Assembly (NCBI GenBank): GCA_963805085.1
Contig: CAWDTA010000001.1
Span: forward strand, 32,001-96,000
Direction of reading: 5' to 3'
Origin: an uncultured Veillonellaceae bacterium
GTDB lineage: Bacteria > Bacillota > Negativicutes > JARBTT01
Length of the DNA: 64,000 nucleotides
Numbering within the stretch: position 1 is the first letter of the stretch; each line of letters starts with the position of its first letter. The translations under genes were made by a program, and so were the position numbers. Positions 1 through 64,000 of this stretch are shown here, in pieces. The notes beneath the pieces were generated by a model that did not search any database, was not told the DNA's origin, and saw only the letters and a program-made list of their open reading frames with translations.

Positions 1-2
1 AA

Positions 3-1418
3 GGTGATCTTGAAACAACTGTAAGAAAAGTTCTTAAATTAATAGAAGGGTCTTACTCCTTAGTATTTATGGCTCGTAATGAACCAGATAAATTGATTTG
101 TACAAAACAAGACAATCCACTTGTTATCGGTCTTGGAGAAGGTGAAAACTTTATCGCATCCGATATCCCAGCAATTATTGCGCGTACTCGCAGAACTTAC
201 ATCATCAGTGATGGAGAAATGGCGATCGTAAAAGCGGATTCTGTATGGATTACAAATCGTGAAGGTGTGCCTGTAACTAAAAAAGTATTTGAAGTAAACT
301 GGAATGCCGAAGCTGCTGAAAAAGGCGGTTACGAACATTTTATGTTGAAAGAAATTTACGAACAACCAAAAGCAGTTCGTGAAACAATGTCTCCTCGTCT
401 TTCAAAAGATAACAGCACTGTAGTTATGGACGAATTAAAATGGAATAAAGATTATTTAAAATCCTTTAAGAAAATTTTCATCGTTGCTTGTGGAACTGCT
501 TATCATGCAGCTTTTGTTGGTAAATACTACATTGAAAAATTAGCGCGTATCCCGGTTGAAGTGGATATTGCATCTGAGTTCCGTTATCGTAGCCCAATCA
601 TCGACGATCGCACATTAACGATCGTTGTGAGTCAATCTGGTGAAACGAGTGATACTTTAGCTGCATTAAAAGAAGCAAAACGTTTAGGGGCTAAGACTCT
701 TGCTGTTACCAATGTAGTAGGTTCTTCTATTGCCCGTGAAGCAGATCAAGTTATCTATACTTGGGCAGGTCCTGAAATTGCTGTTGCGTCCACAAAAGCG
801 TATACAACACAGTTGATCACGATGTTTATGCTTGCGACTTATATGTCACAAATCAAAGAAACGATTACACCAGAATATACAAAACAATTAATCGCTTCTT
901 TGCGTAATTTGCCTGCACAAATACATGAAATTCTTGAAGATGTAGAACCAATTAAAACTTTTGCACAAAAATACGGTTTCAATGAAGATGTATTCTTCAT
1001 TGGTCGCTCACTTGACTATGCAGTTGCATTAGAAGGTGCATTAAAATTAAAAGAAATTTCATATATTCATGCTGAAGCATATGCTGCTGGTGAGTTAAAA
1101 CACGGTACATTATCTTTGATTATTGAAGGTGTACCTGTAATTGCCCTTGCAACACAAAAGAGCGTATATGAAAAAACATTGAGTAACATCAAAGAAGTAA
1201 AAGCACGTGATGCGGTTGTTATTGGTATCGCTCTTGAAGATGATGCGCAAATCGAAAAATATGTTGACCATATTATAAAAATTCCTAATACTGATGAATT
1301 ATTAGCACCATTATTAGCAGTAATTCCTCTTCAATTGCTTGCTTACTATGCATCAATTACTAGAGGTTGTGACGTAGATAAGCCTCGTAATTTAGCAAAA
1401 TCAGTTACCGTAGAATAA
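3..1418 (+). CDS. glmS: Glutamine-fructose-6-phosphate aminotransferase GlmS (5' truncated by window edge)
   Basis: Frame open from position 3; SIS motifs SQSGETSDT, GPEIAVASTK, GELKHG and C-terminal DKPRNLAKSVTVE. Confidence 0.98.
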   Translation, partial: GDLETTVRKVLKLIEGSYSLVFMARNEPDKLICTKQDNPLVIGLGEGENFIASDIPAIIARTRRTYIISDGEMAIVKADSVWITNREGVPVTKKVFEVNWNAEAAEKGGYEHFMLKEIYEQPKAVRETMSPRLSKDNSTVVMDELKWNKDYLKSFKKIFIVACGTAYHAAFVGKYYIEKLARIPVEVDIASEFRYRSPIIDDRTLTIVVSQSGETSDTLAALKEAKRLGAKTLAVTNVVGSSIAREADQVIYTWAGPEIAVASTKAYTTQLITMFMLATYMSQIKETITPEYTKQLIASLRNLPAQIHEILEDVEPIKTFAQKYGFNEDVFFIGRSLDYAVALEGALKLKEISYIHAEAYAAGELKHGTLSLIIEGVPVIALATQKSVYEKTLSNIKEVKARDAVVIGIALEDDAQIEKYVDHIIKIPNTDELLAPLLAVIPLQLLAYYASITRGCDVDKPRNLAKSVTVE

Positions 1419-1440
1419 GAAGAACTTAAAGAAAATACAA

Positions 1441-1480
1441 AAAAAACCTCTTGGGATATACTATCTCAAGAGGTTTTTTT
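1441..1480 (+). terminator. Intrinsic terminator of glmS
   Basis: cctcttgggata-tac-tatctcaagagg hairpin flanked by A- and T-tracts. Confidence 0.9.
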
Positions 1481-1640
1481 AGGTTAAGAAGGATTCTCTA
1501 TTGTGCGAAAACAGATGAAAAGATATATAGAATATATAAAAAGACTTGTATTGTGTTGTTTCGTAATATAAAATTAAAAACAAATGAAATTAGACGTATT
1601 TTTGAAGAAAATACGTCTAATTAAGATTGGAGTGTACATA

Positions 1641-2444
1641 ATGAAAAAGTTGAGTAATATTTTTCCAATGCTATTTATAGTGTTTATTTGTATGATATTT
1701 ATTGGCTGTGGTAAAGAAAAAAATGCAGAAATAGCACCAACTCAAAATATAGAGCTGAATGTATCGGCGGCAATGGGATTAAAAGAGGCATTACTTGATA
1801 TCCAAAAAGAATACGAAAAGTCACATCCAGAAGTAAAAATTGTTTATAATTTTGCTGCAGCTGGTGTTTTGGCTTCACAGATCGAAAATGGTGCGCAATG
1901 CGATGTTTTTCTTTCAGCAGCGATGAAGCAGATTAATGATTTAAAAGCAAAAGACTTGATTAAAGAGAACAGCGTTAAGGATATAGTCGGCAATAAGCTG
2001 GTACTTGCTGTTGCAAAAGGAAATCCTTTGCAAATCAAAGAGTTTAAAGATCTTATTAGAGATGATATCCATTACATAGGTTTTGGAGAAATAAAGACAA
2101 TGCCAGCTGGTCAATACGGCAAAGAGTGTTTAGAAAACATAGGAATTTGGCAACAGGTAGAGCCTAAAACTGTCATTGGGAAAAATGTTCGTGAAATTGT
2201 GGCTTATGTAGAATCAGGAAATGCTGAGGTGGCGGTTGCATTCGAAACGGTGGTGGTAAATAACCCGAAAGTAGAAATTGCAGCAGTTTCGCCACAGGGA
2301 ACTCATAAACCAGTTGTATTTCCAGGAGCACTTATAAAAAATACTAAAAATGAAGTGGCTGCGCAAGCGTTTTTTGATTATTTGACGACTGATGATGCTG
2401 TTAAGATTTTTCAAAAGTATGGATTTTCAAGCCCACAAAAATAA
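1641..2444 (+). CDS. modA: Molybdate ABC transporter substrate-binding lipoprotein
   Basis: Lipobox FIGC; VSAAMGL, QIENGAQCDVFLSAA, PAGQYG motifs; start re-placed at ATG 1641 after GGAG. Confidence 0.9.
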   Translation: MKKLSNIFPMLFIVFICMIFIGCGKEKNAEIAPTQNIELNVSAAMGLKEALLDIQKEYEKSHPEVKIVYNFAAAGVLASQIENGAQCDVFLSAAMKQINDLKAKDLIKENSVKDIVGNKLVLAVAKGNPLQIKEFKDLIRDDIHYIGFGEIKTMPAGQYGKECLENIGIWQQVEPKTVIGKNVREIVAYVESGNAEVAVAFETVVVNNPKVEIAAVSPQGTHKPVVFPGALIKNTKNEVAAQAFFDYLTTDDAVKIFQKYGFSSPQK

Positions 2445-2468
2445 TAAACTGGATAGGGAGCGATTTTT

Positions 2469-3200
2469 ATGACGATATTGGAACAGGCACGCGAAAAATG
2501 GCTGAAGGTGGTACAAGAAAAAGATATCGATGCGAAAACGGCTGAAATACATGTAACGGCGCGTACATTAACGCCGGAAGAGGTAATTGGAATGCCAGAA
2601 CGCCGCGATTATCCGCTTTTTTTAGGAAAGGAAGTAATGATTGAAGCTCAATTTGGCAATAGTAAGGGACACGCTTTTACAGATATGCCAGGAAACTACG
2701 ATGGTAAATTGCAGGATGTCTTGGATTTATCACTGGCGAATTCCTTTGAAAGAGCTGTGTTTGTTGCATCTTTGAATGCATTTATGAAAAGTTTAGGATT
2801 AATCGAAGGAACAGTGCATTGCCGTGAGCATGAGCCACAAGAATGCGCTTTACAATTGGCAGAATATATTCGAAACCATTATGGTCAGGTTAAAATTGCT
2901 TTTGTTGGTTTACAGCCTGGGCTTATACAGGCGTTGACTGATGCTGAATTTGAAATTCGCGCGAGTGATCTTAATCCAGACAATATCGGAAAAGTTAAAT
3001 GCGGGACAACGATTTTGCCAGCATCGACAAATCGCGAAAATGCCGAGTGGGCTGATATTATTGTTGCAACGGGGAGTACTTTTGTAAATGACAGTTATCA
3101 AGAATTTTCGGTAGACAAGCCGATTCTTTATTTTGGGGTAACTGTTTCTGGAATTGCCCAGTTTTTTGGTTTGCAGCGTTATTGCCCGTGCGGAAACTAA
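2469..3200 (+). CDS. DUF364 / Rossmann-like putative heavy-metal or pterin-binding protein
   Basis: GKEVMIEA, GHAFTD, VHC..C, ATGSTFVN motifs; lies inside the mod operon. Confidence 0.6.
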   Translation: MTILEQAREKWLKVVQEKDIDAKTAEIHVTARTLTPEEVIGMPERRDYPLFLGKEVMIEAQFGNSKGHAFTDMPGNYDGKLQDVLDLSLANSFERAVFVASLNAFMKSLGLIEGTVHCREHEPQECALQLAEYIRNHYGQVKIAFVGLQPGLIQALTDAEFEIRASDLNPDNIGKVKCGTTILPASTNRENAEWADIIVATGSTFVNDSYQEFSVDKPILYFGVTVSGIAQFFGLQRYCPCGN

Positions 3201-3235
3201 TTTATTGAATTTGTATTGTTTGGCAGGTGGTTTTT

Positions 3236-3913
3236 ATGATAGATTGGTTTCCGGTAATATTATCAATTAAAATTGCGGCGGTGTCGACCGTGATTACTTT
3301 AGTCACCGGCATTTTTTTTGCGTATCTTACAACAAAATACGATTTTTGGGGCAAAACTGCCTTGGAGGCAGTTATCACTTTACCGTTGGTAATGCCGCCG
3401 ATTGTAACTGGTTTTTTATTATTACTGTGTATCGGACGAAAAGGGATCATCGGTGATTTTCTATTTCGTTTTTTGGACTTTCAGTTAATATTTACGCCTT
3501 ATGCAGCCGTTGTGGCTGGTACGATCGTAGCATTTCCATTGATGTATCAAAGCACCAAAGCGGCATTTTTAGGTATTGACCATAAACTTGAAGATGCCGC
3601 GCGTACTTTAGGAGCCAACGAATTACGGGTTTTTATGACGATTTCTTTACCTCTTTCTGTGCATGGTATTGTCAGTGGTACGGTGCTCTCTTTTTCTCGT
3701 GCTCTAGGTGAGTTTGGGGCAACGATTATGGTTGCAGGAAACATTGTAGGGAAAACGCAAACAATTCCGCTGGCTATTTATTTTGCATCAGAATCGAATG
3801 AACTTGAACTCGCTGGTATGTATGTTTTTATTTTAAGCATGGTTATTTTCTCGCTTATTTTTTTGCTTAACCAATGGAAAAAATCAGCCGATAAGGAGGT
3901 AACACATGCTTAA
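3236..3913 (+). CDS. modB: Molybdate ABC permease
   Basis: LPLVMPPIVTGF, EDAARTLGA (EAA loop), FSRALGEFGAT, TQTIPLAIY. Confidence 0.95.
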   Translation: MIDWFPVILSIKIAAVSTVITLVTGIFFAYLTTKYDFWGKTALEAVITLPLVMPPIVTGFLLLLCIGRKGIIGDFLFRFLDFQLIFTPYAAVVAGTIVAFPLMYQSTKAAFLGIDHKLEDAARTLGANELRVFMTISLPLSVHGIVSGTVLSFSRALGEFGATIMVAGNIVGKTQTIPLAIYFASESNELELAGMYVFILSMVIFSLIFLLNQWKKSADKEVTHA

Positions 3914-4544
3914 TGTTACTATACAAAAACAGTTAACTGATTTTACCTTAGATATCAAGTTTCAAATGGAAAGTGAGATATTAACTTTGCTGGGCAATTC
4001 CGGCGGTGGGAAAACGACGATTCTTCGCTGTATTTCCGGGCTTATGGATCCTGATCAAGGCATGATTAAAATGAATGAAAAACTATTTTTTAGCAGTGAA
4101 CAAGAATTTTCTTTAGCACCCAGAAAACGTCGGGTTGGTTATATGTTTCAAGATTATGCAATTTTTCCACATATGAATGTTTATAAAAATATATGGTATG
4201 GTGCACCGCAAAAAACAAAAGAAAAGCAAGAGCTTTATCAGAGAGTGTTAGAGCTGCTTTCGATAGAATATCTAGAAGGAAGGGATGTCAAAAATCTTTC
4301 TGGTGGAGAAAGGCAACGTATAGCATTGGCGCGAGTACTGATGACTGAGCCAGAAGTGTTACTTCTTGACGAACCACTTTCTGCTCTTGATAGTACTACG
4401 CGAAAATATGTAGGAATGGAATTGAAAAAGATTCAAGAAATATGGCATATTCCGTTTATTATTGTTACGCATGATGAAAGTGAAGCAAAGAGTCTTTCTG
4501 ATAAAATTTTTTGCTTAAAACAAGGTTGTTTTTCAGAGCTATAA
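3906..4544 (+). CDS. modC: Molybdate ABC ATPase (short form, no TOBE domain)
   Basis: Walker A GNSGGGKTT, LSGGERQR, LLLDEPLSALD; overlaps modB. Confidence 0.9.
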   Translation: MLNVTIQKQLTDFTLDIKFQMESEILTLLGNSGGGKTTILRCISGLMDPDQGMIKMNEKLFFSSEQEFSLAPRKRRVGYMFQDYAIFPHMNVYKNIWYGAPQKTKEKQELYQRVLELLSIEYLEGRDVKNLSGGERQRIALARVLMTEPEVLLLDEPLSALDSTTRKYVGMELKKIQEIWHIPFIIVTHDESEAKSLSDKIFCLKQGCFSEL

Positions 4545-4651
4545 CTGCAATTTTAAATAGATATAAGTGTTAAAATAAACGTAATAGAAAGATTATTTTG
4601 ACTTATTATTGCAAGTAGCTTCAAATGTAATTTGAGAGAATGGAGAAAAAC

Positions 4652-5590
4652 ATGGAAGAAAAGAAAGCTTTATCGACACAAGATGTTGCAAATATGCTTA
4701 ATGTCAGCAAAAGTACTATATATGGACTGATAAAGAATGGAGAGATGTTATCATATAAGGTAGGTAGAAAAGTCCGTTTTACCGAAAGTGATGTATACGA
4801 TTATATAAATCGTTCACGTACTGAAAACATTTCATCTGCTGCAGAAAAACAAGACCCACCGTTTGTAAAGAATAGTGAGAGAGAAAAAAATGAACGAGAC
4901 TTTATTATTTGTGGGCAAGATATCATATTGGATATCCTATCTAATTACATGAGAAGTTGCGGTTATCAGGCATTGCGGGCTTATATTGGTAGTTATGACA
5001 GTTTGACGGCTTTGTATAGAAATAAAGTAGATGTAGCTACCGCTCATTTGTGGGATGGTGAGAGTAAACAATACAATATTCCATATGTAAAATATCTGCT
5101 TCCGGGCATACCTACGCTTGTTATTCGTTTTACTAAGAGGATGCAAGGCTTTTTTGTTGCCAAAGGGAATCCGAAAAACATTACTTCTTGGCATGATTTT
5201 TCGCGCTCGGATATAGTTTTGATAAATAGGGAATTTGGTGCAGGTTCAAGAGTATTACTTGATGAAAATTTAAAATTATTGGGAATTTCCTACAAAAGCA
5301 TAAAAGGGTATGAAACCCAAGCGCAATCTCATTTTGCTGTTGCAAGTGCTGTTGGTCGGGGCGAGGCAGATGTTGGTATCGGTATAGAAAAGATTGCAAA
5401 ACAAATAGATGGTGTAGATTTTGTGCCATTACAACAAGAAAAATATGATTTGGTAATAAAGAAAGAAGATTTGGGTAAACCAGAAATGATAGCAATGCTA
5501 AATATCATTCGATCGGATGAATTCAAAAAAGAATTTAAAAATATCGGTGGTTATGATATTAGTGAAATGGGCGAAGTTGCTAAAGGGTAA
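4652..5590 (+). CDS. Excisionase-type HTH plus molybdate-binding PBP-domain transcriptional regulator
   Basis: N-terminal HTH_17-like (STQDVANMLNVSKSTIY..KVGRKVRF); PBP domain with GSYDSL, INREFGAGSR, SHFAVASAV. Confidence 0.85.
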   Translation: MEEKKALSTQDVANMLNVSKSTIYGLIKNGEMLSYKVGRKVRFTESDVYDYINRSRTENISSAAEKQDPPFVKNSEREKNERDFIICGQDIILDILSNYMRSCGYQALRAYIGSYDSLTALYRNKVDVATAHLWDGESKQYNIPYVKYLLPGIPTLVIRFTKRMQGFFVAKGNPKNITSWHDFSRSDIVLINREFGAGSRVLLDENLKLLGISYKSIKGYETQAQSHFAVASAVGRGEADVGIGIEKIAKQIDGVDFVPLQQEKYDLVIKKEDLGKPEMIAMLNIIRSDEFKKEFKNIGGYDISEMGEVAKG

Positions 5591-5608
5591 TATGGTTGCA
5601 AAACAAAA

Positions 5609-5651
5609 AGATGGTGGACGTGTCTGTATGAAGATACGTCGCCGTCTTTTT
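5609..5651 (+). terminator. Probable intrinsic terminator
   Basis: aagatggtggacgtgtct...agatacgtcgccgtcttttt imperfect hairpin plus T-tract. Confidence 0.6.
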
Positions 5652-5676
5652 GTATAGAAAGCAAAGTTGAAGAGCA

Positions 5677-5735
5677 AACTTATTATTGACATATGTCAAT
5701 AATAAGTTATAATAAAACATAAGTGACATATGTCA
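5677..5735 (+). promoter_or_regulatory. Sigma-A promoter overlapped by two TGACATATGTCA operators
   Basis: Perfect 32-bp palindrome 5677-5708 containing TTGACA (5686); TATAAT at 5708; second TGACATATGTCA at 5724-5735. Confidence 0.8.
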
Positions 5736-5758
5736 TAAACTATATGGAGGTGTTTACT

Positions 5759-5944
5759 ATGCCAAGAAGAGATGGAACTGGTCCTAATGGCGCGGGTGGA
5801 TGTGGAGGCATTAATCAGCAAGCTGGAAACGGGACTGGTAGAAGTTCGGGTGGCGGTAGAGGTATTGGCCGTCAATGTGGAAATGGGACTGGTAGAGGGC
5901 AAGGGTGTCAATCTGGCAATGGTAAAAATGGTGATTCTAAATAA
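5759..5944 (+). CDS. Small Gly/Arg-rich DUF5320-like protein
   Basis: GGAGGTG RBS; MPRRDGTGPNG start typical of this family in DUF134/NifB-NifX clusters. Confidence 0.7.
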   Translation: MPRRDGTGPNGAGGCGGINQQAGNGTGRSSGGGRGIGRQCGNGTGRGQGCQSGNGKNGDSK

Positions 5945-6064
5945 GCAAGTTTATAAAGTTTTTATGAGTAGATAAAATATAGTGCAATGATAAGAGTTAT
6001 TACGGCTGATAAGTAATGGGTGTATTCGCTGTAAATTATCAGCCTCTTATGAGGTGAGTTAGTA

Positions 6065-6439
6065 ATGGCAAGGCCGAGAAAATGGAGAAAAGTGTGTTGC
6101 TTACCAGAACGAGATCGATTCGGGCCGTTGAATGACCCGATTAATCCAGACTGTTTTGTTACGATGACCATTGATGAATATGAAACAATCCGATTGATTG
6201 ACTTAGAAGGATTTAATCAAGAAAAGTGTGCTAGTCAAATGCATATTGCTCGTACAACGGTTCAGGCGATGTACAATGCTGCAAGAAAAAAAATCGCCGA
6301 ATCTCTGGTAAATGGCAAAGTTCTAAGAATCGAAGGCGGCGATTACAAGCTTTGTGAAGGTATTGAAAAGTCGTGCGATTGTGGTGGCTGTCGTAGACAT
6401 AGATATGCTAGAGAGGCTATGGAAAAAGATACTATATGA
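6065..6439 (+). CDS. DUF134 (UPF0251) predicted DNA-binding regulator
   Basis: [37 protein letters not shown]-terminal Cys. Confidence 0.9.
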
Positions 6440-6454
6440 AGGAGGATATACTAA

Positions 6455-6823
6455 ATGAAAATTGCAATACCAGTAAATGATAAATCCATGGAATCATGTG
6501 TAGGTAATACATTTGGGCGTACCAGCTATTTTCTTATTTATGATACGGAAACAAAAAAAAGTATTTTTGTCGATAACAGTGCAGCAGCGAGTCAGGGTGG
6601 TGCAGGAATCAAAGCGGCTCAAACAGTTGTCGATAGCCAAGTTGAAGCCTTAATTACGCCACAATGTGGTGAGAATGCGGCAAAGGTGATTCAAGCAAGT
6701 AATATCAAAATATATAAGATAATCAATGATTCGATACAAGATAATATCAATGCCTTTAATAATGGGCAATTATCTTTGCTTGAAAAAATTCATGGCGGAT
6801 TCCATGGGCATGGAGGAAAATAA
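6455..6823 (+). CDS. NifB/NifX-family Fe-Mo cofactor-binding (ORP-like) protein
   Basis: MKIAIP, FGRT, GGAGIKAAQ, CGENA. Confidence 0.9.
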   Translation: MKIAIPVNDKSMESCVGNTFGRTSYFLIYDTETKKSIFVDNSAAASQGGAGIKAAQTVVDSQVEALITPQCGENAAKVIQASNIKIYKIINDSIQDNINAFNNGQLSLLEKIHGGFHGHGGK

Positions 6824-6825
6824 AT

Positions 6826-7683
6826 ATGAAGATAGCTGTGCTAAGCGGCAAAGGTGGCACAGGTAAAACGCTAGTATCGGTAAATTTAGCGGCAGCAGCA
6901 AAAGAGGCCGTCTATATTGACTGTGATGTAGAAGAGCCAAATGGGCATCTTTTTTTCGAACCTAAACCTATTGGTGCTGAGCAAATTGTAATTAAGATAC
7001 CTGTGGTAGATGAAAAACTTTGTAATGGCTGTCGGAAATGCGTTGAGTTTTGTAAGTTCAATGCATTAGCCTATATCAATAACAAACTGCTTGTATTCGA
7101 TGAGGTTTGTCATTCCTGTGGCGGATGTATGCTGTTTTGTCCGGAGAAGGCATTGACGGAGAAAGAGAAAATGATTGGGAAAGTTCAATATGGAATTTCT
7201 GAAAATGTAACAGTCGTTACAGGCATATTAAATACAGGAGAAGCTTCGGGAATTCCGATTATTAAAAAATTATTAAATTATGCAAAGCGAGAGCGGGCAA
7301 TTACCTTTATCGATTGTCCACCTGGCAGTGCTTGCATAGTAATGGAAAGCATAAAAGATGCAGACTATTGCATATTAGTAGCAGAGCCCACTTTGTTTGG
7401 CATGCATAATCTTAACATGGTTTATGAGTTAGTGAAGTTGTTTCATAAACCATACGGTGTGGTGCTTAACAAGTGTCTAGAAGGAGAAAACCCTGCCGAA
7501 CAATTCTGCATAGAAAAAGGCATCAAGATTTTAGCACAGATTCCCTTTGACAATGAGCTTGGAACACTTAATTCGAATGCTTTAATATCCGTCAGAGTGT
7601 GCAAAAAGTATAAGGATCTATTTGCTTCCTTACTTCAAATTGTGACTGAGGAGGTGCAGCGTGAAGCAGTTGTTAATCCTTAG
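6826..7683 (+). CDS. MinD/ParA-like P-loop ATPase with 2x[4Fe-4S] ferredoxin insert
   Basis: SGKGGTGKT, DCDVEEPN, CNGCRKC..C, CHSCGGC..CP, DCPPG. Confidence 0.9.
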   Translation: MKIAVLSGKGGTGKTLVSVNLAAAAKEAVYIDCDVEEPNGHLFFEPKPIGAEQIVIKIPVVDEKLCNGCRKCVEFCKFNALAYINNKLLVFDEVCHSCGGCMLFCPEKALTEKEKMIGKVQYGISENVTVVTGILNTGEASGIPIIKKLLNYAKRERAITFIDCPPGSACIVMESIKDADYCILVAEPTLFGMHNLNMVYELVKLFHKPYGVVLNKCLEGENPAEQFCIEKGIKILAQIPFDNELGTLNSNALISVRVCKKYKDLFASLLQIVTEEVQREAVVNP

Positions 7684-8527
7684 TGGTAAGGGTGGTACAG
7701 GAAAAACTACGTTAGCTGGTGCTTTTATTAAATTGGCAAAGGCGCAAGCCTATGCAGATTGTGATGTAGATGCACCTAATTTGCACCTGGTTATGAAGCA
7801 GTCAGTTAAGCCGAAACGAACAGATTATTACGGAATGCCAAAGGCAGTGATAAATGTCGATCAGTGCATCCAATGTGATTTATGCAGACAAAATTGCCGT
7901 TTTGAGGCAATCAATGTGAACGATAAATATGAAGTGGATTATTATTCTTGCGAAGGTTGTGGCGTCTGCGAAACGGTTTGCCCAGCAAACGCTATAGCAT
8001 TAAAACCTGCTGTAGCAGGAGAATTAATGCTTTATGCAGATGAAACTGTATTTTCAACAGCGCGGTTAAAAATGGGAAGCGGCACTTCTGGGATGTTAGT
8101 GACTGAAGTGAAAAAGCAGATGAATTTAGTAACTAAAGATGCTGAATTCGCTATTATTGATGGATCTCCGGGCATAGGGTGTCCAGTCATCGCATCACTT
8201 AGCGGCGTTGATTTGGTTTTGATCGTTGCCGAACCGTCTATATCAGGGATTAGCGATATGGAACGCATCATTAAAACTGCTGAACAATTTGAGTCGCGAG
8301 TCGCAGTATGTATTAATAAATATGATACCAATATTGTTAACACAGAAAAAATAGAATCATTTTGTGAAAAGCTGAATTTACCTGTTGCTGGCAGAATACC
8401 TTTTGATTCAAATGCTGTAAAAGCTATCAACAGTGCTTTAGCCATTGTTGATATAGACTGTACCTCAGGGCGAGCGGCAAGAGAGGTTTTTGCTAAGACA
8501 GTTAAAATTTTGTTCAATGAAAGTTAG
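7661..8527 (+). CDS. Second MinD/ParA-like ATPase with 2x[4Fe-4S]
   Basis: SGKGGTGKT, DCDVDAPN, CIQCDLC..C, CEGCGVC..CP, DGSPGIGCP. Confidence 0.9.
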   Translation: MKQLLILSGKGGTGKTTLAGAFIKLAKAQAYADCDVDAPNLHLVMKQSVKPKRTDYYGMPKAVINVDQCIQCDLCRQNCRFEAINVNDKYEVDYYSCEGCGVCETVCPANAIALKPAVAGELMLYADETVFSTARLKMGSGTSGMLVTEVKKQMNLVTKDAEFAIIDGSPGIGCPVIASLSGVDLVLIVAEPSISGISDMERIIKTAEQFESRVAVCINKYDTNIVNTEKIESFCEKLNLPVAGRIPFDSNAVKAINSALAIVDIDCTSGRAAREVFAKTVKILFNES

Positions 8528-8536
8528 GTTAAATAC

Positions 8537-9361
8537 ATGGTAATAAAAACTTTGGTAGAAAATACAGCGATAGCCGATAAATTTGAGAACGTGCATGGAC
8601 TAAGTCTATATATTGAGACAAAGAAACATAAACTCCTGTTTGATTTGGGACCAAATGAGTTGTTTGCAAAAAATGCCCAAAAGTTGAATGTTGATATTTC
8701 GAAGGTTGATATAGTTGTAATCTCTCATGGTCATTATGATCATGGAGGTGGACTTAGAGAATTTTTAAATATAAATTCTAAAGCGAAGATATATGTGCAA
8801 CAGACGGCATTTAAAAAGCACTATTCAAATAGACCAAGTGGTGAAAAAGCATCTATTGGTTTGGACGAAGGATTATTGCCAAATGAACGGGTTGTTTTTG
8901 TAGATAACTATCTGTTTATTGATGAAGAGCTTGAACTGTTTTCTAATGTAGAAGCAAAAGTGCTTACTCCATCGGACAATCAAGATCTTTTAATGGCATC
9001 GGGTGATTTATCAGTCCCAGATGATTTTAGGCATGAACAAAACCTGATTATTAAAGAAAATGGGAATTTATTAATGGTGGCAGGTTGTGCTCATAATGGA
9101 ATCGTGAATATTTTGGAACAGTTTTATGCTTTAAAAAAAGACTTTCCTACTCATGTTATCGGGGGATTCCACTTATACAGCTATTCAAAAAATAAGTGTG
9201 AAGATCTAGTAAAGATTAAGCAAATCGGCGAATATTTGAAAACTACCGATGTAAAATTTTATACTTGTCACTGTACAGGAATTGAACCATATGAAAAATT
9301 AAAAGAAATTATCAATGAAAAAATTGAGTACTTAGCAACCGGAAGACAAATGATATTATAA
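8537..9361 (+). CDS. MBL-fold metallo-hydrolase
   Basis: HGLS, SHGHYDHGGG, GCAH, GGFH, CHCTG. Confidence 0.9.
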   Translation: MVIKTLVENTAIADKFENVHGLSLYIETKKHKLLFDLGPNELFAKNAQKLNVDISKVDIVVISHGHYDHGGGLREFLNINSKAKIYVQQTAFKKHYSNRPSGEKASIGLDEGLLPNERVVFVDNYLFIDEELELFSNVEAKVLTPSDNQDLLMASGDLSVPDDFRHEQNLIIKENGNLLMVAGCAHNGIVNILEQFYALKKDFPTHVIGGFHLYSYSKNKCEDLVKIKQIGEYLKTTDVKFYTCHCTGIEPYEKLKEIINEKIEYLATGRQMIL

Positions 9362-9380
9362 ACATAGGGGAGATAAACGA

Positions 9381-10571
9381 ATGAGCGAGAATTGTAATCA
9401 GAATTGTAATAGCTGTACTGATGAGTGTGCGGAAAGAAAGACAGATCTTTTTGAAAAGCCGCATGAGCTGAGTTGCATTAAAAAAGTGATTGGTATTGTG
9501 AGCGGCAAAGGTGGCGTTGGTAAATCTCTGGTGACTTCTATGCTTGCTGTGACCATGAATCGCAGAGGTCATAACGCAGCAATTTTGGATGCGGATGTGA
9601 CAGGACCGTCTATTCCAAGAGTTTTTGGAGTTACAGATAAAATTAGTGGTGGCGAACTGGGGGCATATCCGGTAAAAAGCGATAGCGGTATTGATATTAT
9701 GTCGGTTAACTTGTTTTTGGAAGATGATACGGACCCTGTAGTATGGCGTGGTCCAATAATTTCGAATACGGTTAAACAGTTCTGGACGGATATCATATGG
9801 GATAATGTTGATTTTATGTTCATTGATATGCCGCCGGGAACAGGGGATGTCCCGCTTACTGTATTTCAGTCTATAAAAATGGATGGAATCATTATTGTGG
9901 CTTCACCGCAAGACCTGGTTTCAATGATTGTATCTAAAGCGGTCAAGATGGCTAAAATGATGAATGTACCGATTATCGGATTGGTTGAAAATATGGCGTA
10001 TTTTAAGTGCCCGGGCTGTGAGCAGGAATATAAAATATTTGGCGATAGCCATATAGATGAAATTGCTCAAAAATACAACCTTGATGTTCTAGCCAGGATA
10101 CCGATTGATCCTAAACTTGCAGCAGCCTGTGATAAAGGGGCGATTGAGCTGTTTGATGGTATCTGGTTTGATCATATAGCTAAAATATTAGAAAAAAACG
10201 GGGGTAAGACAATGAAAATTGCGGTAGCGAGTGAAAATGAAATGGTAACAGAACATTTTGGACATTGTGTAAACTTTAATATTTTTGAAGCGGAAAACAA
10301 TAAAATTATTAAAAGTGAATCCATAGTAAATCCAGGACATAAGCCAGGATTTTTGCCAAACTTCTTGAATGACATGGCAGTTAATGTCATTATTTCTGGT
10401 GGCATGGGTCAAGGTGCTATTGATATTTTCAATGAAAAAGGCATTGAAGTTATTACCGGTGCATCAGGTAATGCTGATGCAGCTGCTAATAGTTATTTAG
10501 AGGGAAAACTTATTTCAACAGGATCAGTTTGCCATGAACATCAACATCATGATGAATGCGGTGGTCACTAA
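9381..10571 (+). CDS. Mrp/NBP35 Fe-S cluster carrier ATPase fused to a C-terminal NifB/NifX domain
   Basis: N-terminal Cys cluster, SGKGGVGKS, WRGP, DMPPGTGD, ENM..CPGC; then MKIAVAS..EHFGHC..GGMG. Confidence 0.9.
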   Translation: MSENCNQNCNSCTDECAERKTDLFEKPHELSCIKKVIGIVSGKGGVGKSLVTSMLAVTMNRRGHNAAILDADVTGPSIPRVFGVTDKISGGELGAYPVKSDSGIDIMSVNLFLEDDTDPVVWRGPIISNTVKQFWTDIIWDNVDFMFIDMPPGTGDVPLTVFQSIKMDGIIIVASPQDLVSMIVSKAVKMAKMMNVPIIGLVENMAYFKCPGCEQEYKIFGDSHIDEIAQKYNLDVLARIPIDPKLAAACDKGAIELFDGIWFDHIAKILEKNGGKTMKIAVASENEMVTEHFGHCVNFNIFEAENNKIIKSESIVNPGHKPGFLPNFLNDMAVNVIISGGMGQGAIDIFNEKGIEVITGASGNADAAANSYLEGKLISTGSVCHEHQHHDECGGH

Positions 10572-10603
10572 ATAAAGATCTTTTAGATATGGAATATTAG
10601 AAG

Positions 10604-10648
10604 AAATATTAGCCATAAAAGAGAAAAACTTTTATGGCTAATATTTTA
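10604..10648 (+). terminator. Hairpin / probable terminator
   Basis: aaatattagccataaaa...ttttatggctaatattt inverted repeat. Confidence 0.65.
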
Positions 10649-10747
10649 TGGTTTTGGCAAAAAATGTTTGGAATGTCCAGAAGTTATTAGTCCTCGAACA
10701 CAAAAGCTTTTTGTCCATTTATAAACTGATAGCGGAGCTGTTATATT

Positions 10748-11341
10748 TTGAAATGTGCAAAATGTACTCATAGAAAATGTTATATTGAAGGGCAAAACTG
10801 CACTAAAATTAGATTTAAAGATGTTAAAGAAGCTTATGTAGGAGAGCTTTTAGATATTATGAAGGCTGCTGCCTGCACTGAAGGTCGCTTTTATAACGAT
10901 CTTACCCGGTTAGAAGAAACGGTAGAGTTTTGCAAAAAGATGTGCTACAAGAAAATTGGCATGGCTTTTTGCATCGGTCTTAACCAAGAAGCTAAGTTAA
11001 TTGAGGAATATTTCTCAAAATTCTTTGAGGTCTATTCTGTTTGTTGCAAGGTTTGTGGTGTAGAAAAAGAAAACCTCAGTTTAGAGCAGATTAAAACTGG
11101 GACGCGTGAAGCTATGTGTAACCCTTTAATGCAAGCGAAAATACTCAAAGAAAAAGAAGTTGAATTTTGTGTTACCGTAGGTCTATGTGTAGGGCATGAT
11201 GCTTTATTTACAGGCGCATGTACGGCACCAACATCTTGCTTGGTGGCGAAAGACAGAGTACTGGCGCATAATCCGCTGGGGGCAGTTTACTCACGCTATT
11301 GGCGGAAAAAGCTTGGAATCAATCCGAAGGATCAAGTTTAA
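10748..11341 (+). CDS. DUF1847 family Cys-rich metal-binding protein
   Basis: TRLEE, IGMAFCIGL, CCKVCG, MCNP, GLCVGHD, KDRVLAHNP. Confidence 0.85.
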   Translation: MKCAKCTHRKCYIEGQNCTKIRFKDVKEAYVGELLDIMKAAACTEGRFYNDLTRLEETVEFCKKMCYKKIGMAFCIGLNQEAKLIEEYFSKFFEVYSVCCKVCGVEKENLSLEQIKTGTREAMCNPLMQAKILKEKEVEFCVTVGLCVGHDALFTGACTAPTSCLVAKDRVLAHNPLGAVYSRYWRKKLGINPKDQV

Positions 11342-11424
11342 TATGGATAATAACTCTGATGAATTTAATCAAATTGTAGAGATATTGATTAGACTTAATT
11401 ACCAATTGAAAGGATGATACGTGT

Positions 11425-12003
11425 ATGGTTCATAAATTTAATCCAGAAAGCAAGCATAAGCTTGATAACCCAGAACGGCGCAAACTTCTTCCACCGGAAG
11501 AAACTTTGTGTCATCTAGGATTAGCAGAAGGTGATATTATGGCAGATATCGGCTGTGGTATTGGCTATTTTACGTTGCCGGCTGCGCGGATTGTTGGTAG
11601 TCAGGGGAAAGTATATGGTCTAGATATTTTGGCAGAAATGCTTGAAATAGTAGAGGATAAGGCTAGAAATAAACATCTAGCGAATGTAGAAACTGTACAA
11701 GTAAAAGAAAATGAATTTATGTTGGCTGACAAAACCATACAATATGTATTAGCTTGTTTGGTTACGCATGAGGTCGAGGACACGTTTGCTTTTTTTCGGG
11801 AAGTGCACAGAATGCTGGAGGCCGAAGGTAAACTGGCAATTATTGAGTGGATTAAACAAGATAGTAAAATGGGACCACCGATAGAACATAGATTAAATAA
11901 TGAAGCAGTGGCAGAGGTTTTACAACAGTGCGGGTACACCAATATTGAGTATATTGTTCTCAATGCTGAAATGTATGCAGTGATAGCTAAACGTGCAAAA
12001 TAA
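11425..12003 (+). CDS. Class I SAM-dependent methyltransferase
   Basis: ADIGCGIGYF motif I; GPPIEHR. Confidence 0.85.
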   Translation: MVHKFNPESKHKLDNPERRKLLPPEETLCHLGLAEGDIMADIGCGIGYFTLPAARIVGSQGKVYGLDILAEMLEIVEDKARNKHLANVETVQVKENEFMLADKTIQYVLACLVTHEVEDTFAFFREVHRMLEAEGKLAIIEWIKQDSKMGPPIEHRLNNEAVAEVLQQCGYTNIEYIVLNAEMYAVIAKRAK

Positions 12004-12023
12004 ACAAACAAGGAGTGATTGTA

Positions 12024-12212
12024 ATGGCTGTTGCCTATGTAATTAAAGAAAAATGTCCACAAAATCATGCATGCCCTGCGTTGCCACATTGTCCAACGCA
12101 AGCCATTGTTCAGCAGGGATATCAGGCTCCGGGAGTAATAGCAGAAAAATGTATTGCTTGCGGAAAATGTGTTAAAATATGTCCTAAAGAAGCATTACAA
12201 TTTCAAAAATAA
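12024..12212 (+). CDS. Small ferredoxin-like 4Fe-4S protein
   Basis: CPQNHACP..CP and CIACGKCVKICP; AGGAG RBS. Confidence 0.85.
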   Translation: MAVAYVIKEKCPQNHACPALPHCPTQAIVQQGYQAPGVIAEKCIACGKCVKICPKEALQFQK

Positions 12213-12476
12213 TAGCTTATGGCAAGATCATGTTTATAGCTTCAGGGATACGTACAACCTGTAAAAGATGCTATTGTAGGGAAAATGTAAATAATAATTT
12301 TTTTAGAAAGTTTGAGCCGTGAAGTTATAACAAATGCTTCTGGTCAAGCTTTCTTTTAGTTTTACAGTTGCCTATTAACTGTATTTAAAAAGCACCTTGC
12401 GTTTTGCAATACATTATATTATAATATGATAAAAATCTAATATATGAATAAATTATAGTAAAAGGGGAATTTGCTT

Positions 12477-12569
12477 ATGCATAACAATCACGACCACAGT
12501 CATAGTCATACTCATGGACTGCAGCGAGAAGGAAATAGAAAAAGTTTGACCATCGCGATGGTCTTTTGA
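12477..12569 (+). pseudogene. 5' remnant of a CDF (CzcD-like) transporter
   Basis: RBS plus MHNNHDHSHSHTHGLQREGNRKSLTIAMVF*: His-rich CDF N-terminus truncated in TM1. Confidence 0.6.
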
Positions 12570-12757
12570 TAAAAGTGATTGGGGATGCCAAGGTGGGGGA
12601 TACACTTTCGAGGCAGTACAAAAAGCTGGTAAAGAGGATTGAGGTGTAGCATCAATCGATTTTGTTTATCATGCTTTTAATTAAAAAATAAAAAATTTTG
12701 TTTATTTGATCTCAAATTGCAGTCATGTAGGCAACTTTAATTCATGGAGGGATTCAT

Positions 12758-13705
12758 ATGTTACAAGAATTTGCTGATCTTTTAGTCTATCAATGGTTAG
12801 GACTAGTGAAAGGAACTACGTTAGGTGAAGCACTTAACTTTTTTGTCTATGACAGTATAAAAATCTTTTTGATGCTGACGATTATTATTTTTGGTGTATC
12901 TATACTGCGTTCGTATTTTCCGGCAGAACGGACGAAGAAAATTTTAAGTCACAAGCGTGAGTTTTATGGAAATATTGTGGCTGCGTTACTTGGGATCGTT
13001 ACACCATTTTGCTCCTGCTCGGCTGTACCAGTATTCATCGGTTTCATTGAATCAGGTGTACCGCTTGGCATTACCTTTTCCTTTTTAATTTCTTCGCCGA
13101 TGGTCAATGAGGTAGCAGTTGTTATGTTATGGGGGTTATTAGGATGGAAAATTACAGCTATTTATATCTCTTCCGGTGTTATCATTGCCATTATTGCTGG
13201 ATATCTAATTGGTAAATTTAAATTGGAGCATTTAGTGCAAGATTATGTGTATGAGATGAAAGTTGGCGATACTGAGATTGTTGATCAGTCCATTACTGAA
13301 CGTTTGCAGTATGCACGTGATTATACGAAAGAAATCTTAAAAAAAGTATGGATCTATGTCATCGTTGCCATTGCACTTGGTGGCTTTATCCATGGTTATG
13401 CACCAGAAGATTTTTTAGTTGAATATGCAGGTAAAGATAATATATGGGCAGTACCAATGGCAGTATTAATTGGAGTACCTTTGTATTCTAATGCGGCTGG
13501 CGTGATACCGATTGTTACAGCTTTAATTCAGAAAGGTATGAGCTTAGGAACAGCACTTGCTTTTATGATGGCAGTAACTGCTTTGAGTTTTCCAGAAATG
13601 ATTATTCTGCGCAATGTATTAAAACCAAAATTGATTGCAATTTTCATTGCTATTTTGGCGGTATCTATTATCTTTACAGGATATCTTTTTAATATTATAA
13701 TTTAA
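12758..13705 (+). CDS. arsP: ArsP/DUF318 family permease
   Basis: TPFCSCSAVP, SSPMVNE, GVPLYSNA, LSFPEMIIL. Confidence 0.85.
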   Translation: MLQEFADLLVYQWLGLVKGTTLGEALNFFVYDSIKIFLMLTIIIFGVSILRSYFPAERTKKILSHKREFYGNIVAALLGIVTPFCSCSAVPVFIGFIESGVPLGITFSFLISSPMVNEVAVVMLWGLLGWKITAIYISSGVIIAIIAGYLIGKFKLEHLVQDYVYEMKVGDTEIVDQSITERLQYARDYTKEILKKVWIYVIVAIALGGFIHGYAPEDFLVEYAGKDNIWAVPMAVLIGVPLYSNAAGVIPIVTALIQKGMSLGTALAFMMAVTALSFPEMIILRNVLKPKLIAIFIAILAVSIIFTGYLFNIII

Positions 13706-13773
13706 TCATATTATAATATTAGCCTAATAGAGATGAACAATTTGAAGCAATTTTAAAATAGGAGGTTGGCGCT

Positions 13774-14097
13774 ATGGCAGAAGATATTGTGAACAAGTTG
13801 ACAGCAGAGTTATTTAAAACATTAGGCCATCCGGTACGCATTAAAATACTTAGTATATTAAGAAACGGTGAACGGTGTGTATGTGAGATGATCGAAGAAA
13901 TTGATATTGAACAGTCGAATTTTTCACAGCACTTGGGTGTATTAAAAAAGCAAGGTTTAATTGATTCACGCAAGGATGGTCAAAAAGTCATTTATTCGAT
14001 ATCATATCCATCGGTAACACAATTGATTGAGGCAGCTGAAAAAACTCTAAGCGAACAAATAGGGCACAGTCAAAGTTTGCTGAAATTTTTAAAGTAA
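13774..14097 (+). CDS. ArsR/SmtB family regulator
   Basis: FKTLGHPVRIKIL, ERCVCEM, SNFSQHL. Confidence 0.92.
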   Translation: MAEDIVNKLTAELFKTLGHPVRIKILSILRNGERCVCEMIEEIDIEQSNFSQHLGVLKKQGLIDSRKDGQKVIYSISYPSVTQLIEAAEKTLSEQIGHSQSLLKFLK

Positions 14098-14153
14098 AAA
14101 GGATATCTAGGCTTTAGTCCATAATAAAAAAATAACTAGTTGGAGGGTATATA

Positions 14154-14384
14154 ATGAAAATTGAAATTTTAGGTATGGGTTGTCAAAAATGTAATGCGTT
14201 AGATAACGCTGTAAAACAGGCATCAAAAGAACTTGGAATTGACGCTGAATTTGTCAAAGTAGAAGACATTAAAGAGATTATGAAGTACGGTGTCATGACT
14301 ACACCGGCGCTAGTGGTCGATGGTGTAGTTAAGGTTAGCGGTAAAATACCTAGTATAGAAGAAATTAAAGTACTATTAAAATAG
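14154..14384 (+). CDS. MTH895-type small thioredoxin-like disulfide protein
   Basis: GMGCQKC, YGVMTTPALVVDG. Confidence 0.9.
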   Translation: MKIEILGMGCQKCNALDNAVKQASKELGIDAEFVKVEDIKEIMKYGVMTTPALVVDGVVKVSGKIPSIEEIKVLLK

Positions 14385-14468
14385 AAATTTTAGATACTTT
14401 CATATAAGTAGTGAACAGAAAAGCATCTTCAAGTACAGAATTATGATATTATATAGAAGAAAATTTTT

Positions 14469-14629
14469 CAAAATACACTAGACTTATTCAAGTTATGTTC
14501 AAACTATTTTAAACAACTATAAAATATACTATCATTATGTTCAAACTTTTATAAACGAAATGATAGTATGTTGCCCTTAAAAGGGTATAATTCATGTAGG
14601 TTCTGTTCAAACTTTTTTACAACGTTACA
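14469..14629 (-). mobile_element. Tn7-like left-end relic (complete; terminus ...ACA at 14629)
   Basis: Three 18-bp repeats TGTTCAAACTWTTWWAMA at 14496, 14538 and 14604, then an 8-bp terminus acgttaca (TGTAACGT on the minus strand); homologous copies elsewhere in the window. Confidence 0.7.
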
Positions 14630-14654
14630 CTTGGGATATAACTATCTCAAGAGG
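14630..14654 (+). repeat. Displaced copy of the distal part of the glmS terminator
   Basis: cttgggatataactatctcaagagg vs cttgggatatactatctcaagagg at 1450-1473 (1-nt indel). Confidence 0.85.
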
Positions 14655-14783
14655 TAGTTTTATTTGATATGCGGCAGTAATTCGTGTGAAAAATAAGAAT
14701 ATTGTTCATTAATTTATATGAGTAATTAATCTGTTTTCAGGAAATGTTTTTCAGTAGCATACAAACATAGCATGCTTCAAAGT

Positions 14784-14849
14784 TCTAAAGGTATAAAAAA
14801 GTTTGACCAGCATTAAATATGTTTGAACACGAATAAAAAAGATTGAACA
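14784..14849 (+). mobile_element. Degenerate Tn7-like right end
   Basis: tctaaagg (TGT->TCT) followed by three inverted 18-bp sites at ~20-bp spacing: tataaaaaagtttgacca, attaaatatgtttgaaca, aataaaaaagattgaaca. Confidence 0.55.
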
Positions 14850-14900
14850 AAATAATTACTTCCATTATATTAAACTTCTTTTAATTCCACTAAAGTAAAA

Positions 14901-14987
14901 GAGTATTTAAATAAGTTCAGGCAAGGCCGAGATGAGATAGAAGAAAGAGTCAAAGCGTGGGTGTCTGAATATCGTAGGAGCCTGTAA
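14901..14987 (+). pseudogene. arsC: 3' remnant of a thioredoxin-dependent arsenate reductase
   Basis: EYLNKFRQGRDEIEERVKAWVSEYRRSL* matches the LMW-PTP-type ArsC C-terminal helix (FRxxRDEI); no 5' part. Confidence 0.65.
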
Positions 14988-15155
14988 GTCCTTTATGAAC
15001 ATCTAATATTGACGACATAAGATGAATGATATATGATTAAAATTGAATATAGTAATAGAATAATTGCATATTATGATATATTAGAGATTGTTCATCTTTG
15101 CTGGGGTAAGTTGCACTAGATGACGGATAGAAAGATTTAGAATTAAGAGGTGGAA

Positions 15156-15521
15156 ATGATGGATATTGTAGAAGTTCTTAAAGCCTTGTCGGATGAAACA
15201 AGAATTCGGATTTTGAACGTATTATACAAAGAAACTTTATGTGTGTGTGATCTAGAAGAAATCTTAGAACTTAGCCAGTCTAATGCCTCAAGGCATCTAA
15301 TAAAATTAAAAAGTGCCAAATTGATTACTAGTGAAAAGCAAGCGCAGTGGGTATATTATCGGGTTGATGAAAAAATACTTGAGAAATATTCTTTTGTAAA
15401 TGAGCTTTTGGCAAAGGAACTGGATAAAAGTCCACAATGCAAAAAAGATTTTGCGCGAATGAAGAAGTACAAAGATCTTGGTGGGAATTGCGAGAACTCA
15501 ATCAAAATTAATAACGAGTAA
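15156..15521 (+). CDS. arsR: ArsR family regulator
   Basis: LKALSDETRIRIL, LCVCDL, SNASRHL; upstream of acr3. Confidence 0.9.
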   Translation: MMDIVEVLKALSDETRIRILNVLYKETLCVCDLEEILELSQSNASRHLIKLKSAKLITSEKQAQWVYYRVDEKILEKYSFVNELLAKELDKSPQCKKDFARMKKYKDLGGNCENSIKINNE

Positions 15522-15606
15522 AAAGTTTAATCAACAAATGAATAAATTCATTTATAGGCATATAATAAAAAGGTGATGCCTATTTAAAATAATGGAGGTA
15601 TGCAAA

Positions 15607-16689
15607 ATGGTAAATGAGAATACACAAACTCCTCAGAAAAAATTATCTTTTTTAGATCGATTTTTAACTCTGTGGATTTTTGTGGCAATGGCTATTGGCG
15701 TTGGGGGAGGTTATTTATTCCCTGGGGTGGCAGCCTGGCTGGAAAATTTCTCAATTGGAGCGACATCAATCCCGATTGCAATCGGTTTAATTGTAATGAT
15801 GTATCCACCATTAGCTAAAGTAAAGTATGAAGAATTAGGGAAAGTGTTTAAAAATCGCAAGGTAGTGACATTGTCGCTTATTCAGAACTGGATAATTGGC
15901 CCGGTATTGATGTTTGTGCTTGCGATCACTTTCTTGGCAGATAAACCTGATTATATGGTTGGTTTAATCCTAATCGGACTCGCACGTTGTATAGCTATGG
16001 TAATTATCTGGAATTCACTTGCTGACGGGGACAATGAATATGCGGCCGCACTGGTGGCGCTTAATTCAATTTTCCAACTGGTATTATATTCAGTGTTTGC
16101 TTATTTCTTCATTACAGTACTTCCGGGGTGGATTGGTTTTGAGGGAATGAAGATCCATGTATCTATGAAGGATGTTGCCATGAGCGTAGCAATCTATCTA
16201 GGAATTCCTTTTGTGGCTGGATTCTTAACTCGGCATTTCTTACTGCCAGCGAAAGGTCGCGAATGGTATGAAAATACTTTCATACCTAAGATTAGTCCTT
16301 TAGCGTTGATTGCTTTACTGTTCACAATTGTGGTGATGTTTTCGCTAAAAGGTGGCTATATTGTGAAGTTGCCAATGGATGTAGTAAGTATTGCGATTCC
16401 TTTGATTATTTATTTTGCAGTTATGTTCTTGGTTTCTTTTTTCATGAGCTGGCGTATAGGTGTTAATTATGAACAAACAACGACACTTTCTTTTACCGCA
16501 GCAAGTAATAATTTTGAACTTGCAATTGCGGTTGCGGTAGCTATGTTTGGTATAAATTCAGGGCAGGCATTTGCCGCAGTTATTGGACCTTTAATTGAAG
16601 TGCCGGTGATGATCGGTTTGGTTAATGTCGCTCTAGGTTTTCGAAAATATTTTGTAGCTCGTGACCAATTAAAAGAAAATGGGGAATAG
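15607..16689 (+). CDS. acr3: Acr3-family arsenite efflux transporter
   Basis: [43 protein letters not shown]. Confidence 0.95.
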
Positions 16690-16716
16690 AGTTAAATGAT
16701 TAAATGTTGATTATAT

Positions 16717-16797
16717 CAGGGGATGGAAGAACTTCGTGCAGAAATGAAATTGGTGTCAGAACCGCGTAATTTTTTGCAGGCAGAGAGTGTATGCTGA
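16717..16797 (+). pseudogene. Second, frameshifted arsC 3' remnant
   Basis: QGMEE ... RNEIGVRT ... RNFL across frames resembles ArsC QGTEEE..RDEIG; usual position directly after acr3. Confidence 0.4.
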
Positions 16798-16846
16798 CCG
16801 GTATAAAAAAGATATTTTGTTGCATTGAATTTTCTATATAAGTTTA

Positions 16847-16897
16847 AACAAAAGGCATATACTGAGATAATTTTTATCTCAGTATATGCCTTTTGTT
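16847..16897. terminator. Long perfect hairpin, probable bidirectional terminator
   Basis: aacaaaaggcatatactgagataa / ttatctcagtatatgccttttgtt. Confidence 0.8.
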
Positions 16898-17187
16898 CAA
16901 AAAATCATGCTATTTAAACTCATTTACGATAGCCTGACAAAGATTATTAACTAATTCAGGAAATGATTAAAAGAATGAGTTTCACATCCGTATTTTCCGT
17001 AATTCAAAATATAAATATTTTGCAATAGCCTGATGAAAAATATTTGTAGATTTGCTAAAAAATATAACAAACGCTGATTTGATAAATGTATATATTCGAG
17101 AAATTATTTATTGAACAAATAGTTTCTTAAAGAAACAGTTGCAAAACACAACTAAATATAGTAAGATGTTATCAAGAGGTGATCTTT

Positions 17188-17631
17188 ATGAAAAACTTTG
17201 ATTTTAGTCAACGTCTTAGAGAAACTACCCGATTGTTAATTCGAAATCTTGGATTTTTAGATAGGACTGAGGCAGTATGCTGTGGCATCACGTTAACCCA
17301 ATGTCATACAATCGTTGAAACGGGTAGAAGGAAGAAAATATCTGTCAATGAGCTATCAGAATTGCTCAACCTTGACAAAAGTACAGTCAGTAGAACGGTA
17401 GACCAGTTAGTGAATAATGACATTTTAGTTCGGCAATCCGATTTGAGTGACCGACGTTATGTCGTGTTACAGCTCACAGGAAAAGGTGAAGAGTTATTTG
17501 CAAACATCGAGCAGCGAGCAGAAGCATACTTTGCAGAAATTATAGATTCAATACCTGAAGAAAAGCGGGAACAGGTGATAGAAAGTTTGCAGCTTTTTTC
17601 AGAAGCAATACACAACAAACGATGTTGTTGA
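17188..17631 (+). CDS. MarR family regulator with vicinal Cys pairs (probably As-responsive)
   Basis: wHTH LDKSTVSRTV..SDRR; EAVCCG..QCH and C-terminal RCC; upstream AGTTG-N7-CAACT palindrome at 17137-17153. Confidence 0.85.
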   Translation: MKNFDFSQRLRETTRLLIRNLGFLDRTEAVCCGITLTQCHTIVETGRRKKISVNELSELLNLDKSTVSRTVDQLVNNDILVRQSDLSDRRYVVLQLTGKGEELFANIEQRAEAYFAEIIDSIPEEKREQVIESLQLFSEAIHNKRCC

Positions 17632-17687
17632 TTCATTTAGGAGGTATAATTGCTGATAAATATAAATGAATGATAGGAGGAAATAGT

Positions 17688-18923
17688 ATGACACAAGATA
17701 TTAGGGAAGATGTGAGAAAAAAATATGCACAGGCTATTACCAATAAGCTAAGTTGTTGCGGCGCTGGGGCATCTCATAATCCAATAACGGGAAACTTATA
17801 TGAATCAGATGAAATTGAGGGATTGCCTGAAGACATCGTCAAGGGATCATTCGGGTGTGGCAATCCAACAGCTCTTGCACAATTACATGCAGGGGAGATA
17901 GTCTTGGATTTAGGCAGCGGTGCTGGGCTTGATGTACTTCTTTCAGCAAAGAGAGTGGGACTCTATGGCAAAGCCTACGGGTTAGATATGACAGATGAAA
18001 TGTTAGCAGTAGCCAAAGAAAATCAGGCTCGTTCTGGAATTACTAATGTAGAATTTTTAAAAGGTCACATAGAAGCCATTCCATTATTAGATAATACAAT
18101 CGATGTAATTATCTCTAATTGTGTTATTAATCTTTCAGGTGACAAAGATAAAGTGTTACAGGAAGGGTATCGTGTGCTAAAACCTGGTGGTAGGTTAGCA
18201 ATATCGGATATTGTATTAACTCGTGCCTTGCCTCCAAGTGTACAAAAAAATCTAACCGCTTGGGCAGGATGTATAGCTGGGGCACTACTTGAAGAAGAAT
18301 ACAAGGAAAAACTTATTTCTGCCGGATTTACAAATATAGAAATAGTACGAACACGGACGTATGAGTTTAGCAAAGAACAAGCAGATGTACTTTTAGCTGA
18401 CCTGTCAGAAACGGAAAGAAAAGATTTAAGTGGTGGTTTAGTAAGTGCTTTTATTCGTGCTAAAAAGCCAGCTGATATGCTTGTCGTAGATGAGGGGTAT
18501 ACGATTCGCACTGCTAAAGACTCTGACTTATCTGCGATTGATAAACTTCTGTCAGAGAACGGATTAACAACCTCTGGTGTACGCGAAAATTTATCGAATT
18601 TTTTAGTAGCTGAATGTGGAGATATTGTAGGCGTTATTGGAATCGAATTTGCTGGACATGGAGTAATGCTAAGATCAATGGCAATTTCCCAAGAGTTAAG
18701 GAAACGTGGTATAGGGGCAACCTTATTTAATCGTTGTCTAGAAATAGTACGTGCTGCAGGGATAAAAGATGCATATCTTTTAACGAATACAGCAGAAAAA
18801 TTTGTAGCTCGTTGGGGATTTCATAAGATACAACGATCAGAAATACCAGCTGACCTTATGCAAAGTTCAACGCTAAATAGTTTTTGCCCGGCATCAAGCA
18901 TTTGCATGAAATTAGAATTATAA
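17688..18923 (+). CDS. arsM: Arsenite methyltransferase fused to an ArsN2-like GNAT acetyltransferase
   Basis: [31 protein letters not shown]; C-terminal GNAT with [24 protein letters not shown]. Confidence 0.88.
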
Positions 18924-19056
18924 AAGAGCTTCTCAAAAAGGAGAACAGTCTATTTTATTTACTGCTTGCAGTATGATATGTACAGCTATTTTATAATAAA
19001 GTAAAGATAAAAAGAAGCCGGGATGAGATTATCCAAAAATCTGTGTAAACATTTAT

Positions 19057-19087
19057 GTTGACCTTTTGAATATATAATTGCTATAAT
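19057..19087 (+). promoter_or_regulatory. Sigma-A promoter
   Basis: TTGACC-N18-TATAAT just upstream of the fluoride riboswitch. Confidence 0.6.
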
Positions 19088-19106
19088 ATATACATATAAT
19101 AATATA

Positions 19107-19184
19107 GGCGATGGAGTTCGCCATTAAGTCCGTTTTATAGCGGTGATGACTCCTACTAGTACACTTTACTAGTAGGAGTCTTTT
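19107..19184 (+). ncRNA. Fluoride (crcB) riboswitch with terminator
   Basis: GGCGATGGAGTTCGCC...GATGACTCCTAC consensus; overlapping terminator gactcctactagt/actagtaggagtc-tttt; crcB downstream. Confidence 0.95.
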
Positions 19185-19212
19185 GTTTTTTAACAGAGAG
19201 AGGAGAGATATT

Positions 19213-19908
19213 ATGAACTACTCAAATGAAGTAATGACAATGTGTAAGGTGGCCAAGGGACCTAATCATGGGGCTGCCCCTATTCCACAAGAAGGACAAT
19301 GGACGAAAGTAAAAGAGGTCAAAGATGTAAGTGGCTTAACTCATGGGGTTGGCTGGTGTGCTCCACAACAGGGTGCCTGTAAATTAACCATAAATGTTAA
19401 AGCTGGAATTATTCAAGAAGCACTAATTGAGACGATTGGTTGTTCAGGTATGACTCATTCAGCTGCGATGGCCTCTGAAATTCTTCCTGGTAAAACAATT
19501 TTAGAAGCTTTAAATACAGATTTAGTTTGCGATGCGATTAATACAGCTATGCGTGAACTTTTTCTTCAAATTGTTTACGGAAGAACCCAAACTGCTTTTT
19601 CTGAAAATGGTTTACCAATTGGAGCAGGCTTAGAAGATCTGGGCAAGGGACTAAGAAGCCAAGTTGGGACTATGTATGGAACTCTTGAAAAGGGTCCAAG
19701 ATATTTAGAATTGGCAGAAGGATATGTTACTAATATTGGATTAGATGAAAATAATGAAATTATTGGTTATAAATTTGTTCATCTTGGTAAAATGATGGAG
19801 ATGATTGCAAAAGGCATGGATGCCAATGAAGCATTAAATAAGGCTTCCGGTAAATATGGACGATTTGATGAATCGGTTAAGGTAATTGATCCAAGACATG
19901 AAAAATAA
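19213..19908 (+). CDS. NifU/IscU-like scaffold-domain protein, usual partner of GGGtGRT
   Basis: GLTHGVGWCAPQQGACKL, ETIGCSGMTHSAAMA, DLVCDAIN. Confidence 0.8.
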   Translation: MNYSNEVMTMCKVAKGPNHGAAPIPQEGQWTKVKEVKDVSGLTHGVGWCAPQQGACKLTINVKAGIIQEALIETIGCSGMTHSAAMASEILPGKTILEALNTDLVCDAINTAMRELFLQIVYGRTQTAFSENGLPIGAGLEDLGKGLRSQVGTMYGTLEKGPRYLELAEGYVTNIGLDENNEIIGYKFVHLGKMMEMIAKGMDANEALNKASGKYGRFDESVKVIDPRHEK

Positions 19909-19924
19909 TAAGGGGGAGAAAAAT

Positions 19925-20926
19925 ATGGTTATGTTTGAAGGCTATGAAAGACGTATCGGTAGTATTAATAAAGTATTGAAACAATATGATATAGAATCGC
20001 TTGAAAGTGCTAAAGAAATCTGTGATAGCAAAGGTATTGATGTACATCAAATTGTCAAAGAAATTCAACCGATTTGTTTTGATAATGCATGTTGGGCGTA
20101 TACTTTTGGAGCCGCGATTGCAATAAAGAAAGGCTATACCAAAGCAACTGAGGTTGCACTGTCATTAGGTGAAGGTTTACAAGCATTTTGTATTCCAGGT
20201 TCGGTTGCTGACAATCGCAAAGTTGGTCTTGGCCATGGAAATCTGGCGGCAATGTTACTCAGTGAAGAAACAAAATGTTTTGCTTTTCTAGCTGGGCATG
20301 AGTCTTTTGCTGCAGCTGAAGGTGCAATTGGTATTGTTAAATCTGCTAATAAAGTAAGAAAACAGCCATTACAAGTTATTCTTAATGGTCTTGGGAAAGA
20401 TGCTGCACAAATTATTTCACGTGTTAATGGATTTACATATGTGCAGACTAAATTTGATTATTACACCAGTAATTTAGAAATAATCAAAGAACTTAAATAT
20501 TCTTCTAGTGAACGAGCAAAAGTTAGGTGCTATGGCGCGGATGACGTTATGGAAGGCGTAGCAATTATGTTTAAAGAAAATGTCGATGTATCAATTACAG
20601 GTAATTCAACAAATCCGACACGGTTTCAACATCCAGTAGCTGGAACTTATAAAAAAGAATGCATCGAACAAGGAAAAAAGTTTTTTTCAGTTGCTTCCGG
20701 TGGTGGAACAGGAAGAACGCTGCATCCTGATAATATGGCAGCAGGACCAGCATCGTATGGTATGACAGATACAATGGGAAGAATGCATTCTGATGCACAG
20801 TTTGCTGGATCATCCTCGGTTCCAGCTCATGTAGAAATGATGGGATTAATTGGCATGGGGAATAATCCTATGGTTGGTGCTAGTGTAGCAGTGGCGGTAG
20901 CGGTTGAAGAAGCATGGAAAAAGTAG
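19925..20926 (+). CDS. GGGtGRT family protein (function unknown)
   Basis: Contains ASGGGTGRTLHPDN, GHESFAAAEGA, TGNSTNPTRFQHPV. Confidence 0.92.
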   Translation: MVMFEGYERRIGSINKVLKQYDIESLESAKEICDSKGIDVHQIVKEIQPICFDNACWAYTFGAAIAIKKGYTKATEVALSLGEGLQAFCIPGSVADNRKVGLGHGNLAAMLLSEETKCFAFLAGHESFAAAEGAIGIVKSANKVRKQPLQVILNGLGKDAAQIISRVNGFTYVQTKFDYYTSNLEIIKELKYSSSERAKVRCYGADDVMEGVAIMFKENVDVSITGNSTNPTRFQHPVAGTYKKECIEQGKKFFSVASGGGTGRTLHPDNMAAGPASYGMTDTMGRMHSDAQFAGSSSVPAHVEMMGLIGMGNNPMVGASVAVAVAVEEAWKK

Positions 20927-20966
20927 CAGTATAAAAATAATTAAATCATCAAAGGGGAAAAATAAA

Positions 20967-21314
20967 ATGCCTAAAATTGCGAGTAAAGCAAAACGATTAA
21001 GCATTTATATTGGTGAAAGTGATCACTATAAACGCCAATCATTATACAAAAGTATTATAGCTAAAACGAAAGAGTTAGATATGGCTGGTGCCACCGTTTT
21101 TAGAGGTATAATGGGATATGGTGCTGATAAACGTATTCATACGGCAAGTTTAGTTGATTTGTCTAGTGATTTACCTGTGTTAATTGAAATTATTGACAGT
21201 GAAGAATATGTTGCAAAATTATTACCCTACTTAGATGAAATAATGGGAAAGGGGTTAGTTACTATTGATGATGTCGAAGTACTCAAATATGGAACTAAGC
21301 CACCAACACGGTAA
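20967..21314 (+). CDS. DUF190 PII-like protein
   Basis: YIGESD, AGATVFRGIMGYG, LSSDLPVLIEIID; adjacent to crcB. Confidence 0.9.
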   Translation: MPKIASKAKRLSIYIGESDHYKRQSLYKSIIAKTKELDMAGATVFRGIMGYGADKRIHTASLVDLSSDLPVLIEIIDSEEYVAKLLPYLDEIMGKGLVTIDDVEVLKYGTKPPTR

Positions 21315-21332
21315 AGGAGAGATCTAGATTAC

Positions 21333-21710
21333 ATGTTAGGAGTTTTTTTAGTCGCAATTGGTGGAGGACTTGGAGCTGTTAGTCGTTATCTGGCATCAAA
21401 TTGGATGGCTTCACGATTCGGTGCCGATTTTCCATATGGAACACTATTAGTCAATGTCATTGGGTGTTTTATTATTGGTTTATTTATGGCAATGACTATA
21501 GATCGCTTAAATATTAGTCCTTACTGGCGATTGTTTATTACTGTAGGATTTTTAGGCGGTCTTACGACCTTCTCCTCTTTTAGCTATGAAACTTTACACC
21601 TTTTACAGGAAGCTGACGTTATGCGTGCATTTTATAATGTCGGACTTAATTTATTTGGTGGATTTTTCGCTACATGGTTAGGCTTTGGAGTTGCTAGGCT
21701 TATTGGGTGA
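21333..21710 (+). CDS. crcB: Fluoride channel Fluc/CrcB
   Basis: GGGLGAVSRY, PYGTLLVN, GFLGGLTTFSSFSYE. Confidence 0.97.
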   Translation: MLGVFLVAIGGGLGAVSRYLASNWMASRFGADFPYGTLLVNVIGCFIIGLFMAMTIDRLNISPYWRLFITVGFLGGLTTFSSFSYETLHLLQEADVMRAFYNVGLNLFGGFFATWLGFGVARLIG

Positions 21711-21964
21711 TTATCTTAATCACCTACTGCTAGAATGATCATGTTTTAAAGATGAGGTAAAATTACAAAGTTGTCAGAAATTTTAACTTTGTGTCTATCT
21801 TTTCTTGATATTTCCAGTGAAAATGTTTTCTCAATGTCCGTTATTTACGGAATAGTTCATAATCCAGTAAAATTTTATTAATTGACAAGTATAGGGAAAA
21901 GTGATAACATAGCTTTTGAAATAAATAAATTTTATTTCATCATACAAATGAATAATAGTATTGA

Positions 21965-22119
21965 GACAGGTGCCCGTGAGGGCTTAATAGGGAAATCGGT
22001 TAAATGCCGATGCGGTCCCGCCACTGTAATAGGGAGCGATTCCAAGAAATGCCACTGGAGGTTTTACCTCTGGGAAGGTTTGGAGGAGCGATGATCTAAA
22101 GCCAGGAGAACTGCCTGTT
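21965..22119 (+). ncRNA. Cobalamin riboswitch 1 (cbiK leader)
   Basis: AGGTG..AATAGGGAA..CCCGCCACTGT..GGGAAGG..AGCCAGGAGAACTGCC; promoter TTGACA-17-TAACAT at 21882; terminator 22192-22228. Confidence 0.95.
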
Positions 22120-22269
22120 AAAAAGTCACCGTTATGTACCTGCGAGCGATGGGGATGGGGATTAAATAGATATATTTTTTGATATCTAAATAAGCCTTTT
22201 TTGCTATGCAGAAAAGGCTTATTTTTTTATATTTATACTAGTATAATAAAATATTTAGGAGGAAATCGA

Positions 22270-23304
22270 ATGGAACAGAATTGGAGAAAAATGCTTATTG
22301 CATCAATCGCATGTGCTGCATTTATTGGTGTGGGGATAGCGACAAGCTATGCAAGTTATCAATTGAATCCAGAGGTGAAGGATGTAACTCCGGCCTTAAA
22401 GAAAGCGGCAGAAATTGGTGTACGCGTGTCAGAAAATGCCGATATGAAGGATCTAGAAAATAAAGATGCTATTGTTGTTATGAGTTTTGGGACTACGTAC
22501 ACTGAGTCACGTAAGGCAACGATTGAAAAAACCGTAGCGGATATCCAGGCTGCGCATCCCGATACCAAAGTTGTAATGGCATTTACTTCCCATATCATTG
22601 TTGATCGAATTCAACAAAAGGAAGGGATTAAAATTCCGACTCCAGAAGAAGCACTAGATGAGCTGAAACAAGAAGGCTATACACGCGTAGCTCTTACCTC
22701 TTTAGATCTTATTCCAGGAATGGAATATGCATATGATAGTGCTATTTTTGATTTATACAAAAATCAATTTAAAAAAATGACACTGGGAACATCTGTAATG
22801 TATTGGATGGGACAAGAAAAACAAAGAGATGATGTTACGGAATTTTTGCAAGCAATTCGCACAGAATTTCCTAAAACCGGTAAAAAAGATGCTGTTTTAT
22901 TGATGCAGCATGGAACACCACATCCAGCGAATGCATACTATTCTGTTGTGCAGGCTCGCCTAACTGAAATGGGAATGGACAATGTTTTACTTTATACCGT
23001 TGAAGGCTGGCCAAGCCTAGAAACGATTATTCCAAAGTTAAAAGCAAAAGGAATAAAAAATGTTACGTTGATTCCAATTATGATGGTTGCAGGCGATCAT
23101 GCGAACAATGATATGGCAGGTGCTGAGCCAGATTCACATAAATCCATATTAGAAAAAGAAGGATTTAAGGTATCGACTTATATCCATGGTGTAGGTGAAA
23201 ATGAAAATGTTCGTAAACTTTTCGTTAATCGCGCCAATGAAGCTTGGGATGCATTGGAGAATGAAACAGCTAAGCCAGTTGCTCATCATATGATGAAAAG
23301 ATAA
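22270..23304 (+). CDS. cbiK: Sirohydrochlorin cobaltochelatase CbiK with N-terminal signal peptide
   Basis: VMSFGTT, AFTS, HGT, GWP, MMVAGDHANNDMAG; hydrophobic leader RKMLIASIACAAFIGVGIATSYA. Confidence 0.9.
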   Translation: MEQNWRKMLIASIACAAFIGVGIATSYASYQLNPEVKDVTPALKKAAEIGVRVSENADMKDLENKDAIVVMSFGTTYTESRKATIEKTVADIQAAHPDTKVVMAFTSHIIVDRIQQKEGIKIPTPEEALDELKQEGYTRVALTSLDLIPGMEYAYDSAIFDLYKNQFKKMTLGTSVMYWMGQEKQRDDVTEFLQAIRTEFPKTGKKDAVLLMQHGTPHPANAYYSVVQARLTEMGMDNVLLYTVEGWPSLETIIPKLKAKGIKNVTLIPIMMVAGDHANNDMAGAEPDSHKSILEKEGFKVSTYIHGVGENENVRKLFVNRANEAWDALENETAKPVAHHMMKR

Positions 23305-23321
23305 TTAGAGAGAAAATTTGC

Positions 23322-23520
23322 TGTAATGCCAACGCGGTCCCGCCACTGTAATAGGGAGCGAATCCAAGATATACCATTGAAACATTTGTTTTGAGAAGGT
23401 TTGGATAAGCAATGAATTAGACTATTTTTCTAGACTATTTTTTAATGTCGAGATTTTTATTTTTACATTGGTATATCATACTTAATTAGCCTCTTTTTGC
23501 GCTCGGCAGAAAGAGGTTTT
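23322..23520 (+). repeat. Doubly deleted copy of a cobalamin riboswitch plus terminator
   Basis: Near-identical to 27183-27282 and ~27354-27452, but lacks the 5' AGGTG..AATAGGGAA segment and the B12 box. Confidence 0.85.
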
Positions 23521-23668
23521 TATTATAATTTGGTAGACCTTGTATCTGAAAATAGAGTATAGCTAAAAATAAAGTGTGAAGAAAGCATTGGTAGAGATAA
23601 ATATATTTGAATTTTTATCTAATATAAAATCCTTATTTTACTAAAAACTCTTTTTTTTTGTTTATTTC

Positions 23669-23696
23669 GTGTTACTATTTAAATAATTAGTAGCAC
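23669..23696 (+). promoter_or_regulatory. Probable NikR operator
   Basis: GTGTTAC-N14-GTAGCAC inverted repeat directly upstream of nikR. Confidence 0.65.
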
Positions 23697-23709
23697 AAAG
23701 GAGAAGAAA

Positions 23710-24153
23710 ATGATAGACAAAGATTCATTAATCCGTTTTGGAGTCTCTATGAATCAAGAGTTAGTAGAACAGTTTGATAAACTAATTGTTGAACAAGGCT
23801 ATAGTAATCGATCAGAAGCGATTCGCGATTTAGTTCGAAAAGCATTAATAGAGCCTAAACAGTTACAATTAAGCGAGGTAGTTGCAGGAACAATTGTTAT
23901 TGTGTATGATCATCATTTTACTGGACTGCCTGGATCTCTCATGGAACTTCAACATAATTTTCATCATGAAATTGTTTCAACGATGCATGTTCATTTAAAT
24001 CATAATCAATGTTTGGAAATTTTAGTGGTACGAGGTGTTTTTAAAAGATTGAAAGAGCTATGCCAACATATTCAGGTTCAAAAAGGCGTTTTTTATGCTG
24101 AACTATCTGTTACTCATGTTGATGACGACAAAAAGAATCACTTACATGATTAA
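23710..24153 (+). CDS. nikR: Nickel-responsive regulator NikR
   Basis: RFGVS, NRSEAIRDLVR, YDHH, HVHLNHNQCLE. Confidence 0.95.
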   Translation: MIDKDSLIRFGVSMNQELVEQFDKLIVEQGYSNRSEAIRDLVRKALIEPKQLQLSEVVAGTIVIVYDHHFTGLPGSLMELQHNFHHEIVSTMHVHLNHNQCLEILVVRGVFKRLKELCQHIQVQKGVFYAELSVTHVDDDKKNHLHD

Positions 24154-24222
24154 ACTTAATCTTTAATTATGTGAGCGCTTATTTACAGAATTATTTATAA
24201 TTGACGATGGAGGGTGAATAAA

Positions 24223-24921
24223 ATGCATATTCCTGAAGGGTATTTAAGTCCGTCTACTTGTGCGACGCTTGGCGTTGTAATGCTTCCGGTTTGGTATAAA
24301 GCAGGTAAAATGGTAAAACAAACAGTCGATGTGGCACAAATTCCATTTATGGCGATGGCAGCCGTATTTTCTTTTTTAATTATGATGTTTAATGTCCCTA
24401 TTCCTGATGGGACAACAGCGCACGCTGTAGGCGCTGTTTTGATTGCTATTACATTAGGACCTTGGACGGCCGTCATTGCCGTTAGTGTAGCACTCTTTAT
24501 CCAAGCTTTGGTTTTTGGTGATGGAGGCGTTTTAGCATTTGGGGCAAATGCATTTAATATGGCATTTGTTATGCCGTTTACCGGTTATTATATTTATCGG
24601 ATGATCGCAAAGGATGCACCACTTACTTCTACACGTCGTATTATTGCGGCAGGGATTGCTGGTTATGTGGGCCTCAATCTGGCCGCATTAGTAGCATCGA
24701 TTGAAATTGGTATCCAACCGATGCTTTTTGTTGGTGAAAATGGGCTGCCTCTTTATGGACCGTATAGTTTGAATGTAGCCGTGCCAGCAATGATGGGTGC
24801 ACATCTTTTAGTTGCTGGTTTTGTAGATGGTATTGTGACAGCGTTGGCATTGAAATTTGTCTTTAGAACATCGCCAGAGATTATAAATTCTGAAATGGCT
24901 TCCGCTGTGAAGGAGGTATAA
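24223..24921 (+). CDS. Ni/Co ECF transporter S component (NikM/CbiM)
   Basis: MHIPEG N-terminus (true start ATG 24223), GTTAHAVG, QALVFGDGG. Confidence 0.9.
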   Translation: MHIPEGYLSPSTCATLGVVMLPVWYKAGKMVKQTVDVAQIPFMAMAAVFSFLIMMFNVPIPDGTTAHAVGAVLIAITLGPWTAVIAVSVALFIQALVFGDGGVLAFGANAFNMAFVMPFTGYYIYRMIAKDAPLTSTRRIIAAGIAGYVGLNLAALVASIEIGIQPMLFVGENGLPLYGPYSLNVAVPAMMGAHLLVAGFVDGIVTALALKFVFRTSPEIINSEMASAVKEV

Positions 24922-25262
24922 TGATGAAAACAATTTATTATTGGATGATTGGAATTATGATTGTTTTTACTCCACTTGGTTTGTTGGCAAAAGGAACAGC
25001 GTGGGGTGAGTGGGGAACAGATGAATTGGATGAACAACTAGGCTACGTTCCTCAGGGAATTCAAAAAGCAGAAGAGTTGTGGAGAGCGGTTTTCCCTGAT
25101 TATTCTGTACCAATGCTTGATGAATTCGCTAATGGAGAAATACTGGGATATATACTGTCTGCTCTAATTGGATCGGTTATTATTTATATTGTTATGTTGT
25201 TTTTTGGTAAAATCCTTGCTGGCAATCATAAACAAGAGTGTTCCATGCGGCAGGGTAGATGA
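24921..25262 (+). CDS. NikN-like (PDGLE-domain) ECF accessory subunit
   Basis: PLGLLA.GTAWGEWG, FPDYS. Confidence 0.85.
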   Translation: MMKTIYYWMIGIMIVFTPLGLLAKGTAWGEWGTDELDEQLGYVPQGIQKAEELWRAVFPDYSVPMLDEFANGEILGYILSALIGSVIIYIVMLFFGKILAGNHKQECSMRQGR

Positions 25263-26200
25263 GAGTAAGTAATAATTTTACATTGCCCAAGTATCTGTCA
25301 GATGTAAAACAACAGAAATTGCCGCCAGCTCGCATGAAATGGTGGCAACGGCAGGACTATTTAGGAAAAACATTGAGTGATATACATAAAGTTATTGTAG
25401 AGGATATGTATCAAGCGAATACTACCGCGCAACCAAGATTTTTGCAGAGAATAGATCCTCGTGTCAAATTATTAAGTGTTGCCGCTTTACTAGTAATGTC
25501 CGCTCTAAGCCGCGAGTTATTTAGTCTGGCTATCTTTCAGGGAGTTTTATTATTTGCGGCCTTGTTGTCTGGTATTCGACTAACAGCATATATAAGGCGG
25601 GTCTGGTTACCGGCATTAGGTTTTTCTGGCGTTGCAATGCTTCCAGCTATTTTTAGTTGGATAACTCCAGGAGAAGCTTACTTTGTTGTTTATAGCAATC
25701 TTTCCTTACAGGTTGGAGGATTTATGCCGCCACAAGAATTGGCTATCACCTATCAAGGTTTGACGGTTGCTGCATTTGTTTTGTTGCGTACAGTTACTTC
25801 TCTAGGATTAGTATTGTTATTGATGGCAACAACGCGATGGAGTATGGTAACAAAAGCATTAGGAAAGTTGGGAATGCCAGAAATTTTAATAATGGTGTTT
25901 GATATGACGTATCGTTATTTATTTTTGTTTTTATTGCTGCTAGGTGACTACGTATTAGGACGAAAAAGTAGGTTAGTTGGTACAGAACAATATCGATCTC
26001 AACTTAGTTGGGTCGGCGCGTCATTAGGTGGTTTTTTAAGGTTGATTGTAGAATATAGTAAGGAAATTAGTTCTGCTATGATAGCTAGAGGTTATACAGG
26101 AGAAGTTTGTAATGAATTTTCACAGTCTTCTGATAGAAGAGAGAACGGATTTTTTATTGTAATAGTTATTATGGGGATTGCTTTATTGGGGGGAGAATAG
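25259..26200 (+). CDS. ECF transporter T component (NikQ/CbiQ)
   Basis: IDPRVK, TYRYLF, AMIARGY. Confidence 0.9.
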   Translation: MRVSNNFTLPKYLSDVKQQKLPPARMKWWQRQDYLGKTLSDIHKVIVEDMYQANTTAQPRFLQRIDPRVKLLSVAALLVMSALSRELFSLAIFQGVLLFAALLSGIRLTAYIRRVWLPALGFSGVAMLPAIFSWITPGEAYFVVYSNLSLQVGGFMPPQELAITYQGLTVAAFVLLRTVTSLGLVLLLMATTRWSMVTKALGKLGMPEILIMVFDMTYRYLFLFLLLLGDYVLGRKSRLVGTEQYRSQLSWVGASLGGFLRLIVEYSKEISSAMIARGYTGEVCNEFSQSSDRRENGFFIVIVIMGIALLGGE

Positions 26201-26201
26201 C

Positions 26202-26969
26202 TTGTTCGAAAAATTTGCGTTTGAATTGCGGGATATCTGCTATAGTTATCATGCTGGTGAGAAGTCACTATGTGATATAAATTTAACAATTCGGACAGGC
26301 GAGAGAATTGTATTACTTGGACCTAATGGCGGTGGAAAGTCAACTCTACAAAAAATACTTGCGGGTCTGATTTTTGGCGAAGGTAAATTTTTAGCGTACG
26401 GCAAAGAAATTACAGCACGAGCAATGCGCGATAAAAACTTTGCGGCTGCTTATCGGAGAAAGATAGGTTTTGTATTTCAAAACTCTGATGTACAGTTATT
26501 TTGTGCCACTGTTTTAGACGAAATCATGTTTGGACCGCTAGCGATGGGAATGAGTTATGCAGATGCTCTGCAGCGTACGCATGAGCTTCTTGATTTTGTA
26601 GGGATTTCCTTTCTAGCGGAACGAATGCCACATCACTTAAGTGGTGGAGAAAAGAAAAAAGTGGCCATTGCAGCTGTATTAGCCGTAAATCCAGATGCAT
26701 TGATTTTAGACGAGCCTACCAATGGGTTAGATCCAAAAACACAGCGTTGGATGATTACTACTTTAAATGCTTTGCATAAAAGTGGAAAAACGTTGATTAT
26801 TGCGACGCATAATTTAGATTTAGTACGAGAAATTTCGGATCGGGTTATTGTGTTAGGAGAAAATCACCAAATCATTGCCGATGAATCTCCAGACAGCATT
26901 TTAAATAATCGCCAACTGCTTTTAGAAGCTAATTTAATTGATGAATATTGCAGGCAAACAATTGTGTAG
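26202..26969 (+). CDS. ECF transporter ATPase (NikO/CbiO)
   Basis: GPNGGGKST, VFQNSDVQLF, LSGGEKKK, LDEPT. Confidence 0.92.
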   Translation: MFEKFAFELRDICYSYHAGEKSLCDINLTIRTGERIVLLGPNGGGKSTLQKILAGLIFGEGKFLAYGKEITARAMRDKNFAAAYRRKIGFVFQNSDVQLFCATVLDEIMFGPLAMGMSYADALQRTHELLDFVGISFLAERMPHHLSGGEKKKVAIAAVLAVNPDALILDEPTNGLDPKTQRWMITTLNALHKSGKTLIIATHNLDLVREISDRVIVLGENHQIIADESPDSILNNRQLLLEANLIDEYCRQTIV

Positions 26970-26992
26970 CAATTTTTAATATGCATATACTA

Positions 26993-27044
26993 TAAAAGGA
27001 TATGATTCATGTAGTTTTTATTCGAATTTTTTTACAATACTACA
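26993..27044 (-). mobile_element. Terminal half of a Tn7-like left end (terminus ...ACA at 27044)
   Basis: taaaaggatatgattcatgtagtttt plus 18-bp site tattcgaatttttttaca plus atactaca; homologous to 50436-50487. Confidence 0.6.
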
Positions 27045-27144
27045 GTTAATTTGTAGTTTGCTTTTGCGTGTTGACAATATATCATAGTAATGATAGTATA
27101 AATAGGAAGTAAGTTATTAATTTAACTTTTAATTGAATAAGAAG

Positions 27145-27302
27145 AGTTAGGTGTCCTTAACGGACTTAATAGGGAAGTTTGGTGTAATGCCAACGCGGTC
27201 CCGCCACTGTAATAGGGAGCGAATCCAAGAAATACCATTGAAACATTTGTTTTGAGAAGGTTTGGATGAGCAATGAACTAGAGCCAGGAGAACTGCCTAA
27301 TT
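27145..27302 (+). ncRNA. Cobalamin riboswitch 2
   Basis: Complete consensus; promoter TTGACA-17-TAGTAT at 27071; terminator 27420-27453. Confidence 0.95.
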
Positions 27303-27897
27303 GACGATCACCGATTGACCTGCGAGCGATGGGAAGGGGATTAATAGAGTAATCTATTTTTCTCGACTATTTTTAAATGTCGAGATTTTTATTTTTAGAT
27401 TGGTTTATTATAGCTAATTAGCCTCTTTTTGCGCTCGGCAGAAAGAGGCTTTTAGTATTTTGTCGAAAAGTTTTTCCCTACTTTTTAGCTTTTGTGGGGA
27501 AACATTGCTCATATATTAAATTTGTCTTGTTATGCTTTATTGCGTAACTTATGTTCCTACTTTCATAGGAACATCCTTTTTACAATAACAGTTTCTTTGG
27601 CTGTTATATATAGATAGCCTTGGGTTGAGTTGCCCCTCATAATCCAAGGCTATTGTTTTATTAATTTTAGATGGTTATATTGATCGAAAACCTTTCTAAA
27701 AGTAATTAGAAAGGTTTTTATATTTTTCATGTTAGGTTAGGCATCAAATGAAGTTTCTGTTTTTAGCTTATTTGCTTTTTAAGCATACAAAAAATAGAAG
27801 GTTTGTTTGCTTAACATGGGTTATATTATATAGTTTCATGTGTGTGATTTTGTGGAATGGTTAGACTTTTTAACAGTTGAAGGAGAAATGTGAGTAG

Positions 27898-29877
27898 ATG
27901 AAAATGTATAAGAAAAAGTTGATATCTCGTATGATTGCGCTAACATTATCAACAATGGTAGTTTCGCAGGTAGTATATGCAAACGGAAAAAACGATGAGA
28001 AAGAAGATACTTTTGATGAGATGGTAGTTACTGCACAAAAATATGAAAAGCGCGATGTCGATACACCTGCAGCAACAGAAATTCTAACTGAGAAAGATTT
28101 AAAAAATACTGGTGCAAGGAATGTACAACAGGCATTGCAATTTGCAACAGGTATTACATATCAGTCTATGGGGCCTGGTGGAGCATCACTAGGAACAATG
28201 ACTGCAAAAGTACATATTCGTGGTGTTGATGGCGGTACACTAGTTTTAGTGAATGGTACGGCACTGAATTTAAGAGGTTTATATAATTTAGAAGATATCC
28301 CGATAGACAATGTTGAACGTATTGAAATTGTCCGTGGTGGTGGTTCGGTATTGTATGGAAGTGAAGCAACTGGCGGTGTTATTAATATTATTACAAAAAA
28401 AGAAATGCAGAATACTGTCACCACTGGGTTTGGTAATTATGGGCAGCAGACACATGCTTTGACGGTGCAAGAAGGTAAATTTGGTATGGGCTATACTTAT
28501 GAAAAATGGGGTAGTGTTGACAATATATCCACCTATATTTCAGCTAATAAGGAAAAATATAATTCGTTTAAAGGCTCAGAAAAAAATAACGAGTTTTTTA
28601 ATTATAAATTTAATGATGATGTAGATATGCAGGTAAGCCATAATGAATCAATTGAAAAATTTCAATATAAATTTGGCGACGGCTATGCAGCGACAGGAAA
28701 TGCGCAATACGATAGAAAGCATAAAATGACAAAAGATTTTGTACAAATTAATTTCAAAAATGATGCGAATCTAAAAGGAAATATTTATTATAATGAAGAT
28801 GATTTGCAATCAACAGGTATGGATTATTATTCAAGTGCTGGTAAGAAAAAGATAGCACCAGAGGGATACGATAAAGAAGAGAAAAATCGTACATATGGGT
28901 ACGATGTACAAAAATCTTGGAAGTTAAATAGTGGCGAAGTTTTACTTGGAACTACGTATCAAAATGAATTTTTTCATGAGGATATAACGACTTCAGATAG
29001 ATATCAACGCAATAATTATTCGATTTATACACAATGGGAAAATCCATTAAACGATGTCGATACTTTGATTTTAAGTGCGAGAGAAACTTGGACTACAGGT
29101 GCACCGAAATCTGAAAATGGCGAAGATAAAAATTATGATAATTTCAGTGGACAAGGACAGTTTATTCATAAGTTGAATAAAGATGAAAGTGTTTATGCAA
29201 GTATAGGACAATCTTTTAAAATGCCAACGTTTAAGCAAATGTATGCTACAGGATCGTATAATATTATTGGTGATGATAATTTAAAGCCACAAAAAGGGAT
29301 GCATTACGAAGTTGGGTGGAAGAAAAATAGTGATGATCATAAATGGAAGGTGGCAGTATTTGATTATCATATAAAAGACAATATTTCTTATGTTAGTGGT
29401 ACCTTAGCAGGAGATACAGTTTTTTATGCTGTAAATGAAGATTTGAAAAATACTGGGATTGAAGTAAATTGTGAAATTGATGGTCAGAATGGTTGGGTCT
29501 ACAATTATGGTCTTACCTATGGGAATCCTCAAGCAAAATCAAAATCCAGTAAGGCTGGCGTAAAAGATTATTGGGATAGAAATTTTGGTAAATTGCAACT
29601 TAATGGTGGCGTAGGATATCACAAAGATAAATGGGCGGCAAATTTAAATGCGAGCTATTTAGCTGAGCGGGTGATGTGTCCAAGTGATTCACACTCGTTT
29701 GAAACCAAACCATATCTGTTAACTAATTTTAATTTAAATTATGCGGCAAATGCGCAGCAAGAAGTAAGTTTAAGCATAAATAATATTTTAGATCGTGAGG
29801 ATAATGTTAGCTATACGAGCTCGTACTATTACACGACACCAACAAATTATATGTTAACTTATAAATATAAGTTTTAA
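27898..29877 (+). CDS. TonB-dependent receptor, BtuB-like
   Basis: Signal peptide, TonB box EMVVTA, plug NVERIEIVRGGGSVLYGSEATGGVINIITK, C-terminal YKF; B12 riboswitch upstream. Confidence 0.9.
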   Translation: MKMYKKKLISRMIALTLSTMVVSQVVYANGKNDEKEDTFDEMVVTAQKYEKRDVDTPAATEILTEKDLKNTGARNVQQALQFATGITYQSMGPGGASLGTMTAKVHIRGVDGGTLVLVNGTALNLRGLYNLEDIPIDNVERIEIVRGGGSVLYGSEATGGVINIITKKEMQNTVTTGFGNYGQQTHALTVQEGKFGMGYTYEKWGSVDNISTYISANKEKYNSFKGSEKNNEFFNYKFNDDVDMQVSHNESIEKFQYKFGDGYAATGNAQYDRKHKMTKDFVQINFKNDANLKGNIYYNEDDLQSTGMDYYSSAGKKKIAPEGYDKEEKNRTYGYDVQKSWKLNSGEVLLGTTYQNEFFHEDITTSDRYQRNNYSIYTQWENPLNDVDTLILSARETWTTGAPKSENGEDKNYDNFSGQGQFIHKLNKDESVYASIGQSFKMPTFKQMYATGSYNIIGDDNLKPQKGMHYEVGWKKNSDDHKWKVAVFDYHIKDNISYVSGTLAGDTVFYAVNEDLKNTGIEVNCEIDGQNGWVYNYGLTYGNPQAKSKSSKAGVKDYWDRNFGKLQLNGGVGYHKDKWAANLNASYLAERVMCPSDSHSFETKPYLLTNFNLNYAANAQQEVSLSINNILDREDNVSYTSSYYYTTPTNYMLTYKYKF

Positions 29878-29971
29878 GTAATGATAAAATTTGACAAGTA
29901 TAATAAAAAGTGCTACTATAATTTTGGGTTATGACATAATAATGTTTAACTATAAAATTTAATATTGTTGG

Positions 29972-30128
29972 AAATAGGTGTCCTTACGGACTTAATAGGG
30001 AAGTTTGGTTAGAAGCCAACGCGGTCCCGCCACTGTAATAGGGAGTGAATCCAAGATATACCATTGAAACGTTTGTTTTGAGAAGGTTTGGATAAGCAAT
30101 GAACTAGAGCCAGGAGAACTGCCTGTTT
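29972..30128 (+). ncRNA. Cobalamin riboswitch 3 (mut operon leader)
   Basis: Complete consensus; promoter TTGACA-17-TACTAT at 29891; imperfect terminator 30243-30280. Confidence 0.95.
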
Positions 30129-30390
30129 AGCAATCACCGTTAGACCTGCGAGCGATGGGAAGGGGATTACATGTAAGTTAAGTACTCTTCTCGGCATTTA
30201 TTTTGCCGAGATTTTTATTTAATTGTACTTGTTGATGAATAAGAGCCATTTTGCAATACGCAGGATAGGCTTTTTCTTTTTCCCATAAAATGTTAACTAA
30301 AAGGATAACGGATATTTGCATGATGATGTTAAAAGTGTAATTAAATGTTTACTTCGTTGTTACCTAAATGTATAGAAAGGATTGTGAAAG

Positions 30391-32559
30391 ATGAAACAAG
30401 TACAAGAAAAAGAGCCGCAAGAGACAGATTTTCCACCTGTAAGCTTTGACGAGTTTGTAGCACCTGACTATGAAGAATGGAAGCAAGAAGCAATTGTGAC
30501 GCTAAAAGGTGCTAATTTTGAAAAAAAACTGCTTACCAAAACTTATGAAGGGATCACGCTTGAACCTATCTATACTATGGAAATGGCACCAAGTCCAAAC
30601 GAGCTATCTAATTTGCCAGGTTCAGAAAACTATATGCGCGGTATCCATACAGGTGGTTATATAAGTAATCCTTGGCTTATTGCACAGGAAAATGATGAAG
30701 TGATGCCAGAGAAACTCAATAGTTTAATTAAGCATGAGTTAGATAAAGGTGTGACTTCTATTAATATTGCTCTTGATGCTAGAACTAAGCATGGTAAAAA
30801 TGGTGATTGCCTTTCAGAGAATATTGAGCAAGGAGGAGTATCTTTAAGTACTACACAAGATGTATATAACGTATTTAATGATATTGACTTAGAAAAATAT
30901 GAACTTTATATCAATGCTGGTGCTTCTAGTACGATGCTTATCGGAATGTTGAGTGCAATTTGTAAGGCAAATAGTGAAAGCGTAGGTAGTGTACATGGCA
31001 CGATTGGTGCTGATCCGATTGGAGTTTTGGCTGAGGAAGGTAAAATCTCTTGTTCACTACATGCTTTATATTATGAAATGGCTCATACGACTGTTTGGAC
31101 AGAAAAAAATATGCCTGCCCTTAGAAATATTTTGGTGCAAGGCGAGGTATATAGTGACGGCGGAGCAAGTACCGTTCAAGAGCTTGGCTATGTGCTAGCG
31201 ACGGCAATCGAATATATTCGGGCAATGCAGGTAAGAGGGATTGATATTCATACGATTGCAAAACATATGCAATTTGGCTTTTCACTTGGGTCAAACTTTT
31301 TTATGGAGATTGCTAAATTGAGAGCAGCTAGAATGTTATGGTCACAAGTCGTTGAAAGTTTTGGCGGCGATAAAGAAGCACGAAAAATGATGATTCATGC
31401 GCGAACTGCAAAATCCAACAAAACAGCTTACGATCCTTATGTTAATATGCTTCGCACGACAACAGAAGCTTTTTCCGGCGTAGTTGGTGGTGTAGATAGC
31501 TTGCAGGTTGGTGTATTTGATGAATCAATTCGTTTAGGAGATGAATTTTCTCGCCGTATTGCGCGTAATACGCAAATTATTTTGCAAAATGAATGTAATT
31601 TAAGACAACCAGCTGATCCGGCTGGCGGATCTTGGTATATAGAAACATTAACAAAACAAATTGCGCAAAAAGCATGGCAAGTTTTGCAGCAAGTAGAAAA
31701 TGATGGCGGTATGGTTGCTGCTTTAAGAGCAGGTATTGTACAAAAAGATGTTGACGAAGTGTTAAAGCAAAGGTTTAAGAATTTAGCTAAACGTACTGAT
31801 CGTGCAGTTGGGGTTAATATGTATGCAAATGTTTTAGAAGAAGAGTTAGAGAAACATCCGTTGGATGGAAGTGCTATAAAAGAAGCACGCATACAGCAAA
31901 TCGAAAACTTTGTGGCAGACATTGACGGACAATATCGTGATGAAAAATTAGAAGCGTTACCTAAAGCCATAAAGGGTAACTATGGTGAAGCGTTAGATTC
32001 TGTGATTTCAGCTTTTGCCGCAGGCGCAACTTTATCAGAAGTAACCAGTGCACTGCGCAAAGATGAAACGAAAGAAAAAATCAAAACGGTCGTTGAAAAA
32101 CATCGTTTTACAGAACAATTTGAAGAGCTTCGCCATAAAGCGAAAGTGTATGAAGCTGAGCATGGAGTAAAATTAAAAATATTTTTGACGAATATGGGGC
32201 CAATTCCGCAACACAAACCTCGTGCTGAGTTTAGCACAGGTTTCTTTGAAGTGGGTGGTTTTGAAGTGTTAAAAAATGATGGGTTCATGACCATGGATGA
32301 AGCCGCAGAAGCCGCGCTTCAATCTGGAGCGTTAGTGGCGATTATTTGTTCTACAGATGACACTTATCCAGAGCTTGTACCACCACTGGCAAAAAAAATA
32401 AAAACAGATAAACCAGAAATGATCGTTATGGTAGCTGGGGCGCCTGCACCGGAACATGAAGCTATTTATCGTGAAGCTGGGGTAGAAGAATTTATTCATG
32501 TACGTGCAAACTGCTTGCATATCTTAACTTGGTTACAACAACAAGGAGGGATAAAATAA
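30391..32559 (+). CDS. mutA: Methylmalonyl-CoA mutase small (beta) subunit
   Basis: [48 protein letters not shown]; lacks DxHxxG. Confidence 0.9.
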
Positions 32560-34748
32560 TGTACTTAAAACCAGATTTCACAAAAATAGAGCTAAAGGAA
32601 AAAGCAGAGCAAGAGAGTTTTGAGCAGTGGAAAGTAAGTCTTGAAGCAGCTACAGGTAAAAGTTTTACTGAGCTATACCAAAGAACAATGGAACAAATTG
32701 ATTTGAAACCGCTTTATACTAAAGCAGATTTAGACGGTATGAAGCATCTACATTACATGGCAGGTATCCCACCGTTCTTACGTGGACCATATCCAAGTAT
32801 GTATGTAACTCGTCCTTGGACAGTACGTCAATACGCCGGATTTTCCACGGCAGAAGAAAGTAATGCTTTCTATCGCCGCAACTTAGCAGCAGGGCAAAAA
32901 GGACTTTCTATAGCCTTTGACCTTGCAACGCATCGCGGCTATGATTCTGATCATCCGCGGGTTGTCGGTGACGTAGGTAAAGCAGGCGTTGCCGTTGACT
33001 CTATTTTAGATATGGAAATTTTATTTTCTGGTATTCCTCTTGATAAAATGTCCGTATCCATGACAATGAATGGAGCAGTGCTACCTGTTCTGGCGTTTTA
33101 CATTGTAGCTGCAGAAGAGCAGGGAGTAAAACAGGAAGTATTGGCAGGTACGATTCAAAATGACATTTTAAAAGAGTTTATGGTGCGTAATACCTATATT
33201 TATCCACCAGCAGCTTCAATGAGAATCATTGGCGACATTTTCGCTTATACTTCTAAGTTTATGCCTAAATTTAACAGTATCAGTATATCGGGTTATCATA
33301 TGCAAGAAGCTGGTGCAACTGCTGATATTGAACTAGGTTATACGCTAGCGGATGGGCTCGAGTATATCAGAACAGGGGTTAATTCGGGCTTAAGTGTAGA
33401 TGCCTTTGCCCCAAGATTATCCTTCTTTTGGGCAATGGGGAAAAATTATTTTATGGAAGTTGCTAAAATGCGGGCAGGTCGCTTGTTATGGTCAAAGATT
33501 ATTAAACAGTTTAATCCGCAAAAGACAAAATCTATGGCACTGCGTACGCATTCGCAAACTTCAGGATGGAGTCTTACAGAACAAGATCCATTCAATAATA
33601 TTGTTAGAACTTGTATTGAAGCGATGGCAGCAGCGCTTGGTCATACGCAATCTTTGCATACCAATGCACTAGATGAAGCAATTGCGTTGCCAACGGACTT
33701 TTCGGCACGGATTGCTCGGAACACACAGCTTTATTTACAAGACGAAACAAAAATTTGTAAAGTAGTTGATCCGTGGGGCGGTTCTTATTATGTTGAAGCT
33801 TTAACACAAGAGTTAGTGAAGAGTGCTTGGGCGCATATTCAAGAAGTTGAAAGACTTGGCGGTATGGCAAAAGCGATTGAAACAGGCTTGCCTAAAATGA
33901 GAATTGAAGAAGCAGCAGCGCGTCGTCAGGCACATATTGATTCAGCTGATGAGATGATTGTTGGTGTCAATAAATATCGTTTAGATAAAGAAGATCCGCT
34001 TGATATTTTAGCTGTTGATAATGTAGCTGTTCGTCAAGCACAGATTCGGCGGCTAGAAAAACTTCGCGCAAATCGTGACAATGACCGTGTAGAATCTTGT
34101 TTGGAAGCGATTACGAATTCTGTTGAAACTGGTGAAGGAAATTTACTTGATTTGGCAGTAAAGGCAGCTAGAGCTAGAGCCAGCTTAGGCGAAATATCCG
34201 ATGCAGTTGAAAAGGTCGCTGGACGTCATAAAGCGGTAATTCGTTCGATTTCAGGCGTATATAGCAGTGAATTTGCTGATGAAGGTGAAATAGCTCGTGT
34301 TCGGAAACTTACGGATGAGTTTGAAGAACATGAAGGTCGTCGGCCAAGAATTATGATTGCTAAAATGGGACAAGATGGTCATGACAGAGGAGCTAAAGTT
34401 ATTGCTACGGCCTTTGCGGATTTAGGTTTTGATGTTGATATCGGGCCACTTTTTCAAACACCAGAAGAAACGGCGCAAGATGCGGTAGATAATGATGTAC
34501 ATGTAGTTGGAATGAGTTCACTTGCGGCAGGGCATAAAACATTATTGCCACAATTGATAGAAGAATTAGCCAAACGTGGTCGCGAGGATATTATGGTTGT
34601 TATTGGCGGCGTAATACCAGCGCAAGATTATGAGTTTTTGAGAGAACATGGTGCTTCAGCTATTTTTGGTCCTGGTACAATCATTCCTATTGCAGCGGGA
34701 AAAGTTTTAGAAGAATTAAAAAATCGGCTGAGCTGGGAAAATGGCTGA
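32559..34748 (+). CDS. mutB: Methylmalonyl-CoA mutase large (alpha) subunit
   Basis: RQYAGFST (Tyr), FMVRNTY (Arg), [12 protein letters not shown]12 motif QDGHDRG. Confidence 0.97.
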
Positions 34749-35880
34749 TCATACGTATAAGCCAGACTGGACACCAGAAGACGCGGGTGCAGAATTTGCA
34801 TGCCGCGTCATGCATGGTGTTGATGAGTGTCACGATGGGATGAAGACGTTTGCTACAACGAAAGTTAGACAGGCTGCAACGGTAGTAAAACGAAATAAAC
34901 TTACCGTCGAAGACTATGTCGCAGGTGTTTTAAACAGTGATCGTATGATTTTATCTAGGGCAATTACTTTAATTGAAAGTAATTCGCTTATGCATATGGA
35001 ATTAGCGCAGCAAGTGTTACAAAAATTACTCCCATATACAGGAAAATCGATTCGTGTCGGTATTACTGGCGTGCCTGGTGCAGGTAAAAGTACTTTTATT
35101 GAAGCGTTAGGTTGTGACTTATGTCAGGAAGGTCATAAAGTTGCAGTACTGGCAGTTGATCCTAGCAGTAGTATTACCAAAGGTAGTATTTTGGGTGATA
35201 AGACTAGAATGGAAAACCTCTCTAGAGAAAAAAATGCTTTCATCAGACCGTCACCATCTAGTGGAACTTTGGGGGGGGTGACACGAAAGAGCAGAGAAAC
35301 ATTACTGCTTTGTGAAGCGGCTGGTTATGATGTGATTTTGGTAGAAACCGTCGGCGTTGGTCAAAGTGAAATTACCGTCCGCTCTATGGTTGATTTTTTC
35401 TTATTGGTGGTATTAACTGGAGCTGGTGATGAACTACAAGGCATGAAAAAGGGTGTCATGGAAATTGCCGATGCAATCTTGATTCATAAAGCGGATGGTG
35501 ATAATAAGCAAAAGGCAGAGATGGTTAAAGTTGACTACGAACGTATTCTTCATTATTTAAGGCCCGCAACGGAAGGATGGAAGACAAAAGCACATACTTG
35601 TTCCTCGTTAACAGGCAATGGCATTACAGAAATTTGGCAGACAATCGAAAAATTCAAAGAAATGGTCAGTAAAAGCGGTGTGTTTGATTCCAGACGTAAA
35701 GCGCAAACACTAGACTGGGTATATGCAATGGTTGAAGAACATCTACATACTGTGTTTTTTCAGAATGAAAAGGTAAAACAGAATAAAAATGCGATTGAAG
35801 CTGCTGTGGCAGAGGGGAAAGTTTCTGCAACGGTTGCGATGCAGGAATTGATTGCTGCCTTCGACAGCGATAAAAAGTGA
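34741..35880 (+). CDS. meaB: Methylmalonyl-CoA mutase-associated GTPase
   Basis: [34 protein letters not shown]. Confidence 0.95.
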
Positions 35881-35993
35881 TTGCCTTTACGGCAATCACT
35901 TTTGGAGTTTTTAATATCATGAATCTTTAAGAAAATGATTTAGTGAAAAATTGAAATAAACAGCAATAATTTTTATGAAAGTATGGTAAATCT

Positions 35994-36938
35994 ATGAGGA
36001 ATAGCATTTTTGTTTTGATGTTTATGTTGCTTATCATGCTGCTTAGTGGTTGTAGTGAGTCTAATGCAGTAAAAGCATCAACACAATTACATGAGATTAC
36101 GGATACTGTAGGAACTGTTATCAAAGTACCCATAAAACCACAGCGTATTGTATCGCTAAATTTGGGCACAGATGAAATCTTAATCGATTTAGTTAAGCCA
36201 GAAAGAATTGTTGCATTATCATATTTGGTAGAAGATGAAGGGATCTCTTCTATTGTTGATAAAGCGAAAAAAGTAAATAAGAAATTAACAGACAAGGGCA
36301 ATGTCGAAGCAATCATTGCTTTAAATCCAGATATAGTATTAATGTCAGATGCTGTTTCGGCAGACGTTGGTAACACACTACGTGAAATGGGGATTAACGT
36401 TTATATTTCTAAAACACCAGCAACGATAGAAGAGACAAAAGCACGGGTGTTAGATGTTGCAAAAGTTGTTGATGAAGTAGAAAAAGGGCAAGCTCTGGTT
36501 GCTGATATGGAAAGTGCATTGGCTGAGGTCAATAAAAAATTAGCAAGTATCAGTAATGATAAGAAAAGAACAATTATTGCCTTTTCTTTTTCCGGTGCAT
36601 TTGGTCGAAAAACTGCATTGTTCAATGATATGTGTGTACAGGCCAAAGTAGTCAATGGCGCAGGCGAAGCAGGGCTTGAAAAAGGCGAAATATTATCAAA
36701 AGAGCAAATCGTTAAAATCAATCCAGATATATTTTTATTGCCTACTTGGAATACGAAAAAACAAAGTGCTGATAGTTATCGTGAAGAAATCCGCTCCGAT
36801 CCTGCCTATCAAAATGTAAAGGCGATTAAAAATAATCAGTTAATCTATGTATCAGATCGTTATCGTTATTGTGTATCCCAGTATGTAACGGATAGTGTGC
36901 AGCAGATTGCCAAGGCTGTATATCCAGAGTATTTTTAA
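35994..36938 (+). CDS. Cobalamin/iron-chelate ABC substrate-binding lipoprotein (BtuF-like)
   Basis: Lipobox LSGC, KPQRIVSL, EAIIALNPDIV. Confidence 0.85.
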   Translation: MRNSIFVLMFMLLIMLLSGCSESNAVKASTQLHEITDTVGTVIKVPIKPQRIVSLNLGTDEILIDLVKPERIVALSYLVEDEGISSIVDKAKKVNKKLTDKGNVEAIIALNPDIVLMSDAVSADVGNTLREMGINVYISKTPATIEETKARVLDVAKVVDEVEKGQALVADMESALAEVNKKLASISNDKKRTIIAFSFSGAFGRKTALFNDMCVQAKVVNGAGEAGLEKGEILSKEQIVKINPDIFLLPTWNTKKQSADSYREEIRSDPAYQNVKAIKNNQLIYVSDRYRYCVSQYVTDSVQQIAKAVYPEYF

Positions 36939-36990
36939 ATAATTTTAAATTGATAAAAGTAAAACTTATATTTTGAGGAGGCTTTTATTT

Positions 36991-38949
36991 GTGTGTAAAA
37001 TGAGTAATAAAAAAGTTCTATTAAGTGCAATGATTTGTAGTGCGTTGGTGTTGAGTACATCCTATATAGCACAGGCAAATGCAAGTCAAGAAGACGATAC
37101 AGCGTTTGATACAGTCGTAGTTACAGCAAACCGTATACCAACAAAGCTATCAGAAACCGCTGCGAATGTAACTGTGATTATGGCAGAAGAGATTGCAAAT
37201 CATCATTATAGTGATGTAGCAGAAGTATTACGGCATGTGAATGGGGTAGTGGTAACAGAAGCAGCAATGACGAGACAAGATATTGTAAGAATTGACGGCG
37301 ATGATCGTGTGATTATTATGATAGATGGTCGACGGATGAATATGGATAAAGGTGCTGCAACAGGTAGAGCGGGTATTGATTTAAAAACAATAGCAAGTAT
37401 GACCAATGTTGAAAGAATCGAAATTGTAAAAGGTGCAGGTTCTGTATTATATGGTTCTGATGCTGTTGGTGGTGTAATCAATATCATCACCAAAAAAGGC
37501 AAGGGTAAAGCTTCATCTACGCTTGATGTAAGTGCTGGATCATGGGGCACAAGTAAAGTTGATTTGACTACACAAGGCAGTGAAAATGACTGGAGTTGGT
37601 TTGTTACTGCTGGATCGCAAAATCAGGATTATATGAAGTATAAGAATTACAAAAATAATTCGACAGAAAAAATGGATAATAGTGATTATACAAAGGAAAA
37701 TGCAACCTTTCGTTTGGATAAAAAAATTGATGAGAAAAGTTCTTTAACCTTTAACTATGAACATATGATAGATGAATCAGGACAATGGTATCAAGCTCTA
37801 GGATATACAGGTTACTATGGAGTATCTAACCACTATTTAAATGATCGTATGACAAAATTGGCAAACAATTGGGCATTATCTTACAATTATAAAGAGGATA
37901 GAAACTTGCCGAGTCATATTCGGTATTATAATAATTATACGACACAAGGCTTTAACGATGTAGATGGTGGTAGTGGTTATGCGCATTATACGAATAAAAT
38001 GCAAGGCGTTGACTGGCAAGAAGCTTGGCAAGTAGATGAAAAAAATAAAATTGTGGCTGGTACGGAATGGCGAGAAACCGAAGTTGACAATGATGCTATA
38101 CATGGAGGTAACTATGTAAATAAGAAGCTCGGAAATAAAGCCGTTTTTATTGAAGATACAATACAAATTGATGATAAATTATCGTTTGTTCCAGGCGTTC
38201 GTCATGATGAGCATAGTATGTTTGGTGGTAAAACTACGTCTAAAGCGGCCTTGAATTATAAAGTAAATGATTCTTCCAATATCTATATATCATGGGGACA
38301 AATTTTTAATGCGCCGAATGCCGATGATTTGTATTGGAATGATCCAGCTTATTTTATGTATGGAAATCCAAATTTAAGACCTGAAACTGGGGATAAAACT
38401 ACCATTGGCTTTAATACAAAATTAAATGAAAAAACATCCTTGAACATGAGCATATTTAAAAGTGAAATAAAAGATGCAATTGGTTGGATCTATGATTCCA
38501 GCACGTATATTACGATGCCGCAAAATGCGAATCAGCAAACGAAAAAAGGATTTGACCTCTCGGTTAATCATAAGGTGAACGATAATTGGAGTATAGATAC
38601 TGGGTACTCTTATATCAAAACAGAAACGAAAGTAGAAAAAGATTCGTATAAATGGGATGAAAATAATAGTAGGCCAAATGGTTATCGTCTTGGTATTAAT
38701 TATAATGATGAAAAGTGGAGTAATAGCCTAATGGGAAGCGCTGGTACAGGTCGCAGTAATAGATATTACACGTCAAATTACTGGATTTGGGATGCGAATA
38801 TAAACTATAAAATGAATAGTATGATGACAGCATATTTCAAAGTTAACAACATTACGAACAAGGCTTATGAATTGACTGGATATACTAATGTTGGTGCGTA
38901 TCCAATGCCAGGACGCAGCTTCCAACTTGGCGTTAAATATACGTTCTAA
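36991..38949 (+). CDS. Second TonB-dependent receptor, BtuB-like
   Basis: TonB box DTVVVTA, NVERIEIVKGAGSVLYGSDAVGGVINIITK, C-terminal YTF. Confidence 0.9.
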   Translation: MCKMSNKKVLLSAMICSALVLSTSYIAQANASQEDDTAFDTVVVTANRIPTKLSETAANVTVIMAEEIANHHYSDVAEVLRHVNGVVVTEAAMTRQDIVRIDGDDRVIIMIDGRRMNMDKGAATGRAGIDLKTIASMTNVERIEIVKGAGSVLYGSDAVGGVINIITKKGKGKASSTLDVSAGSWGTSKVDLTTQGSENDWSWFVTAGSQNQDYMKYKNYKNNSTEKMDNSDYTKENATFRLDKKIDEKSSLTFNYEHMIDESGQWYQALGYTGYYGVSNHYLNDRMTKLANNWALSYNYKEDRNLPSHIRYYNNYTTQGFNDVDGGSGYAHYTNKMQGVDWQEAWQVDEKNKIVAGTEWRETEVDNDAIHGGNYVNKKLGNKAVFIEDTIQIDDKLSFVPGVRHDEHSMFGGKTTSKAALNYKVNDSSNIYISWGQIFNAPNADDLYWNDPAYFMYGNPNLRPETGDKTTIGFNTKLNEKTSLNMSIFKSEIKDAIGWIYDSSTYITMPQNANQQTKKGFDLSVNHKVNDNWSIDTGYSYIKTETKVEKDSYKWDENNSRPNGYRLGINYNDEKWSNSLMGSAGTGRSNRYYTSNYWIWDANINYKMNSMMTAYFKVNNITNKAYELTGYTNVGAYPMPGRSFQLGVKYTF

Positions 38950-39044
38950 CTTTTAGACAAGGGGATTATTATGCTTGGGGTGACTATTATCTATCCTAGG
39001 CATGGGGATATAGAGAAGTTTTTAATTGAAAGAGGATTTGTTTT

Positions 39045-40082
39045 ATGTTAAAAAAGCTAAATAATCGCACCATCTTTCTTATTTTAGTTGTTTTGTTGTT
39101 TTGTATAGTTTTTGTTTCGTTATCGTATGGGCAAATTCATATTCCAGTGCAGACTGTATTGGCAATTGTGGCTGAACAATTACATATACCGGGACTAGAA
39201 AATATCAGTGTTACCCAAGAACAAATAGCGGTTATTTGGCATATTCGTATGTCGCGCACGTTAGTGGGAATTTTAGTTGGAGCAGCATTGGCTGTAACTG
39301 GTGCTGTTATGCAAGGGGTGTTTGGTAATCCTCTAGCCGATCCTGGAATTATCGGCGTGTCAAGTGGTGCGGCATTAGGAGCAGTTCTCGCGATTGCTAC
39401 CGGATTATCGACAGTAAGTATGTTTTATATGCCGCTTTTTGCTTTAGTGGGCGCATTACTAACCGTAGCATTTACTGTTTTTTTAGCAATGCATGATAAT
39501 AAAATTTCAGTGATGACTTTGTTATTGGCAGGCGTTGCGGTAAGTATTTTTTTAGGTGCACTTACCTCTGGTATTTTGACTTTCATTAGTGAATACAAAT
39601 TGCGTGAATTCCTATTTTGGACGGTGGGGGGGCTAGATTATCGCCGCTGGGAGCATGTATTACTTGGATTTATACCAATTCTGGCAGGTGTAAGTATTTT
39701 ATGTGCAATGGCTCGCCAATTAAACATCTTAGTTTTAGGGGAAGAAGAAGCACGTGCTGTAGGTATGTCAGTAGCAAAACTTCGTTTAATTCTTCTATTT
39801 GTTGCAACTTTAACAACAGCGACAGCAGTGTGTATCAGTGGCAGTATTGGTTTTGTTGGTCTTGTTGTACCACATATTATGCGACTTATTTTAGGCCCAG
39901 AACATCGCAGCTTGCTGCCTGCTTGTGCATTAGCAGGTGGCATTTTCTTAGTAGGTTGTGATACAGTGGGAAGATTTATTATTCCACCAGCAGAGGTGCG
40001 GGTTGGTATCATGACGGCTTTAATTGGTGCGCCGTATTTCTTATATTTATTACGTCGCGCGCAAAAAGGAGGTTTGTTTTAG
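39045..40082 (+). CDS. BtuC/FecCD-family permease
   Basis: NPLADPGIIGVSSGA, LGEEEARAVG, IGFVGLVVPHI, GAPYF. Confidence 0.92.
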   Translation: MLKKLNNRTIFLILVVLLFCIVFVSLSYGQIHIPVQTVLAIVAEQLHIPGLENISVTQEQIAVIWHIRMSRTLVGILVGAALAVTGAVMQGVFGNPLADPGIIGVSSGAALGAVLAIATGLSTVSMFYMPLFALVGALLTVAFTVFLAMHDNKISVMTLLLAGVAVSIFLGALTSGILTFISEYKLREFLFWTVGGLDYRRWEHVLLGFIPILAGVSILCAMARQLNILVLGEEEARAVGMSVAKLRLILLFVATLTTATAVCISGSIGFVGLVVPHIMRLILGPEHRSLLPACALAGGIFLVGCDTVGRFIIPPAEVRVGIMTALIGAPYFLYLLRRAQKGGLF

Positions 40083-41336
40083 ATGGGCAAGCACTCCGTG
40101 TTGATTGCAGAAAACGTATCGGTTACTATTGGCAAACGGAAGATTTTACATGAATTGAACTTGAAAGCCGAAAAAGGCGAATTTATCGGTATCATTGGAC
40201 CGAATGGCGCAGGGAAAAGCACCTTGCTAAAAGCTTTGCGGGGGTTAACTAAAAATACAATTGGTTCTGTAAAAATATTTGGTCGAGAAATAGCACAGTT
40301 TAGTGATAAAGAAATCGCCCGTAACATTGCCTATATGCAACAAGAGGTCAATTTAGGTTTTGGTTTTTCTTCTCTAGACGTTGTCTTAGCTGGGCGGTAT
40401 CCATATTTGTCTTGGTGGCAAAATGAACATAAGGCAGATTATGAAATTGCTCGGAAATACATGAAGTTTACAGGGGTAGAAGCTTTAGAAGAAAAGAAAG
40501 TGAATCAATTATCCGGTGGAGAGCGGCAAAGAGTGTTGCTAGCCAAAGTACTTGCGCAAGAAACACCATTACTTTATCTTGATGAACCGACAGCTAGTCT
40601 TGATTTGGCATATCAAGAAGAAATTTTTCGCTATTGCCAAAGTCTTTGTAATGAAGGGAAAACAGTGCTTATTATTGTCCATGATATTAGACTTGCTGCA
40701 AAGTTTTGTTCGCGACTCGTATTGATTGCAAATGGTACTATAATAGACGATGGTAAACCGGGAAAAGTAATTACGGCGGAGAATTTGAAAAATGCATTTG
40801 GTTTAAATGCTGCTGTGTATACAAATCAAGTCTCAGGTAAGTTAGACATCTATACTTTTTCGAAACCAGAATGTTTGCTCCAAAACAAAAAAATTCATAT
40901 GATCGGTGGCAATGGTACGAGTGGTGCGATCATTCGTAAGTTATATGAACAAAAGTGCCAATTAAGTATTGGTGTATTAGAACAAGGTGATATTGATACA
41001 GTGATTGCTAAGGCTTTTCAAGTTGAAAGTATTACTACACAGAATTTTAATCAAATGAGCGAAATGATAAAACTTGAGAATAAGCAAAAAATAGAAACGG
41101 CAGATTTTGTAGTGTTAACGAATTGTAATTATACTGAGCAAAATTACTTTAATTTAAAAATGGCTTCTTTAGCAAAAAGGCTCATTGTAATCGAAGATAC
41201 ACCAATCGAAGAACGTGATTTTACAAAAGGCAAAGCAACGGTACTTTATAAAAATTTATTACAAAAAAATAGTGTTACAGTACATAAAAGTGACACTGTG
41301 ATTGAAGAAATAAGATTAGAATTTGCAGTGAAATAG
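40083..41336 (+). CDS. BtuD/FecE-type ATPase with C-terminal extension
   Basis: GPNGAGKST, LSGGERQR, LDEPT; extra ~150-aa domain starting HMIGGNGTSG. Confidence 0.9.
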   Translation: MGKHSVLIAENVSVTIGKRKILHELNLKAEKGEFIGIIGPNGAGKSTLLKALRGLTKNTIGSVKIFGREIAQFSDKEIARNIAYMQQEVNLGFGFSSLDVVLAGRYPYLSWWQNEHKADYEIARKYMKFTGVEALEEKKVNQLSGGERQRVLLAKVLAQETPLLYLDEPTASLDLAYQEEIFRYCQSLCNEGKTVLIIVHDIRLAAKFCSRLVLIANGTIIDDGKPGKVITAENLKNAFGLNAAVYTNQVSGKLDIYTFSKPECLLQNKKIHMIGGNGTSGAIIRKLYEQKCQLSIGVLEQGDIDTVIAKAFQVESITTQNFNQMSEMIKLENKQKIETADFVVLTNCNYTEQNYFNLKMASLAKRLIVIEDTPIEERDFTKGKATVLYKNLLQKNSVTVHKSDTVIEEIRLEFAVK

Positions 41337-41391
41337 AAATTTTTGCTTTAAGTTATTTTGGTTATACAATGAAAGAATAGGGGGATGTTTT

Positions 41392-42018
41392 GTGGACTCA
41401 ATAGAAGAAGGTTTTCATCTGTTTAGGGCGGGCGGCCCGATCATGTATTTCATTTTATTATGTTCATTTATTGTTTTAAGCATTGGAATTGAACGTTATC
41501 TATATTATAAAAATATTAAAGCAGATAATGAAAAGTTTATGGCTGAACTTAAACCTATGATTGAAGACAGCAAATGGGAAAGCGCGAGTGAGTTGTGCCG
41601 GGAAAATGGCGGCATTGTAGCTGGGGTTGCCAGTCGAGGCATAAGCTGTTTTACCCAAAAAGTAGTGAATATAGAAAGTGTGTTAGAAGGCGAAGCGTCG
41701 TTAGCAGTAGCAAAATTGAAGGCAAATCTCAATCATTTAGATACGATTGTCACGATTGCGCCGCTACTAGGATTGTTAGGCACGGTTATTGGGATGATTG
41801 GTTCGTTTAGTGTGATGAATGTTAAAAATGGACAACCACTGGCCATTACCGGTGGTGTAGGGGAAGCACTGGTAGCGACTGCATCTGGTTTATGTGTCGC
41901 CGTATTATCTATGCTGTTTTATAGTTATTTTAATCATCGGTTAGATCATGTGATCACAGAGATTGAAGAAGTATGCATATTGCTCGTTAGGCAGATCAAA
42001 CAGGAGAAGGCATCATGA
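41392..42018 (+). CDS. exbB: ExbB/MotA/TolQ proton channel
   Basis: APLLGLLGTVIGMI, GVGEALVATASGL. Confidence 0.92.
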   Translation: MDSIEEGFHLFRAGGPIMYFILLCSFIVLSIGIERYLYYKNIKADNEKFMAELKPMIEDSKWESASELCRENGGIVAGVASRGISCFTQKVVNIESVLEGEASLAVAKLKANLNHLDTIVTIAPLLGLLGTVIGMIGSFSVMNVKNGQPLAITGGVGEALVATASGLCVAVLSMLFYSYFNHRLDHVITEIEEVCILLVRQIKQEKAS

Positions 42019-42425
42019 AACTTCGTAATTTAAGGACGAATCGGAGTCCTAAATTAATGATTATTCCGATGATTGACATTATCTTTTTTCTGTTGGTGTT
42101 TTTTATGATGAGTACGCTCTATATGATCGAGCAACATACTATTCCCATTCACTTGCCTTATGCGACTACACAAAAGATACAAACAGAAAGCAGTATTTCC
42201 ATTACTGTATTGCCAAGTGGAAAAATCCTATTTGAAAATGAAGAAGTAGCTTTAGCCACATTTGGACAGCGGGCAAAAATCGAATTGAGTAAAAATAAAG
42301 ACATTGCCTTTGTGCTAAGAGCAGATCAACAAACAGAATATGGCAAAGTAGTAGCCACATTAGATGAATTAAAATTAGCCGGTGTTAGTAAGATCGCCAT
42401 TGCCACAGAGCGAAAGGATCGATAG
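42015..42425 (+). CDS. exbD: ExbD/TolR
   Basis: IIPMIDIIFFLLVFFM, LRAD. Confidence 0.92.
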   Translation: MKLRNLRTNRSPKLMIIPMIDIIFFLLVFFMMSTLYMIEQHTIPIHLPYATTQKIQTESSISITVLPSGKILFENEEVALATFGQRAKIELSKNKDIAFVLRADQQTEYGKVVATLDELKLAGVSKIAIATERKDR

Positions 42426-42428
42426 ACA

Positions 42429-43136
42429 ATGCTTGAAAGATTACGCTGGCAAAAAGCGACTTGTATTTCATTCTTAGCGCATGGTGTTTTTTTGCTTTTC
42501 ATTTTTTATATGACGAATTTTGTTTTTGCAGATCAAAAAAGTGAAGAGTATACAGAGGTTGTTTTGGTTAAAGATGAACAAGAATTAGAACATCCAGTAG
42601 TGAAGTCTGAACTAGAACAGCAAATGAGTGATACTTCAATGATAGGGCAGCAAAAGCAACAAGAGCAAAGTAAAGTGATAGAACCTTCATTGCAAACTGC
42701 AGATGGCACAGCGAAGGTAGCGGCGGCAATTGGTGGGGATATTGCTATACAAGCAGTAGGAACTGGTAATGGAAAGGGTTCGGCAAGCAGAGATAACGGT
42801 AGTGGGAATAATAGCGAGGGAAAGGCGGGCAATGGCACCGCCTCAGCGGTAGATCAAAGTAGCCCAGCTAAACGTATAACAGCGACAAAACCAAACTACC
42901 CTGAACGCGATAGACGGCAAAATAGAGAAGGGACAGTAACACTTGGCTTTACTGTTTTAGCTGATGGCGAAGTTAGCAATGTTGAAATTTTAAGCTCTGA
43001 TTGTAGTGAGGCTATGAATCAAGCGGCTATTCATTGTGTAGAAGAGTGGCAATATACACCAGCGCGAGATTCTACTGGACAGGCTATAGCGTATTATAAA
43101 AAAGCAAAAGTAACGTTCGATCTTGAAAATCAATAA
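42429..43136 (+). CDS. tonB: TonB energy transducer
   Basis: TM S..AH, low-complexity linker, PNYPERDRRQNREGTV C-terminal domain. Confidence 0.9.
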   Translation: MLERLRWQKATCISFLAHGVFLLFIFYMTNFVFADQKSEEYTEVVLVKDEQELEHPVVKSELEQQMSDTSMIGQQKQQEQSKVIEPSLQTADGTAKVAAAIGGDIAIQAVGTGNGKGSASRDNGSGNNSEGKAGNGTASAVDQSSPAKRITATKPNYPERDRRQNREGTVTLGFTVLADGEVSNVEILSSDCSEAMNQAAIHCVEEWQYTPARDSTGQAIAYYKKAKVTFDLENQ

Positions 43137-43147
43137 ATTAGATTAGG

Positions 43148-44113
43148 ATGTCGATAATGTTAGAACTTGTAAATTTGTCGAATTACTGTATGGATACAGA
43201 ACAACTCATTGATAATAAAAAAGAAAACCTAGAAAAATTTTTAAAAGATAATCAACTAGATGGCATTGAAATGATGTTTTGCCAGCCGTGGGACAAGTCA
43301 TTACATGAGGAAAAATTCATCCAAGGAGTACACTTAAATTTTTGTCCGAGTTGGTTAGAGTTTTGGCGTGGTGATTTAAAAAGCGTTGAAGAACAATTGG
43401 GCAGCCGAGAAGCTATTGTTCAATGTTATGGCGGCTTAACCAGAAAAGACTGGTTAGAGAGCTACCGAGAAAACATTGTAAATGCAAGACAGACAAATGC
43501 CAAATATTTTGTATTCCACGTCAGTCATGCGCGTACGAATGAAGTTTTTGATTGGGAATTTCGCGCGAGTAGTGAAGAGGTCATTGATGCTACGATTCAA
43601 CTGGTAAATGAATTAGCTCCAGAGATACCGGAAGATATGATGTTGTTGTTCGAAAATCTCTGGTGGCCTGGCTTAACCTTATTAGATAAACGATTAGCTA
43701 AAAAATTAATCAATAATGTCAATCATAACAATGTTGGGATTATGCTTGATACAGGTCATCTGATGAATACGAATCAACAGTTAAAGAACCAAGAAGAAGC
43801 TGTTGATTATGTGATAAATATAGTAGAAAATTTAGGAAAATATCGTAAGTATATTAAGGGTGTGCATCTACATTATTCATTATCAGGTGAATATGTTTTA
43901 AATAGTATAAAAAAAGCTAGTTGCAAAAAAACAACAAGTGGTGAGATTATGGAACATATCCTTAAAATTGACGAACATTTGCCGTTTACAACACCAAAAG
44001 TTAAACGTATTATTGAATATATTCAACCAGAAATTTTAGTACATGAATTTATGCAAAGTACACGGGAAGATTGGCAAAACAAACTTAACATGCAAAAGCA
44101 AGCATTGAAGTGA
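43148..44113 (+). CDS. AP-endonuclease-2 / xylose-isomerase-like TIM-barrel metalloenzyme (CbiR-like)
   Basis: VHL, FHVSH, FENLWWPG, LDTGHLMN, VHLH, DEHLPF, VHEF; inside the B12 uptake operon. Confidence 0.7.
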   Translation: MSIMLELVNLSNYCMDTEQLIDNKKENLEKFLKDNQLDGIEMMFCQPWDKSLHEEKFIQGVHLNFCPSWLEFWRGDLKSVEEQLGSREAIVQCYGGLTRKDWLESYRENIVNARQTNAKYFVFHVSHARTNEVFDWEFRASSEEVIDATIQLVNELAPEIPEDMMLLFENLWWPGLTLLDKRLAKKLINNVNHNNVGIMLDTGHLMNTNQQLKNQEEAVDYVINIVENLGKYRKYIKGVHLHYSLSGEYVLNSIKKASCKKTTSGEIMEHILKIDEHLPFTTPKVKRIIEYIQPEILVHEFMQSTREDWQNKLNMQKQALK

Positions 44114-44122
44114 GGCTAAGAC

Positions 44123-45055
44123 ATGGTAAAACGTAGTATTCTATGGATTCTTATAGTATTAGTGAGTGGACTACTTAGTGGCTGTAACATGGATACGCCC
44201 AGAGAAAAAACAACAGCTGCTTATGAAGTCGTTGATAGTCAAGGTACAGTAATAAAGCTGGACAAAAAGCCACAACATATCGTTTCGCTTACCTTATGTA
44301 GTGATGAGATTTTGTTATCATTAATAGATAAAAATCGTCTTGCATCTTGCACATCGCGAGCTACAGATCGTGGTATCTCTAATGTAGCTGAGCAAGCACA
44401 GGATGTACCAAAGTTAAGTAGTAAAAGTATTGAAGCCATTATTGCATTGCAGCCAGATCTCGTGATTGCCGCAGATTGGCTGCCTGTAGAATTAATTGAA
44501 AGCTTAAGAGAAGTGGGACTGAACGTATATGCTTATAAGACACCAAGTACAATCACTGAGGTAGAATCTTTAGTTGAAGAATTTAGTAAAGTCGTAGGTG
44601 AGACAGAAAAAGGGATAGCTATTGTCAAAGAAATGGATGAAGTACTAACGAAAGTACAAGATGACGTAAAGCAAATTCTTCAAGACAAACGCAAAGTTGT
44701 TATGGCACTGTCCTTTATGGGGTGTTATGGTGGTAAAGGCAGTATACTGGATGACATTGATAAAAACGCTGGGGTTATCAACGGTGCGGTTCTTGCGGGG
44801 TTAGGAAAAAATGATACGCTAGCTAAAGAACAAATGGTTGCCATCAATCCTGATGTTATTATGGTGCCAACTTGGGATTATGAAGGTAAAGACACAGAGA
44901 AGTTTAAACAAGATATATTGAACGATCCAGCACTATCTACGATCAAAGCCGTTAAAAATAAACGACTTATTCAAGTCGCTGATAAATATACATATTGTAC
45001 GTCACAATATGTCGTATATGGCGTAAGAGATTTAGCGAAAGCAGTGTATAAGTAA
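44123..45055 (+). CDS. Second BtuF-like substrate-binding lipoprotein
   Basis: Lipobox LSGC, KPQHIVSL; paralog of 35994-36938. Confidence 0.85.
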   Translation: MVKRSILWILIVLVSGLLSGCNMDTPREKTTAAYEVVDSQGTVIKLDKKPQHIVSLTLCSDEILLSLIDKNRLASCTSRATDRGISNVAEQAQDVPKLSSKSIEAIIALQPDLVIAADWLPVELIESLREVGLNVYAYKTPSTITEVESLVEEFSKVVGETEKGIAIVKEMDEVLTKVQDDVKQILQDKRKVVMALSFMGCYGGKGSILDDIDKNAGVINGAVLAGLGKNDTLAKEQMVAINPDVIMVPTWDYEGKDTEKFKQDILNDPALSTIKAVKNKRLIQVADKYTYCTSQYVVYGVRDLAKAVYK

Positions 45056-45065
45056 TAAAGTATTC

Positions 45066-45201
45066 TCAAAAGATGCTGAATGTATCTAGGTTATGTGCAA
45101 ACTAATTTAAACAGTTATAAAATAAATTAGAAATACGCCATCATTTTGTTCAAAGTTTTATAAACAAAATGATGGCGTATTGACTTTAAAAGGATATGAT
45201 T
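45066..45201 (-). mobile_element. Internal part of a Tn7-like left end (terminus missing)
   Basis: 18-bp sites at 45094 and 45147; clearly homologous to ~50315-50450; ends at taaaaggatatgatt. Confidence 0.65.
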
Positions 45202-45343
45202 GAATTACTATTCAATACGTATTTCTGTATTTGAAAGTTTCGGCTAACGCCTAAAATCTAGTGGTCATGATTTCAGCTTGGCAGGAGTTTTGTCTCCTAA
45301 TGATAAACGATACATCCGTCTGGACTACAATTGCATAAGGAAA

Positions 45344-45381
45344 ATATTTACAATAGTTTTACATAAAACTATTGTAAATAT
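45344..45381. promoter_or_regulatory. Perfect inverted repeat, probable MarR operator
   Basis: atatttacaatagtttta-ca-taaaactattgtaaatat immediately before the MarR fragment start. Confidence 0.6.
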
Positions 45382-45630
45382 ATGAATGAAAAGTATATTA
45401 TAAGTTTAATCGATGGAATACATAACCAAACTAGTAAATTTATTGAAAATGAGTTGAAGAAACACAAGATCGGAGGAATAGCAACTTCGCATGGTGATAT
45501 TTTATTTCAGTTTTACAAAAACGAATTTCTTACAATGCGACAGTTAGCAAAATTGATAAACAGCGATAATTCTACTGTGACAGTGTTGGTTGATAAGGTG
45601 GTAAAGTATGGATATATTAGCAAGACGCTG
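45382..45630 (+). pseudogene. Truncated MarR regulator, in frame with the downstream permease
   Basis: ATSHGDIL, LTMRQLAKLI..STVTVLVDKVVKYGYISK; the wing and C-terminal helices are absent. Confidence 0.65.
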
Positions 45631-45684
45631 GATGTTCAGCTGCTAGAGTATACAATTTATCGGTTACACAGAAAGGAGAGTATT

Positions 45685-46344
45685 TTGGGTGGCACTATTT
45701 TGATAAAAATTGTAGATTATTTTTCTAATAATATGGATGCTTATCTAATTTCTATACAAGAGCATATAGGGATTAGCTTATTGGCATTAATGGCTGCCAT
45801 TATAATTGGAATTCCTTGCGGATACGCTTGCGTAAAGCATAAGAAATACGAGAAGTGGATTATATCTATTTTTCAGGTATTGCGAATTATTCCAAGTTTG
45901 GCGGTTTTAATACTACTAATTCCGATTATGGGGACAGGGATCAAGCCAGCAATGACAGCATTAGTTTTGTTAGCAGTTCCACCAATTCTTATGAACACAA
46001 TTGTGGGATTAGAAGAAGTACCTGATTTTATGATAGAAACAGCTTATGGAGTTGGAATGACAGATCGACAAGTATTATGGAAAGTCAAGTTCCCTTTGGC
46101 TACGTCCTTAATTCTAGCCGGAATCAAGACAGCTATGATTGAAATTATTGCCAGTGCGACACTGGCGGCCAAAATAGGGGCAGGAGGACTGGGTGGCATA
46201 ATTTTTACTGGTTTAGGCTTAGATCGAATTGATTTGCTTTTGGTTGGAGGTATTTCGGTTGCAGTGCTAGCGATTGTAGCCGGATTATTGCTTGAACTGA
46301 TAGATAGAGTGTTGCTGAAATATAAATACATAAGAAAGTGGTAA
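45685..46344 (+). CDS. Osmoprotectant ABC permease (OpuCB/ProW-like)
   Basis: AAGGAG RBS plus TTG 45685; IIPSLAVL, ETAYGVGMT, IGAGGLG. Confidence 0.88.
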   Translation: MGGTILIKIVDYFSNNMDAYLISIQEHIGISLLALMAAIIIGIPCGYACVKHKKYEKWIISIFQVLRIIPSLAVLILLIPIMGTGIKPAMTALVLLAVPPILMNTIVGLEEVPDFMIETAYGVGMTDRQVLWKVKFPLATSLILAGIKTAMIEIIASATLAAKIGAGGLGGIIFTGLGLDRIDLLLVGGISVAVLAIVAGLLLELIDRVLLKYKYIRKW

Positions 46345-46351
46345 TGGAAAA

Positions 46352-47245
46352 ATGAAAAAAAGAATGAAACTGTTGATAACAGCATTTATTGTTATGGTGC
46401 TGGCACTATCTATGACAGCATGTGGCAGTAATAGTAAGAACACAACGATTCGTGTTGGAACAAAAGATTTTACTGAAAATTTAGTTGTTGGAGAATTGTA
46501 TGCATTAGCCTTAGAAGGCGCTGGATATAAGGTAGAAAGAGTTCCAAATATCGCAGGTTCCGTAATTCATACGTCTCTTGTAAGCAATAAAATTGATTTG
46601 TATCCTGAATATACTGGTACTGGACTATTAGCAGTTCTCAAGATGAAGCCCCTTACAAACTCAAATGAAGTTTACCAGACTGTAAAAGATGGCTACGAAA
46701 ACCAATTTCAAATTACGTGGTTACAATACTCAAAAGCCAATGATGGGCAAGGTCTTGTTATTCGTACAGAGGTAGCAAAAAAACTTGGGATTACTACGAT
46801 TTCAGATTTACAGAAGCATGTAAGTGAGCTTAGGTTTGCATCACAAGGTGAGTTTGACCAAAGAGATGACGGAATTCCAGCATTAAAAAAAGTATATGGA
46901 GATTTTAATTGGAAATCATCAAAGGTATATGATAATGGGTTAAAATATGAGGTGCTGAAAAATAATGAAGCAGATGTTGCACCATCGTATACAACGGAGG
47001 GACAATTAGTCAATACAAATGAATTTACCTTGCTGGAAGATGATAAACATGTATGGCCGCCTTATAATTTGGCTCCAGTTATTCGTGATAATGTGTTAGC
47101 GGCTCATCCTGATATTGCTGACGTTATAAATAAAGTAAGTGCTACCTTAGATACAAAAACTCTTACAGCACTAAATGCAAAAGTTGATGTTGATAAAAAA
47201 GAATATGAAAAAGTAACAAAAGAGTATTACGACTCAATTAAATAG
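46352..47245 (+). CDS. Osmoprotectant ABC substrate-binding lipoprotein (OpuCC/OsmF-like)
   Basis: MTAC lipobox, GTKDFTE, YPEYTGT, RDDG, WPPY. Confidence 0.9.
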   Translation: MKKRMKLLITAFIVMVLALSMTACGSNSKNTTIRVGTKDFTENLVVGELYALALEGAGYKVERVPNIAGSVIHTSLVSNKIDLYPEYTGTGLLAVLKMKPLTNSNEVYQTVKDGYENQFQITWLQYSKANDGQGLVIRTEVAKKLGITTISDLQKHVSELRFASQGEFDQRDDGIPALKKVYGDFNWKSSKVYDNGLKYEVLKNNEADVAPSYTTEGQLVNTNEFTLLEDDKHVWPPYNLAPVIRDNVLAAHPDIADVINKVSATLDTKTLTALNAKVDVDKKEYEKVTKEYYDSIK

Positions 47246-47265
47246 TTGAATGCGAGGAGGATACT

Positions 47266-48036
47266 ATGTCTCATAAGGCGATAGAATTTAGTAATGTATC
47301 TAAAAATTTTGATAATACCGGGTATAATGCTGTGGATCATGTGAGCCTTGCCATTGAAGAAGGGGAGTTTATTACGATACTAGGCTCTTCAGGGGGTGGA
47401 AAAACTACCTTGCTCAAAATGATTAATCGTTTATATGAGCCCACTGAAGGGACAATTATGTTATTTGATGAAGACATTAGAGCGGTGGATGCGGTTAAGT
47501 TAAGAAGACGTATAGGCTATGTAATTCAGCAGGTGGGGCTATTCCCTCATATGAAAATAGCCGAGAATATTGCGATTGTACCAAACCTTTTAAAATGGAG
47601 TAAAGAGAAAATTGATGCGAGAGTTGATGCATTGTTAACTCTCGTAGGACTTGAACCGCAAAAATTTAAGGAACGGTATCCGTCACAACTATCCGGTGGA
47701 CAGCAACAAAGAATTGGACTTGCTAGAGCATTAGCAATTGATCCTAAGATTATGTTGCTCGATGAGCCTTTTGGAGCAATTGATGCAATCAATCGGATGA
47801 AATTACAAGAGGAGTTACTCTGTATTCATGGTGGACTAAAAAAGACCTTTTTATTTGTCACACATGATATCAATGAAGCATTTAAACTGGGAACCAGAGT
47901 GATTATTATGAACGAGGGTAGAATATGTCAATTTGATACCCCGAGAAATATCGCGAAAAATCCGGTAGATGATTTCGTAACTTCTCTAATAACCTCTTCG
48001 CGAGAGCAGGGACGTTTCTGGGGGGAATTTGCTTGA
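47266..48036 (+). CDS. Osmoprotectant ABC ATPase (no CBS domains)
   Basis: GSSGGGKTT, IGYVIQQVGLFPH, LSGGQQQR, DEPFGA. Confidence 0.9.
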   Translation: MSHKAIEFSNVSKNFDNTGYNAVDHVSLAIEEGEFITILGSSGGGKTTLLKMINRLYEPTEGTIMLFDEDIRAVDAVKLRRRIGYVIQQVGLFPHMKIAENIAIVPNLLKWSKEKIDARVDALLTLVGLEPQKFKERYPSQLSGGQQQRIGLARALAIDPKIMLLDEPFGAIDAINRMKLQEELLCIHGGLKKTFLFVTHDINEAFKLGTRVIIMNEGRICQFDTPRNIAKNPVDDFVTSLITSSREQGRFWGEFA

Positions 48037-48641
48037 TAGTATATGCGATGAACTATTCAGATAAATTAGGTAAGGCGCTATTTGAGCATCTAGAAATCGT
48101 AGTAATTACACTGATAATTTCCCTTCTATTGGCATCCGTATTAACGATATTTGCTATACGTTCAGAAAAACTATCAAAAGTACTAATACATATGTTTGCG
48201 GTTATTTATTCCATACCCAGCTTAGCGCTTTTTGCCATGTTGATTCCGGTGACTGGCCTGGGGAAAGTCACCGCCATAACGGTTTTGGTTGTTTACAATC
48301 AATATTTATTGCTGCAGAGTTTTATTGCGGGGTTAAATGAAGTAGATCCTGCTATCATTGAAGCAGCTACTGGTATCGGTATGAGTACTATGCAGATACT
48401 TTTTAAAGTAAGGCTGCCGTTGTCTAAGAGAGCACTCTTTGCTGGGGTACGCCTTGCAGTGGTTTCTACCATTGGCATTGCAACGATTGCTGCATTCATC
48501 AATGCAGGAGGTCTCGGCAATATTTTATTTGATGGACTTCGCACGATGAATGTTTACAAAATACTTTGGGGAAGTACGTTAGCAGCGGGGCTGGCAATAG
48601 GTGTCAATGCTCTATTAAGTAAAATTGAACAAATGCTATAA
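48033..48641 (+). CDS. Osmoprotectant ABC permease (OpuCD-like)
   Basis: SIPSLALF, EAATGIGMS, INAGGLG. Confidence 0.9.
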   Translation: MIVYAMNYSDKLGKALFEHLEIVVITLIISLLLASVLTIFAIRSEKLSKVLIHMFAVIYSIPSLALFAMLIPVTGLGKVTAITVLVVYNQYLLLQSFIAGLNEVDPAIIEAATGIGMSTMQILFKVRLPLSKRALFAGVRLAVVSTIGIATIAAFINAGGLGNILFDGLRTMNVYKILWGSTLAAGLAIGVNALLSKIEQML

Positions 48642-48821
48642 GAATATAAAGCTGTTGAACTAGCTAGGAAAGGGCCGATTGAAGAGCTTCAATGACTATT
48701 TTATTAAAGAAGTATAAAGGGAAAAGCTTCAAGTTCAATGCTGAGTAGTATTGTACTTGAAATTAATATTGAACGGTGACAATACAAAAGCACACTGAAC
48801 TGAACTATTAAAAACGGACAG

Positions 48822-48877
48822 TGACAAATAACCCCCTTCGTAGTTTTATTCTCCTACGAAGGGGGGGATTTTGTCAT
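48822..48877. terminator. Strong hairpin between convergent units
   Basis: tgacaaataacccccttcgtag ... ctacgaaggggggattttgtca. Confidence 0.65.
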
Positions 48878-48955
48878 TACCTTAGGCGATATTCAAAAAT
48901 GAGAGGCTTTTCTTAGTTAGAGAGGTTTCACAAAATACAGTAGGTCGATGAGCAC

Positions 48956-49435
48956 TCATTTTAGAATAAGGCGGGTTTGTTTACTTCTGTCCACTTTTGT
49001 AGGGTAGATATAACCAATCAAATGAAATTGATTGACAAGTGTGTCAAAATCAATAGAAGATTTTACAAAAGTACCATCTTTATTGGGTATTTCATAAACG
49101 ATATGGTCTGCAGTAACTTCACAGACTATGCCGACTGATACTTCCTGATTGACATTTTTCCATAAAATAATTGCTCCTGCCTGAGCGTCTCTAGGAGCTG
49201 TCTTTTCTATCCATTCAAATTGAGCAGCATTAGAAAACCAGTCCTCAGCATCGCCATTCCAATTCATTCCCGGGACAGGCGCTGTTTTATCAAATTCTTG
49301 TGCAATATAGCCAAGAGTTTGGCTTGGAAGATGCTTGTACCATGGGCTGGCGTCAGGATTACAGTCGCAAGCTAATACGGTGACAGGTATCAATAATGTT
49401 AAAAATAGTAAATAATAAAAACTGATCTTTTTCAA
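48956..49435 (-). CDS. Exported CHAP-like protein lacking catalytic Cys/His
   Basis: Signal peptide; WNGDAEDW..A, P..AGAIILW, VGIVCEV, GYIYP pattern; QT where QC is expected and VSV where GHV is expected. Confidence 0.55.
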   Translation of the reverse strand: MKKISFYYLLFLTLLIPVTVLACDCNPDASPWYKHLPSQTLGYIAQEFDKTAPVPGMNWNGDAEDWFSNAAQFEWIEKTAPRDAQAGAIILWKNVNQEVSVGIVCEVTADHIVYEIPNKDGTFVKSSIDFDTLVNQFHLIGYIYPTKVDRSKQTRLILK

Positions 49436-49487
49436 AAATTCGTCACCTCCATTTAGTCAATAATTTTAATCATCGAGAATCGGTGTA

Positions 49488-50084
49488 TTATAATAAAGAG
49501 TCGATTAGCTGGGAGAAACCATCCAATGAAGCATCATTCGTCAGATGAATTCCATTGATGAAAAAAGCTGGAGTGTTGTGAAACCCTAGATTATTTTCTT
49601 CATCAATATTGTTTTTGATGTTTTGTTCGATTGTGGGATCGGCCAGATCACGATTCAATTGATCCTTCTCTGCTTGCGATAAATTGAGTTTGTCCACTAA
49701 ATACTGCAGTCCGCTATTGCCATTTTTAAAAACTGGTTGTTCAGCCATGGCGAAATCATAGAATTTCCAGGCTTTCTCTTCATTTTGCCTAGAAAGAGCT
49801 TCAAAAACTTGTGCAGCAGACATCGCAAATGGGTGAGTGGCATGAGGATAGTGCTTTAATTTTAACTGGACTTTGCCATCATATTTATCTAATACTTGAT
49901 CGACCAGTTTTTTTGCTTGGGCACAATCGGGACATTGAAAATCGACGTATTCGACAATTGTAATAGGTGCCAATGGGGTGCCACGAGTGGCCTGTGCCGA
50001 TACGGTGGACAAATTCGTACCATAATAAGTCATGATCATGAAGATCAGCATGACTTTTGCAATTTTGTAGACAAATTTTCGCAT
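49488..50084 (-). CDS. DsbA/BdbD-family thiol-disulfide oxidoreductase
   Basis: Signal peptide, EYVDFQCPDC, TPAFFING. Confidence 0.88.
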   Translation of the reverse strand: MRKFVYKIAKVMLIFMIMTYYGTNLSTVSAQATRGTPLAPITIVEYVDFQCPDCAQAKKLVDQVLDKYDGKVQLKLKHYPHATHPFAMSAAQVFEALSRQNEEKAWKFYDFAMAEQPVFKNGNSGLQYLVDKLNLSQAEKDQLNRDLADPTIEQNIKNNIDEENNLGFHNTPAFFINGIHLTNDASLDGFSQLIDSLL

Positions 50085-50314
50085 TGTTTTTCTCCTTACT
50101 GTATTGAAAATCAAATAGTGTTTATTTGCTGTTAAAGCTAGTATAATACTGACGTTTTGCCGGTACATGTTCCTCGATTGGTTTCAGTATGTAAAGCTAG
50201 TAACATTATAAAAGGAGTCATACTCATTTAAAAGAGCATTCCTCTCGTAAAATTTGTAATTAGTAATATTCTTATTTACTAATTATACTTAATTTGTACT
50301 AAAAAGCAAATTCC

Positions 50315-50487
50315 TCAAAATATGCTTGATTTACCTAGGTTATGTCCAAACTATTATAAACAGCTATAAAATAAATTAGAAATACGCCATCAATTTGTTT
50401 AAAGCTTTATAAACAAAATGATGGTGTATTGACCTTAAAAGGATATAATTCATGTAGTTTTTGCTCAAACTTTTTTACAATGTTACA
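50315..50487 (-). mobile_element. Tn7-like left-end relic (complete; terminus ...ACA at 50487)
   Basis: 18-bp sites at 50343, 50396 and 50462; terminus atgttaca (TGTAACAT). Confidence 0.7.
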
Positions 50488-50643
50488 TGCAAAAACGATG
50501 CCAGTCATTGTAATATCATATACTCCTATGCATAGTGTTTTTAATTAATCTTCCTGGAACAGGGTTCATTTCAATGTTGGTGTCTTTTTGCGTTTATAGA
50601 TAACTTGCGTGAACGGTTTATTTTCATATAATTCAATTACTAA

Positions 50644-51279
50644 TTAGCTTGGCAACTGGTGGAATGCCAATACTATTAAAAAGATACCTGATAATGCAGT
50701 AGTATATTTACCTAATTGCTCAGAGGCATATTTTTGTCCCCAATAGTACCCCATGCCGATTGTAAGGAAACTGATAATAGCTACAAAAGTCGCTATTAGT
50801 AAAGGGGGAAGACCAGTGGTACCAGCATCGAAGCCACCAGCTATTGCGTTGATTGAGAGGGCAACTCCAAGCAAGAAAGCTTCCCAAGGGCAGATGTCTT
50901 TGGAATCATCAATATCAACTTTTTCAGGATTGTTTAGTATTTCGGCAGGTCCGATATAGAGTCGTGTACCAAACAGTTGTAAATCCATTATGGATTGTTT
51001 CATTTTTATAGCGGCTATAACAGGCTGAACAAAAACCCATAGTCCAACGGAGAAAAGCAAAGTAGCACCGATAATACTAGCAATATTGGAGGATAAGTAT
51101 AGGCTTATGGTTTTACCAATTTGCGCGGATAGCCATGTAGTAATGAAAGAGATTACGGCTATGATCGTATTTGCCGTATGAGAAATTTTAATTTTTTGCA
51201 TTCCATATGCGATACCGACACCTAGATTATCAAGGTTTGCAGCAATCGCAATAAAAATCGCTAAAGCAATAATTTGCAT
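50644..51279 (-). CDS. YtaF/MntP-family membrane protein (copy 1)
   Basis: AANLDNLGVGIAYG, ALSINAIAGGF, VDIDDSKDI loop. Confidence 0.85.
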   Translation of the reverse strand: MQIIALAIFIAIAANLDNLGVGIAYGMQKIKISHTANTIIAVISFITTWLSAQIGKTISLYLSSNIASIIGATLLFSVGLWVFVQPVIAAIKMKQSIMDLQLFGTRLYIGPAEILNNPEKVDIDDSKDICPWEAFLLGVALSINAIAGGFDAGTTGLPPLLIATFVAIISFLTIGMGYYWGQKYASEQLGKYTTALSGIFLIVLAFHQLPS

Positions 51280-51414
51280 CAATATTTTATCCTCCCTTTT
51301 AATTTTACAAACTATAGTATGGTTTTTTAGAAGTAAGGTTACGCAAATTTTGACCAAAGTTTATATTGTAGTTTCTTCCAACCAATATAAATTGAAAAAA
51401 TATATAATTTAAAG

Positions 51415-51468
51415 TTAACATAAAATTAACATGTACTTAACTTTTCTTTTAAAATACTGGTGTATACT
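51415..51468 (+). promoter_or_regulatory. OmpR/PhoP-type direct repeats over the -35 region plus TATACT -10
   Basis: TTAACA 51415, TTAACA 51426, TTAACT 51437 (11-bp period); TATACT 51463. Confidence 0.5.
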
Positions 51469-51508
51469 AAAAACAAGGAAAAAATAATGTACAGGAGATA
51501 GAAATGAT

Positions 51509-52282
51509 ATGGCGATTTTAGCAGAACCATTTATTCGCCCATTTTTACAGAGTACCGAAATTGTTGAGACGAAAACTGTATCTAAACAAATTCATGAATT
51601 TGTGAATGATAATCAAGAAGCTGTTCAAGAAGAGTTGCTTGCTGCTCAAATAGAAACTTGCAAAATGAAAGTCAGTCGACTTGTAGAAAAACATATCAGT
51701 GGTTGTAATCTCAATTCTCAAGTATATACTGCACTTTTACTTTCCGAAAAATGCGATTACAATGGCTTAATCAATTCGATGATTACGAATATCAATATAG
51801 ATGGTTTATCAAAGGCAGTAAACAAATTGGTGTTTATGGAAATGGAAAATTATTTTGATGTTTCTATTTCAATGCAGGAACAATTTGTGATTTCTACACA
51901 GAAACTTCTTCCGCCTGTATACGTCAGTCAAGTGTTACAGGAATATGTAAATACCTTACGGGTTACCAAAGTTATGGGGCGAGCAGTAAATAAAGTTTGT
52001 CACAAAGGTCTGGCGAAAATGAATCTGCCAGAGGTTGCAAAAAAATTGACCGATAAAATTGAGCTTGGCTCAGTCTTGATGGGCATTTTTGACTGTCATC
52101 CAGAAAAGCAGAAGAAAAAATCGTATCAACAGATGAACTCGTGCATTAGTGGAATAATTAAAAATTTTAAATTTCAAATAAAAATCCAGCTTGATGAAGA
52201 GATCGTGCAAAGGTTTTATCAGCTTTATGATGAACTAGAAGAAGAAATGGATGAGACGTTAGAAACAAGATTATATGTATAA
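51509..52282 (+). CDS. Hypothetical helical protein
   Basis: 257-aa ORF with AGGAG RBS; no recognised motif. Confidence 0.75.
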   Translation: MAILAEPFIRPFLQSTEIVETKTVSKQIHEFVNDNQEAVQEELLAAQIETCKMKVSRLVEKHISGCNLNSQVYTALLLSEKCDYNGLINSMITNINIDGLSKAVNKLVFMEMENYFDVSISMQEQFVISTQKLLPPVYVSQVLQEYVNTLRVTKVMGRAVNKVCHKGLAKMNLPEVAKKLTDKIELGSVLMGIFDCHPEKQKKKSYQQMNSCISGIIKNFKFQIKIQLDEEIVQRFYQLYDELEEEMDETLETRLYV

Positions 52283-52425
52283 GGTTAAAAAGCGGTGTGA
52301 TTATGTCATATCGTTTTTTTTTTGCGCAAAATTTGATGGAGTAGTCTGCATAAGATGACTGATTTTGGGAAAATTATTTTTATTCAACGTTAATGTGAAT
52401 ATACGACTAGAAAGGAAAGGTTACC

Positions 52426-53088
52426 ATGCCAAATATTGAATCAAAGGCAGGACAAAAAGAAGAACAGCAAAACTCATCAAGAAACCAGAATGAACAGGAA
52501 AACTTTTCAAGAAATCAGAATGAAGAGCGTAGCCGCGGTCAGTGTATGAGGGAACGAATCTCAAAAACGGTCAATCGAGAATCAGCTGAAGGATTAGACC
52601 AAATTTTTGAGGCTAAGTTGGCCGCTGTTCATACTTATGAAAACAAATTAACATCGGTAACTGATCCGTATGCTCGAAAAGTCCTTCAGGATATGATCAA
52701 TCAAGAACGCAGAGAATTAATGAATCTTACGGAGCTTGCCGATATTGTTGATCAAAGCCCAGATATGGGGCGATTTACCCGTACGCGTCGCCAAATGGGA
52801 CATCAGCTTAAAATGAAAACAGGACATGATACGACGTTTTGGCTTGGAGCAGCTGCATTGACGGTACTCTTGATGCCTGGTTTGAGAGAACAACTTCGGC
52901 CCCTGACAGTTAAGACTACGCAGGGGATCATGAGCTTATCTGAACAGATACAGGGCTTGTTTAGCGGTGTCCGCGAAGATTTAGAGGATATAGTCAGTCA
53001 AGCCCAATTTGAGAAATTCAAGGACTCAATTGATGGTGCAATTGAAGAAACAATACCAGATCCAAATGGTGGGCCAATACATGAATAA
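52426..53088 (+). CDS. Protein with a degenerate ferritin-like helix pair and a C-terminal DUF5132/PacL-like membrane module
   Basis: AVHTYE..TDPYARKVLQDMINQERRE; FWLGAAALTVLLMPGLREQLRP..REDLEDIVSQA. Confidence 0.55.
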   Translation: MPNIESKAGQKEEQQNSSRNQNEQENFSRNQNEERSRGQCMRERISKTVNRESAEGLDQIFEAKLAAVHTYENKLTSVTDPYARKVLQDMINQERRELMNLTELADIVDQSPDMGRFTRTRRQMGHQLKMKTGHDTTFWLGAAALTVLLMPGLREQLRPLTVKTTQGIMSLSEQIQGLFSGVREDLEDIVSQAQFEKFKDSIDGAIEETIPDPNGGPIHE

Positions 53089-53101
53089 AGGAGAAAAAAG
53101 T

Positions 53102-53335
53102 ATGGAAGATATAAGAATCTTGCAGGAAAAGGTTTCGACGATCAAGCAGGAATTAAGAAATGCTGTAGACTTAAGCCTTGAAATACGAGCACAGTCATCC
53201 GAGTCAAAAGAAGAGGTGATTAAAATTTGGGAAATTTTATTGAAAGATTTATTTGGCTATATTAAGCAGCGTAGTAAGGAGGCAAAAGACAATTTGCTTT
53301 CTGGTGTTTCATGGGCACGCTTAAAGTTATTTTAA
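53102..53335 (+). CDS. Small hypothetical helical protein
   Basis: AAGGAG RBS plus ATG 53102; in operon ahead of the ATPase. Confidence 0.7.
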   Translation: MEDIRILQEKVSTIKQELRNAVDLSLEIRAQSSESKEEVIKIWEILLKDLFGYIKQRSKEAKDNLLSGVSWARLKLF

Positions 53336-53424
53336 ATAAACAGCAAGGAAGAGTCTCCTTGCTATGCTCTTTTTAGTTACCGTCTAAAGTTGAATTAACG
53401 GTTTTGGTAAAAGGGGGATAAAGG

Positions 53425-56400
53425 TTGGAAACAGTGGATGCTACAGGAAAATATAGACTCATACCAGGTCGTTTGCGAATTGAAGTGGATGGTTTGCGCA
53501 GAAATTCTATATTGGCAAAGCGACTAAAAGATCAGCTTAGTCGCGTAAAAGGAATCAGTGAAGTTAGAGCCAATCCACTCACTGGGCGCATTTTGATACT
53601 TTTTGATTATAAAGTTATCGATTTTCCTCAGATAAAGAATGAAATAAATACAGTGGTAAATCAGTATAAAAAAGTTAAACAATTTTACGCTGAAAAAGTG
53701 CTTGTAAATCAAATTGCGGCAACCATTGCTGCCGTTCCAGCTGCGCAGGAAAATTCCAATTCGGGTTTGTATGCGCTTGCCACAGGCGGTGTATTAGCGG
53801 CTATTATTGCAAAACGAATGGTAGTTGGCAAATCACCGCTAGCATCATCACAGCACATTTTTAATTTAACGGCGCTAACAACGATTGTTTCTGGGTATCC
53901 TTTATTTCGCAGTGGCTTACAGGGATTGATACGAGATAAGCGCATCAATCATGATCTGATTATATTTATGGCCTCATTAGTATTGCTAGCGATGAGGGAA
54001 AGCTTTGTCGGTTTGTCCATCTTATGGGTTGTGCATTTAACCAATCTTTTTCAATTTATGGCACAGTCTAAATCCCGTGCCCGAATCCATACAATCATGC
54101 AGCAAAAACAGCATGATTTGTTTAAGCTAGAAAATGACCGTAGGCAGGAAATAAAGGCATATGATATCAAAGAGGGTGATATCCTTGTTCTTCATTCTGG
54201 AGAACGAGTACCTGTTGAAGGCAAAGTCATTGCAGGAAAGGCAGGAATAAATTGTGCTGCTGTAACTGGTGATAGCTTACCTTATTTGGCTTCAGAAGGA
54301 GATATCATAAGTGCTGGTTCGCTAATAGAAACAGGTTCACTACAGATCAGGGTGTTAGATGTAAGCATGACTCCTTTTGTACCACAGGCATATGATGCTA
54401 GTAAGTATGAAGAAAATTGGCATAGTAGTGATCGTTATGTGAATAAAATCATGTGGTGGAGTTTGACGGCAGCAGGGCTCATATTCTTCTTTACTCGGGA
54501 TGTCTCTCGAAGTATTGCTGTACTGCTAGCTGGGTCGCCAGCAGCTATTTCCTTAGCGAGAAATTCAGCGGTGGGGGCAGCTATCGCGCAAGCGACTAGG
54601 CAAAATATCTATGTAAAAGAACCGCGGGCTTTAGAAGCTGCCGGAGAAATAGATACAGTAATTTTAGATAAAACAGGGACCTTGACTGAAGCAGTGCCAC
54701 ATATTGTGGATATCATTGCCTGTGATATGATGAGTGAAAATGATGTTTTGACATTGGCGGCAGCAGCTGGGCAGAAGGAATATCATCCATATAGCAGGGT
54801 ATTGGTGATGGAGACGCAACGAAGAGGTATTAAATTGCCGGAGGCAGTCAGCCAGACGTCTCATGGTATGGGAGTATGCGCAAAAATTGCCGATAAAGAT
54901 GTTGTCGTAGGTAATCGGGCGCTTATGCTACGCGAGCAAATTCAGCTAAGCAGAGTGAGGGCTCAAGCGGCTAGAATGGAGCTCAATGGTAATACCGTCA
55001 CTTATGTCGCTGTAAATAAAAGACTTTGTGGACTAATTGCCGTAAAGGATAAAGTGAAAGAAGCCAGTTTTGAAAGCGTGGCTGCCTTACGATGTATAGG
55101 AATTGAAAATATTGCTTTATTATCAGGAGATTCATCTCCCGCTGCTGATCGTGTTGCAGCAACCCTTGATATTCCATGTAAATATGGGGGGCTGTTGCCA
55201 AATCAAAAAGCAAAAATGATACAAGAGCTAAAAGAGCAGAAATATAAAGTGATTATGGTTGGCGATGGGATTAATGATTCACAAGCATTGGCGATTAGTG
55301 ATGTTGGCATTGCCATGGGAAAAATAGGCGTAAGCCCTACCATCAGTCAGGCTGATATTGTGATAGGGGATGACGATCCACGTAAAATAGCCATGACAGT
55401 AGTTTTAGGCAAACAGCTTAATGAAGTCGTCAAACAGAACACTGCTTTGGCAGCTGGGTTAAATATTATTGGAATTGCTTTAGCCGCAGCACGACTTATT
55501 TCACCTTTGACAGCAGGATTACTGGTTAATATAAGCACACTTGGAGTGGTCTTAAATTCAGGGCGCCTCTTTAAGTCTAAAAAATCTAAAAAAGATATTG
55601 TGGCTTCAAGTAGGTTGGATTTACAGTGCTTTGCCGCACGACAAATTACACCTGAGACTACCAGCCAAAGCGATATAAAAGCGAATTTAGAGACAAAAAA
55701 ATGGCACGGAATGAGCCAAGAAGCGGTTTGTGAAGCATTGGATACTTCGGAAAAATTCGGGATCAGCGAGCAGGAAGCTGGCAGGCGGCGTTTAATCTAT
55801 GGTCACAACAAGTTAACTGCGCGGGAAAAACCTTCTTTTTGGCGACAATTACTAGATCAATTCAAAGATTTTATGGTACAGGTTTTAATGGGGGCTGCAA
55901 CCTTAAGTTTCGTGCTAGGAAAACGAAGGGATGCTATGCTGACCATAGGTATTGTTACCGCTAATGCTTTTCTTGGGGTTGCTCAAGAACGAAAGGCGGG
56001 AAAATCTTTAGAAGTTTTACAGGAATTGGCTGCACCGCAGGCTAGAGTCATTCGTGCAGGACGGACAACAAAAATCAATGCTGCAGCCTTGGTTCCTGGT
56101 GATGTGATTGTATTGGAAGCTGGTGACCGAGTGCCTGCTGATGCTAGATTATTAACAGGCGTTCATTTTGAAGTTGAGGAAGCTTCCTTAACAGGGGAGA
56201 CTATGCCTGTTAAAAAACAGTGGTTAAAAAGTGATGAAATTGAAGTTTCACTAGGAGATCGGAAAAATATGGCATTTATGGGAACAACAGTCACCAAAGG
56301 GCGGGCTATGGCAGTGGTAGTTGCTACGGGAATGACCACTGAAATGGGCAAGATTGCATCCTTGATTGCTCAGCACAAGGAAGAAGCAACGCCACTGCAA

Positions 56401-58449
56401 CGGCGTCTTGAAGAATTAGGGAAATACCTAGTGTATGGTTGTTTAGGCGTTTCTGGACTCGTATTTTGTGTAGGAATGCTGCGTGGTGAGCAATTGATTA
56501 ATATGCTGCAGACAGCGGCTAGTTTGGCTGTAGCAGCGATACCGGAGGGGCTGTCTGCTATTGTTCTTATTGCCTTGGCAATGGGAGTCCAAAGAATGAG
56601 TAAACGTAATATTATTGTTAGCAAACTTTCTTCTATTGAGACACTAGGTTCGGCTACGGTTATTTGTTCGGATAAGACTGGGACACTTACACAAAATCAA
56701 ATGACTGTACGTGAAGTGTTTTCGCTAGGTGGACAATGGGGAGTTTCTGGAGAAGGGTACAATCCCAAAGGGCAGTTTAGTGAGAACAATCAGAATGTGG
56801 AGCCAGATAAGTTGCTAAAAAAGATTGCAAGCATTGCAGCTTTATGCAATAATGCAAAACTTATGAAAGCGCAGCAGAATGTTAATGGTAAAGTAGTGCC
56901 ACTAAAACCATGTAGGGAAGAAAAATGGACGATTGATGGCGATCCTACTGAGGGAGCTCTCCTCACATTAGCTGCTAAAGCTGGGCTTAATCTCGAACAG
57001 TTTACGCAAACGAATTGTCGTGAGATTGAATATCCATTTGAGTCGGAACGGTGCATGATGTCCGTTGTGTGTACCGATGAAAATCAAGAGTCTTCACTGT
57101 ATTCAAAGGGCGCTCCAGATAAAATTATCAGTCTTTGCACGCATTATACAGATGGGGAAAATATTTATCCGCTTGATGATGTATTGCGCCAAAAAGTTGA
57201 ACAGGCTAACGATGCTATGGCCTTAAAAGCGCTAAGAGTGCTGGCTTGTGCCTATCGTCCGATGGATGTTAGTGAGAATAAAGAAGATGAAAGTACAGTG
57301 GAAGGAAAATTAGTTTTTTGTGGACTGGTGGGAATGATTGATCCGCCTCGCCCGGAGGTTCCAACAGCTATTGAAAAGTGTCGGCGGGCTGGCGTGAAAG
57401 TGGTTATGATTACGGGAGATCATCCTAGTACGGCTAAGGCTATCGGTAAGGAATTGGGATTGATTGCTGATAACAGCGGAATCGTAACTGGTGGGCAAAT
57501 AGATAAAATGAGCGATGAAGAACTTATTCAGGCAGTAGAAGCCGTTCGTATATTTGCTAGGACATCACCTCAACAGAAACTGCGTATCGTAAAAGCATTT
57601 AAAAGCAGAGGTGAAGTGGTTGCAATGACTGGAGATGGCGTTAACGATGCGCCTGCCGTTAAGGCCGCAGATATTGGCATCGCTATGGGGGTAACTGGAA
57701 CAGATGTTACAAAACAAGCTGCCTGTATGACTTTAGCCGATGACAATTTCGCAACAATAGTGAGGGCGATGGAAGAGGGACGGTCAATCTATGCTAATAT
57801 ACGCAAAGCAATCCGTTATCTGCTCGCCACCAATATTGGCGAAGTCGTTTTAATGTTTTTGGCGGCAGTGATAGGGATGCCGTTGCCACTGATACCAATA
57901 CAACTCTTATGGATTAATCTTGTTGGGGATGGTCTTCCAGCAATTGCGCTAGTCAATGACCCTCCTCCGGCTGATGTAATGGAACAAGCTCCACAGTCAA
58001 GTAGTGATAGTGTTTTTGCGAATGGCCTAGGAAAGAAAGTTCTCAGCAGAGGCTTGATTATCGGTATGGGGAGTCTTTTCTTATATGCTTGGAAGCTGCG
58101 TGCTAGTGGTAGCATAATGCTTGCGCGTACTTTAACGCTGGCACAACTAGCGATCAGTCAGTTTATTCACATTTTTGACTGCCGCATAGAAAAAGGCATG
58201 GGTGGAATAAAACAATTTGCAAGTAATAAGTGGCTGATAGCAGCTGTTGCTCTATCGATGTCAATGGTTGCTATAGTTATTCAATATCCAGTATTACAGC
58301 CTGTGTTTGGTACTGTAGCTTTGACCGCTTGGGAGTGGCTAATGGCGCTCATTGTGGCGATGATAACCTCGGCAGTAGATTTTCTGGTCGTAAGAAAAAT
58401 TGAACAAAAAAATTTGATACAGCAACCAGTAAAGGTGTTAACTAATTAA
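53425..58449 (+). CDS. Tandem P-type ATPase: HMA_2/P1B(FezB)-like module fused to a P2A (SERCA/YoaB-like) module
   Basis: PGRLR..ANPLTGRILI N-terminus; two DKTGTLT (D~415, D~1083); TGDS and TGET; GDGIND and GDGVND; module 2 has AIPEGL, TNIGE, WINLVGDGLPA. Confidence 0.9.
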   Translation: METVDATGKYRLIPGRLRIEVDGLRRNSILAKRLKDQLSRVKGISEVRANPLTGRILILFDYKVIDFPQIKNEINTVVNQYKKVKQFYAEKVLVNQIAATIAAVPAAQENSNSGLYALATGGVLAAIIAKRMVVGKSPLASSQHIFNLTALTTIVSGYPLFRSGLQGLIRDKRINHDLIIFMASLVLLAMRESFVGLSILWVVHLTNLFQFMAQSKSRARIHTIMQQKQHDLFKLENDRRQEIKAYDIKEGDILVLHSGERVPVEGKVIAGKAGINCAAVTGDSLPYLASEGDIISAGSLIETGSLQIRVLDVSMTPFVPQAYDASKYEENWHSSDRYVNKIMWWSLTAAGLIFFFTRDVSRSIAVLLAGSPAAISLARNSAVGAAIAQATRQNIYVKEPRALEAAGEIDTVILDKTGTLTEAVPHIVDIIACDMMSENDVLTLAAAAGQKEYHPYSRVLVMETQRRGIKLPEAVSQTSHGMGVCAKIADKDVVVGNRALMLREQIQLSRVRAQAARMELNGNTVTYVAVNKRLCGLIAVKDKVKEASFESVAALRCIGIENIALLSGDSSPAADRVAATLDIPCKYGGLLPNQKAKMIQELKEQKYKVIMVGDGINDSQALAISDVGIAMGKIGVSPTISQADIVIGDDDPRKIAMTVVLGKQLNEVVKQNTALAAGLNIIGIALAAARLISPLTAGLLVNISTLGVVLNSGRLFKSKKSKKDIVASSRLDLQCFAARQITPETTSQSDIKANLETKKWHGMSQEAVCEALDTSEKFGISEQEAGRRRLIYGHNKLTAREKPSFWRQLLDQFKDFMVQVLMGAATLSFVLGKRRDAMLTIGIVTANAFLGVAQERKAGKSLEVLQELAAPQARVIRAGRTTKINAAALVPGDVIVLEAGDRVPADARLLTGVHFEVEEASLTGETMPVKKQWLKSDEIEVSLGDRKNMAFMGTTVTKGRAMAVVVATGMTTEMGKIASLIAQHKEEATPLQRRLEELGKYLVYGCLGVSGLVFCVGMLRGEQLINMLQTAASLAVAAIPEGLSAIVLIALAMGVQRMSKRNIIVSKLSSIETLGSATVICSDKTGTLTQNQMTVREVFSLGGQWGVSGEGYNPKGQFSENNQNVEPDKLLKKIASIAALCNNAKLMKAQQNVNGKVVPLKPCREEKWTIDGDPTEGALLTLAAKAGLNLEQFTQTNCREIEYPFESERCMMSVVCTDENQESSLYSKGAPDKIISLCTHYTDGENIYPLDDVLRQKVEQANDAMALKALRVLACAYRPMDVSENKEDESTVEGKLVFCGLVGMIDPPRPEVPTAIEKCRRAGVKVVMITGDHPSTAKAIGKELGLIADNSGIVTGGQIDKMSDEELIQAVEAVRIFARTSPQQKLRIVKAFKSRGEVVAMTGDGVNDAPAVKAADIGIAMGVTGTDVTKQAACMTLADDNFATIVRAMEEGRSIYANIRKAIRYLLATNIGEVVLMFLAAVIGMPLPLIPIQLLWINLVGDGLPAIALVNDPPPADVMEQAPQSSSDSVFANGLGKKVLSRGLIIGMGSLFLYAWKLRASGSIMLARTLTLAQLAISQFIHIFDCRIEKGMGGIKQFASNKWLIAAVALSMSMVAIVIQYPVLQPVFGTVALTAWEWLMALIVAMITSAVDFLVVRKIEQKNLIQQPVKVLTN

Positions 58450-58500
58450 AAAACATGAAGGTGAGCTAAAATTAATATTAGCTTTACCTTCATGTTTTTC
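58449..58500 (+). terminator. Intrinsic terminator
   Basis: aaaacatgaaggtgagct ... agctttaccttcatgttttt. Confidence 0.75.
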
Positions 58501-58538
58501 ATTTCTTTGCAAATACTAATAGCGAGGAGGTGATTTTT

Positions 58539-58691
58539 ATGTATTGGTTACTTGCTCGTCCAGCAATTGGTTGGGGTGCTTTTCTATTGGTGCATGCAAT
58601 TGGGATCCCACTTGTTTATGGTATGGGAAAAAATTGCGGTATGAAAAGGACAAATCAGTTGGAAGGAGGTAAAGAAATAGCAGTAGATTAA
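58539..58691 (+). CDS. Small membrane protein, 50 aa (not in the ORF track)
   Basis: GAGGAGGTGA RBS; MYWLLARPAIGWGAFLLVHAIGIPLVYGMGKNCGMKRTNQLEGGKEIAVD. Confidence 0.65.
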   Translation: MYWLLARPAIGWGAFLLVHAIGIPLVYGMGKNCGMKRTNQLEGGKEIAVD

Positions 58692-58694
58692 GCA

Positions 58695-58730
58695 AATAGG
58701 GCTTCCACCTTAACTGGTGAAAGCCCTATT
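58695..58730. terminator. Hairpin between convergent genes
   Basis: aatagggcttccacc...ggtgaaagccctatt. Confidence 0.7.
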
Positions 58731-58737
58731 CGGATTG

Positions 58738-59310
58738 TTATTTGACTGGTTTTTTATGGGCGGCGCGGCGACGGGGCAAATCATCAGTTTCCAACTTATC
58801 ATCTATCAACTGGAGTGATGATTCTTCTAAATGGTCACTTGTTTGGGATTCGTCAACAGCATCGACATAGTTAGTAGCATCATTGCTATCATACGTTTCA
58901 ACAGCAAGACCAGCTTTAGCTTCATCCACAACATCCTTGAAGTTGTTACGCAATGATTTGGCTTTGTCTGATAAGGCTAAGGCACCAGCAGCGGTTGCTA
59001 CAGCTACACGACGACCTTGTTTTTTTGCCGTATGCTTTAAACAATCCATTGTTCCGGCTATTGCTTCCTGTGGCGTATTGTCAATATCTCTAGCTTCGGA
59101 AACGATGTCTGCAGTACTTTCTTTTATTTGGACTCCTAGTTCTTTTACACTATCTGCAAGTGCTAAGGCACCTCGGGTAGTTAAGACAGCTGCACTGCGG
59201 AGACCTCGTCTAACTGGTGGGAAAGCGACGGCGATTGCGGCTCCAGTTGCGATAAGAGCAACTGGTGAGCTACTTTCAATAACTCTTGAGCCTAAACGCA
59301 TAATATTCAT
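58738..59310 (-). CDS. DUF5132/DUF1490 (PacL/Fez accessory)-like membrane-anchored protein with a duplicated module
   Basis: TM VALIATGAAIAVAFPP; LRSAAVLTTRGALALAD..ADIVSEAR repeated as RRVAVATAAGALALSD..KDVVDEAK. Confidence 0.6.
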   Translation of the reverse strand: MNIMRLGSRVIESSSPVALIATGAAIAVAFPPVRRGLRSAAVLTTRGALALADSVKELGVQIKESTADIVSEARDIDNTPQEAIAGTMDCLKHTAKKQGRRVAVATAAGALALSDKAKSLRNNFKDVVDEAKAGLAVETYDSNDATNYVDAVDESQTSDHLEESSLQLIDDKLETDDLPRRRAAHKKPVK

Positions 59311-59561
59311 ATTTCATCCCTCCTTTGCTCCTTTTTAGTAATTCCCAGTAAATATTATGGTTATGTACGCAAATTTAATGAAAATTATTTATAAAAAAAT
59401 GGATTTACTGGAACACATTAAGGAAACGACAATGAAGGAGTGCTATGAAGATTGACAACACCCCCATAATTAAGAAAATGAAATGATTTTATCAAGCAAT
59501 TAATTATTTGGAGGTAGTACTCATCAATTATGATGTTAGTGAAGTTAGAGTTAAAAAATAG

Positions 59562-60197
59562 CTACCCTAGTAGCTGATGGAGCCCGATTAGCATTAATAA
59601 CGTACCAGACACTAGAGTAGCGTATTTGCCTAGCTGCTCAGCGGCATATTTTTCACCAACATAATTACCTGTATAAATAGTGATAAGGCTGAATATACCT
59701 ATAAGAGCAGCCTCTAATAATGGGGATATGCCGATTGCTCCTGCATCAAATCCACCGGCTAAGGCATTTATGGAAAGCGCAGTGCCTAGGATAATTGCTT
59801 CCCAGTGTCCAATATTCTGTGAATTATCCATATCAGCTCTTTCTGGATAATTTAAAATTTCTGTAGGTCCAATATAGATTCTCCCCCCTAATAGCTGTAA
59901 ATCAATAATTGGCTGATTGGTCTTTATTGCGGTAATGATTGGTTGTGTAAAGATCCAGGCTCCTACCCCGAAGAGCAAGATAGCTCCGATAATACTAGTT
60001 ACTTCTGGACTCAAATATACGATGATTGCTTTACCAATTTCACCAGATAACCATGTGGCAACTAAAGATATTGCGGATATAATGAAATTAGAAATATGAG
60101 AAATTCTGATTTTTCGAATCCCATAGGCAATACCTACCCCGAGATTATCCAAATTGGCTGCTATAGCTATTAAGATACTGATGAAAAAACTATTCAT
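59562..60197 (-). CDS. YtaF/MntP-family membrane protein (copy 2)
   Basis: Close paralog of 50644-51279. Confidence 0.85.
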   Translation of the reverse strand: MNSFFISILIAIAANLDNLGVGIAYGIRKIRISHISNFIISAISLVATWLSGEIGKAIIVYLSPEVTSIIGAILLFGVGAWIFTQPIITAIKTNQPIIDLQLLGGRIYIGPTEILNYPERADMDNSQNIGHWEAIILGTALSINALAGGFDAGAIGISPLLEAALIGIFSLITIYTGNYVGEKYAAEQLGKYATLVSGTLLMLIGLHQLLG

Positions 60198-60404
60198 ACA
60201 TACAACTCCTTCCTAGTGTTACATGATATGAATGGGTGTACAATTTTGTTCAAAATATGCTAAGATACGAATTTTCATTTTAAAACTCCATAATAGGAGT
60301 CTTTGCATTCGTGTAATATATAGAATGCAAAAGGAAATAGCAATAAGGGTGATCGTATTGATTAACGCCGCAAGAATTCCTGCTCGGTGCAACCAATATG
60401 TTAC

Positions 60405-60575
60405 TCATATAGTTGGTTTGTGACTCGCCAATTTGACAGTCCACCAACTTAATATTAAAGAAAAGTGGTCCCCAGCATCGCTGGTTAGTACCAAACTATT
60501 AGTCAGGTATCCGTCGATTAGTTTAACGGTAAATGTCAGCATAGTAACTAAAACTAATAATTTACTAGATCGCAT
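60405..60575 (-). pseudogene. Degraded CDF (CzcD-like) transporter 5' fragment
   Basis: AGGAG RBS; GYLTNSLVLTSDAGD..LSWWTVKLAS resembles CDF TM2 (SLALLSDAGH); truncated. Confidence 0.6.
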
Positions 60576-60741
60576 ATATTTTTCTCCTATAGTGGAATTA
60601 TTGATAGCAATGGAATAGAATAAAGTAATCCAATTGACGATAATGATTATCGGTATCGTGATTTTTTTACAAGGTTGGAACATCCTGCAGTAGATAGGCA
60701 TACAATACTGTGTAAAACCTTCATAAACCCTTCATAAACCC

Positions 60742-60886
60742 ATAAAGGGGAGTAGCTAACGGGTTTTTACCCGGAAGTAGAATCGACATACTGGCGAAAG
60801 CCCGGTTCTACTGGCAGAAAGACTGCTATAGCGAGACCTTTATTTCTAAGCTTTATAGCTCGGAAATAAAGGTCTCTTTATATTTT
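60742..60886 (+). ncRNA. yybP-ykoY (Mn2+) riboswitch with terminator, convergent on mntH
   Basis: AAAGGGGAGTAGC..TCGACATA..GCGAGACCTTT; P1 60742-48/60837-43; terminator 60833-60876 plus T-rich tail. Confidence 0.9.
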
Positions 60887-60966
60887 CCTATGAAATTCCG
60901 CAAGGTTTGTAGCTAGGTTGCCACCTACTATAAACCTTATGGAATACACATCATATATTTAGTTTA

Positions 60967-62244
60967 TTAAGATTGCCCGGTAAAAGTTAGGTACAATAAA
61001 ACAGCATTCAAAGCTATTATGATACTAACGATGCTCCAGCCTACAATATTTGTCAGGCGACTATTTTTAAAAGAGCCCATAATACTTTTTTTGTTTGTAA
61101 TAATCATCAGCGGGATAATCGTTGATGGTAGAGCAAAGCTTAAAATAACTTGGCTATAAACCAACGCTTCCATTGGGTTAATACCGGACATTAAAATTCC
61201 TAGAGCAGGTAGCATGGTCACGAGACGACGAATGCTGGCTCGGATATCAAAGCCTAAAAATCCTTTTAAGATGACTTCCCCAGCCATAGTGCCCACTGTT
61301 GAAGAAGATAGTCCAGAGGCCAAAAGTGCTATACCAAATGCTCCTGCTGCCATGTTTCCCATTAATGGTTGCAGCGTTAGATAAGCTTGCTCAATACCAT
61401 CTACATTTAACCCATTTCCATTGAAAGCGGCTGCGGAAACAATTACCATAGCGGCATTGACAACGAAGGCCATGTTCATTGCGATAAAAACTTCCATCTT
61501 AGCCATTTTGAGATGGTGTTTACAATCGCTTAGGCAGTCGGTACGTCGTGGTTGAACCAGTTCGGAATGTAAGTAAATAACATGTGGCATAACGGTTGCG
61601 CCCAGCATACCTACGGCTATTATTATACTGTCTTGGGATAGAATAGGAACAGCAGTATGATAGGCAACTTGACTCCAATCTGGAGTGGATTCAAACATTT
61701 CCCATACATAGGCAATACTGATTACGGCGACCATACCGGTGATGATTCGTTCAACGACTCGCTGACCATATTTTTGCAGATGGCATATTACATAGGTAAT
61801 CACACCTGTTAAGGCAGCCGACCACATTAAAGGAATTCCGAACAATAGATTAAATCCTAACACTCCCCCAAGAAATTCCGCAAGGTCTGTAGCCATAGCT
61901 GCCACTGTAGCTATAGACCAATATCCCCAATTAACCGGTCGGGAAAACATCTGTCCGCAATGCGCAGGTAAGTTCATCCCTGTGGCTATTCCAAGTTTTG
62001 CTGATAAAGTTTGCACAAAAATTGCCATAATATTACTCCACAGTATAACCCATAACAAATTATAAGCAAATTGAGAACCACCACTGATGTTAGTACCAAA
62101 ATTGCCGGGATCCATATATGCAACACTGACGACGAATGCGGGACCCATGTACTTCAATAGGCCTTTTGCTTTTTGCTTGATTTCTGCTCCGTCTATAGAT
62201 GGTAAGTCTATAGGAACACGAGACGCTAATTGTTGGTCTTTCAT
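60967..62244 (-). CDS. mntH: Nramp-family Mn2+/Fe2+ importer
   Basis: YMDPGN, ATDLAEFLG, GATVMPHVIYLHS, SQVILS. Confidence 0.95.
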   Translation of the reverse strand: MKDQQLASRVPIDLPSIDGAEIKQKAKGLLKYMGPAFVVSVAYMDPGNFGTNISGGSQFAYNLLWVILWSNIMAIFVQTLSAKLGIATGMNLPAHCGQMFSRPVNWGYWSIATVAAMATDLAEFLGGVLGFNLLFGIPLMWSAALTGVITYVICHLQKYGQRVVERIITGMVAVISIAYVWEMFESTPDWSQVAYHTAVPILSQDSIIIAVGMLGATVMPHVIYLHSELVQPRRTDCLSDCKHHLKMAKMEVFIAMNMAFVVNAAMVIVSAAAFNGNGLNVDGIEQAYLTLQPLMGNMAAGAFGIALLASGLSSSTVGTMAGEVILKGFLGFDIRASIRRLVTMLPALGILMSGINPMEALVYSQVILSFALPSTIIPLMIITNKKSIMGSFKNSRLTNIVGWSIVSIIIALNAVLLYLTFTGQS

Positions 62245-62674
62245 TTTTTCACTCCTCAGATGCTTTTGCTATCACCACATTTAAGTTGTAACACTGCAAA
62301 GAGTTTTGCAGTAGTACTATATAGAATATGACTTCATAATAGGATTTGTGAAAGTTTGAAGTAGACAAGCATAGGTGAGAAGTATGGTTTTATTGGTGTC
62401 ATATATTTATTAATAAAAAAAGTTGTTATCTAGACAGCTTTTTATGTTGAGTTTCTATAGTATAGTTGTAAAAACTAATTACAGTATATGACTTAAAATT
62501 GTTAGTAATTTGATGAAAACGTGAAATTATATAAGATTAATAGCCATAAATAAGTATCAATTGATAATTTGATTGAAATACATTAAATTTGATCGAATTT
62601 AACATTTGAATTAATTTTAATGAATCTATTGACAATAATTATTCAAGGTAGTATTCTAATAACGAACTAAATAA

Positions 62675-62903
62675 TTCTTCGTTAGGTGAGGCTCCTGCAT
62701 TGAACATAGGCCACTGCCCGGAAACGTCGAGAGACGCCAATGGGTAGAACAGGTATGACCGGATTAAGGTTTTACATAAGGTGGCTGAGTAACTGATTGT
62801 TAATTCTACGTCATGCAGTGTCAAAGCTCGTACGAGTGGGGAAGGTAATATAGTATTTGTATGCTTAGCAACGCCTTCCGAAATGTAGAGGCGTTGTTTT
62901 TTT
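62675..62903 (+). ncRNA. M-box (ykoK, Mg2+) riboswitch with terminator
   Basis: TTCGTTAGGTGAGGCTCCT..CTGCCCGGAAACGTCGAGAGACGCCAATGGGTAGAACAGG..AAAGCTCG; terminator 62868-62903; promoter TTGACA-17-TATTCT at 62629. Confidence 0.95.
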
Positions 62904-62928
62904 GCGTGAAAAAGGAGGTGAGGCAACT

Positions 62929-63084
62929 TTGGATAGTGGTGAGGGTGGCCCTTGTTTATGTAGCTATCAAGAAGAAAATTTTAGGCAAGAAGATGATGCG
63001 GATGGGCCAAGGAACTTGAGAAGTTGCCTTGCTGAAGCCAGAAGCATTCAATTAGAGCTTGGTTTACTCGAGTGTATTATTTAA
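62929..63084 (+). CDS. Putative 51-aa acidic, Cys-containing small protein under M-box control
   Basis: Perfect AAGGAGGTGA RBS plus TTG right after the riboswitch terminator. Confidence 0.5.
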   Translation: MDSGEGGPCLCSYQEENFRQEDDADGPRNLRSCLAEARSIQLELGLLECII

Positions 63085-63329
63085 TATGAAGATTGATTTT
63101 ATCGAATAATAATATAAAAATAACGAAATCTTAACATGAAGTTATCTAAAACTGATTATGATAAAGAATGATATTATCCTTTCGCTGTAAAACAAAGTTT
63201 ATTAAATGGCCAGATTTTCTGTAGTGAAGTTATACGAGGTAAGTTTTATGGATTCCGATACTGAAGATCGTTGTGGGCAATCATGCTTGTAAATCAGTAT
63301 GGGATCAGTCAAAAAAGGAGTAATCAATT

Positions 63330-64000
63330 ATGAATCAAGTTAAAGTGTTGGGAGAGTTTTACTTTAGCAAATTATTAGGTACACCTGTCTATGATAAAAG
63401 TGGCCGGAATATCGGCAAAATAAGAGATATGGCGGTGCGATGGGAAGGTACTTATCCAAAAATTGTGGGGATTAAACATATAAAGAAAACACATCAATTG
63501 ATTCCCATTGACCAGATTGCGTGTTGTAGTTATAAGGAAGTAAGACTAAAAGAAAATTTTGAAATAGAGAAAACTGCAATTCTTCATGAAAATGATATTT
63601 ACATTAGTAGATGGCTTTTAGATAAGCAAATTATTGATTTAAAAGGCTCTAAACTTGTGCGGGTAAATGATATTACATTGTCTTGGGTAGTGCAGGAAAA
63701 CCTTGAAAGTATGGTATTGGTTGCTGTTGATATTGGAATAAGAGGTCTTTTTCGTCGTCTAGGATTGGAGTTTTTAGTCAAGGGCTATCAAAATAACTTG
63801 TTGGGTTTACAATATATTAAACCATTAGAAAGCTGGAATTCCTTTCTTCAACTGAATCGCGAGAAGCAACAGGTTAGTGAATTGCATCCTGCGGATATTG
63901 CGGATTTACTAGAGGAAATGGATTACAAAACACGTGCTGGTTTTATTGAGAAGCTAGATGACCAACAAGCTGTGGATGCTTTGATTGAAATGGACTTGGA
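63330..64000 (+). CDS. PRC-barrel / MgtE N-terminal (CBS-type) Mg-transport-related protein (3' truncated)
   Basis: AAGGAG RBS; FYFSKLLGTPVYD, LLDKQIIDLKGSKLVRVNDI, LHPADIADLLEE. Confidence 0.85.
   Translation, partial: MNQVKVLGEFYFSKLLGTPVYDKSGRNIGKIRDMAVRWEGTYPKIVGIKHIKKTHQLIPIDQIACCSYKEVRLKENFEIEKTAILHENDIYISRWLLDKQIIDLKGSKLVRVNDITLSWVVQENLESMVLVAVDIGIRGLFRRLGLEFLVKGYQNNLLGLQYIKPLESWNSFLQLNREKQQVSELHPADIADLLEEMDYKTRAGFIEKLDDQQAVDALIEMDL

Follow-up and report, generated by a model that had tools for sequence, protein, structure and literature searches.

Relic ends of Tn7-like transposons among the metal, arsenic, and cobalt/B12 genes downstream of glmS in an uncultured Veillonellaceae bacterium

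Gene modules and repeated elements downstream of glmS

The window, by which we mean the whole 64,000-nucleotide stretch of DNA analyzed (GCA_963805085.1 CAWDTA010000001.1:32001-96000), opens with the 3′ part of glmS (positions 3-1418, plus strand), which encodes two SIS domains (E value of 8e-60) and whose product shares 94% amino acid identity with that of the glmS gene of genome G004. The 3′ end of glmS is the site recognized by Tn7-type TnsD proteins. The native glmS terminator, a hairpin and T run read directly from the sequence, lies at 1449-1480 on the plus strand, and the same stem (ACCTCTTG...CAAGAGGT) follows glmS at loci L026 and L027, in relatives without Tn7 ends. Next on the plus strand come genes for a molybdate-type ABC transporter and a PBP_like/HTH regulator (1584-5590; Pfam). 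This block has no match in G001, a genome of the same genus, where its place is taken by a short sequence, X, and a transposon right end. The regulator (4640-5590) is 80% identical at the amino acid level to the product of a gene downstream of the G004 glmS and looks native.

Four cargo modules follow. The first (6065-14384, plus strand; Pfam and NCBIfam) encodes a DUF134 protein, NifB-like and ParA-type Fe-S proteins, a protein with a metallo-beta-lactamase fold, a DUF1847 protein, and a methyltransferase, along with an ArsP permease, ArsR, and an ArsE-like thioredoxin. The second (15150-26969, plus strand) contains ArsR-ACR3 genes, genes for MarR and a methyltransferase-GNAT protein, DUF190 and CrcB genes with a fluoride riboswitch bearing the motif GGGtGRT, and cobalamin riboswitches with CbiK and NikR-CbiMNQO. 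The third (27132-45055, plus strand) has two cobalamin riboswitches, TonB-dependent receptors, methylmalonyl-CoA mutase with MeaB, a FecCD-type ABC transporter, and ExbB-ExbD-TonB. The fourth (45382-50168) is divided between the strands, with an OpuA-type ABC transporter on the plus strand and a DsbA-like protein and a 159-amino-acid open reading frame (ORF) on the minus strand. The modules have a G+C content of 36.5 to 37.3%, no different from the 37.4% of the genome, and base composition was therefore ruled out as a marker of the island.

In Tn7 of Escherichia coli, the tips read TGT and ACA, the repeats are packed together at the right end but spaced apart at the left, and the target is duplicated over 5 bp; TnsD steers the element to a site immediately past glmS, in the orientation that brings its right end closest to that gene, and the transposition genes run in the order tnsABCD. 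Four copies of an element resembling such a left end (c1 to c4) are present in the window, all on the plus strand and all pointing away from glmS. The sequence-only reading had described them as same-orientation copies at module boundaries; all lie at or near the positions it gave, and each sits between gene modules. c1 (14457-14629; identified from the sequence and by blastn) is a complete left end with the tip ...GTTACA, three direct repeats of about 22 nt (14495-14516, 14537-14558, and 14603-14624), and a hairpin at 14526-14569. c2 (26982/26993-27044) consists of the terminal 52 to 63 nt, with a single repeat (27019-27040) and the tip ...ACTACA. c3 (45065-45201) is missing its tip along with the rest of the last ~40 nt and has two repeats, starting at 45093 and 45146, and a hairpin at 45132-45181. 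c4 (50304/50314-50487), again complete and ending in ...GTTACA, has three repeats, starting at 50342, 50395, and 50461, and a hairpin at 50381-50430; it is the last recognizable Tn7-type end in the island. Three spaced repeats in each complete copy, covering ~130 nt, had been correctly recognized, but the unit is about 20 to 22 nt long rather than 18 bp. An ACA terminus had also been claimed for three copies, and c1, c2, and c4 all close in ...TACA, which is exactly where similarity between the copies ends.

Pairwise identity is 89% between c3 and c4 (121/136), 87% between c2 and c4 (45/52), 83% between c1 and c4 (134/161), and 81% between c1 and c3 (100/123). The copies thus differ by 11 to 19%, a divergence to be expected of separate elements rather than of a recent internal duplication. 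A search of the whole 4.21-Mb genome with blastn found the copies at the four island sites only, thus ruling out a scattered repeat or MITE; the genome-wide scatter that would have spoken against a transposon origin did not occur. A weight matrix built from the left-end repeats alone gave clusters of three or more hits across the same 4.21 Mb only at c1, at c4, and at the inverted cluster described below, with 15 further clusters of two weak hits elsewhere. Rfam contains no family for the repeat, and the riboswitches were its sole matches.

The inverted cluster is a relic right end (14784-14860, minus strand) with three packed repeats ~20 nt apart. The three inverted repeats reported at 14784-14849 are thus real, although the matrix identifies only two of them (minus-strand sites at 14789 and 14829) and the middle one was recognized by eye. 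The relic faces glmS, its tip has decayed to TCT from TGT, and its sequence occurs nowhere else in the 4.21-Mb genome. The preceding 96 nt (14688-14783, plus strand) begin with TGTG at the point where, by eye, the right end of G001 begins; they contain no weight-matrix hit and are possibly, though uncertainly, a further decayed right-end tip. Closely behind the relic, the sequence-only reading had placed a truncated arsC. An open frame of 37 codons does lie there (14874-14987, plus strand), but its matches, in the thioredoxin-type, low-molecular-weight phosphatase fold, are weak (arsC_pI258_fam, E value of 0.082, positions 107 to 128 of 129; chain 8p5n_A, E value of 0.14, residues 119 to 141 of 144), so that it may be a candidate 3′ end of arsC with weak support.

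Intact and decayed elements in relatives

Homologues of the left end were sought by exact-pattern searches of genome and metagenome collections and by blast in ~300 genomes. In G043, a sequence 81% identical to the window repeat forms the distal end of an intact tnsABCD element located beside glmS, which is the kind of element that the sequence-only reading had proposed to look for and whose consistent absence would have counted against it. The element begins, 24 nt beyond the stop codon of glmS, with TGT and four packed repeats, followed by tnsA (279 amino acids; PF08722, 6e-17), tnsB (726 amino acids; Mu-transpos_C), tnsC (561 amino acids; AAA_22/TniB), and tnsD (626 amino acids; PF15978, 4e-99). 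Cargo follows tnsD, and the element closes with three spaced repeats ending in ...ACA, with the 5-bp duplication AAAAT on both sides. All of the Tn7 features listed above are therefore present in this element. A relic right end stands immediately behind it.

Other genomes show stages between such an element and the window. In G001, glmS, its terminator, and ~25 nt are followed by TGTAGCAG, with three packed repeats homologous to the relic right end at 14784-14860. Then come cargo that is 91 to 94% identical to window positions 5650-12215 and one left end (86% identical to c4), behind which stands the 3′ half of the terminator, as it does behind c1; the flanks of the two G001 ends do not match. 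G050 has an intact glmS-tnsABCD arrangement and, 35 kb farther on, a shortened tnsC and a tnsD without tnsAB, and two tandem relic right ends follow a glmS gene at locus L080. Comparison of the regions downstream of glmS thus yielded intact, relic, and tandem stages. In G027, tniQ, a fused tnsAB, and tnsC lie 13 to 24 kb from a left-end homologue; on the tns side of that homologue (~46 kb), a right end was found neither by the weight matrix nor by a search, over ~40 kb of this side, for the expected 5-nt flank duplication plus TGT. The G043 and G027 elements carry genes for an OLD-family nuclease, a methylase, and Wadjet.

Searches of the window and of the genome (completeness, 83%), both by family and by tblastn using Tns proteins from G043 and G027, detected no tns genes; the TnsA and Mu-transpos_C family searches also gave no hit in any of 14 control genomes. 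Three rve hits elsewhere in the genome do not match the G043 TnsB. The proposed loss of tns genes from the island is borne out to this extent, and no tnsABC that could act in trans was detected. Because the genome is without tns genes, the island chain is not self-mobile.

The window ends share the Tn7 layout, with repeats that are spaced in c1 and c4 and packed and inverted at 14784-14860, and they share the ACA of c1, c2, and c4. Together with the G043 element and the G001 right end, these features support the Tn7 reading of the ends. The four repeats are very probably the left ends, and 14784-14860 the right end, of transposons of the TnsA/TnsB/TnsC/TnsD type, of which a chain of cargo remains after deletions. 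The window differs from Tn7 in having ends only and in the sequences of its repeats.

Insertion history of the island

The position and orientation claimed for an island downstream of glmS hold, in that the left ends face away from glmS and the right-end relic faces it, but the first copy does not adjoin the gene: c1 begins 13 kb downstream of the stop codon at 1418. Adjoining the c1 tip is a second copy of the terminator 3′ half together with the ~25 to 30 nt of X (14630-14687, plus strand), 91% identical over 58 nt to the G001 sequence that separates the right end from the glmS terminator. Since c1 is joined to part of the glmS terminator region native to this genus, at least one insertion took place at such a glmS site. 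The implied insertion points lie ~34 nt (c1 flank), ~88 nt (G001 right end), and 24 nt (G043) after the glmS stop codon. The 58-nt sequence behind c1 is not the product of a simple insertion.

A terminator stretch of 25 to 58 nt that is present twice (1452-1480 and 14630-14687), in a terminator that is itself an imperfect inverted repeat, is also what would be expected if the repeats were arm-type sites beside the att cores of a tyrosine or serine recombinase island integrated into the glmS terminator. However, none of the 58 ORFs scanned encodes an integrase or resolvase domain, the core-like duplication is found at c1 only, with unrelated sequence and no core copy after c2 and c4, and similarity ends exactly at ACA. 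In G043, the homologous end belongs to a tnsABCD element flanked by a 5-bp duplication. We therefore rejected integrase att sites, a reading that the ORF scan and the G043 element bring close to refutation.

With Tn7-like ends as the preferred reading, the island would have been built as follows. TnsD would aim an element at the DNA just after glmS, with its right end towards the gene, and a later element would insert between glmS and the earlier one. Deletions would then take out the tns genes and most of the right ends and shorten two of the left ends, and the outcome would be modules for metal and arsenic, for cobalt/B12 uptake and use, and for osmolytes, separated by left-end relics. The window retains one right-end relic and four left ends. 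The flanking 5-nt sequences are CTTGG (c1), GTTAA (c2), TGCAA (c4), and AAAGT (before the right-end relic), and no 5-bp target duplication is shared among the window ends. Because no two ends share such a duplication, no single insertion can be reconstructed. Serial accretion is seen directly in G043 and G050; that all loads were added at this site and in this lineage is something we infer, as are the number and order of the insertions and the share of the chain assembled here rather than in earlier hosts.

The same ends could instead belong to a chain assembled, wholly or mostly, in earlier hosts and brought in as one or two large blocks, either by composite transposition between the outermost working ends or by homologous recombination with a relative's DNA. 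The lack of target-duplication pairs is in keeping with this scenario, as is a 4-kb contig from G092, a genome assigned to a different family, that is 95 to 97% identical to window positions 44699-48673 across the truncated c3. Furthermore, soil-metagenome contigs bridge c3 (X1 record 4 and X2 record 11) and c4 (X2 record 14). Since the c3 and c4 junctions recur with their flanks in other assemblies, at least those junctions were inherited or transferred as blocks. G001 has the c1-type end only, with its B12 receptor module behind a different gene and without c2, and the G004 gene order places the block between the regulator and a Glu_synthase-family gene. On the other hand, c1 abuts this genus's own terminator piece, the short G092 contig, taken from a draft genome that is 4% contaminated, may derive from a similar organism, and the metagenome contigs may represent close relatives with an inherited island. 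Import of most of the chain in this way seems to us possible but rather unlikely, and a portion of the composite may have been acquired as a block. One X4 metagenome contig joins 45165 to 50416, from the c3 hairpin to the c4 hairpin, with a shorter side of 29 nt, and may be a repeat artifact. Relative to G004, the break in gene order spans from about window position 5650 to C1:98770, ~16 kb past c4, which suggests that the right border of the island lies beyond the window; G019 has a wholly different neighborhood.

The left-end hairpin and the place of the island among Tn7-like elements

A further difference from Tn7 is a long hairpin that encloses the middle, putatively TnsB-type, repeat of the left end. 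That repeat occupies the loop and the inner part of the stem, which is 19 to 21 bp long. In an alignment of 10 sequences, 96.3% of the cells are paired and 4 of the 19 pairs have changes on both sides; none of 500 shuffles reached the pairing or the covariation score. Fold z-scores range from −5.4 to −8.7, and the stems have energies of −19 to −30 kcal/mol. Compensatory changes thus keep the hairpin around the middle repeat, which is a new detail of these ends. The 12-nt tail is richer in T on the minus strand in 7 of the 8 sequences scored out of the 10, with 4 to 9 T residues versus 2 to 5 on the plus strand. A search for RNA records over window positions 44000-51000 returned none. Our best guess, held with about as much doubt as confidence, is that the hairpin halts transcripts that run into the element from the flank of the left end. 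An outward promoter in the left end was ruled out, with no convincing site and three promoter-like sites versus 2.5 expected.

An exact-pattern scan of genome contigs for the hairpin core returned three loci: those in records titled Dendrosporobacter and Massilibacillus and one in an Enterobacter record, which was dismissed as an unrelated palindromic terminator without repeats. The hairpin stands alone, without the other repeats, in G053, G023, and G006, with no tns genes in the 20 to 35 kb examined at these loci. This survival, the compensatory changes, and the placement of the copies between operons would also fit a host cassette for regulation or termination, or a small nonautonomous repeat with no relation to transposon ends, kept between operons for its hairpin. 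Such an origin is very improbable: the copies number four in 4.21 Mb, in one island and one orientation, the full copies have three TnsB-type repeats and an ACA tip like the intact G043 element, and a simple consensus terminator scan found none at the left-end hairpin.

Among the Tn7-like elements considered here, right ends of the G043-type family, unlike that of Tn7, are often directly followed by a terminator hairpin (the intact and relic ends of G043, L048, and the two ends at L080). It is conceivable, though improbable, that these and the left-end hairpin form a pair of insulators against host read-through and that left-end relics survived at module borders because the host still uses them; such relics could then insulate operons, or they could bind transposase as decoys and thereby confer target immunity on the glmS site when related elements arrive.

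Parks and Peters, in work from 2007 (J Bacteriol 189:2170), are said to have described genomic islands arising from tandem Tn7-like insertions at attachment sites. The window resembles such systems in that the attachment site is reused, elements decay, end remnants persist, and the cargo includes metal resistance and transport. It differs from them in that the hosts are low-G+C diderm bacteria, all tns genes are lost, two complete left ends are kept, and left ends outlast right ends. General properties of Tn7 are confirmed in part by two sources (PMC11014353 and PMC2918618), the first of which also describes target immunity, remnants, and multiple insertions for the Tn6022/AbaR islands of Acinetobacter baumannii. 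The catalogue of Benler et al. 2021 covers Tn7-like elements in Firmicutes with defense and other cargo and delimits elements by their tns genes (PMC8649781); an ends-only chain like that of the window would escape it.

The Tn7-like ends account for the presence after glmS, over ~49 kb, of genes for metals, arsenic, cobalt/B12, and osmolytes in diderm Firmicutes of a little-studied group, to which an already known process of island building is here extended. The island is also a worked example of one that is missed by gene-based transposon finders, since the ends alone are left. Finally, the ends, repeats, and hairpin provide concrete sequences for the study of end recognition, target immunity, and transcriptional insulation in this Tn7-like family.

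Left ends and module borders in the window

Four copies of a sequence of ~170 bp share one orientation downstream of glmS and lie where the sequence-only reading had placed them. Two are complete left ends, c1 (14457 to 14629, plus strand; repeats at 14495, 14537, and 14603) and c4 (50304 to 50487, plus strand; repeats at 50342, 50395, and 50461), each with three direct repeats of ~22 nt. Of c2 (26982 to 27044, plus strand), only the terminal 52 to 63 nt remain, and c3 (45065 to 45201, plus strand) is without the terminal ~40 nt. The copies are 81 to 89% identical; c1, c2, and c4 have the terminus ...TACA, and in the alignment the similarity between copies ends at the same base. A blastn search of the genome (five contigs, 4.21 Mb) matched these four places only. 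Scanning the genome with a weight matrix derived solely from the window's nine left-end repeats gave clusters of at least three hits only at c1, at c4, and at an inverted repeat cluster beyond c1, while 15 further clusters elsewhere had two weak hits each. The four-copy observation is thus confirmed, far beyond chance.

The first gene of the window is glmS (3 to 1418, plus strand; two SIS domains), followed by a terminator hairpin (1449 to 1480, plus strand). This terminator copy is the native one, since its stem (ACCTCTTG...CAAGAGGT) also lies 3′ of glmS in relatives free of Tn7 repeats (L026 and L027). The first copy, c1, is not adjacent to glmS; 13 kb separates it from that gene.

Gene content around c1 to c4 bears out the proposal that every copy stands at a module border. 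A molybdate-type ABC transporter and PBP_like regulator (1584 to 5590) are followed, up to c1, by genes for Fe-S proteins, ParA-type proteins, ArsP, ArsR, and an ArsE-like thioredoxin (6065 to 14384). The cargo from the inverted cluster to c2 comprises an arsenic/methyltransferase part (ArsR-ACR3; MarR with a methyltransferase-GNAT protein), a fluoride part, and a cobalt part (cobalamin riboswitches, CbiK, and NikR-CbiMNQO). In the fluoride part, a fluoride riboswitch (19098 to 19162) lies upstream of a 241-aa open reading frame (ORF) whose NifU-like match is weak, and GGGtGRT, DUF190, and CrcB come next. Between c2 and c3 are two cobalamin riboswitches, TonB-dependent receptors, methylmalonyl-CoA mutase, MeaB, an ABC transporter, and ExbBD-TonB, and between c3 and c4 are an OpuA-type transporter and a DsbA-like gene. 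In all, four cobalamin riboswitches head the cobalt/B12 modules (21951 to 22132, 23315 to 23453, 27132 to 27314, and 29959 to 30140), and an M-box riboswitch (62671 to 62847) lies close to the window end. A single 1,674-aa frame (53425 to 58449) encodes an HMA_2 domain, a hydrolase domain, and a complete second P-type ATPase (Cation_ATPase_N, E1-E2, and Cation_ATPase_C); two such ATPases may have fused here, or the frame may read through two genes. A Pfam scan found no transposase, integrase, or Tns domain in any of the 58 ORFs examined.

Right ends and hairpins

The inverted cluster of packed repeats (14784 to 14860, on the strand opposite to the left ends) is a right end, because it is homologous to packed repeats after the glmS terminator in G001, a genome of the same genus. 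The matrix scored sites at 14789 and 14829, and the middle site was recognized by eye only. A truncated arsC had been proposed just beyond this relic. The 37-codon frame at 14874 to 14984 matches the last 22 positions of arsC_pI258_fam (E = 0.082) and the C-terminal helix of a low-molecular-weight phosphatase (8p5n_A; E = 0.14), and the best-ranked match in the latter comparison was unrelated (E = 0.049); a truncated arsC is plausible, yet these matches are weak, and the genome offered no intact arsC to compare the frame with.

In G001, the order is glmS, terminator, a stretch of ~25 nt termed X, and TGTAGCAG with three packed repeats. The cargo after this right end is 91 to 94% identical to window positions 5650 to 12215 and is closed by a single left end (86% identical to c4 and 80% to c1), after which the sequence runs on as ACA|CTTGG... 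into the terminator 3′ half, precisely the arrangement past c1. No tns genes were found in G001. Since G001 shows the same junction, c1 is likewise a left end whose tip adjoins glmS-terminator DNA. After c1, the window has a 58-nt second copy of the terminator 3′ half and X, 91% identical to the glmS-proximal copy in G001. Next to glmS and its terminator, the place that X and the right end have in G001 is filled in the window by the molybdate/regulator block, which is absent from G001.

The flanks of the G001 ends are unlike, X at the right end and CTTGG at the left end, and these ends are therefore not the products of one simple insertion. TGT comes after X in G001 (TGTAGCAG) and likewise in the window (TGTGAAAA at position 14688), which suggests an insertion point ~88 nt past the glmS stop, and CTTGG would mark another, ~34 nt past it. 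We conjecture that an element inserted into the terminator of a chromosome already bearing an element after X and that the inferred ancestor could then have arisen when the two similar right ends recombined with each other or with the DNA of a relative.

Each full left end has a 19- to 21-bp hairpin whose loop and inner stem contain the middle repeat; the hairpins of the window lie at 14526 to 14569 (c1), 45132 to 45181 (c3), and 50381 to 50430 (c4). When ten sequences from seven genomes were aligned, 96.3% of cells were paired, and both partners had changed in 4 of the 19 pairs. Of 500 shuffles, none matched the observed pairing or covariation score, 8 matched the number of doubly changed pairs, and shifting the partner by one to three columns gave 34 to 57% pairing, a significance that is overstated because the aligned sequences are related. 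Even so, the outer stem clearly shows compensatory changes. Across the eight scorable sequences, the 12 nt after the stem hold 4 to 9 T on the minus strand versus 2 to 5 on the plus strand (minus strand richer in seven), a bias that would fit a terminator facing transcription from the left-end flank; a simple terminator scan did not flag this hairpin. Terminator hairpins directly follow five of seven right ends or relics (the intact element and relic of G043, a genome of another family; L048; and two at L080) and are absent directly after the right end in G001 and after the window relic; where present, they would agree with the idea of an insulated element. A search with the hairpin-core pattern returned loci titled Dendrosporobacter and Massilibacillus. 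An exact core match in an Enterobacter record (L078, 2001 to 2037) was set aside as a chance match to an ordinary palindromic terminator without transposon repeats.

Intact and partial elements after glmS in relatives

Matches to c4 occur in 7 of the 61 related genomes searched, the window's own genome counted in, and in 8 of 301 sampled genomes of the class, with two candidates per genome scored. In G043, the match is the distal end of an intact Tn7-like element. This element starts 24 nt past the glmS stop with TGTAGCG, four packed repeats, and a terminator hairpin; encodes TnsA (279 aa), TnsB (726 aa), TnsC (561 aa), and TnsD (626 aa; PF15978, E = 4e−99); carries after tnsD an OLD-family ATPase-nuclease, a C5 methylase, and one more ORF; and ends in three spaced repeats and the terminus ...CGCTACA. 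AAAAT flanks it on both sides as a 5-bp target duplication. A second, relic right end lies directly past it, followed by the glmS terminator, and serial use of the glmS site is therefore visible there.

Two further loci show stages of the serial insertion after glmS that had been proposed. G050 (L073 to L075, C12:128000-171000) has two Tn7-like modules in tandem. In the proximal module, glmS is followed by tnsA, tnsB, tnsC, and tnsD; the distal one lies another 35 kb along the same strand and retains only a shortened tnsC and a tnsD, with no tnsAB ahead of them. ArsP, MarR, and restriction genes, including one for a type IIG restriction enzyme, lie between them. This is an intermediate stage of the proposed island building. 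In the last 600 nt of a G001 contig (L080, C31), two tandem relic right ends, each with TGT, three packed repeats, and its own terminator hairpin, follow a divergent second glmS (50% identical). By eye, packed right-end-type repeats directly follow glmS in at least 3 of 30 glmS-downstream regions compared (L023, L034, and L048).

TnsD was found in 6 of 201 sampled genomes of the class. In G027, a left-end homologue is separated by 13 to 24 kb, Wadjet genes included, from tniQ, tnsC, and a tnsA-tnsB fusion (891 aa); a search for the right end of this element did not find it. G053, G023, and G006 matched in the hairpin part only, with no tns genes within the 20 to 35 kb retrieved. G027 also has a stand-alone piece of the last 44 glmS codons (L079, 12502 to 12639; C1:2778501-2778638), 82% identical and with its own terminator, 2 Mb from the real glmS and with no tns genes within 10 kb. 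Being a duplicated fragment of a Tn7 target site, it shows that such pieces do get duplicated in this group.

History and affiliation of the island

Family searches for TniQ, TnsA, Mu-transpos_C, and TnsD found none in the whole genome, although those for TnsA and Mu-transpos_C were positive in none of 14 control genomes and are thus weak taken alone. tblastn with seven Tns proteins of G043 and G027 gave nothing at an E value of ≤0.001, and three rve hits on other contigs were not TnsB-like by this comparison. The proposed loss of the tns genes accords with these results; with the genome rated 83% complete, their absence is likely rather than proven.

Among the ends in the window, no 5-nt flank occurs twice. 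In G004, whose glmS product is 94% identical in amino acids, the PBP_like regulator adjoins a Glu_synthase-family gene (L062, C7:3520000-3539999); here, the regulator (4640 to 5590) and that gene (C1:98771; L065, C1:96001-104000) are ~61 kb apart, and the block breaking gene order would therefore reach ~16 kb beyond c4. A 4-kb contig from a genome of another family (L061, G092:C167:1-3988) is 95 to 97% identical to window positions 44699 to 48673, truncated c3 and the OpuA-type module included; G092 is a draft genome with 4% contamination, and the contig represents either a recent transfer or an organism like that of the window. Soil-metagenome contigs of 90 to 99% likeness bridge c3 (X1 record 4 and X2 record 11) and c4 (X2 record 14). 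The c3 and c4 junctions are therefore either old enough to be shared or moving as blocks. One metagenome contig (run X4) joins 45165 to 50416, from the c3 hairpin to the c4 hairpin, skipping 5,250 nt; this fits recombination between two left-end relics and may be an artifact, the shorter side being 29 nt. The reading of an island built by Tn7-like insertions is supported in its core; any account of how many insertions there were, in which order, and where would be tentative.

The structure resembles Tn7-like transposons in how it works and, by its ends, belongs with them: the tips, asymmetric repeat layout, glmS location, and orientation are present in the window, whereas a target duplication and tns genes are seen in the homologous G043 element instead. 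The Tn7-like origin first read from the ends is supported in its core by the G043 and G001 homologues. Island building by repeated Tn7-like insertion at an attachment site is already published, reportedly by Parks and Peters in 2007. Here, the island host group is one of diderm, low-G+C bacteria; LpxB, TonB receptors, and ExbBD are present. A further article (PMC11014353) treats target immunity, remnants, and multiple insertions.

Follow-up and report, generated by a model that had tools for sequence, protein, structure and literature searches.

A P1B-type and a P2A-type ATPase in one chain: a tandem ATPase gene conserved in many anaerobic bacteria

The window analysed here, a stretch of 64,000 nucleotides from an uncultured Veillonellaceae bacterium, contains an open reading frame (positions 53425..58449, forward strand) of 1,674 codons plus a stop, uninterrupted by any internal stop, which begins with a TTG start codon behind a GGGGGA ribosome-binding site; a database record (P0002) is 100% identical to its product, with the start placed three codons further on. 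Upstream lie an MntP-family gene that flanks the cluster (50644..51357, reverse strand; Pfam PF02659), followed on the forward strand by genes for a 257-aa all-helical protein of unassigned family (51509..52282) and a 220-aa protein (52426..53088), and by a 77-aa coiled-coil-like ORF (53102..53335), with a hairpin plus T-run at 53342-53363 between this ORF and the ATPase start. Downstream, all on the reverse strand, are the gene for a 190-aa membrane protein (58738..59310), a second MntP-family gene (59562..60197) and an Nramp gene of the MntH type (60967..62244; Pfam PF01566, E 2.5e-117). Promoter-like counts around the cluster are no higher than in shuffles (18 vs 20.9), nor are terminator-like counts in excess of them (10 vs 6.6, sd 2.8). 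An Rfam gathering scan returned no Mn riboswitch; its matches are an M-box before an MgtE gene, four cobalamin riboswitches and one fluoride riboswitch.

The single reading frame encodes an HMA_2 domain, a complete P1B-type ATPase (module 1) and a complete P2A-type ATPase (module 2), an architecture that is confirmed by domain and motif. Pfam places E1-E2_ATPase and Hydrolase on two stretches each of the 1,674-aa protein, together with Cation_ATPase_N at residues 760-828 and Cation_ATPase_C at 1486-1654. The original prediction, made from the sequence alone, had described one frame with two phosphorylation sites and two GDGxND motifs, an arginine-rich HMA_2-like N-terminus, a P1B-like first half with the unusual motifs GSPAA, VNIST and TGDS, and a P2A-like second half with PEGL, N..E and NLVGD; all of these motifs were checked by coordinate and lie where given below. 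The HMA_2 domain (residues 12-78, 53458..53658, forward strand) matches Pfam PF19991 above cut-off (E 1.4e-11), carries the RxR motif GRLRIE and is modelled as a strand-helix-strand-strand fold with pLDDT >90. Between the modules runs a poorly conserved linker (residues 721-758, 55585..55698, forward strand), whose identity to the five closest relatives is 16-39% vs 74-81% for module 2.

Module 2 (residues 759-1674, 55699..58446, forward strand) has the DKTGT, TGE and GDGxND motifs, the N- and C-terminal Cation_ATPase domains and the M4, M5 and M6 ion-site residues of a P2A pump. It matches the NCBIfam PMR1-type model TIGR01522 over residues 759-1652 with 777.9 bits, slightly below the cut-off of 798.3, and the SERCA-type equivalog TIGR01116 with 688.4 bits against a cut-off of 703.4, while its closest solved structures are LMCA1 (592 bits) and SPCA1 (572 bits), with SERCA at 521 bits. 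The TGE lies at residues 923-925, the PEGL with the M4 ion-site Glu 1041 at 1040-1043 (56542..56553), the second phosphorylation site, DKTGT, with D1083 at 1083-1087 (56671..56685), the GDGVND at 1403-1408, and the M5 NIGE and M6 NLVGD ion sites at 1470-1473 and 1498-1502 (57832..57930), all on the forward strand. In the comparison with SERCA1a, N1470, E1473, N1498 and D1502 correspond to N768, E771, N796 and D800, the equivalent of T799 is Gly, and the region of E908 has no alignment to module 2. Conservation was assessed in a family alignment of 101 rows, each of at least 1,000 aa: the phosphorylated Asp is present in 101/101 rows; TGE, the PEGL Glu, the catalytic D and K and GDGxND are each kept in 100-101/101, the M5 Glu in 89/101 and the M6 Asn and Asp in 95-100/101. 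Module 2 aligns end to end with LMCA1 of Listeria, SPCA1/PMR1 and SERCA, sharing the site-II ligands and N768/E771, but differs from them in the Gly at T799 and in the roughly 750 extra residues on its N-terminal side. It probably works as an exporter of Ca2+ and/or Mn2+, the ions being suggested solely by family resemblance and by the MntP and Nramp neighbours.

The core of module 1 (residues 113-715, 53761..55569, forward strand) comprises eight membrane helices and the A, P and N domains. Over residues 177-715 it matches the heavy-metal P1B model TIGR01525 (NCBIfam) with 607.6 bits, well above the cut-off of 346.25; its AF2 model (pLDDT 85.4) has the P1B fold of MA, MB and M1-M6 with A, P and N domains, and the best Foldseek matches are CopA (4bbj) and ZntA (4umw). 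The phosphorylation site, DKTGT with D415, lies at residues 415-419 (54667..54681), the HP at 454-455 and the GDGIND of the P-domain Mg site at 613-618 (55261..55278), again on the forward strand. In the subset of 58 rows that keep DKTGT in both modules, the P- and N-domain motifs are retained almost throughout (TGD and K595 in 58/58, GDGxND in 56-58/58, HP in 53-56/58).

The dephosphorylation loop and the metal site present a different picture. The TGE(S) loop is replaced in the window protein by TGDS (residues 281-284, 54265..54276, forward strand), and across the 58 forms the residue at this site is Glu in 15, Asp in 27 and another residue in 16, vs Glu in 113/114 stand-alone relatives; both the threonine and the Glu of this loop are unconstrained in fused module 1 and kept in 113-114/114 of the stand-alone proteins. 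At the CPC position of M4 stands GSPAA (370-374, 54532..54546, forward strand), where the AF2 model has a helix kink at 370-372; the site reads S-P-A and thus contains neither Cys nor His, as CPC, SPC or CPH would. The first position of this motif is Cys in 46 of the 58 forms, Ser in 9 and Ala in 3, with Pro in all 58; 46/58 relatives have C-P-[AVMI]. The second CPC cysteine is absent, and in the lineage of the window protein both cysteines are. In M6, VNIST (701-705, 55525..55539, forward strand) occupies the position of HNxST; the His is lost in 57/58, and N702 is kept in 57/58, S704 in 51/58 and T705 in 53/58. From these sequences module 1 is probably no longer a classical heavy-metal pump. 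It is under purifying selection in the window lineage, since its identity with the closest relatives is 57-93% by region vs the 16-39% of the linker: the cytoplasmic domains reach 57-77%, and the M3-M6 membrane core, its best-conserved part at 78-93%, exceeds the average of module 2.

A chain of this kind might be an artefact of the window genome, through a lost stop codon or a mis-assembly, a reading with next to no probability. Nothing was found in its favour. A few relatives are indeed split, as two proteins on one MAG contig (P0136 and P0069), as a 760-aa frame in one genome (G335) and, in Natroniella, as two halves in separate convergent genes. Against it, an unbroken frame of 1,670 aa or more, with a module-1 match that starts no later than residue 12, is present in 16 of the 151 genomes sampled from the same class (G000 included), full-length fused genes occur at seven named genome loci, complete genomes among them, and Thermomicrobium roseum has a decayed member of the fused family as a single annotated gene of 1,607 aa. 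Its recurrence in numerous independent genomes puts the fusion far beyond chance or sequencing error, and the assembly-artefact reading is refuted. The possibility that homologs are always split, which the original prediction had named as the result that would count against it, does not hold: they are mostly unsplit, and DKTGT is present in both modules in 58/101 rows. Many anaerobic bacteria have conserved the fusion.

The relatives have repeatedly lost the catalytic Asp of module 1, or the whole module, with module 2 intact. The 58 two-DKTGT forms reach down to about 37% overall identity. Many relatives carry clearly dead versions of module 1, without DKTGT, without GDGxND and with the A-domain loop deleted; decayed members of about 1,510-1,640 aa occur in Pelotomaculum and Desulfotomaculum, and some relatives consist of HMA_2 plus P2A only, the HMA_2 label still being present on 8/9 matches of 1,000-1,360 aa among the matches listed. 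In the module-2 tree, one clade (support value 99) interleaves 18 forms that keep the module-1 DKTGT, 12 that have lost it and 6 in which module 1 is deleted, an arrangement that requires at least seven changes of module-1 state.

By its sequence, module 1 appears to belong to the HMA_2/RxR group of P1B pumps, which takes in CtpC-like pumps and FezB, and to fall outside the FezB clade. In a preprint (10.1101/2020.01.10.902569), FezB is defined by D[Y/F]SCA in TM4, HNxxT in TM6 and an N-terminal RxR motif. The window protein has the R-rich (RxR) motif; its TM4 reads LAGSPAA and its TM6 VNIST, with the Asn, Ser and Thr kept and the His lost. The marks given for the P1B-6-like, CtpC type in PMC9374683, CPC in TM4 and HN in TM6, are both lost in module 1 and both present in its nearest stand-alone relatives, which, judged by identity, are CtpC-like pumps with HMA_2, CPC and HNxST, labelled 'cation-transporting ATPase C' by one source. 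A quick, unrooted IQ-TREE analysis with 24 fused module-1 rows recovers the YSC (FezB) group as its own clade (100) and places 24/24 fused rows outside the branch (98) that holds every stand-alone CPC and YSC row. The term 'FezB-like' in the original prediction is therefore apt for the HMA_2/RxR N-terminus and fails for both FezB motifs and for the tree position, just as the expected grouping with P1B-6/FezB stands for the wider P1B-6-like set and not for FezB proper. Four genomes also encode a stand-alone, HMA_2-bearing CPC pump in the same island, at a distance of 2-8 kb from the fused gene. The second HMA_2 match in the window genome (L002) was considered as a FezB/CtpC pump and rejected, being an ordinary CopA with CxxC and CPC.

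The surroundings of the gene add a further element, in that it sits in a conserved cluster with two putative PacL-like membrane proteins, whose similarity to DUF1490/DUF6110 is below threshold. The 190-aa protein, with homologs at 6/7 related loci, consists of one hydrophobic helix, two amphipathic Glu/Ala helices and an acidic tail; it shares with PacL a single TM helix, a cytoplasmic Glu/Ala-rich helix and a disordered tail, and adjoins a P-type ATPase with an RxR-type N-terminal domain. It scores 15.8 bits against DUF1490, below the Pfam cut-off of 28.4. Among 12 members of its family, DUF1490 is matched by 4 (E up to 1, best 1.9e-5) and DUF6110 by 2, DUF5132 is also weakly matched by these neighbour proteins, and one relative carries a precomputed PF07371 label; the DUF1490 model also responds, below cut-off, in 5/14 unrelated control genomes. 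Aligned by hhalign with five true DUF6110 proteins, the family gives 83.2% (E 8.7e-6, 63 columns), and true DUF6110 genes lie directly upstream of RxR-type P1B-6 (VD[FY]SCA) pumps in 5/5 sampled loci. The 220-aa protein joins a weakly encapsulin-ferritin-like N-part to a PacL-like helix module as in the 190-aa protein. The 257-aa protein is the most constant neighbour of the fused gene (tblastn matches at 7/7 related loci; AF2 pLDDT 82), and a fold search with it gave no significant match, the best (E 0.09) being to generic helical bundles. ORFs similar to the 77-aa frame were seen by eye in L003, L004, L006, L090 and L091, and an MntP homolog is also adjacent in L003 and L006.

PacL is described in two papers (PMC13460109; PMC9374683) as binding the N-terminal domain of its pump. 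PMC9374683 reports DUF1490 from Actinobacteria only, and its supplementary tables, as far as covered, include Veillonella as the only member of the Negativicutes, with no Sporomusa, Propionispora, Lucifera, Pelosinus or Acetonema. The window locus resembles the CtpC-PacL1 'effluxosome', which pairs a P1B-6-like pump with a DUF1490 scaffold, in the HMA_2-bearing CPC+HNxST relatives of module 1 and in the one-helix neighbours with Glu/Ala-rich cytoplasmic helices. It differs in a P1B unit that continues into a P2A pump, with neither CPC nor HN and with TGD for TGE, and in PacL-like proteins that are longer (either two repeats or an N-part resembling ferritin), lack a His-rich tail and fall under the Pfam thresholds. 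A complex prediction for HMA_2 (residues 1-100) with the cytoplasmic part of the 190-aa protein (residues 30-140) scored 0.00 with the fold of the partner uncertain, a result that carries no weight on either side of the docking question.

These neighbours also bear on a ferrosome-type (Fez) system, in which module 1 would be the equivalent of FezB/FezH and load iron into a membrane compartment, aided by the ferritin-like 220-aa protein and the hydrophobic-helix proteins. Such a system would account for the RxR/HMA_2 N-terminus, found in FezB and related pumps according to the same preprint (10.1101/2020.01.10.902569), for the small hydrophobic-helix proteins encoded alongside and for the encapsulin-ferritin-like (EncB_fam) matches of the 220-aa family (E 8.2e-5; 3/12 members). 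These matches are far under cut-off (22.6 vs 90 bits), however, both FezB signature motifs are missing, the YSC clade (100) does not include module 1, and the neighbours, with MntP twice and Nramp, suggest Mn rather than Fe; module 1 also has eight predicted membrane helices where FezB has six. We consider a Fez system very improbable.

The reading that we favour, and to which we give an even chance of being right, is that module 2 is a Ca2+/Mn2+ exporter and that module 1 and HMA_2 together form an accessory unit, a phosphorylatable regulator and anchor docked on PacL-like scaffolds. Module 1 would derive from a P1B ATPase of the HMA_2-bearing 'P1B-6-like' group, among the relatives of CtpC-like pumps and FezB, and would have retained ATP binding and aspartyl-phosphate formation while losing the canonical transmembrane metal ligands and relaxing its dephosphorylation loop. 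Export would be the task of module 2, a canonical P2A pump of the LMCA1/SPCA/PMR1 kind, and module 1 may act as a slowly cycling regulator and membrane anchor. HMA_2 would dock the pump on the PacL-like single-pass proteins of the same cluster, by analogy with the docking of PacL to the N-terminal domain of CtpC-type pumps. The original prediction had envisaged an active Ca/Mn pump to which a half serving as scaffold or regulator is coupled; the evidence favours this part of it, its 'FezB-like' qualifier being imprecise. A counterpoint on the docking side is that the PacL-like assignment is sub-threshold and the profile-profile value of 83% not decisive.

Some observations on module 1 run counter to a purely accessory unit and fit two working pumps in one chain. 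Its phosphoryl-transfer and nucleotide-binding residues are co-retained across the 58 forms, which speaks for real ATP turnover, as an active second pump would need too, and Asp or Glu still stands at the TGE site in 42/58. Module 1 would then move an ion using the Asp/Glu of its TGx loop, module 2 would move Ca2+/Mn2+, and the fusion would fix a 1:1 stoichiometry or couple the two cycles. The ion of module 1 would not be a classical soft metal, since the site now consists of Ser/Cys-Pro plus Asn, Ser and Thr; the retention of these M6 residues and of the M4 Pro, noted above, speaks for such a path, as does the complete predicted P1B fold, and because M3-M6 is its most conserved part the ion path could still be used. 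Weighing against a second pump are the losses of the module-1 Asp or of all of module 1 at least seven times among close relatives with module 2 intact, the unconstrained threonine and Glu of the TGE loop, and the absence of the His and second Cys of the parental metal site. On balance two pumps seem unlikely, if still a serious candidate. The same losses could instead mark module 1 as an inert relic, a pseudo-ATPase serving as a folded membrane spacer or anchor whose motifs have not yet eroded in the window lineage. The many relatives with dead modules and those reduced to HMA_2 plus P2A agree with this, but a neutral module would not keep some 15 catalytic positions across 58 forms as divergent as these, nor cytoplasmic domains so much more alike within the clade than the linker; we regard it as improbable.

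Literature searches listed no paper that speaks of fused, tandem or double P-type ATPases. The sole related statement encountered is a single sentence, in a review of 2026, about AlphaFold models of CtpH and CtpI, giant P2-type proteins that PMC10654040 describes as isolated in P-type ATPase trees and uncharacterised. In that sentence the models begin with a P-type-ATPase-like region and continue, in the same chain, as a canonical P2 pump, which agrees with the analogy to these large mycobacterial ATPases drawn in the original prediction. Compared by this description, the window protein resembles them in its very large size and its layout, which the decayed members in Pelotomaculum, Desulfotomaculum and Thermomicrobium share, and differs in an N-terminal module whose P and N domains are intact (DKTGT, TGD, K, GDGxND and HP). 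A tblastn search of plasmids with the window and Thermomicrobium proteins found no actinobacterial fused form, searching a protein atlas with a decayed member of the family led to no actinobacterial protein, and the named control genomes produced no mycobacterial match that could be used. By analogy, the fusion looks like an early stage of the mycobacterial giant pumps. A broader proposal, which we advance tentatively as possible rather than probable, is that in this family an intermediate stage has survived which accounts for the giant CtpH/CtpI-type ATPases: a P1B-6-like pump that depended on PacL would have fused to a P2A Ca/Mn pump and set it on a PacL-type platform. In lineages like that of the window protein the N-terminal pump would persist as an ATP switch, dead for transport but still competent for phosphorylation, by which the C-terminal pump is gated or stabilised; elsewhere it would have decayed step by step, first to a pseudo-ATPase and finally to an HMA_2 domain that serves for docking alone.

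Although P-type ATPases belong to the pumps that are understood best, two of them in tandem within a single chain are all but undescribed. If the proposal is true, the reach of PacL-type platforms would go beyond P1B pumps to include a P2A Ca/Mn pump. In non-pathogenic anaerobes the fused family forms a graded natural series, with both engines intact, with the first dead, and with the first deleted and HMA_2 kept, in which one can directly test what the extra module does and what PacL-like scaffolds do outside Actinobacteria.

The fused ATPase gene (53425-58449, forward strand) is a single open frame of 1,674 codons that starts with a TTG 9 bases downstream of AAAGGGGGA, and all of the motifs that the original prediction had listed, among them two DKTGTLT and two GDGxND motifs in one chain, were confirmed in place. 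Pfam locates an HMA_2 domain at residues 12-78, E1-E2_ATPase and HAD in two stretches each, Cation_ATPase_N at residues 760-828 and Cation_ATPase_C at residues 1486-1654. In NCBIfam, residues 177-715 belong to the P1B subfamily of heavy-metal pumps with 607.6 bits (cut-off 346), and the best match of residues 759-1652 is the PMR1-type Ca pump, whose cut-off of 798.3 is narrowly missed at 777.9 bits. The G+C content of the gene is 42.8%, against 37.3% for the whole window. A terminator-like hairpin (53342-53363, forward strand; 8-bp stem plus T-run) separates a 77-aa ORF from the start of the ATPase gene; transcription of the pump may therefore begin at a promoter of its own or reach it by read-through.

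The fusion in the window protein is real. From a whole-length protein search in which 8,000 candidates were scored, the best 120 were taken, and the alignment built from these has 101 rows of at least 1,000 residues, including the query and minus its identical database copy. DKTGT in both modules and a full-size module 1 are found in 58 of these 101 rows (hereafter keeping forms), from Pelorhabdus (79% identity), Propionispora, Sporomusa, Lucifera, Methylomusa, Dendrosporobacter and many MAGs, and a scan of one genome per species gave full-length genes at seven loci, some on complete chromosomes. Within the window's class, module 1 was matched in 68 of 151 sampled genomes (E up to 1e-70), most matches being ordinary P1B pumps of 630-830 aa that align only from about residue 125; in 16 of the 151, including G000, the match begins at or before residue 12 in an open frame of 1,670-1,812 aa. 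Decayed forms fail the E threshold, so both counts are lower bounds. One class genome (G235) has a partial module-1 match in a frame of 1,619 aa and another (G335) a match in a 760-aa frame; the sole further genome from the window's genus, which is 84% complete, has none at E up to 1e-70.

A split version is present on one MAG contig as the database relatives P0136 and P0069, and Natroniella sulfidigena carries an unfused version of the pair, a 681-aa gene convergent with an HMA_2-type P2A gene (locus L046, 6076-8973 forward and 9187-11232 reverse). The product of the 681-aa gene is decayed and HMA_2-P1B-like, with HMA_2, TGQP and an M4 SPS; DKTGT and GDGIND are kept and the N-domain is mostly deleted. 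A P2A gene followed by a separate CPH-type P1B gene was observed in three MAGs, two of Babeliales and one of Pseudomonadota (L028 5995-10735; L064 6001-11456; L034 433-6068). Adjacent P2-type and P1B-type pump genes also occur on many plasmids: in 20 plasmid records at least 80% of the query is covered at a single place, and most such places among the matches listed consist of two pieces with two gene annotations.

In module 2, the TGE, the PEGL Glu, DKTGT and GDGxND are each kept in 100-101 of the 101 rows, the M5 Glu in 89 and the M6 Asn and Asp in 95-100. Among solved structures it scores highest against LMCA1, the Listeria Ca2+-ATPase (592 bits), and human SPCA1 (572), followed by SERCA (521). 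At the SERCA1a residues used for comparison, which are established Ca2+-binding positions, N768, E771, N796 and D800 are kept and T799 is replaced by Gly, and the E908 region gave no alignment with module 2. We infer an outward Ca2+ and/or Mn2+ pump. The cluster is flanked by two MntP genes and one Nramp gene, and an MntP homolog is also adjacent at two of the seven related loci, which is only circumstantial support for Mn. Elsewhere in the window, a 98-aa ORF (60405-60701, reverse strand), possibly a fragment of a gene, weakly matches the beginning of the Cation_efflux (CDF) family (E 0.005), and the forward strand bears four cobalamin riboswitches (21951-30140), one fluoride riboswitch (19098-19162) and one M-box (62671-62847), the last preceding a PRC/MgtE-N gene at 63330.

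Module 1 was modelled confidently with AlphaFold2 from a 58-row alignment (pLDDT 85.4, pTM 0.76), with A, P and N domains all present, HMA_2 folded as strand-helix-strand-strand and eight long helices (residues 113-134, 143-171, 176-189, 193-228, 334-357, 360-392, 653-688 and 694-712), of which 360-392 kinks at Ser-Pro. The top fold matches are CopA in the E2P state (4bbj, E 1.5e-40) and ZntA. Eight helices would leave both ends of the module cytoplasmic, so its junction to the P2A N-terminus is predicted to be topologically sound. All phosphoryl-transfer and nucleotide-binding positions are co-retained in the 58 keeping forms (TGD and K595 58/58, GDGxND 56-58/58, H454 53/58, P455 56/58). The TGE loop is relaxed in the same forms (Thr in 17, Gly in 48; third position Glu in 15, Asp in 27, other in 16), the His of the HN motif is gone in 57 and the first M4 position is Cys in 46, Ser in 9 and Ala in 3; among 114 stand-alone relatives, TGE is kept in 113-114 and the His in all. 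Identity between the window protein and its five closest relatives is 57-77% for the A, P and N domains of module 1, rising to 78-93% for its M3-M6, and is 74-81% in module 2 and only 16-39% in the linker (residues 721-758). Judged from these regional identities, module 1 is under selection in this lineage, most strongly in the membrane core. The main rival explanation, that module 1 is a second slow pump for another ion, would also fit this strong M3-M6 conservation and the completeness with which the catalytic residues are co-retained; we consider it rather unlikely.

The closest stand-alone relatives of module 1 (34-38% identity; Heliobacterium, Desulfosporosinus) have HMA_2, TGES, ACPCAAG and HNLST, and CPC+HN pumps such as CtpC are termed 'P1B6-like' in PMC9374683. 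A farther stand-alone set has TGEF, IDYSCG and HNxxT, which make up the FezB signature by the definition of a preprint (10.1101/2020.01.10.902569). A quick, unrooted IQ-TREE phylogeny of 75 rows combined 24 of the 59 fused rows having one DKTG and more than 600 aa, 47 of the 114 stand-alone rows (nearest kept, then every third) and four module-1-like short proteins. The YSC rows form one clade (support 100), a branch (support 98) parts all stand-alone from all fused rows, and the four short proteins nest within the fused group. The tree has no root and two long rows in it were flagged, so fused module 1 may be either sister to the stand-alone pumps or nested in them.

Loss of module 1 was followed in a module-2 tree of 74 rows, comprising 24 of the 58 keeping forms, 32 of the 43 other long rows (24 entered as 'DKTGT-lost' and 8 as 'short', with module 1 deleted) and 18 stand-alone P2A pumps. 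In one clade (support 99), 18 keeping forms stand among 12 lost and 6 short ones, and at least seven changes on the tree are needed to account for the labels; examples are P0040 versus P0042/P0045, P0028 versus P0062 and P0044/P0053 versus P0060/P0066. HMA_2 is still labelled on eight of the nine listed relatives of 1,000-1,360 aa (best 120 of 8,000), the sole exception being P0069, the back part of a split gene in which HMA_2 is carried by the front part. Pelotomaculum and Desulfotomaculum forms of about 1,510-1,640 aa have a module 1 without TGE, DKTGT and GDGxND. In another phylum, a Thermomicrobium roseum megaplasmid encodes, as a single gene (L089, 2911-9803 with its small neighbours), a 1,607-aa protein whose module 1 is fully dead, whose module 2 is intact and which has two RxR/HMA_2-like repeats; the two PacL-like motifs can be made out by eye in neighbours of 79 and 155 aa. 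A protein atlas queried with P0084 residues 1-640 (language-model features, score 0.94) returned Bacillota 'hypothetical proteins' of about 556 aa, in clusters of up to 838 members, that resemble the decayed module and, as a lead only, may be free-standing relics.

Beside the fused pump, tblastn finds a 257-aa protein at 7/7 related loci, a 190-aa protein at 6/7 (at the remaining one, L041, the sequence stops about 1.2 kb past the pump) and a 220-aa protein strongly at 3/7. The 257-aa protein is an all-helical bundle for which a fold search matched nothing significant. The 190-aa and 220-aa families share a module that starts with a Gly/Ala-rich hydrophobic helix, followed by P-x-[VL]-R-x-x-[LI]-R and an amphipathic helix ending ...[RK]E...[DE]IV[SA]EA...; in the 190-aa protein the second part is repeated and an acidic tail follows. 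According to PMC13460109, PMC9374683 and PMC13043812, DUF1490 defines the PacL proteins, which attach through their Glu/Ala repeats to the N-terminal domain of CtpC, CtpG and CtpV and are required for pump stability and clustering, and the related DUF6110, mainly of Firmicutes, is encoded with P1B-6 pumps. Individual scans of 12 family members matched DUF1490 in four (best E 1.9e-5), encapsulin-associated ferritin-like families in three, and DUF6110, DUF5132 and YtxH in two each, all below curated cut-offs, as are the window's DUF1490 match (15.8 bits) and the match of the N-part of its 220-aa protein to the ferritin-like families. Weak hits to the DUF1490 model also turn up in 5 of 14 control genomes, so the window match alone is non-specific. 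As an independent check of the PacL-like link, true DUF6110 proteins were collected; only 5 of 201 sampled genomes of the phylum encode one, and in all five a VD[FY]SCA pump with an RxR N-terminus lies directly downstream. When the 22-row family was compared with these five proteins profile against profile, the probability was 83.2% (E 8.7e-6; 63 columns, both helices). The 190-aa protein has 20 relatives in the database set, of which one has a precomputed DUF1490 label and seven, whose longest contigs equal those of fused pumps in length, are taken to lie on the same contigs as these pumps.

Four class genomes have a stand-alone pump of 750-780 aa, aligning from residue 12 with the HMA_2 region included, 2-8 kb from the fused gene; it has TGE and CPC in the two islands examined, and none was found in the window's genome (83% complete). 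These larger islands (L090 2673-14169; L091 3547-17533) hold PacL-like gene(s), the stand-alone CPC-type HMA_2 pump with an adjoining 210-222-aa unknown protein, and the fused pump with the 257-aa, 220-aa and 77-aa families.

Of the systems described, the nearest are the giant CtpH/CtpI ATPases, the CtpC-PacL platform, FezB/DUF6110 pairs and the LMCA1/SPCA pumps; unlike the fused pump, none of these joins two engines in a single chain while keeping both phosphorylation sites. No description of such a family turned up in the literature searched, which took in few subscription journals and so does not prove absence. With about even confidence, we favour a division of labour in which module 2 would carry out transport and module 1 would have abandoned classical soft-metal pumping. 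In this lineage module 1 would still bind ATP and be phosphorylated on D415, the phosphate being removed slowly or in a regulated way. HMA_2 would dock the pump onto PacL-like scaffolds, the simplest reason why relatives losing module 1 retain that domain.

What the first reader, a model, noticed from the sequence alone, without database searches (positions are those of the whole stretch)
60742..62244. Mn2+-sensing ON riboswitch aimed antisense into the Mn importer mntH
Seen: a complete yybP-ykoY aptamer on the + strand whose P1 3' strand is also the 5' arm of a terminator. No + strand gene follows (only 7-8 codon ORFs without an RBS), and the mntH stop codon (- strand) lies ~80 nt beyond. The intervening hairpin (60896-60944) has no + strand U-tract. 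Known: yybP-ykoY binds Mn2+ and switches ON genes such as mntP, terC and yoaB. Riboswitch-controlled antisense RNAs are precedented for other ligands (S-box/ubiG in C. acetobutylicum; B12/aspocR in Listeria). Inference: high Mn2+ permits read-through antisense transcription that silences uptake, inverting an ON switch into an OFF control. I could not identify a clean promoter for the riboswitch.
Basis: partly seen in the sequence, partly recalled or inferred. Interest (0 to 1): 0.85.

Follow-up and report, generated by a model that had tools for sequence, protein, structure and literature searches.

The report
Manganese riboswitch aimed antisense at mntH
A manganese-sensing RNA switch sits tail-to-tail with the manganese importer gene mntH, and this pairing is kept in many related bacteria, so high manganese probably drives antisense transcription that shuts the importer down.

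Summary
Window 60743-60842 (+) is a complete yybP-ykoY (RF00080) aptamer: 39.9 bits, below Rfam's cut-off of 45, E 2.3e-9. Its P1 3' strand is the 5' arm of an intrinsic terminator (60833-60887). No + strand gene follows. mntH (60967-62244, -) converges on it.

The same riboswitch subtype occurs in 21 of 401 Negativicutes genomes, across 11 families. All 23 loci have mntH converging about 200 nt downstream (20 full-length, 1 cut by a contig end, 2 relics). So do 22 of 22 assessable metagenome contigs. Flanking genes differ between loci. Helices keep pairing with compensatory changes, and a conserved -10 box lies upstream.

Five mntH orthologues lack the riboswitch, all in one family. The four that can be read carry a convergent mntR-like gene in its place.

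The idea is already in print as an in-silico prediction for one Carboxydocella genome (PMC9943018). No transcript data could be obtained, so Mn-induced antisense repression remains inferred (about 0.7).

The mntH terminator hairpin is a conserved copy of an internal mntH coding segment. This was not expected and is not explained.

The parts
60677..60706 (+). Promoter-like region of the riboswitch transcript: -10 TACAAT at 60701-06, and a weak -35-like GGAACA at 60677-82 with an 18-nt spacer. The start site would be near 60713.
   Evidence: Sequence. By my reading, a TAnnAT box preceded by CA sits at the same relative position upstream of the aptamer in about 19 of 23 loci. The simple sigma-70 scan did not list it.
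60719..60740 (+). 11-nt tandem duplication (CTTCATAAACC, two copies) in the leader just before the aptamer. The closest relative has one copy.
   Evidence: alignment with L005.
60743..60842 (+). yybP-ykoY (Mn2+) aptamer: P1.1, L1, P1.2, P2, P3 with L3, and P4.
   Evidence: RF00080 at 39.9 bits, E 2.3e-9. In 23 aligned sequences 99.0% of cells are paired and 6 pairs show compensatory changes; 0 of 500 shuffles reach this. Coordinates.
60833..60887 (+). Intrinsic terminator of the riboswitch: stem 60833-47/60862-76 and U tract 60877-87. Its 5' arm is the P1.1/L1 3' strand.
   Evidence: hairpin -26.0 kcal/mol; terminator state -46.5 against aptamer state -35.0 kcal/mol; 99.4% of cells paired in 23 sequences, 2 pairs with compensatory change.
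60896..60944 (.). Hairpin between the two convergent units. It is the likely mntH terminator on the - strand and has no U tract on the + strand. Its + strand 5' half and loop are a copy of mntH-internal sequence.
   Evidence: a stable hairpin in 22 of 22 spacers; repeat score 46 against a shuffle maximum of 26; mean pairwise identity 68% against 38% for free loops of the same loci.
60967..62244 (-). mntH, a Nramp-family Mn2+ importer of 425 aa. It is the conserved convergent partner and presumed target.
   Evidence: Pfam Nramp 392.4 bits. NCBIfam MntH 521.6 bits against a cut-off of 430. Convergent in 23 of 23 loci.
61875..61920 (-). mntH codons 109-124 (WSIATVAAMATDLAEF). This is the coding copy of the spacer-hairpin sequence, with 21 of 22 nt identical at its core.
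62245..62352 (-). mntH promoter-like site and leader: TTCACA, 18 nt, TATTCT at 62352-62323, then a leader with the palindrome ACTGCAAA-N4-TTTGCAGT.
   Evidence: scan. TCATATTCTA... and GGGGTGATTGTAG-like leader motifs recur upstream of the orthologues.

Best explanation
This is a Mn2+-responsive transcriptional ON riboswitch of a divergent yybP-ykoY subclass. Its only conserved downstream partner is the 3' end of the importer gene mntH on the opposite strand.

Proposed mechanism: a promoter with its -10 box at 60701-06 starts a + strand RNA. At low Mn2+ the more stable terminator (60833-87) forms and a short RNA of about 170 nt is released just before the mntH terminator hairpin, so mntH is read undisturbed. 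At high Mn2+, docking of L1 and L3 holds P1.1 closed. The terminator's 5' arm is then unavailable. RNA polymerase runs on through the hairpin at 60896-60944, which has no U tract on this strand, and into mntH in antisense. Polymerase collision, pairing with the mntH mRNA, or both then lower MntH synthesis. An ON switch thereby gives OFF control of uptake.

Shown here: the aptamer, the competing terminator, the absence of a + strand gene, and clade-wide linkage to mntH. Inferred: the transcript itself, its Mn2+ dependence, and the effect on mntH.
For: (1) The aptamer and a competing terminator are present. Both are kept by selection: 99.0% and 99.4% of cells paired, with compensatory changes, in 23 sequences from 11 families. 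The riboswitch core has 93% mean pairwise identity against 38% for its free loops.
(2) Linkage: the subtype occurs in 21 of 401 class genomes. All 23 loci have mntH on the opposite strand, ending about 200-260 nt after the riboswitch start: 20 full-length, 1 cut by a contig end, 2 relics. The metagenome scan gave 23 stretches. All 22 assessable ones are convergent with mntH and 1 is cut 125 nt downstream; 4 are duplicates.
(3) Flanking genes on both sides differ between loci. The conserved unit is therefore riboswitch plus mntH.
(4) No conserved + strand ORF follows, and no conserved co-directional gene lies beyond mntH.
(5) The logic fits. The same genome's canonical Mn riboswitch has the same P1/terminator design in front of a GDT1-family (PF01169, divalent cation/proton antiporter) gene.
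(6) Of 25 mntH orthologues (at least 70% identity) in the 401 genomes, 20 have the riboswitch. The other 5 are all in family f6. In the 4 that can be read, a convergent MntR-like (DtxR-family) gene lies at that place. On the MntH tree f6 is sister to a riboswitch-bearing sequence with support 0.998.
(7) A conserved -10 box lies upstream.
Against: There is no transcript evidence of any kind, and no RNA run was listed for this sequence.

The Rfam score is below the curated cut-off: 39.9 against 45. The 11 subtype loci that one search hit score 28.7-43.2.

One L3 position differs from the Rfam consensus (CAACAUAC becomes CGACAUAC) and is invariant in 23 of 23 sequences. Metal affinity or selectivity could therefore differ from characterised members.

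P1.1 and P1.2 never vary, so they give no covariation support.

The loci are kin. The counts show retention of one ancestral module across 11 families, not independent origins.

The -35 element is weak, and the simple promoter scan missed the site.

The genome also has an MntR homologue, so the riboswitch is not needed to explain Mn control of mntH.

Two loci keep an intact riboswitch next to a broken mntH (L092, L097).
Confidence: 0.7

Rival explanations
1. The riboswitch makes a free-standing small RNA, either the terminated form or a short read-through form. This RNA acts in trans or as a sponge. Its place next to mntH reflects co-inheritance or shared regulation, not cis-antisense action.
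For: The terminated RNA would be made constitutively. The spacer hairpin is conserved in sequence, loop included, beyond what a plain terminator needs (68% against 38%). It also matches an mntH-internal site about 1 kb away, which would suit base-pairing at a distance.
Against: Strict physical linkage (23 of 23 and 22 of 22) with a spacer of only 67-140 nt is what a cis mechanism needs and a trans one does not. The repeated element matches only the adjacent mntH, not three of the other Nramp loci of the genome; the fifth Nramp gene was not compared.
Confidence: 0.12
2. Read-through has a positive or neutral effect on mntH. For example, pairing at the 3' end could stabilise the mRNA. Or the convergent pair could form a mutual-interference toggle in which mntH transcription also silences the riboswitch promoter.
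For: The two terminators lie within about 10-20 nt of each other. On my reading of the spacers printed, the - strand U tract of the mntH hairpin is weak in several loci, so mntH read-through into the riboswitch unit is plausible. From general knowledge, antisense RNAs that stabilise their targets are known.
Against: Raising a Mn importer at high Mn runs against the logic of every characterised yybP-ykoY switch. It also runs against the exchange with an MntR-like gene at the same place in family f6.
Confidence: 0.07
3. The riboswitch is an orphan relic. It once controlled an efflux gene that was lost or inverted, and its position next to mntH is accidental.
For: A 56-aa fragment of a cation-diffusion-facilitator gene lies just upstream on the other strand (60405-60575; Pfam E 0.0011). 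In L005/L092 a deletion inside mntH leaves the riboswitch co-directional with a YtaF/MntP-family gene.
Against: The same layout occurs in 11 families with different neighbours, and no locus has a gene between the riboswitch and mntH. The aptamer and terminator are under strong purifying selection.
Confidence: 0.03
4. The real target is a + strand gene beyond mntH. In this window that would be the M-box/mgtE unit at 62671 onward, or a small protein encoded antisense within mntH.
For: The simple scan lists no + strand terminator between 60887 and 62700. Antisense ORFs of 30-140 aa exist in many loci.
Against: The gene beyond mntH differs in every locus examined: mgtE here, an amino-acid permease in L011, none recognisable in L012, an opposite-strand GDT1 gene in L013. 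The antisense ORFs vary in start and length and mostly lack a Shine-Dalgarno sequence. The M-box unit has its own promoter-like site at 62629-57.
Confidence: 0.03

Closest known systems
Canonical yybP-ykoY Mn2+ riboswitches (B. subtilis yybP and ykoY leaders, L. lactis yoaB leader; Rfam RF00080)
   Same: Same aptamer architecture and conserved L1 and L3 motifs. Same transcriptional ON design, in which the P1 3' strand is shared with a terminator. The same design occurs in this genome's own canonical copy before a GDT1-family gene. That the named examples are ON switches for exporters is recalled, apart from the citation of Dambach 2015 seen in PMC9943018.
   Different: No downstream sense gene; it points into the 3' end of an importer gene. 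It scores below Rfam's cut-off (28.7-43.2 bits in the 11 subtype loci hit). One L3 position differs (A to G) and is invariant in 23 of 23 sequences.
Predicted antisense-acting yybP-ykoY riboswitch at the 3' end of Mn2+ transporter gene cthm-CFE_2050, Carboxydocella thermautotrophica (Serrano-Gutierrez and Merino 2023, PMC9943018)
   Same: Same idea and same layout: a Mn riboswitch on the opposite strand at the 3' end of a Mn2+ transporter gene, proposed to prevent Mn over-accumulation (passages read).
   Different: That case is one genome in another class, with no conservation analysis in the text I read and no experiment. The paper counted 5 antisense cases beside 1,907 sense-acting yybP-ykoY hits, with no enrichment (P 1.00). 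I could not test whether it is the same RNA subtype, or whether its target is Nramp. Its supplementary table, which may list further cases, is closed.
Vitamin B12 riboswitch and AspocR antisense RNA of Listeria monocytogenes; S-box riboswitch antisense to the ubiG-mccBA operon of Clostridium acetobutylicum
   Same: A riboswitch at the 3' end of its target, on the opposite strand, decides whether a long antisense RNA is made. The abstract of PMC9943018 names these as the only two described cases.
   Different: As I recall them, both are OFF switches in which the ligand ends the antisense RNA and relieves repression. Here an ON switch would let the ligand create the antisense RNA and impose repression. 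The ligand is a metal ion and the target is its own importer.
MntR (DtxR-family) repression of mntH
   Same: Same physiological output: less importer at high Mn. In family f6 an MntR-like gene lies convergent to the orthologous mntH exactly where the riboswitch lies elsewhere.
   Different: A protein sensor acting at the promoter rather than an RNA sensor acting from the 3' end. The f6 protein scores 116.8 bits, below the NCBIfam MntR equivalog cut-off of 138. This genome has both an MntR homologue and the riboswitch.

Membership tests
yybP-ykoY / Manganese riboswitch (RF00080) | Significant match to the family covariance model | tested here: met
   39.9 bits. E 2.3e-9 for the 601-nt search and E 3.9e-9 for the whole genome.
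yybP-ykoY / Manganese riboswitch (RF00080) | Score at or above Rfam's curated gathering cut-off of 45 bits. This is an annotation threshold, not a structural feature. | tested here: not met
   39.9 is below 45, so the window scan does not list it. The 11 subtype loci hit score 28.7-43.2. The alignment shows about 70 model positions of the P4 loop deleted.
yybP-ykoY / Manganese riboswitch (RF00080) | Conserved L1 (GGGGAGUAG opposite GAGA) and L3 (ACAUAC) sequences. That these form the metal site is recalled from the crystal-structure literature. | tested here: met
   Both are present and invariant or nearly so in 23 of 23 sequences. One L3 position differs from the consensus (A to G).
yybP-ykoY / Manganese riboswitch (RF00080) | Four-helix architecture (P1 to P4) supported by covariation | tested here: met
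   Of 32 pairs, 99.0% of cells are paired. Six pairs in P2, P3 and P4 show compensatory changes, and 0 of 500 shuffles reach this. Slid controls give 26-44% paired. P1.1 and P1.2 are invariant, so they are uninformative.
yybP-ykoY / Manganese riboswitch (RF00080) | Binds Mn2+ and switches in response | not testable with these tools
   Needs in-line probing, ITC or transcription assays.
Antisense-acting riboswitches (B12/AspocR, S-box/ubiG type) | Riboswitch on the opposite strand at the 3' end of the target, with no sense gene of its own | tested here: met
Antisense-acting riboswitches (B12/AspocR, S-box/ubiG type) | The arrangement is conserved with the target across species | tested here: met
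   23 of 23 genome loci in 11 families. 22 of 22 assessable metagenome contigs.
Antisense-acting riboswitches (B12/AspocR, S-box/ubiG type) | The ligand is functionally related to the target gene | tested here: met
   A Mn2+-class aptamer facing MntH.
Antisense-acting riboswitches (B12/AspocR, S-box/ubiG type) | A ligand-dependent long antisense transcript exists and changes target expression | not testable with these tools
   No RNA run was listed. Needs strand-specific RNA work.

The most novel reading that the evidence does not exclude
The module may be more than a riboswitch that happens to face mntH. The hairpin between the two units is a conserved copy, stem and loop, of mntH codons about 109-124. 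The first 60 nt of any read-through RNA would then carry a structured seed complementary to two sites in the mntH mRNA: its 3' hairpin loop and a coding site about 1 kb upstream. A short Mn-induced RNA could start pairing by loop-loop contact and direct cleavage inside the coding region, without having to be transcribed across the whole gene. The same repeat also makes the importer gene deletable by recombination, as seen in one genome (L097).
Probability: 0.15. Interest if true: 0.75.

Novelty: new member of a known kind. Interest (0 to 1): 0.6.

Why it matters
According to the abstract of PMC9943018, only two antisense-acting riboswitches had been described when it was written. As I recall them, both are OFF switches.

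This locus is part of a clade-wide, tightly conserved module in which a metal-sensing ON switch is turned against the importer of that same metal. That gives a strong and readily testable candidate for a third ligand class with the opposite logic. A cultured carrier exists: Sporomusa rhizae DSM 16652.

The subtype scores below Rfam's cut-off, which may explain why cut-off-based surveys see few antisense Mn riboswitches.

The swap between this RNA sensor and an MntR-like gene at the same position in one family is a neat natural comparison of RNA and protein solutions to the same control problem.

Tried and rejected
Rfam at gathering thresholds gave no hit at the locus. The match appears only in E-value mode.

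The simple terminator scan did not flag the riboswitch terminator. Folding does.

RNA evidence: no RNA holder was listed for window 60400-62400.

Orphan-relic reading: rejected on the survey.

Small-ORF or peptide target: the antisense ORFs are inconsistent in start and length and usually lack a Shine-Dalgarno sequence.

A conserved co-directional gene beyond mntH: none.

Trans targeting of the genome's other Nramp genes by the repeated element: three of the four other Nramp loci were compared and none matched. Only the adjacent mntH does, at 21 of 22 nt.

My first reading of the neighbour at 59562-60197 as the Mn exporter MntP was wrong. It passes the NCBIfam YtaF (sporulation membrane protein) equivalog cut-off, at 158.9 against 149.6 bits, and reaches only 26.6 bits on the MntP model. 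The locus is therefore not clearly a Mn island.

Wider distribution: a crude motif scan of 80 mntH loci from many phyla found the convergent riboswitch only in the 5 closest (Negativicutes) loci and in 0 of the other 75. One spurious hit in L044 was discounted. A motif scan can miss divergent aptamers.

Literature searches found only PMC9943018 for a Mn riboswitch antisense to a Mn transporter. I read its abstract, its outline and the passages around my search terms, not the whole text. Its main text does not contain the word Negativicutes. Its S3 Table may list the other four antisense yybP-ykoY cases, but supplements are closed, so I cannot say whether a Negativicutes case is already tabulated.

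For the MntH tree I dropped 4 rows before building: G034a, G002 and G152 (partial genes), and one G000 paralogue that aligned only in part. Deep nodes have weak support (0.44-0.68).
Full report
WHAT IS THERE

The window carries a Mn-riboswitch-like element on the + strand at 60743-60842. Rfam's default scan of the whole window lists six other riboswitches but not this one. In E-value mode RF00080 (yybP-ykoY, 'Manganese') matches 60735-60827 at 39.9 bits. The gathering score is 45. The E-value is 2.3e-9 for the 601-nt search and 3.9e-9 for the whole 4.2-Mb genome.

Read directly, every part of the aptamer is present:
- P1.1 at 60743-48, pairing with 60837-42
- the L1 motif GGAGUAG opposite GAGA
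- P1.2
- P2 at 60760-73
- P3 at 60777-60811, with ACAUACU in L3
- P4 at 60812-28

Positions 60833-47 include the 3' strand of P1.1 and L1. They pair with 60862-76 in a 15-bp hairpin of -26.0 kcal/mol, followed by UUUAUAUUUU. In the nearest-neighbour model the terminator state (-46.5 kcal/mol) beats the aptamer state (-35.0), so termination is the default and a ligand-stabilised P1 gives read-through. This is the ON design. The genome's own canonical copy (L002) has the same design in front of a GDT1-family (PF01169, divalent cation/proton antiporter) gene.

After the terminator comes a second stable hairpin (60896-60944) with no U tract on the + strand. Then comes the stop codon of mntH (60967-62244, - strand). 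mntH scores 392 bits on Pfam Nramp and passes the NCBIfam MntH cut-off. No + strand ORF of 40 aa or more lies between the terminator and mntH.

IS THE LAYOUT CONSERVED?

The closest MntH relatives identify the organism as a member of the Negativicutes: Sporomusa rhizae at 78% identity, and Selenomonadales MAGs.

A DNA search with the aptamer plus terminator over 401 genomes of the class found the subtype in 21 genomes, including this one. They belong to 11 families and give 23 distinct loci. In all 23, tblastn places mntH on the opposite strand, ending about 200-260 nt after the riboswitch start:
- 20 are full-length.
- 1 is cut by the contig end.
- 2 are relics. One keeps only the last 95 codons. 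The other keeps only the first 123.

A pattern built from invariant aptamer columns found 23 metagenome stretches. All 22 with enough sequence have a convergent mntH. One ends 125 nt after the motif, and 4 are duplicates.

The genes on both outer sides differ from locus to locus. What is conserved is the pair.

These loci are kin, so the counts show that one ancestral module has been retained across 11 families. They do not show repeated invention.

Selection on the RNA is clear:
- 99.0% of aptamer cells and 99.4% of terminator cells pair.
- Compensatory changes occur in P2, P3, P4 and the terminator stem.
- The riboswitch core has 93% mean pairwise identity, while its free loops have drifted to 38%.

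Upstream, a CA-TAnnAT box sits at the same relative position in about 19 of 23 loci (my reading). In the window it is TACAAT at 60701-06.

THE CONVERSE COUNT

The 401 genomes hold 25 orthologues of this MntH (at least 70% identity) in 24 genomes. Twenty have the riboswitch. The five that do not are all in one family, f6.

In the four f6 loci that can be read there is no RF00080 match. Instead a DtxR-family, MntR-like gene converges on mntH at the same place. It scores 116.8 bits on the NCBIfam MntR model, below the cut-off of 138.

On a MntH tree, f6 is sister to a riboswitch-bearing sequence with support 0.998. It lies among riboswitch-bearing ones, though the deeper nodes are weak. The simplest reading is that the riboswitch was replaced in f6.

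This genome has five Nramp-family genes. Only this one has the riboswitch. It also has an MntR homologue elsewhere.

In a sample of 80 mntH loci from many phyla, a crude motif scan found the convergent riboswitch only in the five Negativicutes loci.

HOW IT MOST LIKELY WORKS

At low Mn2+ the riboswitch transcript ends at about 60887, just short of the mntH terminator hairpin. At high Mn2+ the aptamer holds P1 closed, the terminator cannot form, and polymerase continues into mntH in antisense.

Repression could come from polymerase collision, from duplex formation with the mntH mRNA followed by cleavage, or from both.

The structural and comparative steps are shown. The existence of the transcript, its Mn2+ dependence and its effect are inferred. 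No RNA run was listed.

I put this reading at about 0.7. The rivals are:
- a trans-acting small RNA (0.12)
- a stabilising or toggle role (0.07)
- an orphan relic (0.03)
- a hidden sense target (0.03)

The last two are contradicted by the survey, by the inconsistent antisense ORFs and by the non-conserved genes beyond mntH.

One caution concerns the metal. An L3 position that is A in the Rfam consensus is G in all 23 sequences. The metal preference or threshold may therefore differ from studied members.

AN UNEXPECTED FEATURE

The hairpin between the two units is not an arbitrary terminator. Its + strand 5' arm and loop repeat mntH-internal sequence at 61875-61920, which covers codons 109-124 (WSIATVAAMATDLAEF).
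- In the window the local alignment scores 46 against a shuffle maximum of 26. At its core 21 of 22 nt match, and the one difference would be a G-U pair in an RNA duplex.
- The repeat is significant in roughly nine low-GC loci, reaching 72 against 25. It is absent from the high-GC group.
- Across 15 loci the element has 68% mean pairwise identity, loop included, against 38% for free loops in the same loci. This suggests constraint on the sequence itself.
- It matches only the adjacent mntH, not three of the other Nramp loci.
- In one genome (L097) the riboswitch terminator runs straight into mntH codon 123 and backwards from there. That is the outcome expected from recombination between the two repeat copies.

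Whether the repeat is a second pairing site for the antisense RNA or only a trace of how the module arose is open.

COMPARISON WITH WHAT IS KNOWN

The RNA belongs with yybP-ykoY by model match, conserved motifs and architecture, but as a subclass below Rfam's cut-off. The 11 subtype loci hit score 28.7-43.2 bits.

The regulatory layout belongs with the antisense-acting riboswitches. The abstract of PMC9943018 states that only two had been described: a SAM riboswitch at ubiG-mccBA in C. acetobutylicum and a cobalamin riboswitch at pocR in L. monocytogenes.

That paper's computational survey predicts an antisense-acting yybP-ykoY riboswitch at the 3' end of a Mn2+ transporter gene in Carboxydocella thermautotrophica. 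It proposes that the riboswitch prevents Mn over-accumulation. It counted 5 antisense cases beside 1,907 sense-acting yybP-ykoY hits, with no enrichment.

The concept is therefore in print as a prediction. Five further literature searches found nothing more. What I did not find in the text I could read is:
- the clade-wide conservation
- the dedicated sub-threshold subtype
- the exchange with mntR
- the repeat

VERDICT

It is a new, well-supported member of a known, and for Mn already predicted, kind. Interest 0.6.

Noticed in passing
window 60891-60940 and 61875-61920; L097 (G002): The spacer hairpin is a conserved copy of mntH codons 109-124. In G002 the gene is deleted from the repeat onward, as if by recombination between the two copies.
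   Followed up: partly
L120-L123 (family f6 genomes): In the orthologous mntH loci that lack the riboswitch, a DtxR-family MntR-like gene converges on mntH in its place. A palindrome, GTTAGCCATGGCTAAC, lies upstream of mntH there.
   Followed up: partly
L013-L015 (family f27), about 1870-2830: A canonical Mn riboswitch followed by a GDT1-family (PF01169) gene lies directly upstream of mntH and co-directional with it. The antisense riboswitch lies at the mntH 3' end, so mntH is bracketed by two Mn riboswitches.
   Followed up: partly
L005/L092 (G034, contig 3): An internal deletion leaves only the last 95 codons of mntH plus its promoter region. The intact riboswitch now points towards a YtaF/MntP-family gene about 600 nt downstream.
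   Followed up: partly
window 60405-60575 (-): A 56-aa ORF resembles the N-terminus of a cation-diffusion-facilitator exporter (Pfam E 0.0011, below cut-off). It is probably a gene fragment. The DNA is conserved in G034.
   Followed up: partly
window 59562-60197 (-): A PF02659 (MntP-family) gene that NCBIfam assigns to sporulation membrane protein YtaF (158.9 bits against a cut-off of 149.6), not to the MntP exporter.
   Followed up: yes
window 62245-62360 (-) and orthologous loci: The mntH promoter and leader carry motifs that recur in the orthologues: TCATATTCTAAAGTAGCTAC-like and GGGGTGATTGTAG-like. The window also has the palindrome ACTGCAAA-N4-TTTGCAGT. These may be an operator or a leader structure.
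   Followed up: no
window 62671-62847 (+) and 63330 onward: An M-box (Mg2+) riboswitch at 153.6 bits precedes an MgtE-like gene, divergent from mntH. A further Nramp gene lies just beyond the window (G000 C1:96703-97755).
   Followed up: no
window 19098-19162, 21951-22132, 23315-23453, 27132-27314, 29959-30140 (+): One fluoride riboswitch and four cobalamin riboswitch matches lie within 11 kb.
   Followed up: no
L003 (G000 C2:816395-816472, -): A weak third RF00080 match (20.5 bits) with a terminator is followed by an IS200-type transposase gene. It may be a riboswitch separated from its gene by an insertion.
   Followed up: no
G164:C1:2502076-2503314: The riboswitch-linked mntH orthologue has one in-frame TAA in the search output. 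It may be a pseudogene.
   Followed up: no
window 60719-60740 (+): An 11-nt tandem duplication in the riboswitch leader, present as a single copy in the closest relative.
   Followed up: no
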